Positions 1 to 64,000 of a stretch of DNA of 64,000 nt are shown here, one piece after another. The translations under genes and the position numbers were made by a program. Position 1 is the first letter of the stretch. Each line of letters opens with the position of its first letter. Under the pieces are notes generated by a model. That model saw nothing but the letters and a program-made list of their open reading frames with translations, ran no database searches and was not told the DNA's origin. This DNA comes from a virus (lineage: Duplodnaviria > Caudoviricetes): IMG/VR virus record IMGVR_UViG_3300028197_001778, positions 364-64,363 of that record; one strand, given 5' to 3'.

Positions 1-201
1 AAACTGTGTATTGAAGTAAATGGAGAGCAGCATTACAAATTTAATTCATTTTTTCATGGCACTAGATTAAACTTCATGAAACATCAAAGAAGAGATAGAG
101 AGAAACGAGATTGGTGTGATTTAAATTCTATTAATGTTATAGAATTTCCATATAACGAGACAGCGGAAGAATGGGGAACAAAATTAAAAAATCATGAGTA
201 A
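1..201 (+). CDS. Partial (5'-truncated) Vsr/DUF559-like PD-(D/E)XK endonuclease
   Basis: Not in the ORF track. Frame 1 is open from base 1 to TAA at 199-201: KLCIEVNGEQHYKFNSFFH...RDREKRDWCDLNSINVIEFPY, which matches the IEvdGxqH...RDxxK...I.IPY pattern. Confidence 0.7.
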   Translation, partial: KLCIEVNGEQHYKFNSFFHGTRLNFMKHQRRDREKRDWCDLNSINVIEFPYNETAEEWGTKLKNHE

Positions 202-685
202 AAATTCTAAAGAGCAAGTAGAATATTGGGACAAAATATTAGACGAATACGAAAACAGCATAGGACTACCTCAATACAATAGAGATGCTTTACCAGAAAA
301 AGAGCTAAATCAATATTTGTCTATGAATAGAGACGAATTGGAAAAATTAGTTCCTCAAGATTGTGGTCAAATAGCATATCGAATTTCTCAATTTGTATTT
401 CATTTGCAGAGAACTATAAATAGAGAGATAGCAAGATATAATTGGGCAGATGAAGAAATTAAAATTACTATAGCTGACGACATCAATAATTACAAAGGTT
501 ACGGATATATAGAAAAATCTTATCAAGCTATTAAACATAATGAAAAAGCATATGCTTTAAATCAAATAAAAAAATATGCTAAACAAAGAAATGATCGTCT
601 TTCTTATATGGCTAATAGTTTAAAAAACCTGTCAGATATTTTAGTGTCAATACAAAGAACAAAATCAAACCCTTCCTTGAGTTAA
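194..685 (+). CDS. Hypothetical alpha-helical protein upstream of the helicase
   Basis: 163 aa ORF overlapping the upstream stop and ending 1 nt before the helicase start; no motif recognised. Confidence 0.6.
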   Translation: MSKNSKEQVEYWDKILDEYENSIGLPQYNRDALPEKELNQYLSMNRDELEKLVPQDCGQIAYRISQFVFHLQRTINREIARYNWADEEIKITIADDINNYKGYGYIEKSYQAIKHNEKAYALNQIKKYAKQRNDRLSYMANSLKNLSDILVSIQRTKSNPSLS

Positions 686-686
686 T

Positions 687-2141
687 ATGTTATCAGATCC
701 AGCCTCAGAAAGAGCAATCCTTGCCGGTATTATAACTTACGGCGAAAATGTTTATTTAGATATTGCAGATATCATTTCTGAAAATAGTTTTACAATAGAC
801 ACCAACAGTATCATATACAAATGTATTAAACAAGTATATGAAACTTCAGAAACAAAAACGATAGACATTCCTTCTATATATTCAGCAGCAAAACAACTAG
901 GTTGTGATTCTATACTTTCTCAGAAATCTACCAGTGAACATCTAAAATCTGTTATAGATTTTCCTGTAGAAAGAGAGAACATTAGAAAATTTGCATCTAC
1001 TCTTAAAAAATTAGAAATAGCAAGAACTTTAAAAAGAAAATTAGAACTTGCTGGTAAAAAGATAGGAGATTTATCTGGAACTGAGAGTATAGGTAAAATA
1101 CTGGCTATAGCTGAAGATACAGTGTTTGATTTTGGCTCCTCTATTGCCGATACAGAAAATCAACCTATGCACATAGGAGAAGAAGTAGAAGAATACCTAG
1201 ATTATTTAATGAATAATCCTATTGATAATGTTGGAATATCAACAGGTTTTCCTATTTATGACCAAGCTATTGGTGGAGGACTAAGAAAAAGTACTGTCAA
1301 TGTAATAGCAGCAAGACCCAAAACTGGTAAAACTTTATTATCAGACAATATGGGTTTTCATATAGCTTCTAAATTACAAATACCAGTTTTAAATCTAGAT
1401 ACAGAAATGACACATGAAGATCATATACATAGAATATTAGCCATGATATCTTCTATTGAAATCAATAAAATAGAAACTGGCAAATTTGCAGATAGCAATA
1501 TGCAAAAACAGAAAGTCCTAGAAGCTGCAAAACTATTAAAAGATTCAAAATATTATTACAAATCTATTGCTGGGAAACCTTTTGATGAGCAACTATCTGT
1601 AATTAAAAGATGGCTAGTTAAAGATGTTGGTCTGAATGCTGATGGTACAGCTAAAGACTGTGTGATTTTTTATGATTATTTGAAACTCATGGATAGTCAA
1701 GGTATGTCTCAAGACATGAAAGAATATCAAGTTTTAGGTTTTATGATGACGTCTTTGCATAACTTAGCTAATAAATATAAAATACCTATAGTCTCATTTA
1801 TACAATTAAACAGAGATGGTATAACAAAAGAATCTACAGACACAGCAAGTGGTTCAGATAGAATTATTTGGCTTTGTAGTAATTTTACAATATTCAAAAG
1901 AAAGTCTGATGAAGAAATTGCAGAAGATGGACCGAACTCTGGTAATAGAAAGCTGATACCCGTTATTAGTCGTCATGGAGGTGGTTTGGACGATAATGAC
2001 TATATTAATTGCAATATGGAGGGTTGGTGTGCGAGAATTACTGAAGGTGATACAAAGTTAGAAATTAAAAATAATACTTCCTCTAATAACGACGGGTTTA
2101 TAATCAATGAGCAGTCTGATGAAACAATCGACTTCGTATAG
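687..2141 (+). CDS. dnaB: Replicative DNA helicase, DnaB family
   Basis: N-terminal SERAILAG; GISTGF; Walker A AARPKTGKT; LDTEM; Walker B FYDYLKL; FIQLNR. Confidence 0.93.
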   Translation: MLSDPASERAILAGIITYGENVYLDIADIISENSFTIDTNSIIYKCIKQVYETSETKTIDIPSIYSAAKQLGCDSILSQKSTSEHLKSVIDFPVERENIRKFASTLKKLEIARTLKRKLELAGKKIGDLSGTESIGKILAIAEDTVFDFGSSIADTENQPMHIGEEVEEYLDYLMNNPIDNVGISTGFPIYDQAIGGGLRKSTVNVIAARPKTGKTLLSDNMGFHIASKLQIPVLNLDTEMTHEDHIHRILAMISSIEINKIETGKFADSNMQKQKVLEAAKLLKDSKYYYKSIAGKPFDEQLSVIKRWLVKDVGLNADGTAKDCVIFYDYLKLMDSQGMSQDMKEYQVLGFMMTSLHNLANKYKIPIVSFIQLNRDGITKESTDTASGSDRIIWLCSNFTIFKRKSDEEIAEDGPNSGNRKLIPVISRHGGGLDDNDYINCNMEGWCARITEGDTKLEIKNNTSSNNDGFIINEQSDETIDFV

Positions 2142-3264
2142 TCAAGATCAGCTTAAAAATTTGTGTGATTTGGTATGTGATGATATTGAAAGACTTTTAC
2201 AGGTTTTAGAAGTTGAAGATTATAGACTCACAGAAAAAATGGTTTTTTGCAAATGTCCTATACATGACGGAGATAATGAATCAGCATTAAACTTATACTA
2301 TACTGGAGAATCATATAGAGGGAATTGGAAATGTAGAACACATGGTTGTGAAGAAACTTTCCGTTCTTCTATTATCGGTTTTGTAAGAGGTGTTTTGTCT
2401 CGTCAAAAATACAACTGGTCTTGCGATAAAGATAAAACAGTTTCTTTTAAAGATGCTGTAGATTTTTTATTAAAGTTTGTCAATAAAGACCTGGACAATA
2501 TTAATATTAATAAAAATGTTGATAATTTTACTAGCGTAGCTAAAAGCTTTAGTAAGAAAAAACAAGAGAATAAACTTAAGCTAAAACCTAGCCAAGTAAG
2601 ATCGTCTTTAAAAATACCAGCATCTTACTATATAAATAGAGGATATTCTGAAAAAATATTAGAGAAATATGATGTCGGCTTGTGTGACAATCCTGACAAA
2701 CCTTTTTATAATAGAGTTGTAGTTCCTGTATATTCTTCTGACGGTAAGTATGTCATTGGTTGTACTGGTAGAAGCATCCACAATAAATGCTCAAAGTGTG
2801 GTTGTTATCATCATCCAAGGAGAGATTGTCCCGCACCAGACAAAAGATGGATATACTCCAAATGGAAACATAATCAAAATTTTAAATCACAGAATAATCT
2901 ATACAATTTTTGGTTTTCTAAGGATCATATAAAGAAAACAAAAACAGTGGTTTTGGTTGAAAGTCCCGGTAATGTTTGGAGGCTTGAAGAAGCAGGGATT
3001 AAAAATAGCGTTGCTATATTTGGTTCTTCAATGAGTAATCATCAAAAATTATTAATAGATTCTTCAGGAGCTATGAATATCGTTGTGTTAACAGATAATG
3101 ATGAAGCAGGAACAAAAGCCTATGAGCAAATTAATGATAAGTGCAAAGATATTTATAGAATGCACAGGCCAAAGTTCGATGCTGATGATATTGGTGAAAT
3201 GTCTATAGAAAACATACAAGAACAAATACTCCCAACTGTAAAGGATATACATGAGCAATATTAA
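2107..3264 (+). CDS. DnaG-like DNA primase (N-terminal Zn finger + TOPRIM)
   Basis: CPIH...WKCRTHGC Zn finger; YYINRGY; RVVVPVY; GCTGRS; TOPRIM VVLVES...LTDNDEAG...DDIGE; adjacent to DnaB. Confidence 0.88.
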   Translation: MSSLMKQSTSYSQDQLKNLCDLVCDDIERLLQVLEVEDYRLTEKMVFCKCPIHDGDNESALNLYYTGESYRGNWKCRTHGCEETFRSSIIGFVRGVLSRQKYNWSCDKDKTVSFKDAVDFLLKFVNKDLDNININKNVDNFTSVAKSFSKKKQENKLKLKPSQVRSSLKIPASYYINRGYSEKILEKYDVGLCDNPDKPFYNRVVVPVYSSDGKYVIGCTGRSIHNKCSKCGCYHHPRRDCPAPDKRWIYSKWKHNQNFKSQNNLYNFWFSKDHIKKTKTVVLVESPGNVWRLEEAGIKNSVAIFGSSMSNHQKLLIDSSGAMNIVVLTDNDEAGTKAYEQINDKCKDIYRMHRPKFDADDIGEMSIENIQEQILPTVKDIHEQY

Positions 3265-3850
3265 GATAATAGCTTTTGCAGGAAGAAAGCAATCTGGAAA
3301 AACAACTTGTTGTGAATTTGTTAAGAATGTATTTGAAACATCAAACCATTCTGGCGATTGTAGGGTCTATAATTTTGCAGACCCATTGAAACAAATGTGC
3401 ATTAATGTTTTTGGACTTGACTATCATCAGTGTTATGGAACCGATGATAATAAAAACGAGTTGGTAAATTGCAAATGGCCAGATAATAAAAACATGACAG
3501 CTAGAGAAGTATTGCAATATGTCGGTACGGATGTTTTTCGAAAAATGCAACATAATGTATGGGCAGACGCTACCGTAAGACTTATAGAAAAAGAAAACCC
3601 TACTTTAGCTTTAATTGCAGATTGTCGATTCCCAAATGAAGTAGAAGCTATAAAAAATGCAGGAGGCATCGTCATAAAACTTAACAGAGACACTTACAAT
3701 TCTACACATGCTAGTGAAGTGTCGCTAGATAAAGACAGGTATGATGAAAGTAATTTCGATCTGGTAGTAGATAATCAATACATTAATCTTAGTCAAAAGA
3801 ACAAAACAATCTTTGACTTTCTAATCACAAAAGAGGTGTTATCATTATAA
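3251..3850 (+). CDS. Deoxynucleoside monophosphate kinase (T4 gp1-like)
   Basis: P-loop AGRKQSGKTT, FADPLK, REVLQYVGT, DCRFPNE. Confidence 0.88.
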   Translation: MSNIKIIAFAGRKQSGKTTCCEFVKNVFETSNHSGDCRVYNFADPLKQMCINVFGLDYHQCYGTDDNKNELVNCKWPDNKNMTAREVLQYVGTDVFRKMQHNVWADATVRLIEKENPTLALIADCRFPNEVEAIKNAGGIVIKLNRDTYNSTHASEVSLDKDRYDESNFDLVVDNQYINLSQKNKTIFDFLITKEVLSL

Positions 3851-4890
3851 TTACATATTTTAGAAGTTCTTCATACAATACTCACGACATGTGTGAGCAA
3901 CAATATCTTTTCGATTATGTATTGGGCTATAAAGGACCTTCTAATAAAAAAGCAGACAAAGGAACGATAGTACATAAAGCATTAGAAATTTTAGCTTTTA
4001 TAAAATATACAGAGCAACAAGGTGAAAACACTTTTGAAGATGATATTATAGGAGAAGTAAATATTCATGATTATGATTTAGACAAAATTATTCTCGATGT
4101 TTATACCTACTACACATCAATGTTTAATCATCACAAATGGACATCTACTGATTATAAAGATTGTCATAAGTGGACATATAAAGCCATAGAATATGGAGAT
4201 GGTTTATTTGATCCTAGAAACAGAAATATTTTATATCCAGAACAAAGATTCGACATTCCTATTAATAAGTCATGGTCAAAATTTAGTTATGATCACAACG
4301 GTGAAAAACTAGAAGGTAATCTATCGCTTAAAGGGACTATTGACTTAATTGTTAGACCTAATGATAATACAGCAGAAATTATTGATTGGAAAACAGGCAG
4401 AAGATTAAATTGGGCAACAGGTGAGGAAAAGACACAAGAAAAATTAGAGCAAGACCCTCAACTTATGCTTTATTACTATGCTGTACAACATTTATATCCA
4501 GAAATAGATAATTGTATTGTTACAATATTTTTTATAAATGATGGTGGGCCTTTCAGTGTAGCATTCGGTAAAAAAGATTTAGCAAAAATGGAAGACTTGT
4601 TGCGTAGGAAATTTGATAAAATTAAAAAGACAAAAATACCAAGATTGAGCAAGAGTTGGAAATGTACAAAATTATGTCATTATGGCAAAACTGATTTTCA
4701 AGATACAGACACTATTACGCCGATGATAGAATATAGAGACGGACAGGTTTGCAAAAAGGGTGATTTTATGACAAAGTGTGAACAAGTCCATCATGATCTT
4801 CAAGTTAAAGGTATGAAGAATGTGGTTGACGAGTATACAGTTCCAGGGTATAATGTTGGTTACTATAAACCTCCTGGGAGTGCAGAATGA
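3844..4890 (+). CDS. RecB/Cas4-like PD-(D/E)XK exonuclease
   Basis: GTIVHKALE, LKGTIDL, IIDWKTG, QLMLY and a C-terminal Cys cluster. First ATG is 3889, but the frame extends upstream as IITYFRSSSYNTHDMC, so a probable ATT start at 3844 is used (see findings). Confidence 0.85.
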   Translation: MIITYFRSSSYNTHDMCEQQYLFDYVLGYKGPSNKKADKGTIVHKALEILAFIKYTEQQGENTFEDDIIGEVNIHDYDLDKIILDVYTYYTSMFNHHKWTSTDYKDCHKWTYKAIEYGDGLFDPRNRNILYPEQRFDIPINKSWSKFSYDHNGEKLEGNLSLKGTIDLIVRPNDNTAEIIDWKTGRRLNWATGEEKTQEKLEQDPQLMLYYYAVQHLYPEIDNCIVTIFFINDGGPFSVAFGKKDLAKMEDLLRRKFDKIKKTKIPRLSKSWKCTKLCHYGKTDFQDTDTITPMIEYRDGQVCKKGDFMTKCEQVHHDLQVKGMKNVVDEYTVPGYNVGYYKPPGSAE

Positions 4891-5498
4891 AAGATATAGA
4901 TGTTTTAATTACTGGTTCTGGTGGTAGTGGTCAAAGCTATTTCATGAAACAACTAGGTAAAAATTTTACCACTAACTGCACAACAGATAATGACAGTCTT
5001 AAACACATGAGTAGTCCCAAACATCCTAAACTTTCTAATTATAATGTGAAGAAATGTATTTTTTTATACAATAAATCTTTTGAATGTATTTGTTCTTTTT
5101 ATAGAAGAAATCCTTCTTGGCCTTGGTTTCAAGTTGTAAAATTAGGGAATTCTGGTAAATTAAGAGCAGGCAACCTTTCTACTCCAGATAGTTTTTTCTC
5201 TCTAGTAGAAGAAAGAAATGCTGATTTGTTTTCTATAGAATATCAATTTGAAAATTGGACAAATGCGAAAACTGATTTTCCTGTTTACTATGTAGATTTT
5301 AATAATATAAACATTGATAATCTTGCTTCTTTTTTAAATTGTGATAAAAAAATTCTCAGTTTCGATGTAAAGAAAAGAAGAGAATATCCAGAACTAAGGG
5401 AGAAATATCCTTTAGCATATTCTCTCTACCAAAATTTAGACTTAAAAAAACAATCCTTAGCTGAAGAAGCAAATAGTAGGCAAGGTATCGCAACATGA
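4887..5498 (+). CDS. Sulfotransferase-like P-loop protein
   Basis: N-terminal ITGSGGSGQSYF resembles the 5'-PAPS-binding loop; FLYNKSFECICSFYRR loosely resembles the 3'-PB helix. Divergent. Confidence 0.45.
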   Translation: MKDIDVLITGSGGSGQSYFMKQLGKNFTTNCTTDNDSLKHMSSPKHPKLSNYNVKKCIFLYNKSFECICSFYRRNPSWPWFQVVKLGNSGKLRAGNLSTPDSFFSLVEERNADLFSIEYQFENWTNAKTDFPVYYVDFNNINIDNLASFLNCDKKILSFDVKKRREYPELREKYPLAYSLYQNLDLKKQSLAEEANSRQGIAT

Positions 5499-6094
5499 CA
5501 TATTCACATTTTTGGACTAGTGTTCCGGGTTGGTTCAATCATGTTCGAACTTTTAATTTAATTTTGGATATGATACCTAATAATTTTGTTTTTGCAGAAA
5601 TAGGAACATTTATGGGAAGAGGTTTGAGTTACTTCACTGTTGAATCTTTACTAAGGATGAAGAGTGGTGAAATCTATGCGATAGACACATTTCAAGGTTC
5701 TGAAGAACATCTTAATAAAAACAGCCCCCATTTCATTCCTGCTTTAAAAGAAGATGTAAATTTTTTACTTAAAGAATATAAAAAACACACATCAGATATA
5801 CGGGAGTATATAACTACAATACAAAATGAATCCACTGTTGCAGCTAAGTCTTTTAGAGATGAATATTTTGATGCCATTTATTTAGATGGTGCTCATGATT
5901 ATAAAAGTGTTCTCGAAGATCTTGAATCTTGGTATCCCAAATTAAAACAGGACAAAATTTTACTATTCGGAGATGATTGGGGTTGGGATACTGTTCGACA
6001 AGCAGTTGAAGACTTCGTAAAAGATAAAGATCAATTGAAAATTTTTATAACAGAACCTAATGAATATCTAATTACAAACTTAGAGTTGAACTAA
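5495..6094 (+). CDS. Class I SAM-dependent methyltransferase (Methyltransf_24-like)
   Basis: AEIGTFMGRG, YAIDTFQGS, FDAIYLDGAHDYKSVLEDL..W..KLK...GDDW. Confidence 0.88.
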   Translation: MTYSHFWTSVPGWFNHVRTFNLILDMIPNNFVFAEIGTFMGRGLSYFTVESLLRMKSGEIYAIDTFQGSEEHLNKNSPHFIPALKEDVNFLLKEYKKHTSDIREYITTIQNESTVAAKSFRDEYFDAIYLDGAHDYKSVLEDLESWYPKLKQDKILLFGDDWGWDTVRQAVEDFVKDKDQLKIFITEPNEYLITNLELN

Positions 6095-7962
6095 TGAAAA
6101 AATATATACCTTTACATGTACATAGTCACTATTCTCTATTGGATGGACTAAGCAGGCCAAAACAAATTGCACAAAGATGTGTCGATATCGGTGTTAAAAG
6201 CTGTGCTATTACAGATCATGGAAATATAGCTGGAGCAGCTCAAGTTCATGCAGCATTAAAATCTAAAGGTATTAAGCCTATCTTGGGCTGTGAATTATAT
6301 ATCTGTGATCAACACGCATCAATGAAAGATAAGAGTAATGGTAAGCTTAGTCATTTTATAGTTTTGGCTAAAAACTTACAGGGTTGGAATACATTAGTAA
6401 AAATAATTTCTGAATCTAATAAGCCAGAACATTTTTATAGAAAACCAAGATTAAGCATAGATCAGCTTGCGGAAATTGTTGATGAAAATATCATAGGGTT
6501 CTGTGGACATTTAGGTTCGTACTTAGCTAATAAAATCTTATCTAATGATGAAATTGTTGACAATTGGAAATCCATAGCTACTACTGAAGTTAAGAAACTG
6601 AAAAAAATATTTGGAGATAATTTTTTTCTTGAAACTCAACTCATGGACAAAGAGCTTAATCCTGCTCAAATCTCTTTAGCAGAATGCATTCGAGAGCTTT
6701 CTAAGGATTTAGGAGTTCGAGCAATCTGCACTCCTGACGCTCACTATGCAAATCAAAAAGACGCTATAGATCAAAGAATACTTTTGTGTAATAATTTAAA
6801 AACTACACTTCCAGAGATTAATAGAAAATTATCTAATGAAGAAGATGTTCCAATGTCTACATTTTTTATTAGCGATAAATATTATATACTATCTCCAGAA
6901 GAAATGCAGGAGCTTCACACCGAGGAAGAAATAGAAAACACTAACTATGTCGATAGTCTTTGTGAAAGCTATGACATTAATCATGAACCTAGATTACCTC
7001 CATTTCAAACGGAAACATCTCCGGATGAATATTTAAGACAACTATGTAGAGAGGGCTGGAAAAGAAAAATAGGTACTAAAGTAGAAAAATCGTTACACGA
7101 AAAGTACGCGGATAGAATCAAGTATGAGCTATCTATTTTACAATCTGCTGGTCTTTCTAGCTATTTTTTAATAGTGTCCGATATAGTCAAATATGTGAAG
7201 TCTCAGGGGTGGTTAGCAGGTCCTGGTCGTGGTAGTGCTGCAGGATGTCTGGTCTCATATCTCATAGACATAACATCTATTGATCCAATTAAACATGATC
7301 TAATATTTGAGCGTTTTTATAATGCTGGTAGAAATACAAAAGGTAGAGTTTCTATGCCTGATATAGATATGGATGTTCCGATTAATCAGAGAGAGCAGGT
7401 TATAGAATATATAAAAGATAAGTATGGTTCTGACAATGTTTCTCAAATGATTACATTTAATACTTTAAAGGGTAGAGGAGCATTAAAGGATGTGTTAAGA
7501 GTATATGGAGATGTGACTTTTGATGAGATGAATCAAATAACAAAAAATATTCCTGATGAAGCAAAAATAGCAGATGAATTAGAACAAATGAAAGATGAGT
7601 ATGGAGATGCTTCTATTATACGTTGGGCATTAGAAAACAGAGTTGACAACCTGAAGAATTGGTGTTATATTGATAAGGAGGGAAACCTCTCAGGTCCGTT
7701 CGCTAAAAGATTTGAACAGGCCATGCGTTTAGAAGGAACAAAGGTTAATCAATCTAAACATGCTGCTGGTGTTGTCATTACAGATAAAAAATTAGAGACT
7801 ATTTGTCCAATGATTTTTGACACAAAAACAAAGCAACCAATTGCTGGTATGGAGATGAATGACTTAGAATATTTGGGTATTATTAAATTTGACGTTCTAG
7901 GTATAGCTATGTTAGACAAGGTAATGAATATTAGTAATACTTTAAGATATGGAGAACTATAA
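6094..7962 (+). CDS. dnaE: DNA polymerase III alpha, N-terminal part (PHP + palm/thumb)
   Basis: LHVHSHYSLLDG, ITDHG, LGCE, PDAHY, GPGRGSAAG, FERF, MPDIDMD, HAAGVVI; ends shortly after IKFDVLG. Confidence 0.93.
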   Translation: MKKYIPLHVHSHYSLLDGLSRPKQIAQRCVDIGVKSCAITDHGNIAGAAQVHAALKSKGIKPILGCELYICDQHASMKDKSNGKLSHFIVLAKNLQGWNTLVKIISESNKPEHFYRKPRLSIDQLAEIVDENIIGFCGHLGSYLANKILSNDEIVDNWKSIATTEVKKLKKIFGDNFFLETQLMDKELNPAQISLAECIRELSKDLGVRAICTPDAHYANQKDAIDQRILLCNNLKTTLPEINRKLSNEEDVPMSTFFISDKYYILSPEEMQELHTEEEIENTNYVDSLCESYDINHEPRLPPFQTETSPDEYLRQLCREGWKRKIGTKVEKSLHEKYADRIKYELSILQSAGLSSYFLIVSDIVKYVKSQGWLAGPGRGSAAGCLVSYLIDITSIDPIKHDLIFERFYNAGRNTKGRVSMPDIDMDVPINQREQVIEYIKDKYGSDNVSQMITFNTLKGRGALKDVLRVYGDVTFDEMNQITKNIPDEAKIADELEQMKDEYGDASIIRWALENRVDNLKNWCYIDKEGNLSGPFAKRFEQAMRLEGTKVNQSKHAAGVVITDKKLETICPMIFDTKTKQPIAGMEMNDLEYLGIIKFDVLGIAMLDKVMNISNTLRYGEL

Positions 7963-7963
7963 A

Positions 7964-8149
7964 ATGAGTAATTTATTTTCTGATTTAAAAGAAGGTGATA
8001 AATTTCAAATTCCTGGTAAAGAAATAGTATATGAAAAAACAAAAGCTGTTAAAATCAGTTGTTGTAAATCACAGAATGCTAGACAATTGAATGATACTAC
8101 TAAAAAAACTTTTTTTCAACCAGGAACGATTGTAGAGAAAAATGGCTAA
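7964..8149 (+). CDS. Small hypothetical protein (61 aa) between the DnaE halves
   Basis: ATG at 7964 follows GGAG (7951-7954); overlaps the next gene; beta-rich, FSDLKEGDKF, CC pair. Confidence 0.6.
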   Translation: MSNLFSDLKEGDKFQIPGKEIVYEKTKAVKISCCKSQNARQLNDTTKKTFFQPGTIVEKNG

Positions 8150-8831
8150 TAAACAAAAAATTTGTGTTTTTGACTTAGAAACAGATGGCGTTGATCCTGA
8201 AAAATGTGATCCTGTACAAATTGCTGCTCTTATGATTGATCCTGTAAGTTTGGAAATCATACCAGATTCCGAATTTAATATTAATTGTAAGCCAGCTAAA
8301 TTAGAAAAAGATAAAGACTATTGCTACGAAGATAGTGATGTTTTAGAATTCCATGCAAAAGTAACTGGAAGTTCTAAAGAAAAAGTCTTAGCAAGCTGGA
8401 GAGACTATCCCAAACAGTCTGCAAGTTGGAAAATGTTTATAAGTTATCTAGATAAGTATCATACTAGATCTTCTAGAAAAAATCAATTTTCAGCACCTAT
8501 TGCGGCAGGATACAATATCAATAGGTTTGATTTAAGGATTTTGCAAAGACTTAGCACAAAATATAAAAATGTTAATAAAGAAGGTAATATGAATATTTTT
8601 TATCCCAGAGATGTGGTAGATATTATGAATATCCTTTTTTATTGGTTTGAGTCAAATAATGAATTAGAGAAATACACATTAGATCATTTTAGAGACTATG
8701 TGGGTATCTCCAAAGAAGGTGCTCATGATGCACTAAAAGATGTTCAAGACTCTGCTCAAATTTTGATTAGATTTTTAAAATTACATAGGTCACTCTCTGA
8801 GAAAATTAAATTTAGAAATTCATTTACATGA
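8142..8831 (+). CDS. DEDDh 3'-5' exonuclease (DnaQ/epsilon-like)
   Basis: ExoI VFDLETDG, ExoII GYNINRFD, ExoIII HDALKD. Confidence 0.9.
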   Translation: MANKQKICVFDLETDGVDPEKCDPVQIAALMIDPVSLEIIPDSEFNINCKPAKLEKDKDYCYEDSDVLEFHAKVTGSSKEKVLASWRDYPKQSASWKMFISYLDKYHTRSSRKNQFSAPIAAGYNINRFDLRILQRLSTKYKNVNKEGNMNIFYPRDVVDIMNILFYWFESNNELEKYTLDHFRDYVGISKEGAHDALKDVQDSAQILIRFLKLHRSLSEKIKFRNSFT

Positions 8832-10447
8832 AATATTATACCTTTGATTGCGGTTGTAAATTCAAGCTTTTGGACGATAATGAAGACAAAGAAATCCCAT
8901 CTATTGATTTTTCATTATCTTTAGAAGACCTTAATTTAGACTGTAAAAAAACTTGGGATCTTATATCTTCTGGAAACACTAAAGGCTGTTTCCAGCTAGA
9001 GTCTCGTTTGGGCAGATCAATGGCTAAAAAGTTAAGACCTGAAAATATAGAACAGCTTTCTGCATTAATTAGCATTATGCGTCCTGGTTGTTTAGAAGCA
9101 ATGAGAGACAATAAAAGTGTTAGTAATCATTTTATAGACAAGAAGAATGGACAAGAGAGTATTGATTATTTTGATCCATGCTTAGAGTCTGTACTCAAGC
9201 CTACATACGGAGAAATGATTTATCAAGAACAAGCAATGGAAATTGCAAGAATCATTGCTGGTTTTGACCTCCAAGAGGCAGATGTTTTGAGAAAAGCCAT
9301 CGGAAAGAAAAAAGTTGACTTGATGGCAGAAGTGAAGAAATCTTTTTTAAAAGGTGCTAAAAAAACTGCTGTCACTTCTATAGAACACGCAACAGATATT
9401 TTCGGATGGATCGAAAAAAGTCAAAGATACAGCTTTAATAAAAGTCATGCTATCTCTTACGCATATAACGCCTATCTTTCTGCTTATAGCAAAGCACATT
9501 TTCCTAAGATATTTTTTGCTTCTTATCTAAAATATGCTAAAGATAAAATAGATCCACAACAAGAAGTTAGAGAACTAGTACAAAATGCCACAGAAATGAA
9601 TATTAAAATCACAGTTCCTGATTTGTTACTTATGAATCAAAATTTTTGTATATCCAATGAGAAAATATACTTTGGTTTAACAGACATTAAAAATGTGGGA
9701 TTATCTGTTTATAAGAAACTTGTAAAACTAAACGAAGATTATCCTATTAAAAATCTGTGTTGGACGCAATGTCTTTTTATGATATTAGATAATATAACTT
9801 CGACTGCGGCAAAGGCTTTAATTTCTTGTGGAGCATTAGATATTTATAATAAGTCTAGGACATATATGCTTTTTGAGTATGAGATGATATCAGAATTAAC
9901 AAAAAAAGAAAAAGAGTATATATGCGGAATTGATTTAGAAGATTTTGATTTGCTGGGTATCTTAAATATTCTTTTAAAAAAACCTAGATTAAATGTAAAT
10001 CGTAAAGCGATTATTAATAATTTAATCAGCTCTATAGAAAATCCTCCCTATTCTTTGGATGATAAAATAGAGTGGATGTGTGATACGGAAAGTGATCTAT
10101 TAGGTATTAATCTGACGTATTGCAAATTAGATTCATATAATATTAGTAATGTCAATACACAATGTAGAGATCTAAAGGGATTGCAGCCGGGTGCAAAAGT
10201 TATGATGGCTGCTGAAATAGAAAGTTTTAACATTGTTAAAATTAAGAAAGGTCCCAATAAAGGAAATGATATGTGTTTTGTAACAGCTACAGACAGTACT
10301 GGCTGTTGTGATTCGGTTATCTTTTTTACTGAGCAATTAACTCTTTACAGAAATGAGCTTTTGGAAGGAAATATTGTAATTATACAAGGAAAAACCTCTA
10401 AAAATGGAGGTTTGGTTGTGGATAAAATTTATAAACCTAGAGGTTGA
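8828..10447 (+). CDS. dnaE: DNA polymerase III alpha, C-terminal part (fingers, HhH, OB fold)
   Basis: GNTKGCFQLES, IMRPG, IYQEQAM, ADVLRKAIGKK, YSFNKSHA, FGLTDIKNVG, terminal OB fold (MCFVTATDSTG...IIQGK). Confidence 0.92.
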   Translation: MKYYTFDCGCKFKLLDDNEDKEIPSIDFSLSLEDLNLDCKKTWDLISSGNTKGCFQLESRLGRSMAKKLRPENIEQLSALISIMRPGCLEAMRDNKSVSNHFIDKKNGQESIDYFDPCLESVLKPTYGEMIYQEQAMEIARIIAGFDLQEADVLRKAIGKKKVDLMAEVKKSFLKGAKKTAVTSIEHATDIFGWIEKSQRYSFNKSHAISYAYNAYLSAYSKAHFPKIFFASYLKYAKDKIDPQQEVRELVQNATEMNIKITVPDLLLMNQNFCISNEKIYFGLTDIKNVGLSVYKKLVKLNEDYPIKNLCWTQCLFMILDNITSTAAKALISCGALDIYNKSRTYMLFEYEMISELTKKEKEYICGIDLEDFDLLGILNILLKKPRLNVNRKAIINNLISSIENPPYSLDDKIEWMCDTESDLLGINLTYCKLDSYNISNVNTQCRDLKGLQPGAKVMMAAEIESFNIVKIKKGPNKGNDMCFVTATDSTGCCDSVIFFTEQLTLYRNELLEGNIVIIQGKTSKNGGLVVDKIYKPRG

Positions 10448-10471
10448 CATAAAACATCGTAAACCTATAAT
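10444..10471 (+). promoter_or_regulatory. Sigma70-type promoter for ssb
   Basis: TTGACA (10444-10449), 16 nt spacer, TATAAT (10466-10471); SD AGGAG at 10503-10507 before ATG 10514. Confidence 0.8.
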
Positions 10472-10513
10472 AACTGTAGGTTTGGAACTTTTTACCGATT
10501 TTAGGAGTTTAAC

Positions 10514-10900
10514 ATGAATATTGTTTTAATTAAAGGGAATTTAGCAAGAGATCCTATGGTGCGTTCTGTAAAGACAAACAGTGGTAAGGAAACTTCTGTT
10601 GTTAATTTTACAATCGCAACATCAAGGGAATATACCAAGAACAATGGGCAAAAAGATAAAATTAAGTCTTTTATTCCTTGCGAAGCTTGGGATACTGGTG
10701 CTGAAATTATTGGCAAGTCTTTCGAAAAGGGAGATCTTGTGATGGTTGAAGGTTCTATTAGAAATGATAGCTGGGAAAAAGATGGGGTTAAGCACAATAC
10801 TCTTAAGATCCGTGTAAATAACTTTTCTAAGATCACCAAGTTGTCAAATACAGAAAAAACAACTAACCCAGAGAATGAAGAAGTTGTTACTTCTTTTTAG
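10514..10900 (+). CDS. ssb: Single-stranded DNA-binding protein
   Basis: IKGNLARDP, VVNFTIAT, KGDLVMVEGSIRNDSWEKDG; acidic tail ending in F. Confidence 0.93.
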   Translation: MNIVLIKGNLARDPMVRSVKTNSGKETSVVNFTIATSREYTKNNGQKDKIKSFIPCEAWDTGAEIIGKSFEKGDLVMVEGSIRNDSWEKDGVKHNTLKIRVNNFSKITKLSNTEKTTNPENEEVVTSF

Positions 10901-10923
10901 TATCAAATATCCTTTTAACACTG

Positions 10924-10948
10924 AAGCGGGAGCAATCCCGCTTTTTTT
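10924..10948 (+). terminator. Rho-independent terminator after ssb
   Basis: AAGCGGGA-GCAA-TCCCGCTT stem with a GNRA loop, followed by a T tract. Confidence 0.88.
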
Positions 10949-10957
10949 ATACGCACT

Positions 10958-12628
10958 ATGAAAAAGAGATTAAAAGTTTTAGTTTGTGGAGAAGCCAGTT
11001 TTTTAGATTCTGGTTTCTCTACATATCAATATCAATTATTAAATAGACTTAGAAATAATCCAAATATACATGTTGCAGAACTTGCCTGTTATGCTGGAGT
11101 TAATGATCCTAGAGACTATAAATGCAACTGGAGATTTTATCCTAATTCCGTTTCTTCTCAAGACCCTAGAATAAAACTATTCAACAGTAATGGTCAGAAT
11201 TCTTTTGGTAAATGGAGATTTGATTATTGTCTTTTAGATTTTAAGCCAGATGTTGTTATAGACATAAGAGACTATTGGATGAATGGTTTCCAAGAAGTTT
11301 CTCCATTAAGAGATTATTACAAATGGGTTTTAATGCCCACTATAGATTCTGAACCTCAACAAGATAGTTGGATTAGTACATACTGTAATGCAGATGCTAT
11401 ATTTACATATTCTGATTGGGCTAGAGACGTTTTGATGAAGCAGTCTAATAACAAGATTAATTATATAGACACATGTTCTCCGGGTTTCGATGTTAATTAT
11501 TTACAAGGTAGAGATTACACTCTAGACGATATAAAAACAAAACTTGGATTACCACCCAAATCTATTATATTAGGCACTGTTATGCGTAATCAAAAACGTA
11601 AATTATTTGCTGAATTAATTAAAGATTTTAGAGAATTATTGGATCGTTTAAAAAAAGAACAACATACGGACTATAATAATATATACCTGTATCTCCATAC
11701 AAGCTATCCAGATTTTCTTTGTTGGGACATACCATCATTACTGCAAGAACATCGGGTCATAAATAAAGTTTTCTTTACTTACTCCTGCAAAGAGTGTGGT
11801 CATGTTCAGTCTTTAATGTATTCTGGCTCAAAAACATATTGCAAAGCTTGTCATAAATATTCATCTTCTATGCCGTGCGTTAATAACGGAATTAGTAGAG
11901 ATTCCTTACAAGACATATATGATGTATTTACTATGTACATCCAGTATTCAATATGTGAAGGTTTTGGTATGCCTCAAGTAGAAGCTGCTTCTTGTGGTAT
12001 CCCTGTCATTACTATGAATTATAGTGCTATGGAAGATGTGATAAAAAAACTTAATGCATATAAAGTAGATATATCTTATAAATTTAGAGAACTAGAAACT
12101 TTTGCAGATCGTGTGTATCCTGATAGAGAGAATTTATTTGAACATGTAAAGAACTTCTTATCTTTAACCCAATTTCAAAAAAATATAAAAAAGTTAAATT
12201 TTCAACACAGATGCTATCTTCATTATAAATGGAAAGATTCTTTAGATAAGTGGGAGAAATACCTTAATAATTTATACAAATCTGAATATAGATCAGACTA
12301 TACTCATGCACTAGAGCCTATAGAATATTTAGATAGAGAATATATAAAAAATATGACAACTAATCTTGATAAGATAAGATTTATACAAAATCATTTGTCT
12401 CATTTTAATTTATCAGATAATATTCTTCTTAAGTTTTTAGATCAATTAAACTCAGGCTATCTGGTAGAGAATGGTATTAATAGAGATTTTTCGTTAGAAA
12501 ATTTACTAGACATATGTAACTCTTTAATATCGTCAAATAACAATGCTAGAGAAATTATGTTAAACCCTAGTCAACTACAAGAACATGACTTTATACAATA
12601 TGCCATATCGAAAGATACAGATTTATGA
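10958..12628 (+). CDS. GT-B (GT4-like) glycosyltransferase with CxxC..CxxC insert
   Basis: FKPDVV, MRNQKRK, LYLHT, EGFGMPQVEAASCGIPVITMNYSAM. Confidence 0.85.
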   Translation: MKKRLKVLVCGEASFLDSGFSTYQYQLLNRLRNNPNIHVAELACYAGVNDPRDYKCNWRFYPNSVSSQDPRIKLFNSNGQNSFGKWRFDYCLLDFKPDVVIDIRDYWMNGFQEVSPLRDYYKWVLMPTIDSEPQQDSWISTYCNADAIFTYSDWARDVLMKQSNNKINYIDTCSPGFDVNYLQGRDYTLDDIKTKLGLPPKSIILGTVMRNQKRKLFAELIKDFRELLDRLKKEQHTDYNNIYLYLHTSYPDFLCWDIPSLLQEHRVINKVFFTYSCKECGHVQSLMYSGSKTYCKACHKYSSSMPCVNNGISRDSLQDIYDVFTMYIQYSICEGFGMPQVEAASCGIPVITMNYSAMEDVIKKLNAYKVDISYKFRELETFADRVYPDRENLFEHVKNFLSLTQFQKNIKKLNFQHRCYLHYKWKDSLDKWEKYLNNLYKSEYRSDYTHALEPIEYLDREYIKNMTTNLDKIRFIQNHLSHFNLSDNILLKFLDQLNSGYLVENGINRDFSLENLLDICNSLISSNNNAREIMLNPSQLQEHDFIQYAISKDTDL

Positions 12629-13494
12629 TTTCTAAAGTTAATGAATATGAAAACAGAATTACGCAAACAATTTATCAAGAAATGCTTATAAAGAATAAAG
12701 CTAAAAATATTCTTTTGCAATTTAATAATTTTGAAAATATTTATTTATCTGGACTGTATGATCAAAATATAAGCATTCCTGAACTAAACAATCTTATCAA
12801 AGAGACAGACATAAGTAAAAAATATAAAGATGTTGATAATGTTTTCGTGTTTAATCAATTTGAAAAAAAACTTTTTGCAAATGAAAAAAATGTAAATGTA
12901 TTACAAATTCCTACACACACAAGCAATGATGTTATTACTACAAAATTTAATGCTAGTATTTTTAAAAAATTTGGATATCTATCAAGTTTGATTCAAGACC
13001 AACCGATATTAATTGATGTTATATCTTCTTTTTATTACTCTACTACTCTGAGACCTAATATTGTTTTACTTTTAATGATTGAAGGAGAGAACTCTGAGGT
13101 TGTAAGTTTTAAAAATAATTTGTATAAAGATCTTGGAATACCTAAAGAAATTCAAAATAAAATTTTATGGTTCAGTCAAGGTGTCCTAACAGATGATGCG
13201 AAAATACAATTTGCAAATTCTATTGATCACTTACTGCATTGTAGTATTTATAGTATTGATAACTATTTAATACAGTATTGTTTGGTTAATAATAAAACTA
13301 TATATTCTCAATATCAATATTTTGATAAAGTTAATTTGATTGAATCTCATTTGAGATTTGTTTACAACGGTTCTAGTTTAGTTTCTTATCTTTCTCCCAA
13401 TTTAGACAATCTAATTGAGATATTTGAGACAGATAAAGTTTCTACCCATAATACTATGAATTATACCAATACAGGAATTATGGAATACGTATGA
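12625..13494 (+). CDS. Hypothetical protein, possibly a degenerate glycosyltransferase domain
   Basis: 289 aa, ATGA-coupled to the GT gene; alpha/beta pattern only. Confidence 0.5.
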   Translation: MISKVNEYENRITQTIYQEMLIKNKAKNILLQFNNFENIYLSGLYDQNISIPELNNLIKETDISKKYKDVDNVFVFNQFEKKLFANEKNVNVLQIPTHTSNDVITTKFNASIFKKFGYLSSLIQDQPILIDVISSFYYSTTLRPNIVLLLMIEGENSEVVSFKNNLYKDLGIPKEIQNKILWFSQGVLTDDAKIQFANSIDHLLHCSIYSIDNYLIQYCLVNNKTIYSQYQYFDKVNLIESHLRFVYNGSSLVSYLSPNLDNLIEIFETDKVSTHNTMNYTNTGIMEYV

Positions 13495-14270
13495 TAGAAA
13501 CTTATAATAGACTTTATACTAATCTGGATAAAAAAATCTTATATGTCAAACACAATTCTTGTTTTGATTTAATAATGCAAGAGGTATTTCCCGACATGGT
13601 TTCTGTTGATTCCGTGGACAAGATTAATCATTATTTTACTTTCACTTCTGTTATATATAATAATTTATTTGATTTATCGAATATTGGATTGCAAAATTTT
13701 TCATATTGCGAGAATAGTAGTATATGTTTTATTCACGAGTTTATTTGTGGAGAAAGTAATTTTTCTAATATACAAAAGATACTAAAAGCTAATAATGCAA
13801 AAATAGATATCATGAATTGTAATCATAATAACTCTGAGTACTTACAAGCATACACAAAATACGGAATACCATATCATGATGTTAAAAATGAATCAGATTC
13901 TAACAAAATACTTATCATAGGAGATAGAACTCGTCTAGAAAAAGTTTTAAATTTTTTAAAGAAAAATAAAATAAAATTTGATGTAATTGATAAATTTTCT
14001 GAATTTAAAGATTATAATGAATTTTTACAATTTGTGAAAAAATATAAAGTAGTTTGTTCACATACCAATATAGACCTTTATGTTGCAACATCAACTGGCT
14101 GTTCTACTATAGATTTGAATAAGGTTGTTGATGCTCAAGGTCTTTTACAGGTTCTACTACATTGTTTACAAAATCCTCAAAAATTAGATTCTGAAATTTT
14201 ATTAAAATTAAATTTTCATATGTTTAAGAAAGACATATTAAATGCAAACAATATCAAAACTCTCATGTAA
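13491..14270 (+). CDS. Hypothetical protein, possibly a degenerate GT-B fold
   Basis: 259 aa; KILIIG...FVKKYKVV...LYVATSTGC loosely echoes the GT-B C-terminal lEAmaxG segment. Confidence 0.5.
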   Translation: MIETYNRLYTNLDKKILYVKHNSCFDLIMQEVFPDMVSVDSVDKINHYFTFTSVIYNNLFDLSNIGLQNFSYCENSSICFIHEFICGESNFSNIQKILKANNAKIDIMNCNHNNSEYLQAYTKYGIPYHDVKNESDSNKILIIGDRTRLEKVLNFLKKNKIKFDVIDKFSEFKDYNEFLQFVKKYKVVCSHTNIDLYVATSTGCSTIDLNKVVDAQGLLQVLLHCLQNPQKLDSEILLKLNFHMFKKDILNANNIKTLM

Positions 14271-14619
14271 GAATATAGAAGATATAAAAGATATTCCTAA
14301 TTTTTCTTTGATGTGCATACAGCTACAAGACATAGATTTTGTGGAAAATAAACAAGAGATTTTAAATATTTTTACCAGAAAGCTCAGAAGAGATGGTGAA
14401 ATTATTATAGATTTTAAAAATTTTCAACGAATACTAAATCTATATATAAACAAAAAAATATCTTATAAAGATATGTTTGAAACAATAAAAGACTTACCTC
14501 ATCAAACGTCTTACGCTGATATCTTTGATTTTTGCAACAATAATCCATCAATACAAATATATAAAGTGATAGAAGAAAAAACTATGGATATTATTTCATT
14601 AACAAGAAAGGGTTATTAA
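14242..14619 (+). CDS. Hypothetical protein, methyltransferase-like fragment
   Basis: EILNIFTRKLRRDGEIIID resembles the 'l.e..r.LkpgG.l.i' segment; no SAM-binding motif I. Confidence 0.4.
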   Translation: MQTISKLSCKNIEDIKDIPNFSLMCIQLQDIDFVENKQEILNIFTRKLRRDGEIIIDFKNFQRILNLYINKKISYKDMFETIKDLPHQTSYADIFDFCNNNPSIQIYKVIEEKTMDIISLTRKGY

Positions 14620-15318
14620 ATGGACACTCAATGTAATGAATGTTGTTTTTTAAAAAATAACTCTTGTGACTTAGGTATTCATGACGTTATGCGGGAAAAA
14701 TTAAAAGAGGAAAAAGGCAAATATACTCTTGTAGATTTTAAATGTATGTATGGTTTTGGTAAAAAAACTTATGAAGAAAATAAATATCTAATGTCTTATG
14801 ATGATTTAAAGTCTAGCGTATTAGATAAAAACGAGATGACATATGTTTTATACATAGACAAACCTAGTTATGTTTTTAATACAGAAGAGATGTTGGATTA
14901 CATAGGAGCTATCAAGTACAAACCCGCTGCTTTATGCGTTGTTTCATATAAACAAGTCTCTAAAAAAACACTAGATGAATTTCAAACGAAATGCGACATT
15001 CCTTGGAGAGTCGTATTCCCCCATGTGGAATCTAGTAAGTATGATACTCTTATAGGGGCTTTTAACACTTATTTAAAATTTAACCCAGATTTGTTTGTTC
15101 TGAGAGATTTTTATAATAATTATGAAGAAATTATTAATTCTATACATATTGAGCATGTAATGAACGAAACCAAAGAATCAGTAATTTGCTTAAATAATCA
15201 AATAGATAATATATACATACCTAAAGAATGTTTTTTTGCTAACGAGCACAATTGGAAAGATTTAATAAATAAACCCAAACAATACCTTTCTTCAATTACC
15301 AGTAAAGTTATTTTATGA
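14620..15318 (+). CDS. Hypothetical protein with Cys-rich N-terminus
   Basis: 232 aa; CNECCF...C...C; abuts the upstream stop. Confidence 0.55.
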   Translation: MDTQCNECCFLKNNSCDLGIHDVMREKLKEEKGKYTLVDFKCMYGFGKKTYEENKYLMSYDDLKSSVLDKNEMTYVLYIDKPSYVFNTEEMLDYIGAIKYKPAALCVVSYKQVSKKTLDEFQTKCDIPWRVVFPHVESSKYDTLIGAFNTYLKFNPDLFVLRDFYNNYEEIINSIHIEHVMNETKESVICLNNQIDNIYIPKECFFANEHNWKDLINKPKQYLSSITSKVIL

Positions 15319-15995
15319 TCAATATCACCTGCATGATGACAGAAATTACTAAAGGTATGAAGTCAATAGGCCCAAAGTATATCTATAAACACAACAGCAA
15401 ATCTTTGATAGAGTATCAAATACACTATATTAAAAAATATAAATCTAAAATTAATTTGAATTTGATTCTTGGCTTCGGTGCTGATAAAATTAAGAAACAG
15501 CTTGAAAAACAAAAAAATATTAAAATTAATTATTTATATAACTCTAATTATTTAAACGAAGAGAGTGGAGGAAACTTTAAGATTGCTATTAAAAACTTTA
15601 ATAGTAAGAAAGAATCAGGTATGTTAATAATGAACAACGGCATATTGGCAAATATTAATTGGGAAAGATATATAAAAAAAAGTACTTTAAATAAAATATT
15701 TTACACAGATGAAACGTGTAGAAACTTTAACCTTGGTTTTGATAACAATGGCGAATATTTGTTTTACGACTTACCCAATACGTGGCTAGAAATAATATAT
15801 TTAAATAAAAGAACCGTTTTAGAACTACAAGAAAATATTCCTGAAGCAATATATGATAACATGTTTTTATTTGAGATTATAAATTTGTTAAAAGAAAAAT
15901 CACATTTAAATTTTGAAACAATAAAGCTTCCTCATAATAAACTTTTTAAATTTAATTCTCCAAAAGACTCAAAATACTTAGCTGAATTTTTATGA
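15315..15995 (+). CDS. Divergent sugar/choline-phosphate nucleotidyltransferase-like protein
   Basis: GMKSIGPK...LIEYQI...LILGFGADKI...YNSNY resembles NTP_transferase/LicC; the canonical LAAG motif is absent. Confidence 0.6.
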   Translation: MINITCMMTEITKGMKSIGPKYIYKHNSKSLIEYQIHYIKKYKSKINLNLILGFGADKIKKQLEKQKNIKINYLYNSNYLNEESGGNFKIAIKNFNSKKESGMLIMNNGILANINWERYIKKSTLNKIFYTDETCRNFNLGFDNNGEYLFYDLPNTWLEIIYLNKRTVLELQENIPEAIYDNMFLFEIINLLKEKSHLNFETIKLPHNKLFKFNSPKDSKYLAEFL

Positions 15996-16612
15996 TATTA
16001 ATATCTAACACATACTCAAATTATTTAGAATCTATTATGACAATATTGCATGAAAAATCAATACCATATAAAATTATAAATATAGAAGATATTATTATGT
16101 ATTATGATATTTATAAACCATTAAAAATCTTTTTATCTAAAAAAGACAAAACAAATTTAGCAGTTAAAAGTTTGGTGAAAGAAGATAAAAATATCGTTCA
16201 ATACGAAACAGATAATTTAGTATTAAATACTGATATTACAACTAAATGTAATAAAAACAATAATGTGGCACTTTTTTTAGACTATAATAAAATACCGGAC
16301 AATGTATCTTTATTATTGGCTCCAAATAAATTTTTACCTATACACATATTTAATTGTAGCATAAAACATCCCCAAAACTCTGGTAAAATTAATTGTTTAG
16401 AGAGATTAGAAATTATAAAAAAATATAACGGCGTCATTGCATTCAATAATCATTATAAAAAAGAGTGTCTATTAAGTGGTACGTTTTACTACGATATTAA
16501 TATAGTGACAGAAAAAGACATAAAAGAATGCTTAAACAAAAGTATTAATCCTCAAAAAATTAATTCTAACAAAACCTATCAGAACCACTTAGAGGATTTG
16601 TTATATGGATAA
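15992..16612 (+). CDS. Hypothetical protein (glyco cluster)
   Basis: 206 aa, ATGA-coupled. Confidence 0.5.
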   Translation: MILISNTYSNYLESIMTILHEKSIPYKIINIEDIIMYYDIYKPLKIFLSKKDKTNLAVKSLVKEDKNIVQYETDNLVLNTDITTKCNKNNNVALFLDYNKIPDNVSLLLAPNKFLPIHIFNCSIKHPQNSGKINCLERLEIIKKYNGVIAFNNHYKKECLLSGTFYYDINIVTEKDIKECLNKSINPQKINSNKTYQNHLEDLLYG

Positions 16613-17054
16613 TGATCTTGGAATAGTGATAGATAGTACGATTAGTAGAGAGGAAATCTTACTGATAGTAGATCTGTATCAGCAATTTTCTACTTTTTCA
16701 GAACTAAATCAACTCTTCACATTCACTACTGCACCATCTTCGTTGAACGACATACCGCAACTACCAATAGAAAAAGCTTCATTTTTTAAAGGCAACATCT
16801 TACTGTTTAATAATAATATGCTGTTATTTGCTAAAAACTTTTTCAATTATAATAAAATTATGTATTACATGACAAAACCAGATTGGTTATTTATAGCTGC
16901 AAATAATTCTAATAAATCAATCAAAAGTTTATATAACGACACAAGAGATTTACAGATTCACACTAATAACAAAAACGTTTACGACCTATACAAAAATATG
17001 TGGGGAGATAACATTAATTTAGGAGATTTAAATTATGAAAAAACTATACACTAA
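16605..17054 (+). CDS. Hypothetical protein (glyco cluster)
   Basis: 149 aa, preceded by GAGG; overlaps both neighbours. Confidence 0.5.
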   Translation: MDNDLGIVIDSTISREEILLIVDLYQQFSTFSELNQLFTFTTAPSSLNDIPQLPIEKASFFKGNILLFNNNMLLFAKNFFNYNKIMYYMTKPDWLFIAANNSNKSIKSLYNDTRDLQIHTNNKNVYDLYKNMWGDNINLGDLNYEKTIH

Positions 17055-17835
17055 ACTTACCGACATAGAAAAAAAGACTATTATTGTCGAAGCCTATGTT
17101 AAGGATAAAAAAAGTTTTCAAATTATCGCAGAAGAATATAAAACATACAGTAATAAAATTAGACGAGATGCAAAAAAGTTTAATGTTAAAATTAGAGATA
17201 AAAGCCAAGCTCAAAAAAATGCTTTAAAAACAGGTGCTCATAAACACCCAACCAAAGGTACTAAAAGATCAGAAGAAACTAAAAATAAAATTGGACAATC
17301 TGTTTTAATCTCTTGGGAAAATCTTTCTGAAGAAGAAATATCACAAAGAAAATTAAAAAATCTTGAGACTTGGAATAAAATGTCTGATGAACAAAAAGAG
17401 AAAATGCAGCAAGCAGCTAATAGAGCTATTAGAGAGACCAGTAAAGTAGGGTCCAAGCTAGAAAAGTTTTTATTGCAAAAGTTTATTGCTAGTAATGTAG
17501 ATGTACAATTCCATAAAGAACAATTTTTAGTAAATACCAAGTTGCAAATTGACCTTTTTTTACCTAGTATAAACACAGCAATTGAAGTTGATGGGCCTTC
17601 TCATTTTTCTCCTGTGTGGGGAGAAGAAGCTTTCAAAAAAGCTCAACAATACGACAAAAAGAAACAAGGTCTTATTTTAGGTAAGGGACTAGCTTTAATT
17701 AGAATTAAACAAACAAAGGATTTTTCTAAAGCTAGATCTGAACTTATCTTTGAAAAATTAATAAAATTGGTAGATCAAATAACTAATAAATTTCCAGAAT
17801 CAGATAACCGTTTTTTTGAAATAAAGGACATATAA
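17035..17835 (+). CDS. HTH/NUMOD3-like DNA-binding region + Vsr/DUF559-like endonuclease
   Basis: N-terminal HTH-like (SFQIIAEEY), KGTKRSEETKNKIG (NUMOD3-like), SKLE...IDLFLP...AIEVDGPSHF...DKKK. Confidence 0.75.
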   Translation: MKKLYTKLTDIEKKTIIVEAYVKDKKSFQIIAEEYKTYSNKIRRDAKKFNVKIRDKSQAQKNALKTGAHKHPTKGTKRSEETKNKIGQSVLISWENLSEEEISQRKLKNLETWNKMSDEQKEKMQQAANRAIRETSKVGSKLEKFLLQKFIASNVDVQFHKEQFLVNTKLQIDLFLPSINTAIEVDGPSHFSPVWGEEAFKKAQQYDKKKQGLILGKGLALIRIKQTKDFSKARSELIFEKLIKLVDQITNKFPESDNRFFEIKDI

Positions 17836-18518
17836 TGCCAAAAGCTAAAAAGAGTATACCTGACATTAATGATATTGAGTGGACAGACTATGTTTTAGGA
17901 CTATTGTCAGATGATGAAAAAATTGCCGGTAATCCTACAACAGATGGTTTAAGAAGAGTTTTCGAAATAGCTATGGACTGTACTGTAGTTGAATCATCTT
18001 CCAGTGTTGTGCAAACTCCAGAACCTAGCAATGGCAATAGGGCCACTCTTACTCACACACTGGTGTATGTTATAAACGATCCTGATATAGACGAACATTT
18101 TAAAGTTAGGACTGTCAATGGTTCAGCAGACGTCTATTGGGGTAACTGTGATAAGGTTTATAGAAATCATCCTGTTGCTGTAGGTGAAACCAGAGCAGAA
18201 GGCAGAGCCTTGAGAAGAGGTCTGAAACTAAGAAAAGTTGTTGCCGCAGAGGAAATAGCTAAGGAAGTGGAAGATCTTGACGGCAATAATGTTAATAAAA
18301 TTACAGATAATCAATTAAACTTTATTGATGTACTGTCTAATAGATTAGATATTAATGTCAAATCCTTAGTGAGTAATCTTAAGATAGAAAACGAGAATAT
18401 TTTTGGACTAGCCCATGATGAGGCTGTTTCTATAATAAGAAGGTTATCTGAACTACAACAAAATGTAAATGATATTCCTGAATCGCTTATGGGGTATGAC
18501 TCAAACTGGAGAAATTGA
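17835..18518 (+). CDS. Putative Rad52/Sak-like single-strand annealing protein
   Basis: GSADV...AVGETRAEGRALRRGL resembles the AeTrAxxRAl motif; C-terminal ITDNQLNFI...AVSIIRRL helical module. Confidence 0.5.
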   Translation: MPKAKKSIPDINDIEWTDYVLGLLSDDEKIAGNPTTDGLRRVFEIAMDCTVVESSSSVVQTPEPSNGNRATLTHTLVYVINDPDIDEHFKVRTVNGSADVYWGNCDKVYRNHPVAVGETRAEGRALRRGLKLRKVVAAEEIAKEVEDLDGNNVNKITDNQLNFIDVLSNRLDINVKSLVSNLKIENENIFGLAHDEAVSIIRRLSELQQNVNDIPESLMGYDSNWRN

Positions 18519-18520
18519 TA

Positions 18521-18856
18521 ATGAAAGCAACTTATAGAGTTAATGAAAAGATCTCTTTTGAGATAGAATCTGAAGGACAAAAAGAACTATTTAAAGAATT
18601 AGCTACTGTCCAAGAAATTTTTGGAGAAAGTAAATGTGGAGTATGCGGATCTGAAAACATTAAATTTGTATGCAGGACTGTAGAAGATAACATATACTAT
18701 GAGTTACGCTGCATGGACTGTGGAGCTACTCTATCCTTTGGTCAACACAAAAAGGGTGGAACTCTCTTTCCTAAACGTAAGGATGCCGAAGGAAACTATA
18801 TGTCACATAACGGATGGTACAAGTGGCAAGCTAATTCCGGCGGTAAAAAGAAATAA
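18521..18856 (+). CDS. Zn-ribbon protein
   Basis: CGVCG...CMDCG; ATG 18521 after GGAG preferred over TTG 18515. Confidence 0.7.
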   Translation: MKATYRVNEKISFEIESEGQKELFKELATVQEIFGESKCGVCGSENIKFVCRTVEDNIYYELRCMDCGATLSFGQHKKGGTLFPKRKDAEGNYMSHNGWYKWQANSGGKKK

Positions 18857-19264
18857 TTACCATTTCTTTATAGGACAATGTTGATTAGCCCAATCCAGTT
18901 TACTAATTAATTTAGTTTGAGCTGTGATTGGGCATCCGCATTTTGTGCAAGAATATCCATCAAACATTTCACAAGACTTGCATATCTCCAATCTTCTATT
19001 TCTTTCTTTAGGTGATGTTCTTTCTCCACCAGATAGTACGTGTTTAAATAAAGCTTGCGTAAAATTAATAGCTTTAACAAAAATAGAAGGACTTTTACTT
19101 TGTATTTTATGTCTAAAATTCTTTGGAATTAAATGTTTTCTACAAGGTATTGGTGGAGGTTCTACATCTTTAGGCGTTATTAAAACATAGTCACAATCTT
19201 TACACAAATATTTGTTTTCTTTTTTATTTGATTCTACTAAAATAAAATTACAAAAATCAATCAT
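18857..19264 (-). CDS. Cys-rich small protein
   Basis: RLEICKSCE..CTKCGC..K...CPIKKW, plus an N-terminal CKDC. Confidence 0.7.
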   Translation of the reverse strand: MIDFCNFILVESNKKENKYLCKDCDYVLITPKDVEPPPIPCRKHLIPKNFRHKIQSKSPSIFVKAINFTQALFKHVLSGGERTSPKERNRRLEICKSCEMFDGYSCTKCGCPITAQTKLISKLDWANQHCPIKKW

Positions 19265-20515
19265 TTAGACACTAGAGCTTGGTGTTGGTGTTACGGGTTT
19301 AGTTTGACTTAAGGATAAAGAAGGAGTTATACTGGGTGTTATACTGGGTGTTGTTGTTGGACATATCGCAAATTTACCTTCAGCATAATCATTACCTTTT
19401 TCTTCTCTAAGATTATTTACTTTCTCGCTTATATGCCATCCTAGTACAGAACGATCATCATAGCATACTACAGCCTCTCCTTCTACAAACCTAATGTTCA
19501 ATTCACAATTGTAGAATTCGCTTGGAGACAAAGAAACTGTTACAGATGAAGTTGGTGTGGGATATGGTGTTTCTGTTGGAGTTTGAGACATGCTTATGCT
19601 TGGACTACATGTCATCGAAGGTGTAACAGTTTGAGTTTTACTTAATGACATTGTTGGGGTTTGAGTGTGTGTCATACTAGGAGTTACAGTAGGAGTCCTA
19701 GTTGGTGTGTTGCTAGGAGTTGGCGGAGGGTCTGGTACTGCTCTTTCTACCACAAAAGGAATACCTACTACATCTCCTCTTTCTACAAAATCACCGGAGG
19801 CAGCAAATTTTAGTCTTAAACTATGAGCTATTGTGTCAGGATCAGGAATCCCGTTACGATCTTTACAATGCTCTGTTCCTGGAGCATCAAAATTTTCATC
19901 TGATGAATCTATATATATAGGATCACTAATCTCTCCAAAATTAAAGGTTTCAATAATAGGACCATTTTCTACCGTTCCATCCTCTTTTTCTATAAGTGTT
20001 TGAATTTTAAGAGCTTTCTCATTATCTTTAAGTTCCGATACATGTTCTGTTTTGTAATTTACAAAAGTATTACCTACAAACTCTGCCTTACCAGAAAGCC
20101 CACCTTCTTCCCAAATTAGTCCTTCTTGACCTGTTCTTTTATAGTAATTGATAAGGTCTTCATTTTGTCTCGATAAGCAAAACTGCCACACGCCTTTTAA
20201 TTCACTTTTATCTTGATTATTCCCAAACTCATCATCGTACATAGGACCGTTGAACACGTAAATAGGTAAAATTGTAGGTGTAATAGTTTGTGTTGGTGTT
20301 GCAGTTCTAGTTTGAGTAGGAGTTCTTGTAAAAGTAGTTGTCGGAGTTGGCGTAGGAGTAGGAGGTCTAGTAGGTGTTTGTGTAGTCGTTATTGCTGGCG
20401 TAGATGTAAAAGTTGGTGTTGGAGTTTGGCTACGAGTAGGAGTCTGAGATTGTGTAGGTGTTTTAGTCTGTGTTGGGGTTCCTGTAATACAGACATATCC
20501 TTTGTATCTCGCCAT
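19265..20515 (-). CDS. Thr/Pro-rich putative virion protein
   Basis: Three TP-repeat tracts separating two small globular segments. Confidence 0.7.
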   Translation of the reverse strand: MARYKGYVCITGTPTQTKTPTQSQTPTRSQTPTPTFTSTPAITTTQTPTRPPTPTPTPTTTFTRTPTQTRTATPTQTITPTILPIYVFNGPMYDDEFGNNQDKSELKGVWQFCLSRQNEDLINYYKRTGQEGLIWEEGGLSGKAEFVGNTFVNYKTEHVSELKDNEKALKIQTLIEKEDGTVENGPIIETFNFGEISDPIYIDSSDENFDAPGTEHCKDRNGIPDPDTIAHSLRLKFAASGDFVERGDVVGIPFVVERAVPDPPPTPSNTPTRTPTVTPSMTHTQTPTMSLSKTQTVTPSMTCSPSISMSQTPTETPYPTPTSSVTVSLSPSEFYNCELNIRFVEGEAVVCYDDRSVLGWHISEKVNNLREEKGNDYAEGKFAICPTTTPSITPSITPSLSLSQTKPVTPTPSSSV

Positions 20516-20523
20516 TGATATTC

Positions 20524-23500
20524 CTAATAAAAATTATTTATAATTGTTAAAATTTGATTAACAGAAGCTTGTGTGTAATGGTGCGTAGATACACTACCCC
20601 TATTTTCTAGAATTTGAAGATACTCAGCAGCGTCATTTTCTAATTCACTAACTCTAGACTTGCCGGGAAAACCTTCAGTATTTGCTAAAAGAGCTGATTT
20701 TTCATTTGCATCTACATACCTAGCACACTTATGATTAATGATATTACGATTGGCTTTATTGTCAACAGGAGCTCCTGCCAATCCTAAAGCTAATAATCCA
20801 GAGTATAACTTACATCTTAAATACAAACCTGCTTTAGCAGGATTTGCAAACCCTCTAGCAAATAAAGTAATTAAATTTTCTGGTCTAATAGAACTTGCTG
20901 AACATTGAATATTTTTATCGTATTCATAAGGTATCCATTCAAAATCATCCCTAGTATCCAATCCGTCTGTTTTAAATTCCATTCTGTCTGTGCTTCCATA
21001 AAAAGCCCTAAATATCATTTCATTAGACAATTTATAATATGGAGGAACAGTAGTTTCTATTTCTTCAGACTTGTCAGCATTCGTTGTTCCACAAACCCAA
21101 CTATAAAAATAGTTTTTAATATTCATACCATCTGTATATTTATTACGACCTTTATATGCTAAACCATTTGTTTGCAAAACATATGCATCAAATTGTAGAT
21201 CTAAATTTTTTAACTTTCTAGGCCAGTGAACAAATCTTATTTTTATATTATCCTTATCTTCTAATATATCTTTAGCAGAAGTAAGTCCTGTTCCATTTAT
21301 TCCCTGAGCTAATTCATAAGTTTCTCTAACTCTTAAAATAGTATCAACATTAGTGTTTCCACAAGATAATCTTAAATTAGATTTTTGTAATACTTCTTTT
21401 TTCCACGTAGCATCAGGGTATAAAGCCTTTTGAGCTTCTATAGCTTCATCAGAGTTAACGAATGTCATGCTAGGGTTCCCAAATTCGCTTATAGGAGCCA
21501 CGGTATTAAATAGAAACCTCTCAGTCCTTTGTTTTAAAGATTCGGTTTTAGCAGCTTCAGAGGAGATAGGAGGAGTATCTGCATTGCTATCTCTTGAACT
21601 ACCATAAGGACTATCTCCACAGACGTTAACACAATTTAATCCTTGGTTATTATTAATCTCATAACATGAATATTCTATTTTTTTTAATATTCTAACACTA
21701 TTTTGTCTAGTAAGATAAGCCTTCTGCTCTCCATCTATGTTGATCCAATACTTTCTGTCAGAGTAATTTGTGTCAATTTTTTCAGAAACTTCTTCTGTGA
21801 TACCAGTTGCTATAGAATTATATATTTTATTATCCGTACTTCTTACTTTTACATTTTCAGATATATAATCTCCAAAATTTCCCGGTGGAATCTCCGAAAT
21901 AGGACTCTTCTCCCTATCGTAACTATTATGAAACATAAAATGATCTGTATTTTTACCATCTTTATTTGGAAAACCTTTGTTGTGATTAGTATAGCTTATC
22001 GATTGAAACTTTTTATCTATAGATTTTGATCCACCAAATAACGCGTCATCGGCAGTAAATATTCCTTTATTCTTAAATGCTAATCCACCATAACCAGAAC
22101 GGGTTTTATCAGACATGTCTTCTGTATCAGAGTCTAAAGGTATTTTAATACTATTACCATACTCATAATTAAATGCTGTTCCAGTACCCCAGCTTCCTTC
22201 TCCATAAGCAGCAAGATGTCCTTTTACTGGAAAACTTGTTTGTTGTCCTATTTTAGAAAGTTTTAAATTTTTAATGTCTTTAAATTGATATGGATACAAG
22301 ATCCAATCTGAAGCAAAGCTAAGCGGTCCAGGCTCATCGAAAAATGTAAAATAAAAATCTGTATATAGGTATTTTTTGGGATCTACATCACCAAGTAAAT
22401 CTGAGACAAAAAACGTCACTCCTATATATGTATTATACTCATTGCTTGTAAAGTCTGGTACAGAAAATACTTCGTGAACTTTTACAATATTTTCACCAAC
22501 TTGTCCTAATTTATTATCTGTTTTAAAATCACGTTTATTAAATAAAACCAATTTGGCAGAACCTTCTACATCAATTTGAGCTTTAAGAAATGTAAAAGCC
22601 GTAGCATCTTTTGTTTTAATCCAAAAATAATCCTTAGGGTCTAAAGGCACTGATAAATAAAATTTGTTATTAATTTGATAGTCCTTGTAATTCATCAAAT
22701 TTACATAAAAAGGTTCTTTAGAATTATTTTTATCACCGTTCCAATTTATAATTGGTAAAGTATTATCTTTATTTTTATCAAACAAAATTTCTGCTTTATC
22801 ATCTATCGATATATCTGCATGTCTGTGGTTAAGATCTCTCTTTTTCACTAACTGTCCTTTAAAAACATTATGCAAACCTTCATGAGGCATTGATGTAAGA
22901 TTCTCTCCCTCTCTCAAATGAAAGTTATTGCTTTCTTGTTTATAACCCATAATTTTAGGTTTATAAATAGGAGAAGATAATTCATCAAACTTAAATATAT
23001 CTGCATCGAAAGTGTACCAAGCTGCTCCATCAGTGCTTATATCAACCAACACTTTATCTGCTTGACCGAACCCATCGTTTTTTGTATAGTCTTCTTTAAA
23101 AAAGGATTCATCATAAGCATTTTGACTTCTTTCTCTTCTAGCATTAGAAAAAGACGCGAGTATCATATTCGCACCAGCTCCAATAGCAGCAGCTCCTATT
23201 GTAGCAACCAGAGCTCCCATACCTATTGCATTAGTCATATTGATATTTGCTAAAGCAAAGGAGAAGAAAGCTAAAGCTGTCCCAGCAGCTACTACAGCAT
23301 TACTTAAAGGGGGAATTCGAAGAAAACTTAAAGTATTAAGACCACTATTTGGAAATTTACAAGTATTATGATTAGTAATAGAGTTAAAGGGGGCGTGAGA
23401 ATTAATGGGTGGCAATAAAACTTTACCATCATCACTGAAATTCATTATATAGTTATAACCACTTTTTTCTTGTATGCCTTCACCTAGATAATGTCTAAAA

Positions 23501-26500
23501 CTTTTTTTGTAATCAATATGTTCCGTAATAGGGTGGTTGATATTATCTATATCTTCATTGGTATCTATAATAATCTCAAAACTACATAAATTATTACTAT
23601 AAGATGAACTTTTAAACTTACCATCAAATTCTTCATTTAGTGCGGGAGGCAATATATTTGATGAGTAATTTTTGTCTTCGTAATGATTAAATATTTCTAT
23701 TTGTAATTTAAAATATGCTCCGTCTAAAGGAGAGCCTCTCCACTTGGCAAATTTGTTCCAAGTCGGTTCAAAGTCATTGTTAAGAAAAATATTTTTATAC
23801 ACGTAATGTTCTGAGTCATTAATATTTTCTGTTTTGATAGTTGGGCGAACAACATCGTGACTTCTAACAGTATTGAGCTTCCACGAGTCGTAACCAACAT
23901 TTTCTATTAATTCATGAGATTTTGACAATACATTATGCTTAGGTGCATTATCAGAAAATGTTATACAGAAATCTTTTTCAAAATTTTCTATATGTTCCCT
24001 ATTAAATAAAACAATTTTATTACTTGAATTATTTTTTTCTAACTCAGTAATATAATCCTTTAAATATTGGTCTTTCCAAAACACAGAATCAGAAGGTGAG
24101 TATTCGTTTCCTTTGCTGTCTTCTGCTGTAAACTTAGTAGTTAAATTAGTCACTAATGTAATTTTTAAATCTGCAGGATTTATATAATTTAAAAAATTTA
24201 ATCTTACAGAGATATCCTGTATTTTAATGTTTGAATCTTGTATAGTATCATTATCATTAATTTTTTTCTTTAATATACTATTAGCAGGTATAGAATATCT
24301 AACAGCAGGATTATATTTATCTCTAGTTTCCGTATAAGAACTATCGTCTACAAATCCGCTACTTACACCATTTAAAGATATGCAATCTCTTTCTGCTGCT
24401 CTTTCAGAGTAAGTTAATTGGCGCTCAACCCCATAGTCATATATAGGACAAACTTCATTTGGAATACACGCATCAACCATCATATCATTACTTAAATTAT
24501 TCATTAAATAAGAATATGAAGCTCTTCCGGTGCCAAATTGATAAAATTCTCCATCTCTAGCATCTCCTGTAAAATCAACCATCACTCTGCTACTGTAGTA
24601 TCCTTCTGTTTCTGAATTTCTATTAGGAGAAAATAAGAATCCAACTCCTTTTAGTTTAACTTTTTTACTATCTACAAAAGTTTTATTTTTCAATTCAGAA
24701 AAGTGCTCATTAATTGTATTAATAGATATCCATCCTAAATATGGATGAAAAATCCCTTTCTTACCATCGCTGATACCTGCTTGACTATAATTACCAATAT
24801 CTAAGTTTTCATCGTTAGCCACACCACTCCTCATGTAGCATTTAGTATTTTCATCATACTGTTCATTTCTCGAACTCAAAACAGGCAAAGACTTTTGAGG
24901 TAATGGGTGCTGAGGCATGTTTATTCCAAGATTAGCAACAATAGCATCATCATATCCTCCATAAGCTTTTATAGGAGGAGAATACTTATTATTGACTCCA
25001 GGTAATACAGAATAATTCAATTCCAAAAAACCACCACCACCAGAAACACTTTTTCCTTTTTTACCTATATACAAATTATTACAATAGCCCACACGACCAA
25101 AACCTATTCCTCTAGGAACATCTTGCTGAACATCAGGATAAAAAGGAGTGCTAAAACCTTGATCTCCTGTATATTTTTTAGTAAAGTTTAATTCCTCTAC
25201 GTAAAAAGAATCGCAGCTACATAAATTCTCTGACTTATATCTATACCATTCAATATCTATACCATACAGCTTTATATAATTGCTAGACCCACAATCAAAG
25301 TTAAAACTAACCTTGTCATACTCTGTGTCAGATTCCTTAACGTCGTGCTGAAACCAATCTACATCTGGTATAAATACTGGTTTACTATCTAATTTTCCGT
25401 TATCGATAGATGCTTGTCTTACAGTGGCTTCTTCAATATAACAATTGCTATTATTTACTTTAATAGCTCCTTGTTTATAAAAACCTATCGATTTAACATT
25501 AGGATGCATAAAAAAAAGAGTGTTAGGTTCTTTATTAATCTCTCCACCTACTCTTCTTGTCAATTCTGTATATTGATCAGCATAACCATCTAAAATATTT
25601 TCTATACTACCTTCGCTTTTTAAATCTCTATAATAAACTACAGGATATCCTTGAGAAGTGTCAGACCCCTCCATTTTTGTTGCAAACTCTAAAGGGCCCG
25701 CTTTAATCCACTGATTATATGTATTACTTTTTGTTGTCTTTCCTGTTGCAGCATCCGTCTCTTGACTTTTCAAACCATACGGAATAAAATTTAAATTAAC
25801 TTTAACATTTGGACCACTAATACCAGGACCAATCAGTTGTTTATCTATCGTAATTGTTCTTTCTGAATTACGATCAATCTTCATATACATGTCGTTTTTC
25901 TTGACTAATTTTTCGTATATGTATTGTATATATGGTTGTTTTTTAACCATCATAGAAGACGAGACTGCTTGATTGCCAGCTTTATTCTCGATCTCTTTAT
26001 ACATAACAAAAGACAAGTTTGTTAAATTATTAGTAAACTTAGAGTTATGAAAAACAGAGCCTTCCGAATATTCTTCATTTAAATAATCAGAAAGGTCCAA
26101 TCTCCAATCGTAACTTAGTCTTTCTCCAATTATACTGTTAGGCTTGTCGTAATAATACTTACCTCTAAATACTATAGTTTCTCCATATAAAACTGGACCG
26201 GTAGCTAACATAGCACAAAAACGTTTTAAATTTTCAGATCTTTTTTTGCTATTAGCACTGACTAAGGTACTTAAGTTTTTATATAATTGTCTAAAAGTTT
26301 CTTCTGTTTCTTCGGGTATATATGTTCTAAGATAATCTTTTCCATCTGACATTCTAGCATAATCATCGCCATAAAAAAAACAAAAAGAATCTGCATCCGG
26401 TATGTGTATGTCAAATTTATTATTGCCTTTTGTTATAGCAGAATCTTTCGTATGGTCTGTAACTATTATGTCTTCCCAATAATCTTCTATCTCATCATAT

Positions 26501-27369
26501 CTTGTAAATTTTCTTTCCTCATCATGGTCTATTACGGGTTCTGCATAAATATATCTGATATCAAATATTACATTTTTATAAAGTTTAATACCTCCTAAAT
26601 CATGAGGTGCGGGAGGTATAAATTCATAATGTTCTTTATTAGCTCCTAGAAGTGTGGGTATGTCGTCTGTATCCTTACTAACACTTAATTGAATACGATG
26701 ATTGTCTAGTTTTAAAAATTTAGTATTAGCTGATATGTTTACTTTTTGATCAGGATCTTGTATAGCTTTATCAAGACTAAAAATAGTACCGGGTTTTATT
26801 TTAGAAAATTCTGTTGAAGAGCTTCCTATCTTTTTATACCAAAAAAGAATACCCGTTTGTGGATAAATATTTTGAGCAACAGGATCTGCTAAATACCAAT
26901 CGACATGTAGTTCAGCAGGATTAGCAAATGGAAGTTTTAGTTGCAATTCTCTAAAATGATTATTTCTTACACTAGAAATTTTTAGAAAAGAAGGGATACC
27001 TAAAGTGTATTGGGGTGGTGGGGTAAATTCTACATATTCATTACATTCACTATCAGTAAAGGTTTTATAAGAAGCCCCACTTACTACTGGAGCAGAGTTG
27101 TCGAAAATAGGAACATAAGTTAAAGGTTCATTATTGAGTATAGATACAGGGGTCCACACCCCTTCTTTTGCGCTTTCACTAAGGTTGTCTAAAATAAAAC
27201 TATTTATCGACCAATTAGCGTCTTTTGGATCCTCTGAATTATCATCTACAAATGAAATTTTTCCTGACGTATCATTTGTGTCGTTGTAAGAAAACTTATG
27301 ATAAGTTTTAAGACTATTATAAATTGAATTTTTATAAAATTCACAATATTTTTTAGGTGTCTTTGTCAT
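20524..27369 (-). CDS. Giant putative virion/tail-tip protein (2281 aa)
   Basis: Long ORF; P-domain-like segment IQDISVRLNFLNYINPADLKITL; an Ala/Gly-rich hydrophobic stretch of about 50 aa. Confidence 0.6.
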   Translation of the reverse strand: MTKTPKKYCEFYKNSIYNSLKTYHKFSYNDTNDTSGKISFVDDNSEDPKDANWSINSFILDNLSESAKEGVWTPVSILNNEPLTYVPIFDNSAPVVSGASYKTFTDSECNEYVEFTPPPQYTLGIPSFLKISSVRNNHFRELQLKLPFANPAELHVDWYLADPVAQNIYPQTGILFWYKKIGSSSTEFSKIKPGTIFSLDKAIQDPDQKVNISANTKFLKLDNHRIQLSVSKDTDDIPTLLGANKEHYEFIPPAPHDLGGIKLYKNVIFDIRYIYAEPVIDHDEERKFTRYDEIEDYWEDIIVTDHTKDSAITKGNNKFDIHIPDADSFCFFYGDDYARMSDGKDYLRTYIPEETEETFRQLYKNLSTLVSANSKKRSENLKRFCAMLATGPVLYGETIVFRGKYYYDKPNSIIGERLSYDWRLDLSDYLNEEYSEGSVFHNSKFTNNLTNLSFVMYKEIENKAGNQAVSSSMMVKKQPYIQYIYEKLVKKNDMYMKIDRNSERTITIDKQLIGPGISGPNVKVNLNFIPYGLKSQETDAATGKTTKSNTYNQWIKAGPLEFATKMEGSDTSQGYPVVYYRDLKSEGSIENILDGYADQYTELTRRVGGEINKEPNTLFFMHPNVKSIGFYKQGAIKVNNSNCYIEEATVRQASIDNGKLDSKPVFIPDVDWFQHDVKESDTEYDKVSFNFDCGSSNYIKLYGIDIEWYRYKSENLCSCDSFYVEELNFTKKYTGDQGFSTPFYPDVQQDVPRGIGFGRVGYCNNLYIGKKGKSVSGGGGFLELNYSVLPGVNNKYSPPIKAYGGYDDAIVANLGINMPQHPLPQKSLPVLSSRNEQYDENTKCYMRSGVANDENLDIGNYSQAGISDGKKGIFHPYLGWISINTINEHFSELKNKTFVDSKKVKLKGVGFLFSPNRNSETEGYYSSRVMVDFTGDARDGEFYQFGTGRASYSYLMNNLSNDMMVDACIPNEVCPIYDYGVERQLTYSERAAERDCISLNGVSSGFVDDSSYTETRDKYNPAVRYSIPANSILKKKINDNDTIQDSNIKIQDISVRLNFLNYINPADLKITLVTNLTTKFTAEDSKGNEYSPSDSVFWKDQYLKDYITELEKNNSSNKIVLFNREHIENFEKDFCITFSDNAPKHNVLSKSHELIENVGYDSWKLNTVRSHDVVRPTIKTENINDSEHYVYKNIFLNNDFEPTWNKFAKWRGSPLDGAYFKLQIEIFNHYEDKNYSSNILPPALNEEFDGKFKSSSYSNNLCSFEIIIDTNEDIDNINHPITEHIDYKKSFRHYLGEGIQEKSGYNYIMNFSDDGKVLLPPINSHAPFNSITNHNTCKFPNSGLNTLSFLRIPPLSNAVVAAGTALAFFSFALANINMTNAIGMGALVATIGAAAIGAGANMILASFSNARRERSQNAYDESFFKEDYTKNDGFGQADKVLVDISTDGAAWYTFDADIFKFDELSSPIYKPKIMGYKQESNNFHLREGENLTSMPHEGLHNVFKGQLVKKRDLNHRHADISIDDKAEILFDKNKDNTLPIINWNGDKNNSKEPFYVNLMNYKDYQINNKFYLSVPLDPKDYFWIKTKDATAFTFLKAQIDVEGSAKLVLFNKRDFKTDNKLGQVGENIVKVHEVFSVPDFTSNEYNTYIGVTFFVSDLLGDVDPKKYLYTDFYFTFFDEPGPLSFASDWILYPYQFKDIKNLKLSKIGQQTSFPVKGHLAAYGEGSWGTGTAFNYEYGNSIKIPLDSDTEDMSDKTRSGYGGLAFKNKGIFTADDALFGGSKSIDKKFQSISYTNHNKGFPNKDGKNTDHFMFHNSYDREKSPISEIPPGNFGDYISENVKVRSTDNKIYNSIATGITEEVSEKIDTNYSDRKYWINIDGEQKAYLTRQNSVRILKKIEYSCYEINNNQGLNCVNVCGDSPYGSSRDSNADTPPISSEAAKTESLKQRTERFLFNTVAPISEFGNPSMTFVNSDEAIEAQKALYPDATWKKEVLQKSNLRLSCGNTNVDTILRVRETYELAQGINGTGLTSAKDILEDKDNIKIRFVHWPRKLKNLDLQFDAYVLQTNGLAYKGRNKYTDGMNIKNYFYSWVCGTTNADKSEEIETTVPPYYKLSNEMIFRAFYGSTDRMEFKTDGLDTRDDFEWIPYEYDKNIQCSASSIRPENLITLFARGFANPAKAGLYLRCKLYSGLLALGLAGAPVDNKANRNIINHKCARYVDANEKSALLANTEGFPGKSRVSELENDAAEYLQILENRGSVSTHHYTQASVNQILTIINNFY

Positions 27370-27379
27370 TTGTGTCCTG

Positions 27380-30300
27380 TTAACTAGAGCTTACTAAAGT
27401 CCATTTCCCTTCTATAAAATTAAACAAACCTTTACTTCCATTATGATAATATATTCCTAAAGGATTATTAAAATTATAAGACTTAACGTCATTAGACCTA
27501 GATTTATCTTTAGCTGTCATATACGAAAGTTCTAGAGTCACGTTGTTTCCTGTTCCGATAGTACCAAAAGCAGAAATCATAGGTTTTCCTACAGGTTCAT
27601 AAAAACCTGAATCAGAATTATAAAAACATAATAATGTTGAACCACTAGGAGCACTGTATCCTGTTTTATCTACAACATAAACTACTTTTCGTTCATCGTC
27701 TAGATCTATTTCTGCTTCATAATCTGTTAAAAAAGCCCTACTAGGATTATTAGTACTATAAAAATCTAAATCCTCTTCTAGTGTTACATAAACATTCTTA
27801 TAAATTTTTGGAGGAGGCGCTGCCCAAACACCTCTTGCTTCATCCCATCTTAAATCCACAGGACCAACTGGCCAAGTATCTGGCCTTTCTCCCCAATTTA
27901 AAGAGAATTTTTCTGATTTATTTTTTGGAGTCCACCTTGTTACACCATCAGGAAATCTTTCCCAACTTTGTGTTACCGAAACTATCGATCCCCATTTTTG
28001 CATAGAGCCTGATTCTGCTACACCGTCTTCATTGTAGGATGTTTGAGGATAACCTCCCAATTGTTCATAATCATCTTCATTAATATATTGTCCTGTATCA
28101 TTTTTCTTTCTAATATGCCTCCACGCAACACCGGTATCGCTTATTCGTTTAGCATCATCTGATTTATTAGGTACTGGAAAACCTTCTAAATCATATCCCC
28201 ACCCATGTAAAACCAAAGGCCCTCTTAAACCTAAATATCTATTATTTAAAGGATAATCTTCTCTACTTTTAAACCAATTGCTATTACTGTCTTTTGTTTT
28301 TTGAGGAATATTGCTCAAATAATCTTGTAATCTAACATCTGTTTCTCCATCAAAATCAGGATTAGTATCAAAATAAGTTTTTTCTAAGTTTTTATTTATA
28401 GATAATTCGTATTTATTGTCAGGTTGTCTACTACCTCTACCAACGACACTAATACTATGTCTACCTTTATCTTCAGGTTGAGAATTTGGATTAAGAAAAT
28501 CTCCAGACTCTTGAAGCACAGGCTGTAAACTGTGCGTATTTATTTTTGCTAGTCCTGTTTTATCGTCTTTAAAATACATTTGTTTAATAACATCTTCATC
28601 ATCATCTTCTTTAACAGTGATAAAAGGAGGATTGAATGTGCCATCGGGAGCTAATGGAGATTTCCTAGATTTATATTCCATTACTTTAGTTAAAGGAATA
28701 TCATTGTTAGAATTAGATGCTTCATCTACTTCATCAGTGCAATATTTACAATATACAGATATTTGTTGTTCTTCTCCACCAATATAGATGGAATCCTGAT
28801 ACATTTTGTTTCCTCCACAAACTGGACATTTTTCTCTATTCCATTTGGATAAATTGTAGCAAGAGTTGTATAGGGTAGGATAGAAAGAAATAGGAGAAAA
28901 GATACCATCTAAACTCATAACTCCTTTCATGGCATAATCAGAATTAATATCAAGACCTACTTCTTTATCTGGATATAGTCCAACGTAAGCTCCGTGTCTT
29001 ACTTCTCTCATAGCAAAGGCTAATTCTCCTTGGTTGTATATTTTGTTATCACCATAACTGTTGCCACTTCTGTAAGTGTTTATGTCTTGAGCATAACCCT
29101 TCCTATTGTTAGCATAACCACCAGAACCAGTAGCAGAATAACTTTTTCTATTATATTGTGCTATAGTAAATTCTGCGCTATTAACGCTTTGAGAAGATGG
29201 ATCTTGATCGTTAGGATCATCTGGTTGTTCTTCTTCTCCAGTATCATTATCAGGATTTTCGGGTGCTGAATCATTGGTTTCGTCTGTGCTATTAGCTATT
29301 GCTTTATTTCTTTTTCTATTAGGTCCAGACAAATAATATGTACCCTGAGCCATTAAAACACTAGATGGACTCCAACCTAATAATTTTTTAGAACTAGCAG
29401 AAAAAGGATCTGTACCACCACCAGCGGTTCTAGATACAGCCTCTTGATTTAAACTCAGTATTTGTGATTGAGATTTATTATTAATTTCAGCATTTTTTCT
29501 TGCAGCTTTAAAACTATCTGTAGCTCCTTTTTTCAATCTGTCAGAAAGATCTTTATTAAATCTGCTCATAGGTTTTGAATATAATTTCAAATTATATGTA
29601 GTACTAAGACCACCGCTACCTATTTTAAGTTGCATGTTTGAAATAGTAGGTTCTAAATTATCTTTATAAGCATAGTCTAAAAGAACCACAGTATATGTAG
29701 TAGTTTTTAAAGTGAGAGTAGTTGTGTTTCTACTAAAAGGTTGCAAACCGAAATTTATAGTTCCCCCGGTATCGTATGTAGAAACTAATTTAGCTCCTAA
29801 GCCAAACTTTGGAGCACCAATAACTGTAAAGCTTGCACTTTCAGCTACAGACTGATATTTTAATCCATCATTAACTTTCAATAAAGCTGCTTTATCTAAA
29901 ACGCTTGTTCCTCCATAATTCCAAGGAACCAATTCGTCATCTTTTTCTACAACAAGACCATTGACCATATTATCAATATAATTAATTTTATCAAAAGCAC
30001 TGTCTTGTATAATGACATCTTTGCTATAATAAGGTAAATTACTCCAAGGTCCATAAGTATGAGTGTTGCTTTTGAGTGGAATAGCAGCAAAAAATGGATG
30101 AGCAGCTTTAGGAGCTATGTCTATCATTTCATTGCTTTGAGTTTCTTTGCTTTTTTTACGAATAAATTTACCATTGTTAATAGAACAGACTCTGTAATAT
30201 AATGCTTTTACAATACTGTCGTCTCTAGAGAATGCAGGGAAAGTATAAAGTATTTGTGTTAAATCTTCTAAAGCAATATTAGCATTTAAAGCTCTATTCA

Positions 30301-33300
30301 TGTCTTGAGTATGAGAGAGAGAACTGCTATTCATAAACATTCCTGGAGATTCTACAATAGCTCTAGGATTAACAAAACCCTGAGGTTGTTCAAAAACCAT
30401 TTTTGGTCTAACAGTTCCTGTAATGTATAATTTATCAGAAGTGTTTACAGGATCTCCTGGTAGAAGACCTTTAGTTTGTCTATTGTCTTCTTTAACAAAG
30501 ACAAAATTACTACCAGTAATAGGACTATAGTCTAAAGCAGGATAGTAGAACAAAGAATTGTCGCAATCAAAATCCCCAAACTGATCAGCTAATAAACTGT
30601 AAGTAGTTAAGCCAAAAACATTAAAACCTTTGTTAACTCTTCGGTTATTCCCTCCTGTGCTATTAAAAATAGCTGCTTGATTCGCACACATATACTTAGC
30701 TACAGTATCAAAATTTTGTTGAGCATTATAACCTAATATGGGTTGCATCTTTCCTGTCTCATCCATGAGTCGATAAGAATCTGTAGTGCCTATAACTATG
30801 TCTTCATCTATTACATTTCCAAACTCTTCCCAAGCTCCATCGCTAGCAATTTCATAAGAAGTAATGCTTTTCGGTGGACCTTTCCACATCTTAATAGGAT
30901 TCCCTTTTCTATCATTTCCTAAACTTATTGTCTGTCCAGAATCCCAATCTCTATACCCACTGATACTAGGTAGTCTAACCATATAGCTTTTACCATAATA
31001 CTTGCCTGCTAATTGATTCAAAAAGTTATGAATAATTTGTAAGTCTGTGGTAAATGCTTTTGAATATACTATAGAATTGGCGCCCTGATCTGTAGAGTCT
31101 CCACCTTCTGGTTCTGGTTCAGCAGGCTGACCCTCTGGACCAGACATTTCTTCGTCATCTAGCATACCAAAGGGCATAATACCAACTGCGGGACCATTTT
31201 GCTTAAAAGCATTTCTTGTGTTTGAGTTAAATGCTTTACGTAACATTAAAAACAAATCAGACTTAAACATCTTGTATGTATAATACAAAACGAGATTATC
31301 AAAACCTGCCATAGCAGCCCGCATCTCTGTTTCAGTAATAACAAACTGTCCGTTGCCATATAAAGAGCCTAAGCCATACCTTAATCCCTTTAAATCTGCA
31401 ATATCGCAAATAACACAAATTTGTCCAGTAAAATTATCCATGAATACTGTTCTAGGTTTTTTTCTAGTTTCATCACTAAGACCATCAGTATCTCCACCAC
31501 TAGCCTCTTCAAATCTATATCCAAAAAAAGGACTTATAATGTCTAAATGTAAAGGAGTAAATCTAGGAGTGATCGGAGAATGACTGGGAGTAGGTAAGAC
31601 ATTTTGGCCACCTACTTTATAGTATGACTGATCTGTACTTAAATAATTACCTAATAATGTTCCGCCAAGAGGATTACTAAACAATTGAGGCTCGTCAGAA
31701 AAAACTCTTTCTGTTGAATTAAAATTGTTACCGTTGTCAGTATTCTCTTTAATTCTTTTTTCATAATTTTTTAAATTTCCTAGAATTATATTATATTCAG
31801 CTGCTGTAATAACACTACCAGCTGGAACATCAGCAGCAGTAAAATTATTAGTCATATTAATATTTCTGGTACTATTTACATCTGGTGTTTTAAATGTAGA
31901 TTTATTATATTTGGTATAATCAACAATTGTAGGAGTACTTCCTAAGAAATTTAAACGAAATGTATTTTGAGTATATGCTAATCTATAATTTTTAGCCTGA
32001 AACAGTCTTTGTTGTTGACCACCTACTATAACTTTTCTGTGTACACTTTCGTTACTTTCTTGCCCATAACTTATATCAGAAACAGAAGGAACACCATCAA
32101 TGTCTGTAAATGCTCCGCTGCTAATTAAAGATTTTATACTGTTTTTTATCTGATTTAATCCAGGTTGTTTAAGTCTTTCTATGGTTCTAACCTTTAAAAA
32201 CATGTCAAGAGTACCACCACCAGAAGAAGTACCATCTGGTATACAATCAATAAAAAAGTCTTTGCCAGTAGCTTCTGCTATTTGACTCAACAAATCCATA
32301 ATACTTAATATGGGAGATTCTATTCTAAGATCTGTAGGTGGATTTAGTTCACTAGCATCCAAACGATATCTATATAAAGGATGACCATTAGGTTGCATAC
32401 CTGGAGCAGAAGGGACTAGACCAAAATCATAAAAAGCTGTAGGAACAGGGTATTTATAATCTTTAAGACTGTGTATATTTTTAGAAACTATTCTTCCAAA
32501 AGGAGAAAATTGATTAACTTCTTTTGTTGTGGGATTGTTAGAGCTTGTTAATACATGCAAAGCATCTAATATTTTATAAGCAGGAGTTCCTCTTTCATTT
32601 TTACCACTAGCTCCAAAACCTCCATAAGCCTCAAGAAAACCATAGGCATTAAAAAAGTTATGAACAGTTCCAGAGACAATATTCGAATTGTATTCATTAT
32701 CTGCAATCTGAGCATTAGGAGAATTATCTGCTCTAAAATTTTGAGGCTGATTTAAATTTGTAGCAGTATTATATAATCCCGCAGCTCCTCCGAAACCATG
32801 AGCCACTACATAAGAATTAGAAAGAAGAGAAACTGGACTTTCTACTTGTACAGTAATATTTTGTCCACCAGAACCATCAGTATAATTCCAATTTTTAACT
32901 AGACCTAAAAACTCAAAATCTAACATTCGAAAGTATACAGGAACTCCGATTATGTCGTAACCGTCGTTGTCTGTCCAATTGAAATCTCGTCCTCTATTGG
33001 TTCCTGGAAAACTACCACCAGAAGTCCAGTTATTAGATGCTCCAAAAAATCCTGGATCAGGTTGCGTCCAATATGTTGAAACGAATTTTTGTTGAGCAGA
33101 ATTCCATTTGTACTTAACTTTTCCTCTTAAAACTTTTTGCCCTGTCATCTTGCTTTTTATAACTTCTCCATTATTATCCATAGCATACAAACTGTCATCA
33201 GCACTACCGGTGTTGTGATAATGGTGAAGAGGTCCTCCATTACCTGCTGCAGGGAATTGATGACCAAACTTACAGTCTGTATTGTCTGGTCTATTATAAC

Positions 33301-33472
33301 CTGTAGAATCGTAACTAATATCTCTAACTAGAGAAACATTAAGAGTAGACGCCTGACTGCCCCATCCTAGATTAGTGCTAAAGTCTGCTACACTAGCACC
33401 TAAAAATAAAGTTTGAGCAATAGGCTTATTAAAATTATTATATCCTGCCACGCATGGCTTTGTATCCGACAT
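27380..33472 (-). CDS. Giant putative tail/baseplate protein (2030 aa)
   Basis: Long ORF; N-terminal FLGASV..FS..LGWG..STLNVSL, DLLSQIAEATGKDFFI (hub-like); CPVCGG...CKYC Zn finger. Function inferred from context. Confidence 0.55.
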   Translation of the reverse strand: MSDTKPCVAGYNNFNKPIAQTLFLGASVADFSTNLGWGSQASTLNVSLVRDISYDSTGYNRPDNTDCKFGHQFPAAGNGGPLHHYHNTGSADDSLYAMDNNGEVIKSKMTGQKVLRGKVKYKWNSAQQKFVSTYWTQPDPGFFGASNNWTSGGSFPGTNRGRDFNWTDNDGYDIIGVPVYFRMLDFEFLGLVKNWNYTDGSGGQNITVQVESPVSLLSNSYVVAHGFGGAAGLYNTATNLNQPQNFRADNSPNAQIADNEYNSNIVSGTVHNFFNAYGFLEAYGGFGASGKNERGTPAYKILDALHVLTSSNNPTTKEVNQFSPFGRIVSKNIHSLKDYKYPVPTAFYDFGLVPSAPGMQPNGHPLYRYRLDASELNPPTDLRIESPILSIMDLLSQIAEATGKDFFIDCIPDGTSSGGGTLDMFLKVRTIERLKQPGLNQIKNSIKSLISSGAFTDIDGVPSVSDISYGQESNESVHRKVIVGGQQQRLFQAKNYRLAYTQNTFRLNFLGSTPTIVDYTKYNKSTFKTPDVNSTRNINMTNNFTAADVPAGSVITAAEYNIILGNLKNYEKRIKENTDNGNNFNSTERVFSDEPQLFSNPLGGTLLGNYLSTDQSYYKVGGQNVLPTPSHSPITPRFTPLHLDIISPFFGYRFEEASGGDTDGLSDETRKKPRTVFMDNFTGQICVICDIADLKGLRYGLGSLYGNGQFVITETEMRAAMAGFDNLVLYYTYKMFKSDLFLMLRKAFNSNTRNAFKQNGPAVGIMPFGMLDDEEMSGPEGQPAEPEPEGGDSTDQGANSIVYSKAFTTDLQIIHNFLNQLAGKYYGKSYMVRLPSISGYRDWDSGQTISLGNDRKGNPIKMWKGPPKSITSYEIASDGAWEEFGNVIDEDIVIGTTDSYRLMDETGKMQPILGYNAQQNFDTVAKYMCANQAAIFNSTGGNNRRVNKGFNVFGLTTYSLLADQFGDFDCDNSLFYYPALDYSPITGSNFVFVKEDNRQTKGLLPGDPVNTSDKLYITGTVRPKMVFEQPQGFVNPRAIVESPGMFMNSSSLSHTQDMNRALNANIALEDLTQILYTFPAFSRDDSIVKALYYRVCSINNGKFIRKKSKETQSNEMIDIAPKAAHPFFAAIPLKSNTHTYGPWSNLPYYSKDVIIQDSAFDKINYIDNMVNGLVVEKDDELVPWNYGGTSVLDKAALLKVNDGLKYQSVAESASFTVIGAPKFGLGAKLVSTYDTGGTINFGLQPFSRNTTTLTLKTTTYTVVLLDYAYKDNLEPTISNMQLKIGSGGLSTTYNLKLYSKPMSRFNKDLSDRLKKGATDSFKAARKNAEINNKSQSQILSLNQEAVSRTAGGGTDPFSASSKKLLGWSPSSVLMAQGTYYLSGPNRKRNKAIANSTDETNDSAPENPDNDTGEEEQPDDPNDQDPSSQSVNSAEFTIAQYNRKSYSATGSGGYANNRKGYAQDINTYRSGNSYGDNKIYNQGELAFAMREVRHGAYVGLYPDKEVGLDINSDYAMKGVMSLDGIFSPISFYPTLYNSCYNLSKWNREKCPVCGGNKMYQDSIYIGGEEQQISVYCKYCTDEVDEASNSNNDIPLTKVMEYKSRKSPLAPDGTFNPPFITVKEDDDEDVIKQMYFKDDKTGLAKINTHSLQPVLQESGDFLNPNSQPEDKGRHSISVVGRGSRQPDNKYELSINKNLEKTYFDTNPDFDGETDVRLQDYLSNIPQKTKDSNSNWFKSREDYPLNNRYLGLRGPLVLHGWGYDLEGFPVPNKSDDAKRISDTGVAWRHIRKKNDTGQYINEDDYEQLGGYPQTSYNEDGVAESGSMQKWGSIVSVTQSWERFPDGVTRWTPKNKSEKFSLNWGERPDTWPVGPVDLRWDEARGVWAAPPPKIYKNVYVTLEEDLDFYSTNNPSRAFLTDYEAEIDLDDERKVVYVVDKTGYSAPSGSTLLCFYNSDSGFYEPVGKPMISAFGTIGTGNNVTLELSYMTAKDKSRSNDVKSYNFNNPLGIYYHNGSKGLFNFIEGKWTLVSSS

Positions 33473-33495
33473 TAAGTTCTCCTTTAATTAACTTT

Positions 33496-35481
33496 CTATC
33501 TTCCCAGGAAGTATCTATCAAGCTGTCCATTAAGCTGACAAGGTTGATAAACCCACTCTACACTTCTAGAATATTTTCCTTCTGCTGGATTCCAATTATA
33601 TGTGTTGCTTTTAATAAATACATTTCCCGTATCTGCATTTCTATTAAAATTTAAAACAGTTGATTTAGCTTGTCCATAAGGTTTCAAACCTTCTACTAAA
33701 TCTTCTATTTGTTGGAATAATTGAGACCCTGTATAAACAGGACATTCTGTCTGATCTAATAGAAATCCTTGGGTACTACTAGGTGGAACTACAGTAATTT
33801 CAATATTAACACTTTTTGTAGTACTAGTTCTAGTATTCAAATTTTGTAAAACTGGTCCAAGAGGTCTTCCTATAATAAACGCTTCAGAAATTACATCACC
33901 AGGACCATTCACACTTATATCCACACTTTCTGCAATTACACCACTAAATATTTTTGTTTTATTTGTGTATTGATGACTATAAGTAATAATACCTTTTAAA
34001 GGATCATGTCCTTCACTAGTAGATACAGGAATATAGTTTAATCTTCTTTGTTTTCTAAAAGCTGGATTTCCAGGGTTTTCAGTAAAAACATTACCCTGAA
34101 GAGGAATATAGTCTAGGGTTCTATCAGGAGTATTTACAACTAAGCAAGCTCTTTCATATAGTCTTGGCTTAACATCATTTAAAAATCCACTAATAGCATT
34201 CTCGTATCTTGATCCTTGCAAGGTGTTGTAGTGTTCATGTCCTGTATTAGACTGAGTACCTATCATACCCCCTTTATTAGCATCCACACCAAATTTTATT
34301 CTATTTTGAGCTGTTCCAGTAGTTGGTATTCCTGTAGCTTCTATGGTTTGGTTAAAAGGAGTAACGCTTAAGCCGTTAACAGACCCTTGAACATTAACTG
34401 TGCTTACATATTTTTCATCTGTGCTAGTTTCTATAGTAAATTCTTCTGTGAACAATATTCCGCAAGGTATCGCTACCCAACTATCATTAGTTTCATAAGT
34501 ACCATCTATAACACTAAAGTTGACAGTTTTTGTATGGTTGTATAAATGAATATCATTATAATCTGTTAAGCTCTCGTTAAGTGTTAAAAAAGGACTATAG
34601 CTTTTATCGTTTTTCGTTGAATTAAAAGCTAATTTAGATCTATCATCAACCCATTTTTTAGCATTCAGATATGCGTCATATTTTTCTGGTGCATTTTGAC
34701 TAACTGATTGATGATTATATTCTAACTTTCCATTTTCTGCTTTCCCTAAGTGATTAGCAAAACCACTACTAGGAACACCTACAGCAGACAATTGTCTAGT
34801 AATTCTGTATTGAGGAATACCAGTGATTTTTACATTTTTAGTTATTGAAAAAGTACCACCTGTATCAGCACTTTGACTTGGTTCAGTTTCTGGTTGTTTA
34901 GTAACATTGTACCCAAGAGAGCTATAAATCATTTCTTGAGGCTCAATACTCCAGCTTTCACTAACATTATTAACCCTGTAGTTTTTACTGTCTTTGGGAG
35001 ATTCAGTAGTCTCTTCGAAAAATTCTAATTCAATATTATAATCTAAACTCATACTCATATTATCAGGAGTATTATTTGCGCTATATGACTGAATTTTAGC
35101 TTGAATACCGCTAAATAAAACAGTGTTACTATCTGTATCTTTTACTTTTAAATCACCAGCACTACGACGAAAAAGATCTCTAAGTTGTCTCTCTTTGGTC
35201 ATGACCCCTTTCATACCAGGCAATCCACCACCACTAGGGAAAATTTTACCTGTTAGGGTTACTCTGTTATTCATACCCATTAAACTGCCACCACCATCTC
35301 TTACAAAATCCCTAGTAAGATTCATTAGTGGAGCAGCACCTAAATCCATATCTGTACGAAAACCGCTACCAGCAAAAAATACGTCTACACACGGACCATC
35401 TTTGTACGCATTGTTAGTGTGCTGAGCTTCAAACTCGTGAGAAATTGATTGATCGTCAAAAAATCCTTGACCCATAGACAT
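33496..35481 (-). CDS. Putative structural protein (661 aa)
   Basis: Beta-rich with repeated ESWSIE/EEFTIE/ESVDIS segments; same strand as the giant ORFs. Confidence 0.55.
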   Translation of the reverse strand: MSMGQGFFDDQSISHEFEAQHTNNAYKDGPCVDVFFAGSGFRTDMDLGAAPLMNLTRDFVRDGGGSLMGMNNRVTLTGKIFPSGGGLPGMKGVMTKERQLRDLFRRSAGDLKVKDTDSNTVLFSGIQAKIQSYSANNTPDNMSMSLDYNIELEFFEETTESPKDSKNYRVNNVSESWSIEPQEMIYSSLGYNVTKQPETEPSQSADTGGTFSITKNVKITGIPQYRITRQLSAVGVPSSGFANHLGKAENGKLEYNHQSVSQNAPEKYDAYLNAKKWVDDRSKLAFNSTKNDKSYSPFLTLNESLTDYNDIHLYNHTKTVNFSVIDGTYETNDSWVAIPCGILFTEEFTIETSTDEKYVSTVNVQGSVNGLSVTPFNQTIEATGIPTTGTAQNRIKFGVDANKGGMIGTQSNTGHEHYNTLQGSRYENAISGFLNDVKPRLYERACLVVNTPDRTLDYIPLQGNVFTENPGNPAFRKQRRLNYIPVSTSEGHDPLKGIITYSHQYTNKTKIFSGVIAESVDISVNGPGDVISEAFIIGRPLGPVLQNLNTRTSTTKSVNIEITVVPPSSTQGFLLDQTECPVYTGSQLFQQIEDLVEGLKPYGQAKSTVLNFNRNADTGNVFIKSNTYNWNPAEGKYSRSVEWVYQPCQLNGQLDRYFLGR

Positions 35482-35504
35482 ATATTATATCCTATAATTA
35501 AATC

Positions 35505-36020
35505 TTAAGTTTGTACTTGAGGCACATTGTTAGCATCACAAACAAATGATGTTAAAAATGTAACATATTTATCGATTGGTAGTAATTCCGCAGTTAATAT
35601 AGCAGGAATTGCAACATCCCCAACAACTTTAATCGTTGGTAAAGATTTATATCCATCTCCTACACTATCAACATTAACTTCTAAAATACTATATTTATTA
35701 TTAACATTATTTGTGACAATAGATATCCTGGCTTTAATGTTAGGATCTCCACCTTCTAATATTACTTTTGGTTCATCATTATATAATCCAGCGTTAACAA
35801 TATTAATTTTTCGCAAAGAAGTGGTGGCTGTAAATGTATATTTTGAAGGAAAAACCTTGCTTTGAAAATCGTCAGATTCATTTGCTAACGTAAGGTCATA
35901 TTCTTGTCCTAATTTAAGATCAGAACATTTAACATTAAAAACTTTTGGTTCACAACAACTAGTTGTATTAATTAAATTTGCATCACCATCGGTAACAAAT
36001 TTTACTTTAAAATTAGACAT
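35505..36020 (-). CDS. Array-family domain with inserted GxGY..P.I tail-type repeat
   Basis: C...FNVKCSDLKLGQEYDL...VFPSKYTFTAT matches the array domain; NAG.YNDEPKVILEGG / VGDGYKSLPTIKVVG repeats. Confidence 0.6.
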   Translation of the reverse strand: MSNFKVKFVTDGDANLINTTSCCEPKVFNVKCSDLKLGQEYDLTLANESDDFQSKVFPSKYTFTATTSLRKINIVNAGLYNDEPKVILEGGDPNIKARISIVTNNVNNKYSILEVNVDSVGDGYKSLPTIKVVGDVAIPAILTAELLPIDKYVTFLTSFVCDANNVPQVQT

Positions 36021-36023
36021 TTT

Positions 36024-36473
36024 TTATTCCTCGTTTCTTTCTTTCTCTTCGTATGCTTCACAATCAACATTTATTCTAATAATAGGAATTTTATTAGTGT
36101 GATTATGAGTACTTTGTGCTGAAACTTCTCCAGCGTCTCTTCCAACAACACTAATGTTTTGTTTATCTTTTAAAAAATAGCCCAGGGTTTCACTGGGAGT
36201 AGGAGTAACTCTAGGAGTTCCGGTTTGTGTTACGTCTGGAGTAGGTGTCTGTGTTGGAGTTCTTGAATATGTTGGAGTAGGCGTTTGACTTAATGAAGGA
36301 CTAATGCTTGGAGTAACAGTCCTGGTTGGAGTAAAACTTGGACTAACACTAATAGTAGGTGTTATAGGAGGAGTTTTAGTAGGTGTTACAGACAAACTTA
36401 CAGATGGTGTAACAGGAATTTCTCGTTCTAAAAAATTAGTATCTGGTAAATTTATAAAATTGTTAATAGACAT
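36024..36473 (-). CDS. Small Thr/Pro-rich protein
   Basis: 149 aa with a central TP tract; ends IRINVDC like array N-domains. Confidence 0.65.
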   Translation of the reverse strand: MSINNFINLPDTNFLEREIPVTPSVSLSVTPTKTPPITPTISVSPSFTPTRTVTPSISPSLSQTPTPTYSRTPTQTPTPDVTQTGTPRVTPTPSETLGYFLKDKQNISVVGRDAGEVSAQSTHNHTNKIPIIRINVDCEAYEEKERNEE

Positions 36474-36475
36474 GC

Positions 36476-39400
36476 TTAATCACCACTAGTAGGTTGTAGG
36501 ACTCTGCTCTCATAATGATCCCAAATTACAAATTTATTGTCCAAATTAATTTGAGAATTACCGTCTGGGAAATTTCCCCCAACTATTATATAATTTTTAT
36601 ATAAAACTAATGAAGTAACAATAGCACTAGAATTTACAAAATTAGGTGTTGTAGAATTATCGACACTAAATAAAACAGGATCATTTAAAATATAAGCATA
36701 ATTATATTTTGAAACCCCTTTAGAGTTTCCTCCAGAAGGTAGTACATAAATTTTACCATCTGTAGATAAAGCATACTCACTACTGTTGTCTGTTATAAGT
36801 TTAGATTCTGTAAAAATATTTCTATTAAAAGAAACATTCGAATCAATTTTTATGAGGCTATTATTTAATGAAGTAAATCGAATATTAGTGTTTCCAATAT
36901 TACTTAAAGTATCATGTGTTTTTTGTGTTGTATCAACCTGAGAACAATCATAAGATCCGTCTGTATTTGTTTTACAAAGACTAAATATTCTTGTACCAAC
37001 TGTTTGATCGATAATTCTAAATCTAACCTGAACTTTACTATCATTAGATAAATTCAAATAACTATGATACAAGCTAGCTGAGAGCGTCTGTGGTCTGTCA
37101 TGAGTAAATTTTAAATACTCATGATTAAATATTGTATTAGCATTATATCCTGAAAATAAATCATATTTTACTATGGAGTTAATAGCTTCAGATGAATTAT
37201 TTGCATCTTTATCTATTGTGTTTTTAGACCAAACAAAAGAACCTTTCGTTGATTCATAGTAAACGACACTAGAAGTCTGATATGTTAAATTACTAGTTCT
37301 AGTATATGAATGTGGTATGGGTGAAACATTTGTTTCGGTATCAGAATAAGGATTTTGAAAGACATAAGAATCGTGAGTAACTGTATTATACGATCCTGGA
37401 TTCGAAATGTCAAAATTTTCATTATATACATTGTAATAAAATAGAAGAAGATTAGAATAGAAACTATCTTTTAAATTTGTTCCAGACAATTTGTTCAGAT
37501 AGGAGGGGTTGATAATTACTAATCCATCGTATTTGGCTGTAATAGATCTATAAGCAGCATTTACAGTAGCTCCAAATGCATTAGTGATGCTATTTAAAGT
37601 TTTATCTTGTATTTTAATTCTACAGATAGTATCACCCTTTTTAACATTTTTTACAATCATATCATTAAAGTATAAGTCTGTATCTTCTATTTGTAAAGAT
37701 AATTTATATTGATTGTTTTTTAATTCAATAAAATCTATAACTCTGTTTTCAAAAGGTTCTAGATCCTCAGATACCGTAGAGTTTATAGATTGACCATTTA
37801 ATATGTAATCAGATAATTTACTAGTAAAATACTCGTTGTTATCTGCGGAGTATCCATTGGCTAGTTCTGTTTGTGATAAATAATTAATAGTATATCCAGG
37901 AGCACCCATAAAAACAGGTAATCCATTATTTAATCTAGGTCTAATATTAGATTTAGAGTAATCAAAAGAGAACAGATTACCTTTTTCTTCGTAGTCTCCC
38001 CAATAATACATTAAACCTAATTTATCTATAGCGTATACGTCTGTAGGTCCTATAGAAACACTTTCCCATTTATTAGCCGCTAGTTTTTTATTGGCTTCGT
38101 TAGATATTTTGCCACAAGCTCTTTTTTCTGGTGTGTTTCTTAATCCTAAAGTAATGAATATTTGTTTAGGGGTGTTGGTAAAGTCTGCGTCTAAATTAGG
38201 AATAAGACCAGTAGATAATTTAGTTCTTGTATTGTCTGATTGATAGCCAAGAATAACATTAGATCCCCAGGCATACATATTGTTGTCTTCGTCTATAGCG
38301 TAAAAAGTGTTATTGCAAGCAAATACAGAAATGTAGTTTTCTCCATCTACTTTCACAGGAGCTTGGTCTATAATACTGTTGTCCGAAAGAGAAGCTCCTA
38401 ATTGACCTAAAGTATTTTTTCCCCAAGTGTATATGTTTCCGTCTGTGGTTAAAACAGCTATAACATCATCTCCTAAGACAACATCAATAGGGGTTATATT
38501 AGAAGGTAATGTATATTTTACTAATCTACCACCATATTCAACAGAATCTTTTAAATCAATCATGTAATCTAAAGTTTCAGGTTTTAAAAACCATATGTTA
38601 CTGTTGCTATCTAAAAGAACAGCAGAGCTTTGTTTCGAGTCGTTATTGGTTTTAATCCCATTATGTATTTTAGTAAAAGTTACATCAGATAAATGTCTAG
38701 CAAACGATAAATCTTTGGCGTAAAAAGTGTTTATATTATCAACGTATGCTTCAAAATCTATAACAAAATTTGTATAGTAATTTTGATCGACAAGAAAAGA
38801 TATTTTATCACCAGCTAAAACTGGAATAGTAACAACTTTAGTTCTGTCGTTTGTATCGTAAGTCACTTCTTGAAAATTTTCGTCGTTCTTTTTAACAACG
38901 ATTTTAAGATTACTTGGTATTTGATTGGTAACTAACCATCTCATGTTAATGGTTAATGTCATAACACCTTTGATGCTACTTGTTAAAATAGAAAACAAAT
39001 TATTGTCTTCTTGTAAACCATTGGTTTTAAAAGGTTGGTTTCTTTTTCCAGAGCCAAAAAAAGTATCTGTTGTTTGAGATAATTCTCCAGAACTATTATT
39101 CCTTACTCCGGTAATAAAGTTTGGGTTGTTCTCAATATCTGTGTTAGAAACACCAGTATTGGATTGGGATGAAACGAAATAAAACTGATTATCATTAATT
39201 GGCACAGACTTGACTATTTTTTGATTATGTACTTGATCAGATAAAAATTGATTTGATGATAAGTCTAATATATAAAAAAGTGTTTGATTATACTTAATAG
39301 AGTTGACCTGTTTATTAACCCCAGATGTTATGTATACTTTAGCACTATTGCCATTTTCTATTAATGTGTCAGAAAGTATTTCTCCTCTGACTTTATATTT

Positions 39401-40105
39401 AGTCAAAGTATTTGTTGTCAAATTAATTTTGTATAAATTGTCTAAGGGTTCTACTAAAGATACGTCAGAATTAATTATTCCGTAGTCATTTATTTCAACA
39501 TCTTTAAAACTGTATATACCTTTATCTAAAACCCAAATATTGTCATCATAAGCATACAAAGAGACGATGTTATCATCTGAATAAACATTGCTTGTTGAGT
39601 CTGTACTAACTAAAGGAAAAACATTCGCTTTTATTACGGGAAAATTTTTACTAATATCTTTTATATTTGGATAAGGAAGGCTTAAAACACCATTAGCATC
39701 TTCTCGGACTATTATAAGATTTTTAGATAATATAGGGTTGTCTTCTGGATTAATTTTAACATTTTCGAAGTTTCCTAAAACAATTAATTTATCTCCTATA
39801 TTGTCTACAGCTACTTGATAAATTGCATTCATCAACCATCCGGTACTACTGTATCTATCTCCACCGCCAGAAAAGATCATATAATCAACCCAAACTCCAT
39901 TTTTTTTATATACAAGACCAAAATCACCAGCTAATAATAATTCACCTTTATATTGTACGGCAGATCTAATCTTATATGCTCCTGTGTCTTTATCAAAAGA
40001 AGAAGAATCCTGGTACTCTTTAATACTGTATTGTGCAGGAGATCCTCCTAAATTTATTAATTTAATTTTATCTCTATTATTATCTATAAAAAGTAGATCT
40101 GACAT
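36476..40105 (-). CDS. Beta-propeller protein with RCC1-like repeats (1209 aa)
   Basis: DGNIYTWGKNTLGQLG, NNMYAWGSN, GLMYYWG; also LLLAGDF / LIVLGNF / IIVGGNF propeller-type motifs at both ends. Confidence 0.75.
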   Translation of the reverse strand: MSDLLFIDNNRDKIKLINLGGSPAQYSIKEYQDSSSFDKDTGAYKIRSAVQYKGELLLAGDFGLVYKKNGVWVDYMIFSGGGDRYSSTGWLMNAIYQVAVDNIGDKLIVLGNFENVKINPEDNPILSKNLIIVREDANGVLSLPYPNIKDISKNFPVIKANVFPLVSTDSTSNVYSDDNIVSLYAYDDNIWVLDKGIYSFKDVEINDYGIINSDVSLVEPLDNLYKINLTTNTLTKYKVRGEILSDTLIENGNSAKVYITSGVNKQVNSIKYNQTLFYILDLSSNQFLSDQVHNQKIVKSVPINDNQFYFVSSQSNTGVSNTDIENNPNFITGVRNNSSGELSQTTDTFFGSGKRNQPFKTNGLQEDNNLFSILTSSIKGVMTLTINMRWLVTNQIPSNLKIVVKKNDENFQEVTYDTNDRTKVVTIPVLAGDKISFLVDQNYYTNFVIDFEAYVDNINTFYAKDLSFARHLSDVTFTKIHNGIKTNNDSKQSSAVLLDSNSNIWFLKPETLDYMIDLKDSVEYGGRLVKYTLPSNITPIDVVLGDDVIAVLTTDGNIYTWGKNTLGQLGASLSDNSIIDQAPVKVDGENYISVFACNNTFYAIDEDNNMYAWGSNVILGYQSDNTRTKLSTGLIPNLDADFTNTPKQIFITLGLRNTPEKRACGKISNEANKKLAANKWESVSIGPTDVYAIDKLGLMYYWGDYEEKGNLFSFDYSKSNIRPRLNNGLPVFMGAPGYTINYLSQTELANGYSADNNEYFTSKLSDYILNGQSINSTVSEDLEPFENRVIDFIELKNNQYKLSLQIEDTDLYFNDMIVKNVKKGDTICRIKIQDKTLNSITNAFGATVNAAYRSITAKYDGLVIINPSYLNKLSGTNLKDSFYSNLLLFYYNVYNENFDISNPGSYNTVTHDSYVFQNPYSDTETNVSPIPHSYTRTSNLTYQTSSVVYYESTKGSFVWSKNTIDKDANNSSEAINSIVKYDLFSGYNANTIFNHEYLKFTHDRPQTLSASLYHSYLNLSNDSKVQVRFRIIDQTVGTRIFSLCKTNTDGSYDCSQVDTTQKTHDTLSNIGNTNIRFTSLNNSLIKIDSNVSFNRNIFTESKLITDNSSEYALSTDGKIYVLPSGGNSKGVSKYNYAYILNDPVLFSVDNSTTPNFVNSSAIVTSLVLYKNYIIVGGNFPDGNSQINLDNKFVIWDHYESRVLQPTSGD

Positions 40106-40202
40106 GATAATTCCTTAAGGTGACTAAATATAATTACACCATACGACGAAGCCCTGTAATAATCACTAAATTTAAATGTATTTTGATATTTGAGCATATT
40201 TA

Positions 40203-43200
40203 TTAACCTTGATCACTAATGATGATGTCTGTAAGAGTGTTTGAGGCTTCACCAACCTCTATGTATAAATCATTAATTGGTGTTATTCTTATAGTTACAT
40301 CTATAGCACCGTTATCGCCAGGTGCATAGATTCTAAAACGATTTGTATCGCTTATATATGAGACAGACGTATTTGTGTTTTGCGGTCCACCATTACTGGT
40401 ATTATCAGGTAGCAAAGCTTGTACATTTACATAATATGGAACATCATCTATTGGGTTTAGTACAGATAAAACGACTCCTGTATATGGCTTTGCATCTTCT
40501 AGAGATGATGTTAATGGAGAAATATCATCTCCTCCTTGATTACCCGTCATTTCTATTTTAAAGCCAGTAGCTCCCGTAGGCAAGTCCGCTGCTTGTACTT
40601 CTGCATAATATTGGGTTCCGTTTGAAGCATCACTTACAAGACTTATAGTGTATTCTCCATCTTCATCTGTGTTGTTTATTGGTGTTGTTGGTGATATTGG
40701 CGTTGTTGAAGCTTCGGATATTGTCGGTGTGGGTGTGGGACTTAATTGAGGTAATTCCGGATTACCAGATGATATGCTGCCTGTTGAAGATACTGTTTGT
40801 GTTGGTGTCGATGTTGAGGTACTAGTTTGCGTTACTTCAGGAGTAGCCGAAAGTGATAGAGAAACACTTATCGTAGGAGTCGGCGTAGAAGTTGGTTCTA
40901 TTTTTTTTACTTTGACATTTGAAGACAAACCTACATTGTAACCATCAACAGACTTGATGTCTCTCCAATTTCCTTCAAATATTACCTGGGGCTTTTCAAT
41001 ATATTCTATTTCTTCTGAAGTTAAAGATTTGTCTAAATTAGAACCCCAGCCATATAATTTGCCGTTTGATATGGCTAAAGAATAATCTTTACTCGCAGCT
41101 ATGTTACTCCATTGAATATCATCATTTACCTTGACAAACTGGTCATTAGACTCAAATATAGTACCTCCAGAATCACCACTACCTGAACTATCTACAGCAG
41201 TAATTGCATTTGGCAAGGTATCACTATTGGTAGCGTATTTAGTATAAGATTTTGTTGTTGAATTATAATAAGCAGCTTTATACCATTCGTTAATATTACA
41301 AATCCATAAAAACTTTTCAGTAGTAGGGCTTGCACTGGTTCTTTTTATAGTAGAAATTTCAGTTTCATAAGCTAGGTGAATATTGTTAAGAGTATTTTTT
41401 TCATCAGAACCAAATTCTAAATATTGAGTTATAGAAAAACTTATGTTATAAACCCCATTGTTTAATATCTGATGTGTCGGAGGGTGATAGAAATTATTAA
41501 ATTTCCAATTAACATATCTTAACTTATTACTCAATAAAAGATAATTTACTGGTTTATTCGCCATATTTGATTTACAAACATAATTATTTTCATTAATATC
41601 GTATGTTATACCTTGTAAATCATTTTGCATGTCTTCCCATAAGTTGTACGTTAAGGATTGATCTTTGTTATAGTTTAAAAATTCTACGTACTCTTTATTA
41701 GTAACGGGATATTTAGATATAGAATATTCATATTCGACAGTCCCTAAATTGTTTGTATCTGCTATATTATTTGCATCATTAATTAATATAAATTCATCAT
41801 CTTTTTGTTTTTGATTAAAAAATTCTAAATCTGGAGAAGAACAAAGCCTAAATCCAATTTCAGGAGATCTAACATTACAATTTGCCGTTTCAACAACAGA
41901 TGTCATCTCCCCTAAAATAGATCCATAAGACCCTCCTAATATTGGTAAATTATCTGTGTACTTGCTGTTTGAAGCCAAAACCATATCAAAAGTATTACCG
42001 TTTTGATCATAAGTCCCATAAGCACTAGATCTACCATTGGTTCCAATAGTAGTAATTTTATTTGTGTTATCGTGATGATGATGTTGATTTTGTACCGACA
42101 GACCTCCAGTACCACTAATACTAATAGTTCCGATCATACTGGAGTGAAATTGACAAACGTAATACAAAGTACTTGGAGCATTTGAAGGAACATTAAATAT
42201 TATAGAGCCACTAGAAGTTCCATTACCTGAAACTCCACTACTATACTGACTACCCGATCCTGTACTAGCAGATGTTTTTATAAAAAATGGATGACCACTA
42301 GCACTAATATTAAATAAATAACTACCACCCCTAATTAAGTTAAGAGTGGGATTACTAGATCCGTTTATTGCATAAGATGAAGCTCCTATGTTGCTAACAG
42401 AAAAAGTTTGGTCATAACCAGAACCAGAAGAAGCTGATGATTGAGATATGCTAACAGTAGGAGTAGGTGTCGGAGTAGCTGGTACTCCTATAGGACTGCT
42501 ACTTACTGATACGCTAGGAGTGGGTGTCATTGTCACAACCATACCACTAGTTGTAGGAGTAATAGAGGGTGTTGGTGTTTGGGTAACTTGCTCTGCACTT
42601 ATAGAAGGTGTAGGTGTTTGAGTTACCTCTATTTGCTGCTGACTATTACCACTTAAAGATATAGTCGGAGTAGCAGATGGTGTAACATTAGGATCTGTTG
42701 AAACGTTTGATTCTGTTGGTGTCGGTGTTGCTTCTGTGTCTGAAGATAAAGATGTTGTGGGTGTAGGTGTAATATTTTCCTCAAGAGATACTGAAGGCGT
42801 TGCTGTTGGTGTTGCATCTACATCAATAGAAACTGTGGGTGTTGGTGTGGGACTTGCCTCTACAGCTTCAGGAATATCACCTATTGCAGCATTAATAGTA
42901 TTAGAAGGAGTTATGCTTTGCGTAATTGATACACTAGGTGTCGGGGTGGGAGTAAAAAATCTTGTAGGTGTTGGCGTTATACCGTCTAAGTTAGTCCATG
43001 CTGCTTTGCTATCATAATTTGCATAATTTTGAGCATTGTCTAAAAGTCTAACTCCTAGTTGATAATTAGTGTTGTCCCCATAGGCGTAAATCACACCATT
43101 TTTTAAAATCAAAGCATGACGATTACCTACAGATATAGGATACTCATTTTTAAAGTCTCTATCGACAGTTTTTGTCTCGTTGCCATTTATAGAATCATTT

Positions 43201-44900
43201 CCAATTAAGTGTAATCTATCATCATCTTTTCTTTTAGCAAAAGACAGGCTATCATAAGAAAAAACTTTTTCCCATCCATAATTAAGAGAATTGTCAGTAA
43301 AATACGGTATAAAAGATTTTGTTTCTCTTCCGTGTACACTTCCAGAAAAATAAATATTTCCGGAATCACTAATTATAAAAGTATGATGCTTACCACAAGA
43401 AATATCTATATATTGTAAATTATTAAGTTGTCTAGGAAATTGAATGTATAATTCTTTTTCGTCTGTTGTTGCTAATTGACCATTGTTATTATCTCCCCAA
43501 CGAAATATATTATTATTAGCATTAATTACATAAGTAAATTTATTTCCTACTGAAACCTTATACGGGTCTTGAAATATATTATTTATCGTGTATCCTAATT
43601 TTTGGACATCTTGTTTAGGGTTCGATAAATTAATACCTAGTTGATATTTATCATTATGACCGAAAGGTAAAAATACTCTTTTTGAGTCTATTATTGCCTC
43701 AACTATATTATGGTCCGATCCACTTGTAATATCTAAATAAACACTTGCTATATCAGAAGCTCTAAATATGTCAGTAATCTGTTTAAATTCATCACTCTTT
43801 CCCCAGGTATAAATAAAATCAATAGGTCGTGGAGTAGGACTAGGTTCTGGAGAAGGTCTAGGTGTTCCTGATCTTGATACCGAAATACTTGGAGTAATAG
43901 TTGTCGTTGGTTGCGGAGTTTCCTGAGGGGCGACTATTAATTCTCTGTTTTCTATATCTAACTTACTAATTTTAATTTTTTCAGCAAGAACATACGACAA
44001 CGATTCGTAATCATCTATATTCTTCTTGGTGTCAAAAAATATATTATTAGATTGTATATTTAACCAATCTGTATTTATGTTGTCATAATAGTTTTTATCT
44101 TTTAACAAAGCAAACAATACTCTTTTAATACTGTTTGTTTGTTCAAAATAAATTCCACCACTAATATTTCTTAAGTCATTAACATTTACAGATCCGTTAT
44201 ATATAGATTGATATAAATAGGACGTATTGCTCAAATCTACAGAATTAAATATTTTTTCTGAAACTTGAGTTTCTTTGTCTGATAATAGTTCTAAAAACCT
44301 GTTGTATCTTTGGTTTTGTTTAACAGTAAAGGTATCTAATTTTTTTATGTTTATTAAATTAGCATTATCTATAGATTCTGCTAAGGAATTGTTGACAATA
44401 TGATTTGAACCACTAATATTTATGTTGTTGACATGTTTTAAAATCTTATAAGGCTTATATGAAACAAATTTAATATTAACACAATTATCTATGATTTTAG
44501 AAAAACGAGTTGAGATCGTTGTACTATCTATAAAAATACAATCTTCTATATATGCTCTATGGGTTTCTCCTGTAGATGTTTCTAATTCAACGTAGGGAGT
44601 GTCTTCTTTTTTTTCGTAGTTACCAATAAACTTAAGAGCACCACCATCATTACTTACTAAACTACCAAAAATATCTGAATTAAATTGTAAATTAATGACA
44701 TTGGTTAAAACCTTAAAAGAGATATATTGTCTAATAGAGTTTAAATTTAAATCATCTTCTGTTCTAGATCTGTAATCTGAAGCTAATATGTCAAATTTAA
44801 TATTATCATAGGCATTAACGAAATAAGAAACCTTATTTTTTGAAATAAGATTTTTGTTATTATCTATATAAAATCCATATATCCATTGCAATTTATTCAT
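40203..44900 (-). CDS. Multidomain protein: RCC1 repeats, TP linkers, cupredoxin-like and FGE/SUMF1-like domains (1565 aa)
   Basis: FRWGDNNNGQLA, ISCGKHHT, LYGWGSN; GHPF...LYYVCQFHSSM; YGTYDQNGN, IGFRL, SKYPVTNKEY, NEWYKAAYY. Confidence 0.8.
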   Translation of the reverse strand: MNKLQWIYGFYIDNNKNLISKNKVSYFVNAYDNIKFDILASDYRSRTEDDLNLNSIRQYISFKVLTNVINLQFNSDIFGSLVSNDGGALKFIGNYEKKEDTPYVELETSTGETHRAYIEDCIFIDSTTISTRFSKIIDNCVNIKFVSYKPYKILKHVNNINISGSNHIVNNSLAESIDNANLINIKKLDTFTVKQNQRYNRFLELLSDKETQVSEKIFNSVDLSNTSYLYQSIYNGSVNVNDLRNISGGIYFEQTNSIKRVLFALLKDKNYYDNINTDWLNIQSNNIFFDTKKNIDDYESLSYVLAEKIKISKLDIENRELIVAPQETPQPTTTITPSISVSRSGTPRPSPEPSPTPRPIDFIYTWGKSDEFKQITDIFRASDIASVYLDITSGSDHNIVEAIIDSKRVFLPFGHNDKYQLGINLSNPKQDVQKLGYTINNIFQDPYKVSVGNKFTYVINANNNIFRWGDNNNGQLATTDEKELYIQFPRQLNNLQYIDISCGKHHTFIISDSGNIYFSGSVHGRETKSFIPYFTDNSLNYGWEKVFSYDSLSFAKRKDDDRLHLIGNDSINGNETKTVDRDFKNEYPISVGNRHALILKNGVIYAYGDNTNYQLGVRLLDNAQNYANYDSKAAWTNLDGITPTPTRFFTPTPTPSVSITQSITPSNTINAAIGDIPEAVEASPTPTPTVSIDVDATPTATPSVSLEENITPTPTTSLSSDTEATPTPTESNVSTDPNVTPSATPTISLSGNSQQQIEVTQTPTPSISAEQVTQTPTPSITPTTSGMVVTMTPTPSVSVSSSPIGVPATPTPTPTVSISQSSASSGSGYDQTFSVSNIGASSYAINGSSNPTLNLIRGGSYLFNISASGHPFFIKTSASTGSGSQYSSGVSGNGTSSGSIIFNVPSNAPSTLYYVCQFHSSMIGTISISGTGGLSVQNQHHHHDNTNKITTIGTNGRSSAYGTYDQNGNTFDMVLASNSKYTDNLPILGGSYGSILGEMTSVVETANCNVRSPEIGFRLCSSPDLEFFNQKQKDDEFILINDANNIADTNNLGTVEYEYSISKYPVTNKEYVEFLNYNKDQSLTYNLWEDMQNDLQGITYDINENNYVCKSNMANKPVNYLLLSNKLRYVNWKFNNFYHPPTHQILNNGVYNISFSITQYLEFGSDEKNTLNNIHLAYETEISTIKRTSASPTTEKFLWICNINEWYKAAYYNSTTKSYTKYATNSDTLPNAITAVDSSGSGDSGGTIFESNDQFVKVNDDIQWSNIAASKDYSLAISNGKLYGWGSNLDKSLTSEEIEYIEKPQVIFEGNWRDIKSVDGYNVGLSSNVKVKKIEPTSTPTPTISVSLSLSATPEVTQTSTSTSTPTQTVSSTGSISSGNPELPQLSPTPTPTISEASTTPISPTTPINNTDEDGEYTISLVSDASNGTQYYAEVQAADLPTGATGFKIEMTGNQGGDDISPLTSSLEDAKPYTGVVLSVLNPIDDVPYYVNVQALLPDNTSNGGPQNTNTSVSYISDTNRFRIYAPGDNGAIDVTIRITPINDLYIEVGEASNTLTDIIISDQG

Positions 44901-45063
44901 CTGTATAATTACTAATATTAAAGGTATTTAATATGTCTGCAGTTTCCTTATCTTTTTCTATAATTATATATAGGTATTCTACTGTCTCTTTGATCTCTGA
45001 ATTTATATTATTATTACTACTGTATTCTATTTCTGTATTTTTAAAATCAGATAATTTAATCAT
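44893..45063 (-). CDS. Unlisted 56 aa acidic protein
   Basis: ATG overlaps the upstream TAA (TAATG at 45061-45065); MIKLSDFKNTEIEY...NYTDE*; its stop overlaps the next gene's start. Confidence 0.55.
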   Translation of the reverse strand: MIKLSDFKNTEIEYSSNNNINSEIKETVEYLYIIIEKDKETADILNTFNISNYTDE

Positions 45064-47336
45064 TAATAACATTCCTGGAAACGATTAGTATAAACCAGAA
45101 TTGTATTGTGATCTACTAGCCCGCTTATACTATCTTTGACTTTTATACTCAAATTCATAATAGTTACTGATCCGCTAAAATCTAATCTAACAGCTATATT
45201 TTGATCTGAGCCACTTGCTGTAATTACAAACTTGCCATCTTCTTCTCTTAAATTAGTAACAACACTAACTTCAGATGCCTGATTTATAGTGTCTTGAATA
45301 TCTATTTCATATTTTCTTCCTACTTCTAATCTATTTAATTGTATTTTAATGTTTTTAGATAACATCATAGGAGTTTGAGAAGTAGTAGGTGTCGTTGTAG
45401 GATCTGGTGTTGGAGTTTGACTATTAGTAGGAGTAACAGTACTTGTTATTGTTGCTGTAGGAGTATTTCCAGGAGTTGAACTATTTGAAGGAGTTACACT
45501 ATTGGTAGGAGTGTTACTAACTGTTTGACTGTTTGTTGGAGTACTTGTTGTTCCAGGAGTTCCCGTTGGTAAAGGTGTTAATGGAGGGGTTTCTGTTTGT
45601 GTTAAGGTTTGTGTTGGGGTAGGAGTAGACGTTTTAGTAACAGAAGGAGTTGGTGTGTGAGTAGGAAGGGGTAACTCACCTGATACAACAAAAGCATTTT
45701 GCACATTCTGTAACTGATACATCTTATTACTGTCTAAACTGTAAGCATAAATAATTTGATTATCTGCACTGTTTAATATAGTTCTAAAATCTTGCAAAGA
45801 ATATTGGGAGGTGGTATCTACATCATCATATTCTAGATTAGTTTTCGAATAAATAAGTTTGTCTATTTGTAGAATACCGTTTGCAGCAAAATTAGAGCCA
45901 GAATTAAAAATGTGAGCATATCGGGATCTGTCTAATGTAAACAAATTATATTCAGAAGGTTTATTTAAAATGACAAAAACATTTCTCTCTAATACAGGAC
46001 TAGGAGAAAATGATGGGGTCGTTGTTTGGGTAGGTGTTGTAGTAGGGGTCTCTGTGGTTGTTGCTGTTGCTGTTATTGTTGGCGTCGGTGTTTGAGTCGG
46101 ACAATAGACATCGTCGGTATATCCTGTAACATACGCATGATTTGTAACTAAAGTTTTCCCAAGAACAAATATCCTATTTTCAGTGTCTGTCGTTCTTCTA
46201 ATATAAAGTTTGTCAAAATTCTGGTCTTCTGTTAATTTATTAACTAGCTCATCAATCGTCCAGTAATCTGAATCTATTTGAGGATTGGCTTTTTTAGGTA
46301 TTCTGTTGTCTACTTTAAAATAATCACCAGCATCACCATCATAAACTAAAATACTAGGGATTAAAGACTCAACCCCATAACATAAGCCTGTGACTGTAGA
46401 AGCAACATAATAATAAGAATAATCAGTTTGCGGTCTTGTCTGAGTAGGTGTCGGAGTAGAAGTATTAGTGCGAGTAAGTGTAGGAGTATTAGATTTTGTT
46501 GGGCTTTGAGTAGGAGTACTAGTTCTTGTATTTGTAGGAGTTAATGTTGGTGTCGCAGTTGGAGTTTCTGTATTCGTGGGAGTAAAACTAGGAGTAAGAC
46601 TAGGAGTGGCAGTATAAGTCGGTGTTACGGTTTGAGTTGGACACAAAGCGAAATCAATTACTTTAACAGCACTAACATCATTTTCATCTTTTTGTACAGT
46701 GTATATTACATTCTCTTTAATTTGTCTTACATAAAAAGTTTTAGATCCTGCGAAGTGGAATGCGTTTAAATCAATAAGTTCATCAATAGTATATTTATCG
46801 GACAACTCTGATTCATAAATTTTATCTCCAACTTCTAAAACTTTGTCTCTATCATAAATAGGGATCTCTTTCCAAGTGCTACCAAAACCGACACTTGATG
46901 TCGGAGTGGGAGTTTCTGTACTTGTAGGAGTAGGTTCGATTGCGCTATCTGTTGTACAATCTACAGTAATAAAATCTAGAACATTTATGTCAGGTATCTC
47001 TGCTTTAATAACGTTGAATCTAGACCTTGTTAAAAATACTAAAACTCTAAACTCAACATAAGCATTTGTAGTATTTGCGTCATTTGTATAATTAAAAGTA
47101 AAAGTTTTTGTTTGATCCAGATCTCCAAATTTTAATGCTGTAGCACCTGCTCCATTAACACTATTAACAGTTATACTACCAAAAGCATGACTACCTGAAG
47201 TATTTTCTCTAGTGAAAACTATAGTTTTTGCACCAGGTGTTGTGTCTGAGAACCTTAAAAGTAATTCAACACCTTGAGAGCATTCTTGAAAATTGTTCAG
47301 TTTTAATAAAGTTTGTGTAAAATTAATAGTTGCCAT
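45063..47336 (-). CDS. TP-linker array protein (N-domain, 3 middle domains, C-domain)
   Basis: CSQG..L...ITVDC; IPIYDRD...FALCP; YYVASTVTGLC...VYCP; TP tracts. Confidence 0.8.
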   Translation of the reverse strand: MATINFTQTLLKLNNFQECSQGVELLLRFSDTTPGAKTIVFTRENTSGSHAFGSITVNSVNGAGATALKFGDLDQTKTFTFNYTNDANTTNAYVEFRVLVFLTRSRFNVIKAEIPDINVLDFITVDCTTDSAIEPTPTSTETPTPTSSVGFGSTWKEIPIYDRDKVLEVGDKIYESELSDKYTIDELIDLNAFHFAGSKTFYVRQIKENVIYTVQKDENDVSAVKVIDFALCPTQTVTPTYTATPSLTPSFTPTNTETPTATPTLTPTNTRTSTPTQSPTKSNTPTLTRTNTSTPTPTQTRPQTDYSYYYVASTVTGLCYGVESLIPSILVYDGDAGDYFKVDNRIPKKANPQIDSDYWTIDELVNKLTEDQNFDKLYIRRTTDTENRIFVLGKTLVTNHAYVTGYTDDVYCPTQTPTPTITATATTTETPTTTPTQTTTPSFSPSPVLERNVFVILNKPSEYNLFTLDRSRYAHIFNSGSNFAANGILQIDKLIYSKTNLEYDDVDTTSQYSLQDFRTILNSADNQIIYAYSLDSNKMYQLQNVQNAFVVSGELPLPTHTPTPSVTKTSTPTPTQTLTQTETPPLTPLPTGTPGTTSTPTNSQTVSNTPTNSVTPSNSSTPGNTPTATITSTVTPTNSQTPTPDPTTTPTTSQTPMMLSKNIKIQLNRLEVGRKYEIDIQDTINQASEVSVVTNLREEDGKFVITASGSDQNIAVRLDFSGSVTIMNLSIKVKDSISGLVDHNTILVYTNRFQECY

Positions 47337-47342
47337 AATTAT

Positions 47343-48638
47343 TTATCCGTCCACGCAGTTAAATATAAAAAATTCATCTTCTGTAATGTCCGCAGTATCA
47401 TCTTTAATAGTCAATTTAATTAAAAACTTAGTACTACTACCTGTATAGCTTGCGACAATATTAATATTGTGTTTAGTTTCATTTGCTTTAAAAGTTTCTG
47501 TAGAAGGTTCTATTCTAGCAAACTTTTTCTCAGAAGGATGAACGACAGAGAAAGTAAATGAGTAATCATTTGAAAGTGTTAAATTGCCTACTTCTACAAT
47601 AAATGAAGAAATATTAGAGCAGTTCATGTTGAATTCGTTACTTAAAATTTCTTGATCTAAAGTAAATCTATCTATACTAAATTTTTTAGTTGTGTGATAA
47701 GGAACAATATCGTCTGCTTTGGGAGGTAGAGAACAAACATCGTCCGAAATATGGGATAAATAATATTGCTTAGATTTTAACAGTTGTGTAGAAGAAACAG
47801 TAACTGTTGGAGTCGCTGTGTTTGTTGGTGTTGTTGTTGGTGTAGCAGAAGCTGTATTTGTTGGCGTTAGTGTAGCAGTAGGTGAGACTGTTGGTGTTAT
47901 AGTATTAGTTGGTGAAAAAGATGGTGTTGGAGTAGGAGATGGACAAAGCACAAAGTCTATTACGGAAGCACCGTTGTCTCCTGTGTCTTGTACTTTATAT
48001 ATAACGTTTTCTTTTTCTTTTCTGACGTATAAAGTGTCACTATTACTAAAGCTATTATTTAAGTTATTAAACTCATATTTTTCTAATGTGTTATTTTTGA
48101 ATAAATCTTCATTAAGATTTAAAGCAGACTCTGTATCACCTGCGCTGTCGTAAACGTATAACCTCTCATATAAAGAGTGAGTTCCGTTTGTACTACTCAT
48201 AGTAGGAGTAGCAGTACTTGTAGGAGTCGGGGTAATAGGATTAAAAATAATCTCTCCGACCCCAGGTTGTTGACAGTCTATTGTTAAATAATCAATAATT
48301 TCAGAATTTACACCTAATTCAGCTTTAAATACAGAAAGCTTAGCTTCTGCAATTAGAATCCTGGATGTCACAACAACAGCTTGGTTAGCGACAGAAGTAT
48401 CATAATCAAATGTTAAGATTAATTTTTCACCAAAAGTTTTAGAAACATTACTGATACCTGTCACACTATCAAAACTAGCATCGGTGAATACATGCCGACC
48501 AATGTTACTAGATTTACTAATTGTTACCGTATTAGAAACCTCACTAGGATATATCGTAAAAATTACATTTAGTCCTGAAGTACATTCAGCAGAACTTGTT
48601 GTTTCTATAATCGTATTATTAAATAATATTTTAGACAT
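47343..48638 (-). CDS. TP-linker array protein
   Basis: CTSG...LTIDC; LYVYD...DFVLCP; YYLSHISDDVC...FFIFNC. Confidence 0.8.
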   Translation of the reverse strand: MSKILFNNTIIETTSSAECTSGLNVIFTIYPSEVSNTVTISKSSNIGRHVFTDASFDSVTGISNVSKTFGEKLILTFDYDTSVANQAVVVTSRILIAEAKLSVFKAELGVNSEIIDYLTIDCQQPGVGEIIFNPITPTPTSTATPTMSSTNGTHSLYERLYVYDSAGDTESALNLNEDLFKNNTLEKYEFNNLNNSFSNSDTLYVRKEKENVIYKVQDTGDNGASVIDFVLCPSPTPTPSFSPTNTITPTVSPTATLTPTNTASATPTTTPTNTATPTVTVSSTQLLKSKQYYLSHISDDVCSLPPKADDIVPYHTTKKFSIDRFTLDQEILSNEFNMNCSNISSFIVEVGNLTLSNDYSFTFSVVHPSEKKFARIEPSTETFKANETKHNINIVASYTGSSTKFLIKLTIKDDTADITEDEFFIFNCVDG

Positions 48639-48641
48639 AAT

Positions 48642-50690
48642 TTATCCAGAACATGAGAAAATGAAAAATTCGTTTTCGGTTATACTAGTTGTCAAATTTT
48701 CGATTGAAAACTTAACCAATATTTTATTAGATGAGCCACTATAAAAAGATATGATATTAATATTTTGAATAATCTCTTTAGCTATAAAAGTTTCTTGATT
48801 AGGTTGAACACTAAAACCTGATTCATTACCATGTACAACACTAAAGTTAAACTTGTATCTATTGCCAACAGTAAGATTTCCTAACTTAACAATAAAGCTA
48901 CTACCATTGACACAATCAAATTCAAATTCATTATTTACAATCTGATTATCTGTAGTAAATCTGTCTACTGTAATATTTTTTGTTTTATGATAAGGATCTA
49001 TAGCATCATTATCTGGTGGCAAATCACAAACATTATGTATACTATCAGACATAAAATATAATTCTACATTTCTAACATCTGTGGCTGATGGGGTAATAGT
49101 TGATGTAACTGTAGATGTGTTTGTAACAGTAGGTGTCTGTGTTGCAGTTGGTACTGGTGTTTTATTAGGAGTGTTAGTTTGTGTTGCTGTGGGTGTTTGT
49201 GTTGTGGTGCTGGATGGTGTTATAGTAGCTGTGGGACTATTTGTAGGTGTGGTGCTAGGAGTAACCGGAGGTGTCGGTGTTGGAGTAGGACACAATATAT
49301 AGTCAGCTATTTTAACAAAGTCAGTATTCTGTAAATTAATAGTGCCATAGGCTCCGTTTCCTGCTGGACTAGATGCATAATAAAGAGTATCTATATTTTC
49401 TGAATGAAGAACATCAATAGTAATAGTTCCATTAGCCGTACCAATAATATCATCATAGTTTTGAGCAAGATTAAGTTCTCCTGCAACTTTTTGTATCCAG
49501 AAAGCATACTGACCAGTATTAACACTGAAGTTGTATCTAGAATTTTTCTTTAGATTTAGCGTTGGGTTTAATTCTCCGTCAATTAAAAATCCCACCTTAT
49601 CCGAAGTATAATTAGCTTTTAATTTGATGGAAGAAGAACTATTCCCGTTCGTAATATTAAAAGAAATAGTGTCATCTTTGTTAACAGAAATTGTTATTGG
49701 AGAAATGTTTGTAAATGGATTGAGTGTGGTAACTTTATTATCTACAGTCTCTATTACTGCATTATTCTTTTTGATTTCTATTCTAGAATCTACAGAAAAA
49801 ATAAAATTAGGTTCTTCTTGACCAATCTTTAATGTTATTTCTCCATCATGCTTAGCTGTTATAATAAGATCTTTATTGCCTACGTCATATCTTTCTGTAA
49901 TCAAAGGATTACTTGGATTGCCTAAATTCAATCTTGCAACAGAAGTAGCTTGTCCTACCGAATTGTGTGTAAGAGATTTGTCGTCTAAGGTTACGCTAAC
50001 AGCTATGGTTTCTACTATATCATCTGTTGTGTATTTTTCTAGTTTAAATAAAACATTCTCTCCACTCTTTTTAATATATAAATCATCTTTACCTGGTATA
50101 GTTTGCACAATACCCTTCAAATCAGACAATGCCCAAAACTGAGCACCTTTTGAGTCTTTATATATTTTTTCTTCTAATCTTAAATTTTGACTTTTGTCGT
50201 AAACTTGTATTTCAGCTACACTATCTGGTACAACAGTAGTGCTCGATGTAATAGAGGGTGTGTAAGTAGGAGTAGTAGTAGGAGTAGCTGTGGCTGTTGG
50301 CGTTGCAGAAGGTAATAGAGCTGTAGGGTCGCATATAATAGTTATAAAATCTTCTACAGGTTCCAAGGATGAATTTGTTGTATTTGATAGAGAGCCTATT
50401 AAAACAAAAGCTGCTATGTTTTCAAATTGAGAGAAAACAGTAATCGATTGTTCAGAAGAAGTGGCTTCAAAAGTATAATGCTGTGTATTATCATCAACTA
50501 CTACAAAAGACTGTCCTGATGAGTTATTTAACTTAAAACTTAAAGATCCTTCGTCTTTAGTTTTTTGTAAAGTTAATTTATATGAATTTCCACTAACAAG
50601 CTCAGATAGAGATACTACAAAAGACCTGCCAGTTTGACATTCATTGGCATTATTAAAAACTAATTTTGTACTTGCAAATTTAATCTTCAT
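48642..50690 (-). CDS. TP-linker array protein with an insert of about 230 aa
   Basis: CQTG...ITIIC; IQVYDK...[insert]...DYILCP; YFMSDSIHNVC...FFIFSC. Confidence 0.8.
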   Translation of the reverse strand: MKIKFASTKLVFNNANECQTGRSFVVSLSELVSGNSYKLTLQKTKDEGSLSFKLNNSSGQSFVVVDDNTQHYTFEATSSEQSITVFSQFENIAAFVLIGSLSNTTNSSLEPVEDFITIICDPTALLPSATPTATATPTTTPTYTPSITSSTTVVPDSVAEIQVYDKSQNLRLEEKIYKDSKGAQFWALSDLKGIVQTIPGKDDLYIKKSGENVLFKLEKYTTDDIVETIAVSVTLDDKSLTHNSVGQATSVARLNLGNPSNPLITERYDVGNKDLIITAKHDGEITLKIGQEEPNFIFSVDSRIEIKKNNAVIETVDNKVTTLNPFTNISPITISVNKDDTISFNITNGNSSSSIKLKANYTSDKVGFLIDGELNPTLNLKKNSRYNFSVNTGQYAFWIQKVAGELNLAQNYDDIIGTANGTITIDVLHSENIDTLYYASSPAGNGAYGTINLQNTDFVKIADYILCPTPTPTPPVTPSTTPTNSPTATITPSSTTTQTPTATQTNTPNKTPVPTATQTPTVTNTSTVTSTITPSATDVRNVELYFMSDSIHNVCDLPPDNDAIDPYHKTKNITVDRFTTDNQIVNNEFEFDCVNGSSFIVKLGNLTVGNRYKFNFSVVHGNESGFSVQPNQETFIAKEIIQNINIISFYSGSSNKILVKFSIENLTTSITENEFFIFSCSG

Positions 50691-53600
50691 GTGGTTGGTC
50701 CTGTAACATTATATAATAATATTTCTGATTGGGTATAGTTTGTAATCAAATTAAGTATATCCATTTTCAATAAGAATTTTTTAGATGTTCCTTGATAAAG
50801 TAATATTGTATTAATATTTTGTTTATTCTCTGAAGCTGTAAACTCTAGAACAGCTGGAAAAAGACTAATCTCTCCTGCTGCTTCTCCGGTTATTAATTCA
50901 GAAACAGTTTCATCTTCACCTTTATAATAATGACTAAAAGTAACTTTATAGTTGTCGTCTTCTGTTAAATTACCAAGATTAATAATTAAACTTGTAGCCT
51001 CGTCAGGTTTAATCTCTTGTAATTTATCTACAATATCAATTGTAATATCATTATTGGGCATAGCAACTTTACACAACTCAACTTCATTATAACTCACATA
51101 GTAGGAGACTTTATCTAAATCATCTGTAGCTGTCGGAGTAGGAGTACTGGTAGATACCGGAGTTGCTGTTCCTGTTATAGTCTGCGTTACAGAAGATGTG
51201 TAAGTTGGAGTATTTGTGTTGGTTGGGGTGACTGTTGGAGTGGCTGTATTGGTTGGTGTCTGCGTAGGTGTTGTTGTATTTGTTGGAGTTGGGGTTGGAC
51301 ACACCGTAGGATTTGTTATATATGCGTCACCAACATCAAAAGTTTCTGCTCCAAATCTTGCTATATATGTATCTATAATAGTAGCGGTCAAAGCACTAGC
51401 ATCTAAATCAGATCCTGATGCAAATCGAACACCATTAGGATTATCACCAGAACCGTTAATTACTACTCCATTATTGTTTTTAATTCTCAACCAAGTAGCA
51501 TCAGCATGAGTATTTGCAGTGTAGATCGGGGACTGTAACCCCGACAAATCACGCTCATCTTTCTGCAAATAGCTGTATTTTACCAATCCCGTAATCGTAG
51601 TCCTTGAGTTATTGTGCCAAGTCTCTGGTTCGGTTTCGTTGTATACAGTATTGATATCGTCAGAAATTAAAGGATTTTTATAAATAGCTAATAGGTTTGC
51701 TGGTAGAGGATGAACAGGATATTCCTCGGTTTGCCCGAGGTCTGGGTCTGTTAGTGTCATAGATCCTGTTTTATTCAAAGCCCCAGCTTGATTTAAAACA
51801 CTATAATCTAAAATACTTTTATTGTCAGAGGCAGCCAGAGTGGAGTATTTATTAATCTGGCTTTGAGTAATCAAGTTTGACAGGTCAGAACTGATAGTAG
51901 TGATAGCATATGTATCACCACCTACTCTTCCAACACCTTCTTGATCATATATTACATCTCCAGGTTGTGGTCTGTATCCATTAATTCTAGATTTTTGTTC
52001 AGCAGTATGTGAGCTAAGATTGTTAAGATTAAATTCTCCTATAAATACAGAATCCCAGAACACATCGAATCTCGCGCGACCACAGGAATGTCCTCCTGAA
52101 GTAGGAGCTTTTCTGTTATTGCTAATGTTTAAAGAATAACTATCGTAGTTATCATCATCATATATCATCTCAACACTATAATCAACGAGTCTAAGTCTAC
52201 CAGGAATTAATATTCCTCCCAGAGCTTCTTGCTCTAAAACCTCATTAATTTGATAAAGACTTCCGTTAGATGTGTCTTGCAGATACAGAACATTAACAGA
52301 AGAATCGACACCACTCAATAAATCTCTTAAGTCACTAAACTTCCATGTGTTTTCTTCGCCATCTTTGTAAATCTTATCTCCTTCAGCAAAAACCTGCTCA
52401 TTTCTTTTAAACACTTCTATCGTTGCGAACCCTGTGTCTGTTACACAGAAACCGTTGAGATTATCAGAAACTCTAAAGGTAGCAGTAAATAGGTTTTGAG
52501 TAGGAGTAAAAGACGCAGTGTTAGTTACTGTAGGCGTATTAGTCGCAGTCGGAGTAGGTGTCGGACAAACTGTTTCTTTAACAGCAATAACTGCATAGCC
52601 GTTAGAACCCTTAGAAACATGGAAAATAGTTGTAGAGAAAATCGTGGTGTTAGATTGTCTTATGTATACCTTACTAGGTAAAGACCCACTATTCGTTATC
52701 TTTCCTTCTGTATCAGTTTGAGCTAGTCCTATTGCTATTAAAATGTCATCATAATTGTATGGATTGAATACAACATCTTTATATAAAACAGAACCCACAT
52801 CAGTGGTTCCTTCTTGATAATAAATGTACATTTGACCCAACGGACTGCTATAGCAAAGTCCTTCTTTTGTCTCGTCTACGTTCCAAAGTGTTTCATCAAA
52901 AAAGTCTGTTGCACTAGGGGTGACTGTCGCTGTATTAGTAGGCGTACTTGTATTAGTAGCGGTAACGCTTGGCGTAAGAGTATTTGTTGCTGTATTGGTA
53001 GGTGTAGCCGTTGCACTGCTGGTGTATGTTGGAGTGTTTGTTGCGGTACTAGTAACTGTAGATGTAGCAGTTGATGTTGGGGTTTGTGTTATTTTAGGAG
53101 TTTCTGTAGGACAAACTAAATACTCTACTACATAACTATCTGGTTCTGTATTTTTATCCCCCCTGAGATTATCAATATCAGAAGATAAACTATCTGTCTC
53201 ACTTTCATTAATCTTTCTGATTTTTGCTATAATGTTCTCATTAGGTTTCTTAATAAATAATTCTTCAGCGTCTGAATTTACTATATTTTGAAGCTCTTCG
53301 AAATCCCAACGAGATAATTTATTATCTTTAATTCTTTTTAGTACTTCGTTAAACTGTAGAAGATTATTCCTATCTGCTATATCTATAGACTGAATACCTG
53401 TATAGGTAGGAGTAGGGGTAGGAGTACTCGTTATTGTGCCTGTAATAGTATTAGTAGGCGTAGAAGTAGTCGTTGTTGTATTTGTTGGAGTAGGAGTAAC
53501 TAATACCACTTCTGAACAGTCGATAGCTACAGAGTCGTTTATGTCATTACTAACGTATTGATTTGTAGAAGTGTCTAGAGTTAACAGATCAGACTGTATA

Positions 53601-53866
53601 ATAAAATATCTGGCTTTTTTTAATACAGCATTAATTATAAACTGATGATCAGAGCCGTCACTTTCAAAATTATATATTTCTGGAGTTATATTAACTATGC
53701 TATCATCAACATTAGAAACATATGTTGTAACAATTCTATATTTAGAACCTCTAACCAGATTAGCTAATTGCAAAGTTAGGTCCACACCATTATGGCAAGC
53801 TAAAGCTGTCGCTGTTGTTTTTACTAAAGCTTTATTTTGTGAATTAATGAATTGTAAAGAAGCCAT
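50687..53866 (-). CDS. TP-linker array protein (3 middle domains, insert of about 300 aa)
   Basis: CHNG...VAIDC; three modules ending VCP; YYVSYNEVELC before the C-domain. Confidence 0.8.
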   Translation of the reverse strand: MASLQFINSQNKALVKTTATALACHNGVDLTLQLANLVRGSKYRIVTTYVSNVDDSIVNITPEIYNFESDGSDHQFIINAVLKKARYFIIQSDLLTLDTSTNQYVSNDINDSVAIDCSEVVLVTPTPTNTTTTTSTPTNTITGTITSTPTPTPTYTGIQSIDIADRNNLLQFNEVLKRIKDNKLSRWDFEELQNIVNSDAEELFIKKPNENIIAKIRKINESETDSLSSDIDNLRGDKNTEPDSYVVEYLVCPTETPKITQTPTSTATSTVTSTATNTPTYTSSATATPTNTATNTLTPSVTATNTSTPTNTATVTPSATDFFDETLWNVDETKEGLCYSSPLGQMYIYYQEGTTDVGSVLYKDVVFNPYNYDDILIAIGLAQTDTEGKITNSGSLPSKVYIRQSNTTIFSTTIFHVSKGSNGYAVIAVKETVCPTPTPTATNTPTVTNTASFTPTQNLFTATFRVSDNLNGFCVTDTGFATIEVFKRNEQVFAEGDKIYKDGEENTWKFSDLRDLLSGVDSSVNVLYLQDTSNGSLYQINEVLEQEALGGILIPGRLRLVDYSVEMIYDDDNYDSYSLNISNNRKAPTSGGHSCGRARFDVFWDSVFIGEFNLNNLSSHTAEQKSRINGYRPQPGDVIYDQEGVGRVGGDTYAITTISSDLSNLITQSQINKYSTLAASDNKSILDYSVLNQAGALNKTGSMTLTDPDLGQTEEYPVHPLPANLLAIYKNPLISDDINTVYNETEPETWHNNSRTTITGLVKYSYLQKDERDLSGLQSPIYTANTHADATWLRIKNNNGVVINGSGDNPNGVRFASGSDLDASALTATIIDTYIARFGAETFDVGDAYITNPTVCPTPTPTNTTTPTQTPTNTATPTVTPTNTNTPTYTSSVTQTITGTATPVSTSTPTPTATDDLDKVSYYVSYNEVELCKVAMPNNDITIDIVDKLQEIKPDEATSLIINLGNLTEDDNYKVTFSHYYKGEDETVSELITGEAAGEISLFPAVLEFTASENKQNINTILLYQGTSKKFLLKMDILNLITNYTQSEILLYNVTGPTT

Positions 53867-53877
53867 AATAATTTAAC

Positions 53878-54753
53878 CTATAAACACGTTAATATAAAAA
53901 ATTCACTATGATTCAATGAGGTGGTAATATTTTTTAAAGAAAATTTAATAATCAATATATCAGTACCAGAATATTCTATTACAGTTTCAACATTCCTCTC
54001 CTCTTCTCTAGCAACAAAAATGTCTGAAGTAGGAGCCAATTTTGTATTTCCCTTATGATCTGGTAAATATACAGAAAATTCATATTTATACTTGTTATTA
54101 ATCGTAAGTCCTTGCAAGTCTAGTTGCAATAAATTATCTTCGTTACTGCAATTTATTGTAGTTATTGGTTTATTTTTTAAGGTGTACAAAAGATTCTCTG
54201 GATATAATTGACACAAGAATTCAGCATCGGCTGCTAATTGATATGTTTCGTTAGTCATCCTAGAAGATGTTATTGAAGGAGTCGGGGTGTTGGTTGGAGT
54301 TTCTGTAACTGTTGGTGTGACTGTTGGGGTCGTTGTTGGAGTCATTGTGTTGGTAATAGTAGATGTATTTGTATTCGTAGGAGTAGGGGTAAGCAAAGGA
54401 GCTACCCCTAAACAGTCTACAATTACGCTATCATTATCTAAAACAGTAGACCCTGTTTTAAGATTTAAATTAATAATAAAATATTGAGCAGATTGAACTC
54501 TGATTGATATATCTCTTACTATAACACTAACTTCATCTGTAGTATTCACATTTGTTATTTCAGAATTGATTTCTACAAAACCGTCTGTTGATACGGCAGA
54601 TGTTTCTATTACATAACTGGTATCTTTTTCTAAATTGTTTAATCTAACAGTTAAGTTAACTCCTGTGGTACATTCACTAATATTTTCTACTACTATTTTA
54701 TTAGTTTGTTCTTCAGTAGTTAAGTCTATTATTGTTATTCTTTCATCAGCCAT
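53878..54753 (-). CDS. TP-linker array protein (no middle domain)
   Basis: Start taken at ATG 54753 just after the upstream stop; CTTG...VIVDC; YQLAADAEFLC...FFILTC. Confidence 0.78.
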   Translation of the reverse strand: MADERITIIDLTTEEQTNKIVVENISECTTGVNLTVRLNNLEKDTSYVIETSAVSTDGFVEINSEITNVNTTDEVSVIVRDISIRVQSAQYFIINLNLKTGSTVLDNDSVIVDCLGVAPLLTPTPTNTNTSTITNTMTPTTTPTVTPTVTETPTNTPTPSITSSRMTNETYQLAADAEFLCQLYPENLLYTLKNKPITTINCSNEDNLLQLDLQGLTINNKYKYEFSVYLPDHKGNTKLAPTSDIFVAREEERNVETVIEYSGTDILIIKFSLKNITTSLNHSEFFILTCL

Positions 54754-54754
54754 T

Positions 54755-56347
54755 TTAAGTCTCACATGTTAATGTAAGTGGATCACTGTTTGTGGTTAAA
54801 TTTTCAAATTCATCTGTTGTAGTCAATGTTAATACAAGCCTATTGTCTGATATTTTTATGTTTGAAATAAGCAATTCGATACTTTCAGTAGCAGATTTAC
54901 CATAAAAATATCCAGAACTTGGAGATATATCACATTCTTTTATTACTCCAACATCTTCTATATCAAAGCTTCTAGACGCAACACTCCAAGAATATCTTCT
55001 GTTGTCTGACTTAATATTATTGTATCTTAATATACATATTTGTTGAGAACTAGAACAATTAATAAGTTTATCAAGAGGTTCTTCTATAACTATATTATAA
55101 GGACTCACATCTGTAGGTGTCACAGTTGGAGTTCCTGTAAGAGTAGGCGTGTTTGTCGAGGTTGGTGTGGGTGTGATATTTGGGGTGTCTGTATTTGTCT
55201 GTGTTTGAGTTGGAGTTTGAGAATTGGTAGTAGTACTGGTAAATGTATTAGTTGGTGTTGTAGTAGGTGTCTTCGTATTTGTAGGAGTTGTTGTAGAAGT
55301 TGACGTTACAGTTGGTGTTTTGGTGGTGGTCGGAGTACTTGTTATTGTATTGGTATTGGTTGGGGTATTGCTAATTGTGGGCGTAGGAGTAACTAGTGCA
55401 GTTTCTGTCGGAGTATTAGTATTTGTAGGAGTATTACTTATTGTTTGAGTGAGTGTGGGAGTATTACTCGCAGTAGGTGAAAGAGTGTAAGTTTGGGTTT
55501 TAGTTGGTGTTTTGGTGGGTGTGTGTGTGGTAGTAGCAGTATTCGTGGGAGTTGTTGTGGGTGTAGCTGTTTGTGTCGGTGTGTTAGACGCAGTGCTCGT
55601 ATTAGTTAAAGTGTTTGTGGGAGTATTGGTGTTTGTAGGAGTAACAGTAGGTGTTTTAGTTGGTACAAGCAGGTAATCTACGACTTTAGCGTTAACACCA
55701 TCAAATTCTATTTTTTTAATTAAATTTTCATCTGGTTTTCTCAAGTATAGAAAATCATCTTCTAATGTCATAAATGGCAATACGGCAATCAATTCGCTTT
55801 TAGTCCAAGAGGTTTTATCTAGCTGTAATACTAGCTCATCTTTTTCTAAATTAACATTATCATCAAAAACTTTAATAGAAGCTTGGCTATTTGTTGGTGT
55901 GACAGTAGGGGTGGAGGTTGATGTAACTGTTGGAGTATTAGTGTTTGTAGGGGTGGGAGTTAATAAAGGACTAGACCATTCCCCTTCGATCACGTAACCA
56001 AATTGTGTAGAAGTTATATTAGATGCTTCTAGATTTTCTGCGTTGCGTAAAGCAAGTCTAAATATATGGCCTACAGTTTGTTGCAACCTTATATCAAAAG
56101 TAAAAGAATATTCGCTAGTACCTTTGGGTATTGTATAAAAAGAAGGAATGAATTCATCATCAAATGTTTTACCGGGCACAGAACCCAACTGATTTCCCTC
56201 ATCAATAAGTTCTAAACGATGAATTATTTCAGTATTTAGACCTGTGACAACACCTGTAATCGAAAGACCACTAATAGCTTCGCTTTCACTTATATCGGGA
56301 ATGAATCCACCATCTGCGATTCCGTTGATTGTTATTGAAGTACTCAT
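54755..56347 (-). CDS. TP-linker array protein with a long TP tract
   Basis: Start taken at the ATGA overlap 56347; IKVFDD...[12 protein letters not shown]...DYLLVP; ends LTLTCET. Confidence 0.78.
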
Positions 56348-57270
56348 TCGGGACACCTGTATATAAAATAATTATTTTCTTTAGTGTTATTGCTTAAGTC
56401 TTCTATACCAAATTTTACAACGAAAACACTAACTGATTCTATTATATTGATTAGGTTTAGAAAATCTACTGATGGGTCTGTAGCTGTAAAGGTCTCTAAT
56501 CTCTCGTCTAGTGAAATTTTACTAGATAAAGATTTTGAATACAATTGATAACCAACCCTATACTGATTTCCTGATACGAAACCGGAGACTCTTACTGCTA
56601 GAGGAATAGTAGAAGGACAAGATGATAAATTTTCCTGATAACCTGAATAATCTAGTTTAAATTTGTTTAAGTCGTCTGAAATCTGATACACAGAATCAAA
56701 ATTTGTATTTGCTAAATATGTTAATACTTCCGGAGTAGTACTAGGAGTATATGTCGGAGTTTGCGTATAGGTCGGAGTTTGTGTGGTTGTTGTTGTATTA
56801 GTTGGAGTTTGCGTAGGAGTGTTGGTAAGTGTGTTAGTTATTGTGGCTGTATATGTCGGAGTGTTAGTGGGTGTAGGACTAGGCGTAGCACTAGGAGGTA
56901 TCGGGTTGTAAGTAATCGTAGCAAGATCAGAGGGGTTATTTATATTTTTCCCCGGAATTGATCCGTCCTTCCCTTGTATCCACGCTAATAATTCTATAAT
57001 ATCCAAAACAGTAGGATATTGTATATCTTGCCCAATTGAAGGAAGAGTTTTAATATTGCACAAACGCCTAAATTCTAAAGGAACTATATCCAACCATTGT
57101 TTTGGAGTGCTGTCTATCACTGCATATTTACCATCTCCGTCTTGTATAACATCCAATAGGGTTAGTATGTCAAAAACATCAAGCTGAGGCAAACCATCAG
57201 CATTTGTAAAATCAGCAGCAACGTTACCATAGTAATATACAGGACCAGGTCCCAAGTCGTAATCAGCCAT
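56344..57270 (-). CDS. TP-linker array protein with N-terminal dockerin-like region
   Basis: YGNV..D...DG...[12 protein letters not shown] and [15 protein letters not shown] twin helices; C-domain ends YFIYRC. Confidence 0.7.
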
Positions 57271-57283
57271 TGTTTAACAGATC

Positions 57284-58801
57284 CTAACTTGTGCTATAGA
57301 CATTAGTGTATTGATTATTGTTCCCATCTGCCAAAAGAATATTTAGGGGCGCAGCATTATTCAAGTTACTAGATGCTGCATTAAACTCTGTTATGACTTC
57401 CAAAAAACTTTCCTTATCAAAAGTAATACTTCCACCAGCAAAAACTATATTAGAACTACCATTATCACATATTTGAAAACCACCGTCATTTAATGATGCT
57501 GGAAAAGTACTAATAATTGAACTAGGTGTGAGAGTAATCTGATTGTTTAAATCTATTTGACCACCCGCAATAGTTGTGTCACTACCAGGAGGTATAAAAT
57601 TAAACAAACTTATAATATTACTTAACGTTCCATCATTATTAAGTTTAAAAGCCATGTCTTTTAAGGTGTATTCAGCGTCACGATCAGTTATTTTAAAGTT
57701 TTTAATCGATGCTGTTGCAGTGTTTGTAGATGCTGGGTCATAACCAATAGTAAATTTAATCTTGTCTACATCTGATATATTAAATAAAGCGGTATTATTA
57801 GCAATAAGAAAACCCCGATCACCTACTAAACTAGGATTTAAAAACAACCCTGTAGTAATGTCAGGTTCTGAAACAACAATTGGATTTCCAGTAACTAATT
57901 TTACATTATTAAAATTAATCTCTATACTATTTACACTACCATCGGTATTACTAGCAGGAGGTTTCAAAAATGCTGTGCTAACACTACAAGTAACTTTGTT
58001 GTTAATGGTATCAAAACTTAAACTGAAAGGAGTTTTCTGGAAAACATCTATAGGTGTAGGAGTAGGAGTGCTGGTATTGGTAACCGTTTGTGTTAATGTG
58101 GGCGTAGGACTAGGAACTATTAAGTAATCTGTTACTTCAGCATCAAGATCAGAATTAATTTCTACAACCTTAATTAAATCTTCTCCGGGTTTTCTAATAT
58201 ATACTTTACCACCAGAATCTAAAGAAACAGGAAGTTCGACTTCTACAAAAGAATCTCCTCTTAATTCAAATACAACCTCTCCTTTTTCTAAAACCTCGTT
58301 AAGATTAAAAAGATCTATTTGAGCAATTTCTGTTACTGTTGGAGTTGGAGTTAAAAATGGAACAACACTATCGCATTGAACAAAAAAAGTGTACACGTTA
58401 GGACCGTTACCATTTGGTGTCCCGGAAGTTTTCCCTGTAAGTTCATATGTAGAATCAGAAGCTCCTCTATTCTTTTTCTCTAATTTATACCCAAACTTAT
58501 AGAGAGAGTCGTTTTGCAATCTTATCTTATATGTAAAATCTTTACTGGTAACGCTACTACTTGCTGTGAAAGAAGGTAACGAAGCTGGTAAAGCAGCCTC
58601 TGTCGAACCTGTACTAGGAAATAACAACATTGTTGGCTGATCATCAGATAGTCCTCCTTCAGAAAGTAGTGGAACTACTGTTAATCTATAGTCCTTGTTT
58701 CTTTCTAATCCTAAAAGATTAACAGAAACATCGATACCATCGAAACAATTTTGTGTTGTACTAGTAAAAATTGGTGTTGGTATATTAACATGTTCTGACA
58801 T
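57284..58801 (-). CDS. TP-linker array protein with C-terminal tandem cohesin-like domains
   Basis: CFDG...FFVQC; middle domain VYIRKPGEDLIK; the usual C-domain is replaced by two beta-sandwich-like units (VNSIEINF...ITDRD; IAGGQIDL...LLADGN). Confidence 0.7.
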   Translation of the reverse strand: MSEHVNIPTPIFTSTTQNCFDGIDVSVNLLGLERNKDYRLTVVPLLSEGGLSDDQPTMLLFPSTGSTEAALPASLPSFTASSSVTSKDFTYKIRLQNDSLYKFGYKLEKKNRGASDSTYELTGKTSGTPNGNGPNVYTFFVQCDSVVPFLTPTPTVTEIAQIDLFNLNEVLEKGEVVFELRGDSFVEVELPVSLDSGGKVYIRKPGEDLIKVVEINSDLDAEVTDYLIVPSPTPTLTQTVTNTSTPTPTPIDVFQKTPFSLSFDTINNKVTCSVSTAFLKPPASNTDGSVNSIEINFNNVKLVTGNPIVVSEPDITTGLFLNPSLVGDRGFLIANNTALFNISDVDKIKFTIGYDPASTNTATASIKNFKITDRDAEYTLKDMAFKLNNDGTLSNIISLFNFIPPGSDTTIAGGQIDLNNQITLTPSSIISTFPASLNDGGFQICDNGSSNIVFAGGSITFDKESFLEVITEFNAASSNLNNAAPLNILLADGNNNQYTNVYSTS

Positions 58802-58809
58802 TTTTTATC

Positions 58810-60252
58810 CTAACTTGAACACCTGTAAATGAAATGCTGACTATGATTTATCCCATCCGTTACATTGTTTAATGTAAATTTGACAACATATGGACTACCA
58901 CTACTATTTGTAATACTAACAACAGAGTTGAACGTATAAGTGTCTATCAAAGCTGTAAAATTTTGATTAAGAGCATCACTGTCTGGTCCTTCTAAAACGG
59001 CTATTTTATCAGAATGATTGACGCTATATATCTCAAAATCTGCAAAGTATGTTTTTCCTAATATCAAGTTAGAAGCTGATAATGACAATATTTTTGCACC
59101 CGGACAAGATACCGTATAATCACTTCCTGTATTTATATTTACACCTACGCTGTGAGGATTGCTTCTATCTGGAACACGACTATAAAGGTCTGTAGAATTG
59201 CTTTGTACATAGTACTTTTGTAAATTCGGCGTATCTGAAGGAGTATTTGTTGGAGTAGGTGTTTTATTTGGGGTGTCCGTGTGTGTAGGAGTTTGAGAAG
59301 TAGTGGTTGTGTTAGTAGGGGTATTTGTAGGTGTTTCTGTGTTGGTAGGTGTTACAGTAGGAGTTTGGGTACTGGTTTGGGTACTGGTGATAGTTTGTGT
59401 GGGTGAAAATGTTAGTGTTATAGTGACAGTAGGTGTTGAAGTAGAAGTATATGTTGGCGTATTGGTCGGTGTTTCACTATGTGTTGGTGTGTTGGTAGGT
59501 GTTGCACTACGAGTAGGAGTATTTGTGGGGGTTTCACTATGTGTAGGAGTAGGGGTTTGACTAGGAACTAACAAGAAATCGGTTAATATAGCATTACTAC
59601 TACCATCTATTTCCACAACTTTAATAAGATCTTCTCCCATTTTTCTTAAGAAAACCTTACCATCTGAATTCAAAGTCTGTATAGCTTCAACCTCAGTCTG
59701 TGACCAAGTATCACCTACAGCCTGCAATAATACCTCGTCCTTTTCCAAAGTTCTGTCTATATCGACAACACATAATTTAGTAGGAGGAGTTCTACTCGGA
59801 GTAATTGTCGGAGTAGATGTATTTGTTGACGTTATTGTATGTGTAGGAGTAACGGTATTAGTCGGGGTAGTAGTGGAAGTAGGCGTAGTGGTAGGAGTTA
59901 AGAATAAAGGTGCTGTTCCGCAATTAATAGAAAACTGTTCTGTCAGACCATTTAGAATACTGCTATTTCTAAAAAGTTTAGCATTAAAAATAGTAGATAT
60001 ATTACCTTGTAATTTAATATTAAATGTTGATGTCGTATTAGTTACTGTTTGTGAAGCAGGAATAACTACTTCTGAAGGAGATATTACGCTGGTTTCATTT
60101 GTCTCTCCAGAGTTAGACACTTCTTCAATTTTTAAGGTATAAATATCTGAAGGGTTTAAATCAGATAATGTTATGACAAAATCAATACCATTTAAACAGG
60201 TCGTTGCGTCAGACTGTATAAAGTTGGATTGTAAATTTAAAGCTTCTGCCAT
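58810..60252 (-). CDS. TP-linker array protein
   Basis: Start taken at the TAATG overlap 60252; CLNG...FSINC; KLCVVD...DFLLVP; ends HFIYRCSS. Confidence 0.8.
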   Translation of the reverse strand: MAEALNLQSNFIQSDATTCLNGIDFVITLSDLNPSDIYTLKIEEVSNSGETNETSVISPSEVVIPASQTVTNTTSTFNIKLQGNISTIFNAKLFRNSSILNGLTEQFSINCGTAPLFLTPTTTPTSTTTPTNTVTPTHTITSTNTSTPTITPSRTPPTKLCVVDIDRTLEKDEVLLQAVGDTWSQTEVEAIQTLNSDGKVFLRKMGEDLIKVVEIDGSSNAILTDFLLVPSQTPTPTHSETPTNTPTRSATPTNTPTHSETPTNTPTYTSTSTPTVTITLTFSPTQTITSTQTSTQTPTVTPTNTETPTNTPTNTTTTSQTPTHTDTPNKTPTPTNTPSDTPNLQKYYVQSNSTDLYSRVPDRSNPHSVGVNINTGSDYTVSCPGAKILSLSASNLILGKTYFADFEIYSVNHSDKIAVLEGPDSDALNQNFTALIDTYTFNSVVSITNSSGSPYVVKFTLNNVTDGINHSQHFIYRCSS

Positions 60253-61955
60253 TATGAACACCTAAAAATGAAATGCTGATTATGTGTAATACCTGTCAGT
60301 ACTCTCTTAATACTGAATTTAACAACAAAAATACCAGACCCTGACGTAATATTTACATTCGTATTAAAGTTTTGTAAAGTATTATTAGAAATAAAGTTTA
60401 CTAAACCAGATTCAGTAAGAGACACTCCTGAATAATCAGGACTATACAACTCAAATCCAGCCGTATAAAATTCTCCCACATTGATATTATCAATACTTAA
60501 ACTAATTAGACTAATACCAGGACAACTTAAACTTTCTGTATACGAATTCACTGCTAGATTAAATGTTGTATCGATATCTAAATATTCAAAATAAGTTTCG
60601 TTTAATGTATCATGGATCATGTAACAATCTAGTTGTGGACTTGGGGTAGGTGTTGATGTTGTCGTTGGCGTAGATGTATTTGTTGCTGTATTAGTCTGCG
60701 TATTAGTAGGTGTTGGTGTCTGAGTGTTAGTTCCTGTGTTTGTATTGGTTGGTGTGTTAGTTGGAGTAGTTGACGGACTTGCGGTGTTGGTTGGGGTTGT
60801 GCTAGAAGTAACTGTATTAGTAGGTGTATTGGTTGTGGTTGAGGTATTGGTTGGTGTGTTGGTTTGAGTCGCTGTATTCGTAGGAGTATTAGTAACACTA
60901 CTAGTAATTGTAGGAGTAGAAGTTTGTGTATTGGTAGGTGTATTTGTGGGAGTTGTAGAACTTGTAGGAGTTTGAGTTCGTGTAGGAGTCTGAGTTCTAG
61001 TATTACTCGGAGTGACACTACTTGTTAGAGTATTAGTTACTGTAGAGGTGTTAGTTGGTGACGAAGTTTGAGTATTCGTAATAGTGTTTGTCGGAGTGTT
61101 GGTTGGGGTTTCTGTGTTTGTTGGTGTTACCGTGGGTGTTGATGTATTTGTTGCCGTGTAAGTCTGAGTTGATGTGTTTGTTGCTGTGTGTGTGGGAGTA
61201 GATGTGTTTGTTGGAGTATTAGTTGGTGTTTTTGAAGGGGTGGGGGTAGGCGTAGGAATAGTCTGATAATCTACTACCTTAAGAACCCCACCGACTTCTT
61301 GTACAACTTCAATAAGATTGGTTCCAGGCTTGCGAAAATAGAAGGTAGTTTCAGAACTACTTAACAATGTTTGAAGCTCAGTCAAAGTCCATTGGTCTGT
61401 GGCAACGCTTGTCTCGTAAATAATTTCATTATAATTTAAGACATTGTCTTCATTGTATACAGTAATTTCTTTTAAGGAAGTGTCAGTAGGAGTATTTGTG
61501 GGAGTTTCGCTATTAGTAGGTGTGTTAGTAGTAGTATTAGTCGGTGTTGTTGTCGTAGTCGTGGTATTAGTTGGAGTCTGAGTAGGTGTTGATGTATTAG
61601 TGCTCGTATTGGTTACAGTAGGGGTTAGTAAAGGAGGACTATCAACACCACAATCTAACGCTAGACTATCATCATCTAAAGTTGTTCCAGAAGAGTCCTT
61701 AAGAAATATTCTAAAAGCATGACTTCTAGAACTTTGAGCAGTTGTTCCTATAATAAATTGAGAAGTAAGTCCAGTAGCAACAAACGTTAAAGGAAATCTC
61801 GCGTCAAAAAATACATCTCCAAAATCCACGATTGCGTCAAGCACATAAGTTTGTCCAGGAGTTAAATCAGAAGCAGTGATTATAAAATTAAACCCATTGG
61901 TGCATCCTGGGGCTGTAATATTAAGAATGTTTTTATTAAAATTAATTGATGGCAT
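60252..61955 (-). CDS. TP-linker array protein with a TP tract of about 200 aa
   Basis: CTNG...LALDC; ITVYNED...DYQTIP; ends HFIFRCS. Confidence 0.8.
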   Translation of the reverse strand: MPSINFNKNILNITAPGCTNGFNFIITASDLTPGQTYVLDAIVDFGDVFFDARFPLTFVATGLTSQFIIGTTAQSSRSHAFRIFLKDSSGTTLDDDSLALDCGVDSPPLLTPTVTNTSTNTSTPTQTPTNTTTTTTTPTNTTTNTPTNSETPTNTPTDTSLKEITVYNEDNVLNYNEIIYETSVATDQWTLTELQTLLSSSETTFYFRKPGTNLIEVVQEVGGVLKVVDYQTIPTPTPTPSKTPTNTPTNTSTPTHTATNTSTQTYTATNTSTPTVTPTNTETPTNTPTNTITNTQTSSPTNTSTVTNTLTSSVTPSNTRTQTPTRTQTPTSSTTPTNTPTNTQTSTPTITSSVTNTPTNTATQTNTPTNTSTTTNTPTNTVTSSTTPTNTASPSTTPTNTPTNTNTGTNTQTPTPTNTQTNTATNTSTPTTTSTPTPSPQLDCYMIHDTLNETYFEYLDIDTTFNLAVNSYTESLSCPGISLISLSIDNINVGEFYTAGFELYSPDYSGVSLTESGLVNFISNNTLQNFNTNVNITSGSGIFVVKFSIKRVLTGITHNQHFIFRCS

Positions 61956-61993
61956 TTAATTTAAAATCCTATTTAAATCGTTTATTACATATA

Positions 61994-64000
61994 TTATACA
62001 CTAGGACTTACTGTTGTTGTAGGAGTATTTGTGTTTGTTATAGTATTCGTAATTGTGGGAGTATTTGTTGAAGTAGTAGTTGGTGTAGGTAAAGGATCAC
62101 ACCTAACTACTATGTACCTGGTTTGGGCGACACTTGTCGTATTATCGGTCAAAGTATAGGCTAATACATAGAACAGTCTAATTCCTGAATATTGAATAGT
62201 AAAGTTTAAATTCTTGGAAGTATCATTGGCGATAAATGATCCAGATGCTCCTGATATTCCCACGGTGAACAATGAAGCATCTTCTTCATAAGCAGACATT
62301 GTATAAGAATAACTATTACCTGCAATTAGTTTACCCATATTAATAGCTAATAATCTATTAACACAGCTTTGCGGATCAGAGGCATTAATTAAGACATCTA
62401 TATCAAAAATATTAACAACATCTGCTTGTTTATAATAAACATCAGCTGCACTATCAGATAGATATCTTAAGTTAGCGTCTAAGTTTTCTGTACCTGTTTG
62501 TGTAACCGTTGGTGTCATAGTATTAGTACGTGTAATGGTCGGTGTCGGTGTTTGAGTTCTTGTTTGTGTTGGTGTGCTAGTTTGTGTTGGTGTTCCGGTT
62601 TGCGTGGTTGTGTTGGTGTTTGTCGGAGTTTGAGTAGCTGTATTAGTAGGAGTAACAGGAGGCGATCCTGTCTGTGTTGGTGTCGATGTATTTGTAGGAG
62701 TATGGGTTGCCGTTGCAGAAGCTGTCGGCGAGGCTGTTAATGTAGGAGTTCTTGATGCTGTTTGACTTTTTGTAACTGTTTGTGTTGGAGTTCCTGTTAA
62801 AGTTGCTGTACTTGTCTGTGTTGGAGTACTCGTATTTGTAGTAGTATTGGTGTTTGTTACTGTATTAGTTGGAGTCGATGTATTAGTTGCAGTTGCTGTA
62901 GTTGTTACAGTATTTGTCGGCGTCTGCGTAGCTGTGTTAGTAGGAGTGACACTACTTGTAGGTGTTGGGGTTTTATTAGGAGTATCGGTCTGTGTAGGTG
63001 TTTGAGTACTTGTTTGAGTCACAGTATTAGTAGGAGTCTGTGTGGCGGTACTGGTAGGAGTCGCACTAGGAGGTACCCCAATAGCTAAAATACTATTTCT
63101 ATATATATTAATATCTTCCCAAAGACCATAAATAATTTTTGGAGTAGTTTCTACACGACCAAGAGCACCAAATGTTAAGTTTGAACCACTATTAGCACCC
63201 CAACCATAACATACTCCACTAGTAGTAATAGCTATAGAATAATCATCTCCACAAAATACTTTCTTCCAAGTGTTGTTATACAGTAAGCTCTGATCACTTC
63301 TGTAAGGCATTATTTGATTATCTGTATTGTCAACAATACCTAATTGAGATTTGTCATTACGACCCCAAGCGTATAGATGACCGTCTTCGTCAATACCTAA
63401 TCCGTGATATCTTCCAAGATCTGCAGTAGTCCATGTTTTTCCTTCTGGATGTGGTACAAATTCTGGGAAATGGACATAAGGAGTATCGTAACCTATTCCT
63501 AATTGACCATAAGTATTGTCCCCGAAACCAAATAGATAGTTTGTATCAGCTTGTCTCAACAACAAAGACCCGTAGTAATTACCATGTAATTGATCAAACT
63601 CGTTTCTGTTCAGTTTTAATAAAGAAAGATCCGTTTCATTATTATCTATTTCAAATTCACTAGGACCATCGTATAAAACAGATACTAAAGGGATTTCTCT
63701 GTCTGTAATATCGGGATTTTTATTCGTAATTGTTTCTATATCAAAAACAGTATAGTCTGTAGTAATAATAGGAGTGTCGTTATCTACAATATTATATCTA
63801 TATAGTCTATAATTATTAGCATTGATATAATACAAAGTTTTTAAATCAGCAAAAGCTTGACTTCTAACATTGTCATCAATAAATTTTAATCCTGTATAGG
63901 CATTGTCGTAAGTATTAGAGTCTGGATTATTAGTAGGAGTTTCTCTCCATTCCCATAAACCGTAATTTGCTTTTATAGCATACCAGACATTAGGAACCTG
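61994..64000 (-). CDS. Partial (5'-truncated) RCC1-repeat + TP-linker array protein
   Basis: The frame stays open from TTG 63835 to the window edge; FGFGDNTYGQLG, HLYAWGRNDKSQLG, CYGWGAN; array C-domain ending IVVRC. Confidence 0.8.
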   Translation of the reverse strand, partial: QVPNVWYAIKANYGLWEWRETPTNNPDSNTYDNAYTGLKFIDDNVRSQAFADLKTLYYINANNYRLYRYNIVDNDTPIITTDYTVFDIETITNKNPDITDREIPLVSVLYDGPSEFEIDNNETDLSLLKLNRNEFDQLHGNYYGSLLLRQADTNYLFGFGDNTYGQLGIGYDTPYVHFPEFVPHPEGKTWTTADLGRYHGLGIDEDGHLYAWGRNDKSQLGIVDNTDNQIMPYRSDQSLLYNNTWKKVFCGDDYSIAITTSGVCYGWGANSGSNLTFGALGRVETTPKIIYGLWEDINIYRNSILAIGVPPSATPTSTATQTPTNTVTQTSTQTPTQTDTPNKTPTPTSSVTPTNTATQTPTNTVTTTATATNTSTPTNTVTNTNTTTNTSTPTQTSTATLTGTPTQTVTKSQTASRTPTLTASPTASATATHTPTNTSTPTQTGSPPVTPTNTATQTPTNTNTTTQTGTPTQTSTPTQTRTQTPTPTITRTNTMTPTVTQTGTENLDANLRYLSDSAADVYYKQADVVNIFDIDVLINASDPQSCVNRLLAINMGKLIAGNSYSYTMSAYEEDASLFTVGISGASGSFIANDTSKNLNFTIQYSGIRLFYVLAYTLTDNTTSVAQTRYIVVRCDPLPTPTTTSTNTPTITNTITNTNTPTTTVSPSV

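What the first reader, a model, noticed from the sequence alone, without database searches (positions are those of the whole stretch)
45063..64000. Gene-order-colinear daisy chain: a domain split across consecutive gene boundaries
Seen: intact internal copies of the middle domain read [Y/W/F-x-V...L/F-C]-~8 aa-[I-x-V-Y/F...LY-R/K...C-P], e.g. YYVASTVTGLC...VYCP (45063 gene), WNVDETKEGLC...TVCP and FRVSDNLNGFC...TVCP (50687 gene). The first middle domain of each protein lacks the leading segment, while an orphan copy of that segment sits before the C-domain of the preceding gene. All 10 junctions fit. The 61994, 60252, 58810 and 56344 genes carry Tyr-type orphans ([43 protein letters not shown]) and are followed by Cys-less acceptors (TIP, LVP, IVP, LVP). 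The 53878, 50687, 48642 and 47343 genes carry Cys-type orphans (EFLC, VELC, HNVC, DDVC) and are followed by acceptors ending CP. The 57284 and 54755 genes have no orphan and are followed by genes with no middle domain. The last gene (45063) has no orphan. Inference: protein n completes a domain of protein n+1, by donor-strand-like complementation with inter-chain disulfides in the distal half, building an ordered heteropolymeric fibre. I know of no described phage system like this, but could not search.
Basis: partly seen in the sequence, partly recalled or inferred. Interest (0 to 1): 0.92.

Follow-up and report, generated by a model that had tools for sequence, protein, structure and literature searches.

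The report
Phage fibre genes sharing split domains
Eleven neighbouring genes of an uncultured phage encode bead-on-a-string proteins in which a small domain lacks its first strand while a look-alike of that strand sits in the gene before, which suggests, but does not prove, that the proteins clip together in gene order.

Summary
Eleven tightly packed minus-strand genes (63835 to 45063) of a 64-kb uncultured phage contig encode modular proteins. Most read: Ig-like N domain, Pro/Thr linker, small alpha/beta M domain, linker, an 11-residue "orphan", Ig-like C domain.

New evidence:
- The orphan matches the first strand (b0) of complete M domains from distant proteins.
- AlphaFold2 makes b0 a confident strand of a complete M domain. 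It leaves the orphan unplaced beside its own C domain.
- The first M after an N domain lacks b0 in 79 of 79 sequences. Later M domains have it in 29 of 29.
- The b0 Cys and the domain-end Cys are both present or both absent in 26 of 26 complete M domains.

Pairing with the next gene's product is favoured over pairing within one protein. Donor-only proteins (G1, G7) and an acceptor-only protein (G11) keep the relevant residues. This rests on few independent data points. The one complex prediction gave no answer. "10 of 10" overstates the statistics.

Verdict: real, unusual and unannotated. I put trans strand donation at about 0.45.

The parts
61994..64000 (-). G1, 5' end cut by the contig end. 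RCC1-repeat region, long Pro/Thr linker, Tyr-type orphan, C domain, Pro/Thr tail. Orphan-only (donor-only) protein.
   Evidence: Full-length orthologues of 1347-1675 aa show only the orphan-plus-C module and no N or M domain in 9 of 9. RCC1 Pfam hits lie above the cut-off on P0206.
62435..62467 (-). G1 orphan RYLSDSAADVY (Tyr type)
   Evidence: score 8.0.
60252..61955 (-). G2: N domain, M1 (ends TIP), 209-aa linker, orphan, C domain
61251..61484 (-). G2 M1, lacks b0
60591..60626 (-). G2 orphan CYMIHDTLNETY (Tyr type, with an extra Cys444 in front)
   Evidence: the same Cys is present in P0028.
58810..60261 (-). G3: N domain, M1 (ends LVP, extra Cys164 in strand b1), orphan, C domain
   Evidence: the Cys is kept in P0015, P0018 and P0347.
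59554..59787 (-). G3 M1, lacks b0
59182..59214 (-). G3 orphan YYVQSNSTDLY (Tyr type)
   Evidence: score 8.0.
57284..58801 (-). G4: N domain, short linker, M1 (ends IVP), then a different 254-aa C-terminal domain. No orphan (acceptor-only).
58112..58333 (-). G4 M1, lacks b0
56344..57270 (-). G5: unrelated N-terminal domain, linker, Tyr-type orphan, C domain. No M domain (donor-only). Fused to a G4-like protein in P0041.
56686..56718 (-). G5 orphan [11 protein letters not shown] (Tyr type)
54755..56356 (-). G6: N domain (no Cys here, two Cys in the L012 orthologue), M1 (ends LVP), long linker, divergent C-like domain without an orphan (acceptor-only)
55661..55882 (-). G6 M1, lacks b0
53878..54765 (-). 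G7: N domain, linker, Cys-type orphan, C domain. No M domain (donor-only). Five Cys.
   Evidence: Eight of 8 printed orthologues (39-94% identity) keep the five Cys and are 289-293 aa long.
54211..54243 (-). G7 orphan YQLAADAEFLC (Cys type)
50687..53866 (-). G8: N domain, M1 (ends CP), complete M2, complete M3 with an insertion of about 290 aa, orphan, C domain (no Cys pair)
53105..53395 (-). G8 M1, lacks b0
52559..52903 (-). G8 M2, complete (b0 WNVDETKEGLC ... TVCP)
51293..52495 (-). G8 M3, complete, with a large insertion (b0 FRVSDNLNGFC ... TVCP)
51071..51103 (-). G8 orphan YYVSYNEVELC (Cys type)
   Evidence: score 10.9.
48642..50690 (-). G9: N domain, M1 interrupted by an insertion of about 220 aa (ends LCP), orphan, C domain
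49287..50225 (-). G9 M1 with insertion, lacks b0
49026..49058 (-). G9 orphan YFMSDSIHNVC (Cys type)
   Evidence: score 5.6.
47343..48638 (-). G10: N domain, M1 (ends LCP), 53-aa linker, orphan, C domain
47937..48179 (-). G10 M1, lacks b0
47733..47765 (-). G10 orphan YYLSHISDDVC (Cys type)
   Evidence: pLDDT is below 50 when folded with its own C domain. Score 7.5.
45063..47336 (-). G11: N domain, M1 (ends LCP), complete M2 (Cys type), complete M3 (Cys-free), divergent C-like domain. No orphan (acceptor-only). Last gene of the series.
   Evidence: same plan in P0007 and P0008.
46635..46886 (-). G11 M1, lacks b0
46095..46424 (-). G11 M2, complete M domain used for the fold prediction
   Evidence: mean pLDDT 81.8, b0 is strand 4-10.
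45657..45992 (-).

Best explanation
The eleven genes encode structural, fibre-like proteins of an uncultured tailed phage. They are built from globular beads joined by long Pro/Thr linkers.

One bead, the small alpha/beta M domain, is split across gene boundaries. Its first strand (b0, the orphan) lies just before the Ig-like C domain of protein n. The rest of the domain (M1) follows the Ig-like N domain of protein n+1.

My reading is that the orphan of protein n inserts into the M1 of protein n+1 and completes its sheet. In the last four junctions (G7>G8>G9>G10>G11) the contact would be locked by the same disulfide that ties b0 to the last strand in unsplit M domains. In the first four (G1>G2>G3>G4 and G5>G6) a Tyr/aliphatic pair replaces that disulfide.

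This gives ordered chains that start with donor-only proteins (G1, G5, G7) and end with acceptor-only proteins (G4, G6, G11). G4 and G5 are one polypeptide in another lineage, so at least G1 to G6 may form one chain.

Shown: the anatomy, the homology of the orphan to b0, and the Cys coupling. Inferred: the binding itself, its n to n+1 register, disulfide formation, and the fibre.
For: 1. Orphan equals b0. A position matrix built from 13 b0 segments of 9 distant proteins, none from this lineage, scores the eight orphan starts at -0.4 to 10.9. Five of 8 are at or above the 99th percentile of 5000 random 28-aa windows (Mann-Whitney p 5.8e-6). The M1 starts give 0 of 8 at or above the 95th percentile.

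2. b0 is part of the fold. AlphaFold2 on a complete M domain gives mean pLDDT 81.8 and pTM 0.77, with b0 as strand 4-10 at pLDDT 83-86.

3. The orphan is not placed in its own C domain. In the orphan-plus-C construct, residues 1-37 have pLDDT below 50, while the Ig part has 82-97.

4. Rule across the family. The first M after an N domain lacks b0 in 79 of 79 sequences. Of these, 72 were flagged by script. The other 7 are G4-likes whose upstream residues are the end of the N domain, by my reading. Later M domains are complete in 29 of 29. Many of these sequences are close relatives.

5. Cys coupling. By my reading, 26 of 26 complete M domains have both the b0 Cys and the end Cys (23) or neither (3). 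The split pairs in n to n+1 register follow the same rule in 8 of 8 junctions here.

6. Register.
- b0 before core across the boundary is the native order.
- G1 orthologues have an orphan and no M domain in 9 of 9.
- G7 orthologues keep an odd orphan Cys and have no room for an M domain in 8 of 8. The previous gene's M1 (G6, P0013, P0042) has no Cys, but the next gene's M1 (G8, P0009) has one.
- G11, P0007 and P0008 keep the M1 Cys and have no orphan.
- G2 Cys444 and G3 Cys164 are the only odd Cys of those two proteins. Both are absent from P0014/P0348 and P0029/P0027 of other lineages.
- Within-protein mismatches exist: P0075 has M1 LCP but an orphan ending in Ser, and P0349 has M1 LAP but an orphan Cys.

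7. Cys pairs of the N and C domains are lost together (G6 N domain, G8 C domain). This argues that Cys in these proteins work as disulfide pairs.
Against: - No model or experiment shows the contact.
- The linkers between M1 and the orphan of one protein are 53 to about 660 residues long. Self-complementation is therefore sterically possible and entropically favoured.
- The Cys/Tyr types occur in two blocks. Only one junction (G6/G7/G8), the two ends, and the G2/G3 Cys pair distinguish the two registers.
- In the second lineage, one junction breaks the rule in the trans register as well: the P0075 orphan ends in Ser, while the P0012 M1 ends LCP. That assumes the same gene order, which I inferred only from coinciding contig lengths.
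- Odd Cys remain unexplained in either model: G5 C71, G8 C595, G11 C756 and P0029 C354.
- The orphan motif alone is not significant in a whole-window scan.
- The M model rests on 24 sequences and has no structural neighbour, so strand order, and whether b0 is an edge strand, are unknown.
- Phage proteins fold in a reducing cytoplasm, so any disulfide would form only after release.
Confidence: 0.45

Rival explanations
1. Complementation is real, but the partner is not set by gene order. The orphan completes the M1 of its own chain (a circularly permuted M domain with the linker looped out). Alternatively it completes the M1 of another copy of the same protein (a swapped homo-oligomer, as in trimeric phage fibres), or any M1 of matching Cys or Tyr type.
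For: - All five proteins here that carry both elements (G2, G3, G8, G9, G10) have matching types.
- Linkers of 53-209 residues, or about 660 in G8, could loop back.
- The standard unit N-M1-orphan-C is one polypeptide, and G4+G5 are fused into such a unit in P0041.
- Four orphans and four M1 of each type would also fit a promiscuous network.
Against: - Six of eleven proteins have only one of the two elements.
- G1 (9 of 9) and G7 orthologues (8 of 8) have an orphan and no M domain.
- The G11 family keeps an M1 Cys with no orphan.
- P0075 and P0349 show within-protein type mismatches.
- Core before b0 is the permuted order, not the native one.
Confidence: 0.27
2. There is no complementation. 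N-M1 and orphan-C are simply two evolutionary modules. M1 is stable without b0. The orphan is a leftover of an old recombination inside an M domain, or a short element with another role, for example docking on the virion. The junction pattern only reflects modular architecture.
For: - Orphan presence coincides exactly with the standard C domain (8 of 8), and M1 presence nearly coincides with the N domain (8 of 9).
- The alternation has a chance probability of only about 1 in 20 to 1 in 2 once architecture is allowed for.
- The motif is not significant window-wide.
- Odd Cys occur elsewhere.
Against: - The orphan is conserved from 39 to 98% identity relatives and scores as b0 of distant complete domains.
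- The Cys of orphan and M1 obey the both-or-neither rule of complete domains (8 of 8 here).
- The model leaves the conserved single Cys in G7-type orphans and G11-type M1 without a partner.
- AlphaFold2 gives the orphan no place beside its C domain.
Confidence: 0.23

Closest known systems
Chaperone-usher pili (type 1 Fim, P Pap): donor-strand complementation and exchange (recalled from general knowledge, not from a call)
   Same: Subunits with an incomplete domain are completed by a strand from the neighbouring subunit. Paralogous subunits encoded side by side assemble in a fixed order. The chain has one end with an acceptor only.
   Different: - The acceptor here is a small alpha/beta domain with no structural neighbour, not an Ig-like pilin.
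- The donor strand is internal, in front of a C-terminal Ig-like domain, not an N-terminal extension.
- No chaperone or usher gene was recognised in the proteins scanned.
- It is a phage cluster, and the subunits are joined by long Pro/Thr linkers.
- No homology.
Phage T4 long tail fibre, gp34-gp35-gp36-gp37 (recalled)
   Same: Several different fibre proteins encoded in a row join end to end in the order of their genes.
   Different: No sequence relation was found (Pfam and PHROGs). To my knowledge T4 joints are not split domains. T4 fibres are rigid trimers, not beads on Pro/Thr strings.
Split single domains that reassemble, for example Gram-positive pilin CnaB domains and the engineered SpyTag/SpyCatcher pair (recalled)
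   Same: One strand of a small domain, carried on another chain, completes the fold. The contact is then locked covalently.
   Different: The lock proposed here is a disulfide or a Tyr contact, not an isopeptide. The split is natural, repeated eight times, and placed at gene boundaries.
Complete M domains in other uncultured-phage proteins (P0010, P0011, P0020, P0057, P0065, P0066, P0088, P0102)
   Same: The same domain family and the same Pro/Thr linkers. b0 has the motif [YF]Y.S.....C, and there is a Cys at the domain end.
   Different: In those proteins the domain is unsplit and often repeated in tandem within one chain. They have neither the N domain nor the orphan-plus-C module.

Membership tests
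Chaperone-usher pilins (donor-strand complementation) | Acceptor is an Ig-like pilin fold lacking its last strand | tested here: not met
   The acceptor M domain is predicted as mixed alpha/beta (5 strands, 2 helices). It has no match at E <= 0.001 in the PDB or BFVD.
Chaperone-usher pilins (donor-strand complementation) | Donor strand is an N-terminal extension of the next subunit | tested here: not met
   The orphan lies internally, after a linker and before the C domain of the preceding gene product.
Chaperone-usher pilins (donor-strand complementation) | Periplasmic chaperone and outer-membrane usher genes alongside | tested here: not met
   Pfam and PHROGs scans of 35 of the window's larger ORFs gave replication genes, a glycosyltransferase, RCC1 repeats and a baseplate-connector-like match only. 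Small ORFs were not scanned.
Ig-like beta-sandwich domains (N and C domains) | Beta-sandwich fold similar to solved Ig-like domains | tested here: met
   AlphaFold2 gives pLDDT 82-97 over the C domain. Foldseek finds 26 PDB chains at E <= 0.001, all beta-sandwiches (MSP domains, pilus chaperones, protease Fn3-like domains), with TM at most 0.51. The N and C profile HMMs hit each other's domains. This is fold-level only; no Pfam family.
M-domain family (unnamed; defined here by profile A2) | Full-length match to the M profile | tested here: met
   The profile search found 206 proteins at E <= 0.001. Of the 150 listed, I took 35 with near full-length profile coverage as candidate members and dropped four of them (see Tried and rejected). 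The rest match only profile positions 43-67 repeatedly, and I treated those as noise.
PHROG phrog_15511 (unknown function) | Match over the globular parts of the profile | tested here: inconclusive
   Hits at E 3e-18 to 9e-4 cover only the Pro/Thr linker stretches of G5, G7, G9, G10 and G11.
RCC1 repeat proteins (N-terminal part of G1 only) | Pfam RCC1 / RCC1_2 above the curated cut-off | tested here: met
   P0206, the full-length G1 orthologue: RCC1 83.0 bits (cut-off 21.7) and RCC1_2 50.5 bits (cut-off 22).
T4-type long tail fibre proteins | Sequence homology to gp34-gp37 families | tested here: not met
   No such PHROG or Pfam family among the hits for the scanned cluster proteins. Only the neighbouring 1565-aa protein matches a baseplate wedge tail fibre connector PHROG (phrog_677, E 2.4e-20).

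The most novel reading that the evidence does not exclude
A phage builds an ordered hetero-oligomeric fibre of up to eleven different proteins without any assembly machinery. Each gene product hands the first strand of a split domain to the product of the next gene. The distal four joints lock by inter-chain disulfides once the virion meets oxygen. Gene order is therefore the assembly plan. This would be a convergent, non-homologous counterpart of pilus donor-strand complementation, using a domain fold not seen in solved structures.
Probability: 0.35. Interest if true: 0.9.

Novelty: new variant of a known kind. Interest (0 to 1): 0.74.

Why it matters
If the orphan strand of one protein completes a domain of the next, this would be the first phage example I could find of fibre assembly by strand donation. 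Two full-text searches turned up none. It would also be a natural case in which a split domain, repeated eight times, encodes the order of subunits.

That would give:
- a simple rule for reading the assembly order of unannotated phage fibre clusters from sequence;
- a new small domain fold;
- a set of orthogonal split-domain connectors, some with a built-in disulfide lock, of interest for protein engineering.

Even if binding is not confirmed, the cluster defines an unannotated family of Pro/Thr-linked bead proteins in an uncultured phage lineage. That lineage has no relative among the 50,697 phage records searched at DNA level, and its polymerase is under 35% identical to any of them.

Tried and rejected
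Complex prediction. I folded G11 M1 (alignment A6) with the first 46 residues of the G10 orphan-plus-C construct (alignment A4). The verdict was "no answer": scores 0.01 and 0.03 against a mark of 0.32, and no controls were run.

Genomic context of distant relatives was not obtainable.
- Scans of viral contigs with G10, A1, A3, P0028, A7 and P0210 gave nothing or Pro/Thr-linker matches only. My profile HMMs found no family member in L009 or L014-L022.
- One scan of genome contigs gave nothing.
- The single metagenome scan gave four close relatives only.
- As a substitute I grouped proteins of a second lineage by coinciding contig lengths (81147, 49195 and 46430 bases). This shows co-occurrence at best, not gene order.

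Fold of the M domain. No match at E <= 0.001 in the PDB or BFVD. The ESM Atlas best score was 0.88, below the 0.9 level.

Whole-window scan for the b0 motif. The top observed score was 12.3, against a mean top score of 12.0 and a maximum of 16.8 in 20 shuffles. The best hit lies in the RCC1 part of G1 and is probably chance. The motif alone is too short, so I tested it at linker-to-domain boundaries instead.

Promoter and terminator scan of 44500-64000. Counts did not exceed the shuffles (66 against 81.7; 9 against 7.2), so there are no internal units to report.

Dockerin-like reading of the G5 N domain and of P0041. This was my impression from the sequence. Pfam gave no family for either, so I dropped it.

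Rows dropped.
- Of the 35 proteins I took as family members, I dropped P0073, P0090 and P0117 (repeat proteins) and P0114 (a chimeric fragment) before the tables.
- I left P0006 (near-identical to G8), P0087 and P0049 (fragments) out of the 26 complete M domains.
- The fourth M domain of P0011, seen by eye, is also not counted.

Supplementary files of papers were not consulted, and no paper was read beyond the search listings.

Full report
WHAT THE WINDOW IS

The window is bases 364-64363 of a linear virus record of 64,363 bases, judged 43% complete. GC content is 25-36%.

The plus-strand half encodes replication genes:
- a DnaB-like helicase, a primase and an exonuclease;
- a Pol III alpha-like polymerase in two ORFs, with an RNase_T-family exonuclease ORF between them;
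- a glycosyltransferase.

The minus-strand half encodes very large proteins:
- Three carry RCC1 repeats.
- One matches a baseplate wedge tail fibre connector PHROG.

No phage record resembles the cluster at DNA level. The polymerase is under 35% identical to any of 1432 matching records. This is an uncultured tailed phage of an undescribed lineage. The eleven genes lie among its structural genes.

CHECKING THE OBSERVATION

Eleven minus-strand ORFs, G1 (61994) to G11 (45063), are packed with gaps of 3-38 nt or overlaps of 4-13 nt. Segmentation by composition, MAFFT alignments and profile HMMs give these architectures:

| Gene | Architecture |
|---|---|
| G2, G3, G9, G10 | N - linker - M1 - linker - orphan - C |
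| G8 | the same, with two complete M domains inserted |
| G11 | N - M1 - M2 - M3 - divergent C, no orphan |
| G4 | N - M1 - unrelated domain |
| G6 | N - M1 - divergent C, no orphan |
| G1, G5, G7 | orphan - C behind other N-terminal parts, no M domain |

- The N and C domains are homologous: each profile hits the other's domains.
- Pfam names none of the globular domains. The PHROG hits are to the linkers only.
- Four independent metagenome contigs keep the same ORFs in the same order at 66-90% identity. The gene boundaries are therefore real.

THE ORPHAN IS THE MISSING STRAND

A profile of the twelve M domains found 206 proteins at E <= 0.001 among 1.84 billion representatives. About 35 match along the whole profile. 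The others hit one short stretch repeatedly, and I treated those as noise.

Distant members carry unsplit M domains: P0010, P0011, P0020, P0057, P0065, P0066, P0088 and P0102. These begin with [YF]Y.S.....C and end with a Cys.

I built a matrix from 13 such b0 segments of nine proteins, none from this lineage. It scores the eight orphan starts at 8.0, -0.4, 8.0, 2.3, -0.3, 10.9, 5.6 and 7.5. The null mean is -4.1 and the 99th percentile is 4.5. The Mann-Whitney p is 5.8e-6. The eight M1 starts score -5.0 to -1.0.

Three orphans (G2, G5, G7) do not stand out on score. They are orphans by alignment.

AlphaFold2 results:
- A complete M domain gives mean pLDDT 81.8, with b0 as a strand (residues 4-10) followed by a short helix that carries the Cys.
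- For the G10 orphan-plus-C construct, the Ig-like part reaches pLDDT 82-97. The first 37 residues, orphan included, stay below 50.

The caveat is that the alignment has only 19 rows.

Across 93 family sequences, many of them close relatives:
- The first M after an N domain lacks b0 in 79 of 79. Seven of these I had to reclassify by eye.
- Later M domains have it in 29 of 29.

CYSTEINES

The Cys pairs of the N and C domains are either both present or both absent:
- N domains: 8 with both, 1 with none.
- C domains: 7 with both, 1 with none.
- The G6 N domain has none here and both in L012.

By my reading, complete M domains have both the b0 Cys and the end Cys in 23 cases and neither in 3. That is 26 of 26 concordant. 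In the Cys-free ones the b0 position holds Tyr.

The split elements follow the same two states. Four orphans end in Cys and four in Tyr. Four M1 end in CP and four in [VI]P.

CIS OR TRANS

The elements alternate along the DNA: orphan, M1, orphan, M1, and so on. The series starts with an orphan (G1) and ends with an M1 (G11).

Pairing each orphan with the next M1 (trans, n to n+1) matches all eight pairs. It also keeps the native order, b0 before core.

Pairing each M1 with the next orphan (within a protein or unit):
- leaves the G1 orphan and the G11 M1 alone;
- pairs the G6 M1 (no Cys) with the G7 orphan (Cys).

Further points for trans:
- Full-length G1 orthologues (1347-1675 aa) have no N or M domain in 9 of 9.
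- G7 orthologues from 39 to 94% identity keep five Cys, including the orphan Cys, in 289-293 aa. That leaves no room for an M domain (8 of 8 printed).
- G11, P0007 and P0008 keep the M1 Cys and have no orphan.
- G2 has one extra Cys at the start of its orphan, and G3 has one extra in strand b1 of its M1. Both are absent from the corresponding proteins of other lineages: P0014 and P0348, P0029 and P0027. The strand-helix-strand order in the model would allow b0 and b1 to lie parallel and adjacent. I could not inspect coordinates, so this geometry is inference.
- P0075 and P0349 show within-protein mismatches.

Counting odd Cys in the window: the trans register leaves three unexplained, the cis register seven.

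AGAINST

- The two types occur in blocks, so few data points separate the registers.
- Long linkers would allow self-complementation.
- In the second lineage the junction P0075 to P0012 breaks the Cys rule. That gives 7 of 8 junctions fitting, assuming the window's gene order, which I could only infer from coinciding contig lengths.
- Odd Cys also occur where no model needs them.
- "10 of 10" is not strong statistics. Given the unit architecture, only the order of three orphan-only and three M1-only proteins is free (1 in 20). G4+G5 are one fused protein in P0041.
- G4>G5 and G6>G7 have no strand link. The data fit two or three chains as well as one.

COMPARISON WITH KNOWN SYSTEMS

The principle resembles donor-strand complementation of chaperone-usher pili. 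The gene-order logic resembles the T4 long tail fibre. Both comparisons are recalled, not tested by homology.

Membership of these families fails on every tested feature:
- the fold of the acceptor;
- the position of the donor;
- the absence of accessory genes.

Two full-text searches found no phage system of this kind (listings only).

VERDICT

The anatomy is real, conserved and unannotated. The orphan is best read as the detached first strand of the M domain.

| Reading | My probability |
|---|---|
| The strand is donated to the next gene's product | 0.45 |
| Complementation with another partner | 0.27 |
| No complementation | 0.23 |

The remainder is left open. The one complex prediction returned no answer and counts for nothing either way (see Tried and rejected).

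Noticed in passing
window 6094-10447 (+): A Pol III alpha-like DNA polymerase is encoded in two ORFs (6094-7962 and 8828-10447). A 229-aa RNase_T/DnaQ-family exonuclease ORF (8142-8831) lies between the halves. The nearest phage polymerases are under 35% identical.
   Followed up: partly
G4 57284-58801 and G5 56344-57270; protein P0041: In another lineage, G4-like and G5-like proteins are one 841-aa polypeptide: N, M1, the G4 C-terminal domain, the G5 N-terminal domain, linker, orphan, C. G4 and G5 are therefore a split or fusion pair.
   Followed up: partly
G6 N domain, window about 55960-56356; L012 2778-4352: The N domain of G6 has no Cys in the window or in P0013. The L012 orthologue has both Cys of the pair. 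The C domain of G8 (and of P0009) has lost both of its Cys. Paired loss suggests real disulfides.
   Followed up: partly
window 35505-36020 (-): A 171-aa ORF outside the cluster has a partial match to the C-domain profile (E 7.2e-07, profile positions 37-100). It also has a weak head-closure PHROG hit. No other N, M or C element was found in 1-45000.
   Followed up: partly
G9 about 49330-50025 and G8 about 51310-52230 (-): Two M domains carry large insertions, about 220 aa in G9 M1 and about 290 aa in G8 M3, between the core strands and the last strand. Pfam gave no hit reaching its cut-off for G8 or G9; the inserted parts were not examined separately.
   Followed up: no
G1 C terminus, window 61994-62095; proteins P0210 and P0031: G1 ends in a 33-aa Pro/Thr tail after its C domain. 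In one lineage the G1-like protein (P0210, 1675 aa) continues into a further domain. By eye, that domain resembles the C-terminal extension of the G10-like P0031.
   Followed up: no
window 36476-44900 (-) and G1: Three large structural proteins of this phage carry RCC1 repeats: the 1565-aa and 1209-aa proteins and G1. The 1565-aa protein also matches a baseplate wedge tail fibre connector PHROG.
   Followed up: partly
window 10958-12628 (+): A group 1 glycosyltransferase is encoded in a genome whose structural proteins have hundreds of residues of Thr/Pro linker. Whether the linkers are glycosylated is open.
   Followed up: no
profile search: Most of the 150 listed hits of the M profile are large repeat proteins that match only profile positions 43-67, many times over. 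This suggests the central strand pair of M resembles a common beta-hairpin repeat.
   Followed up: no
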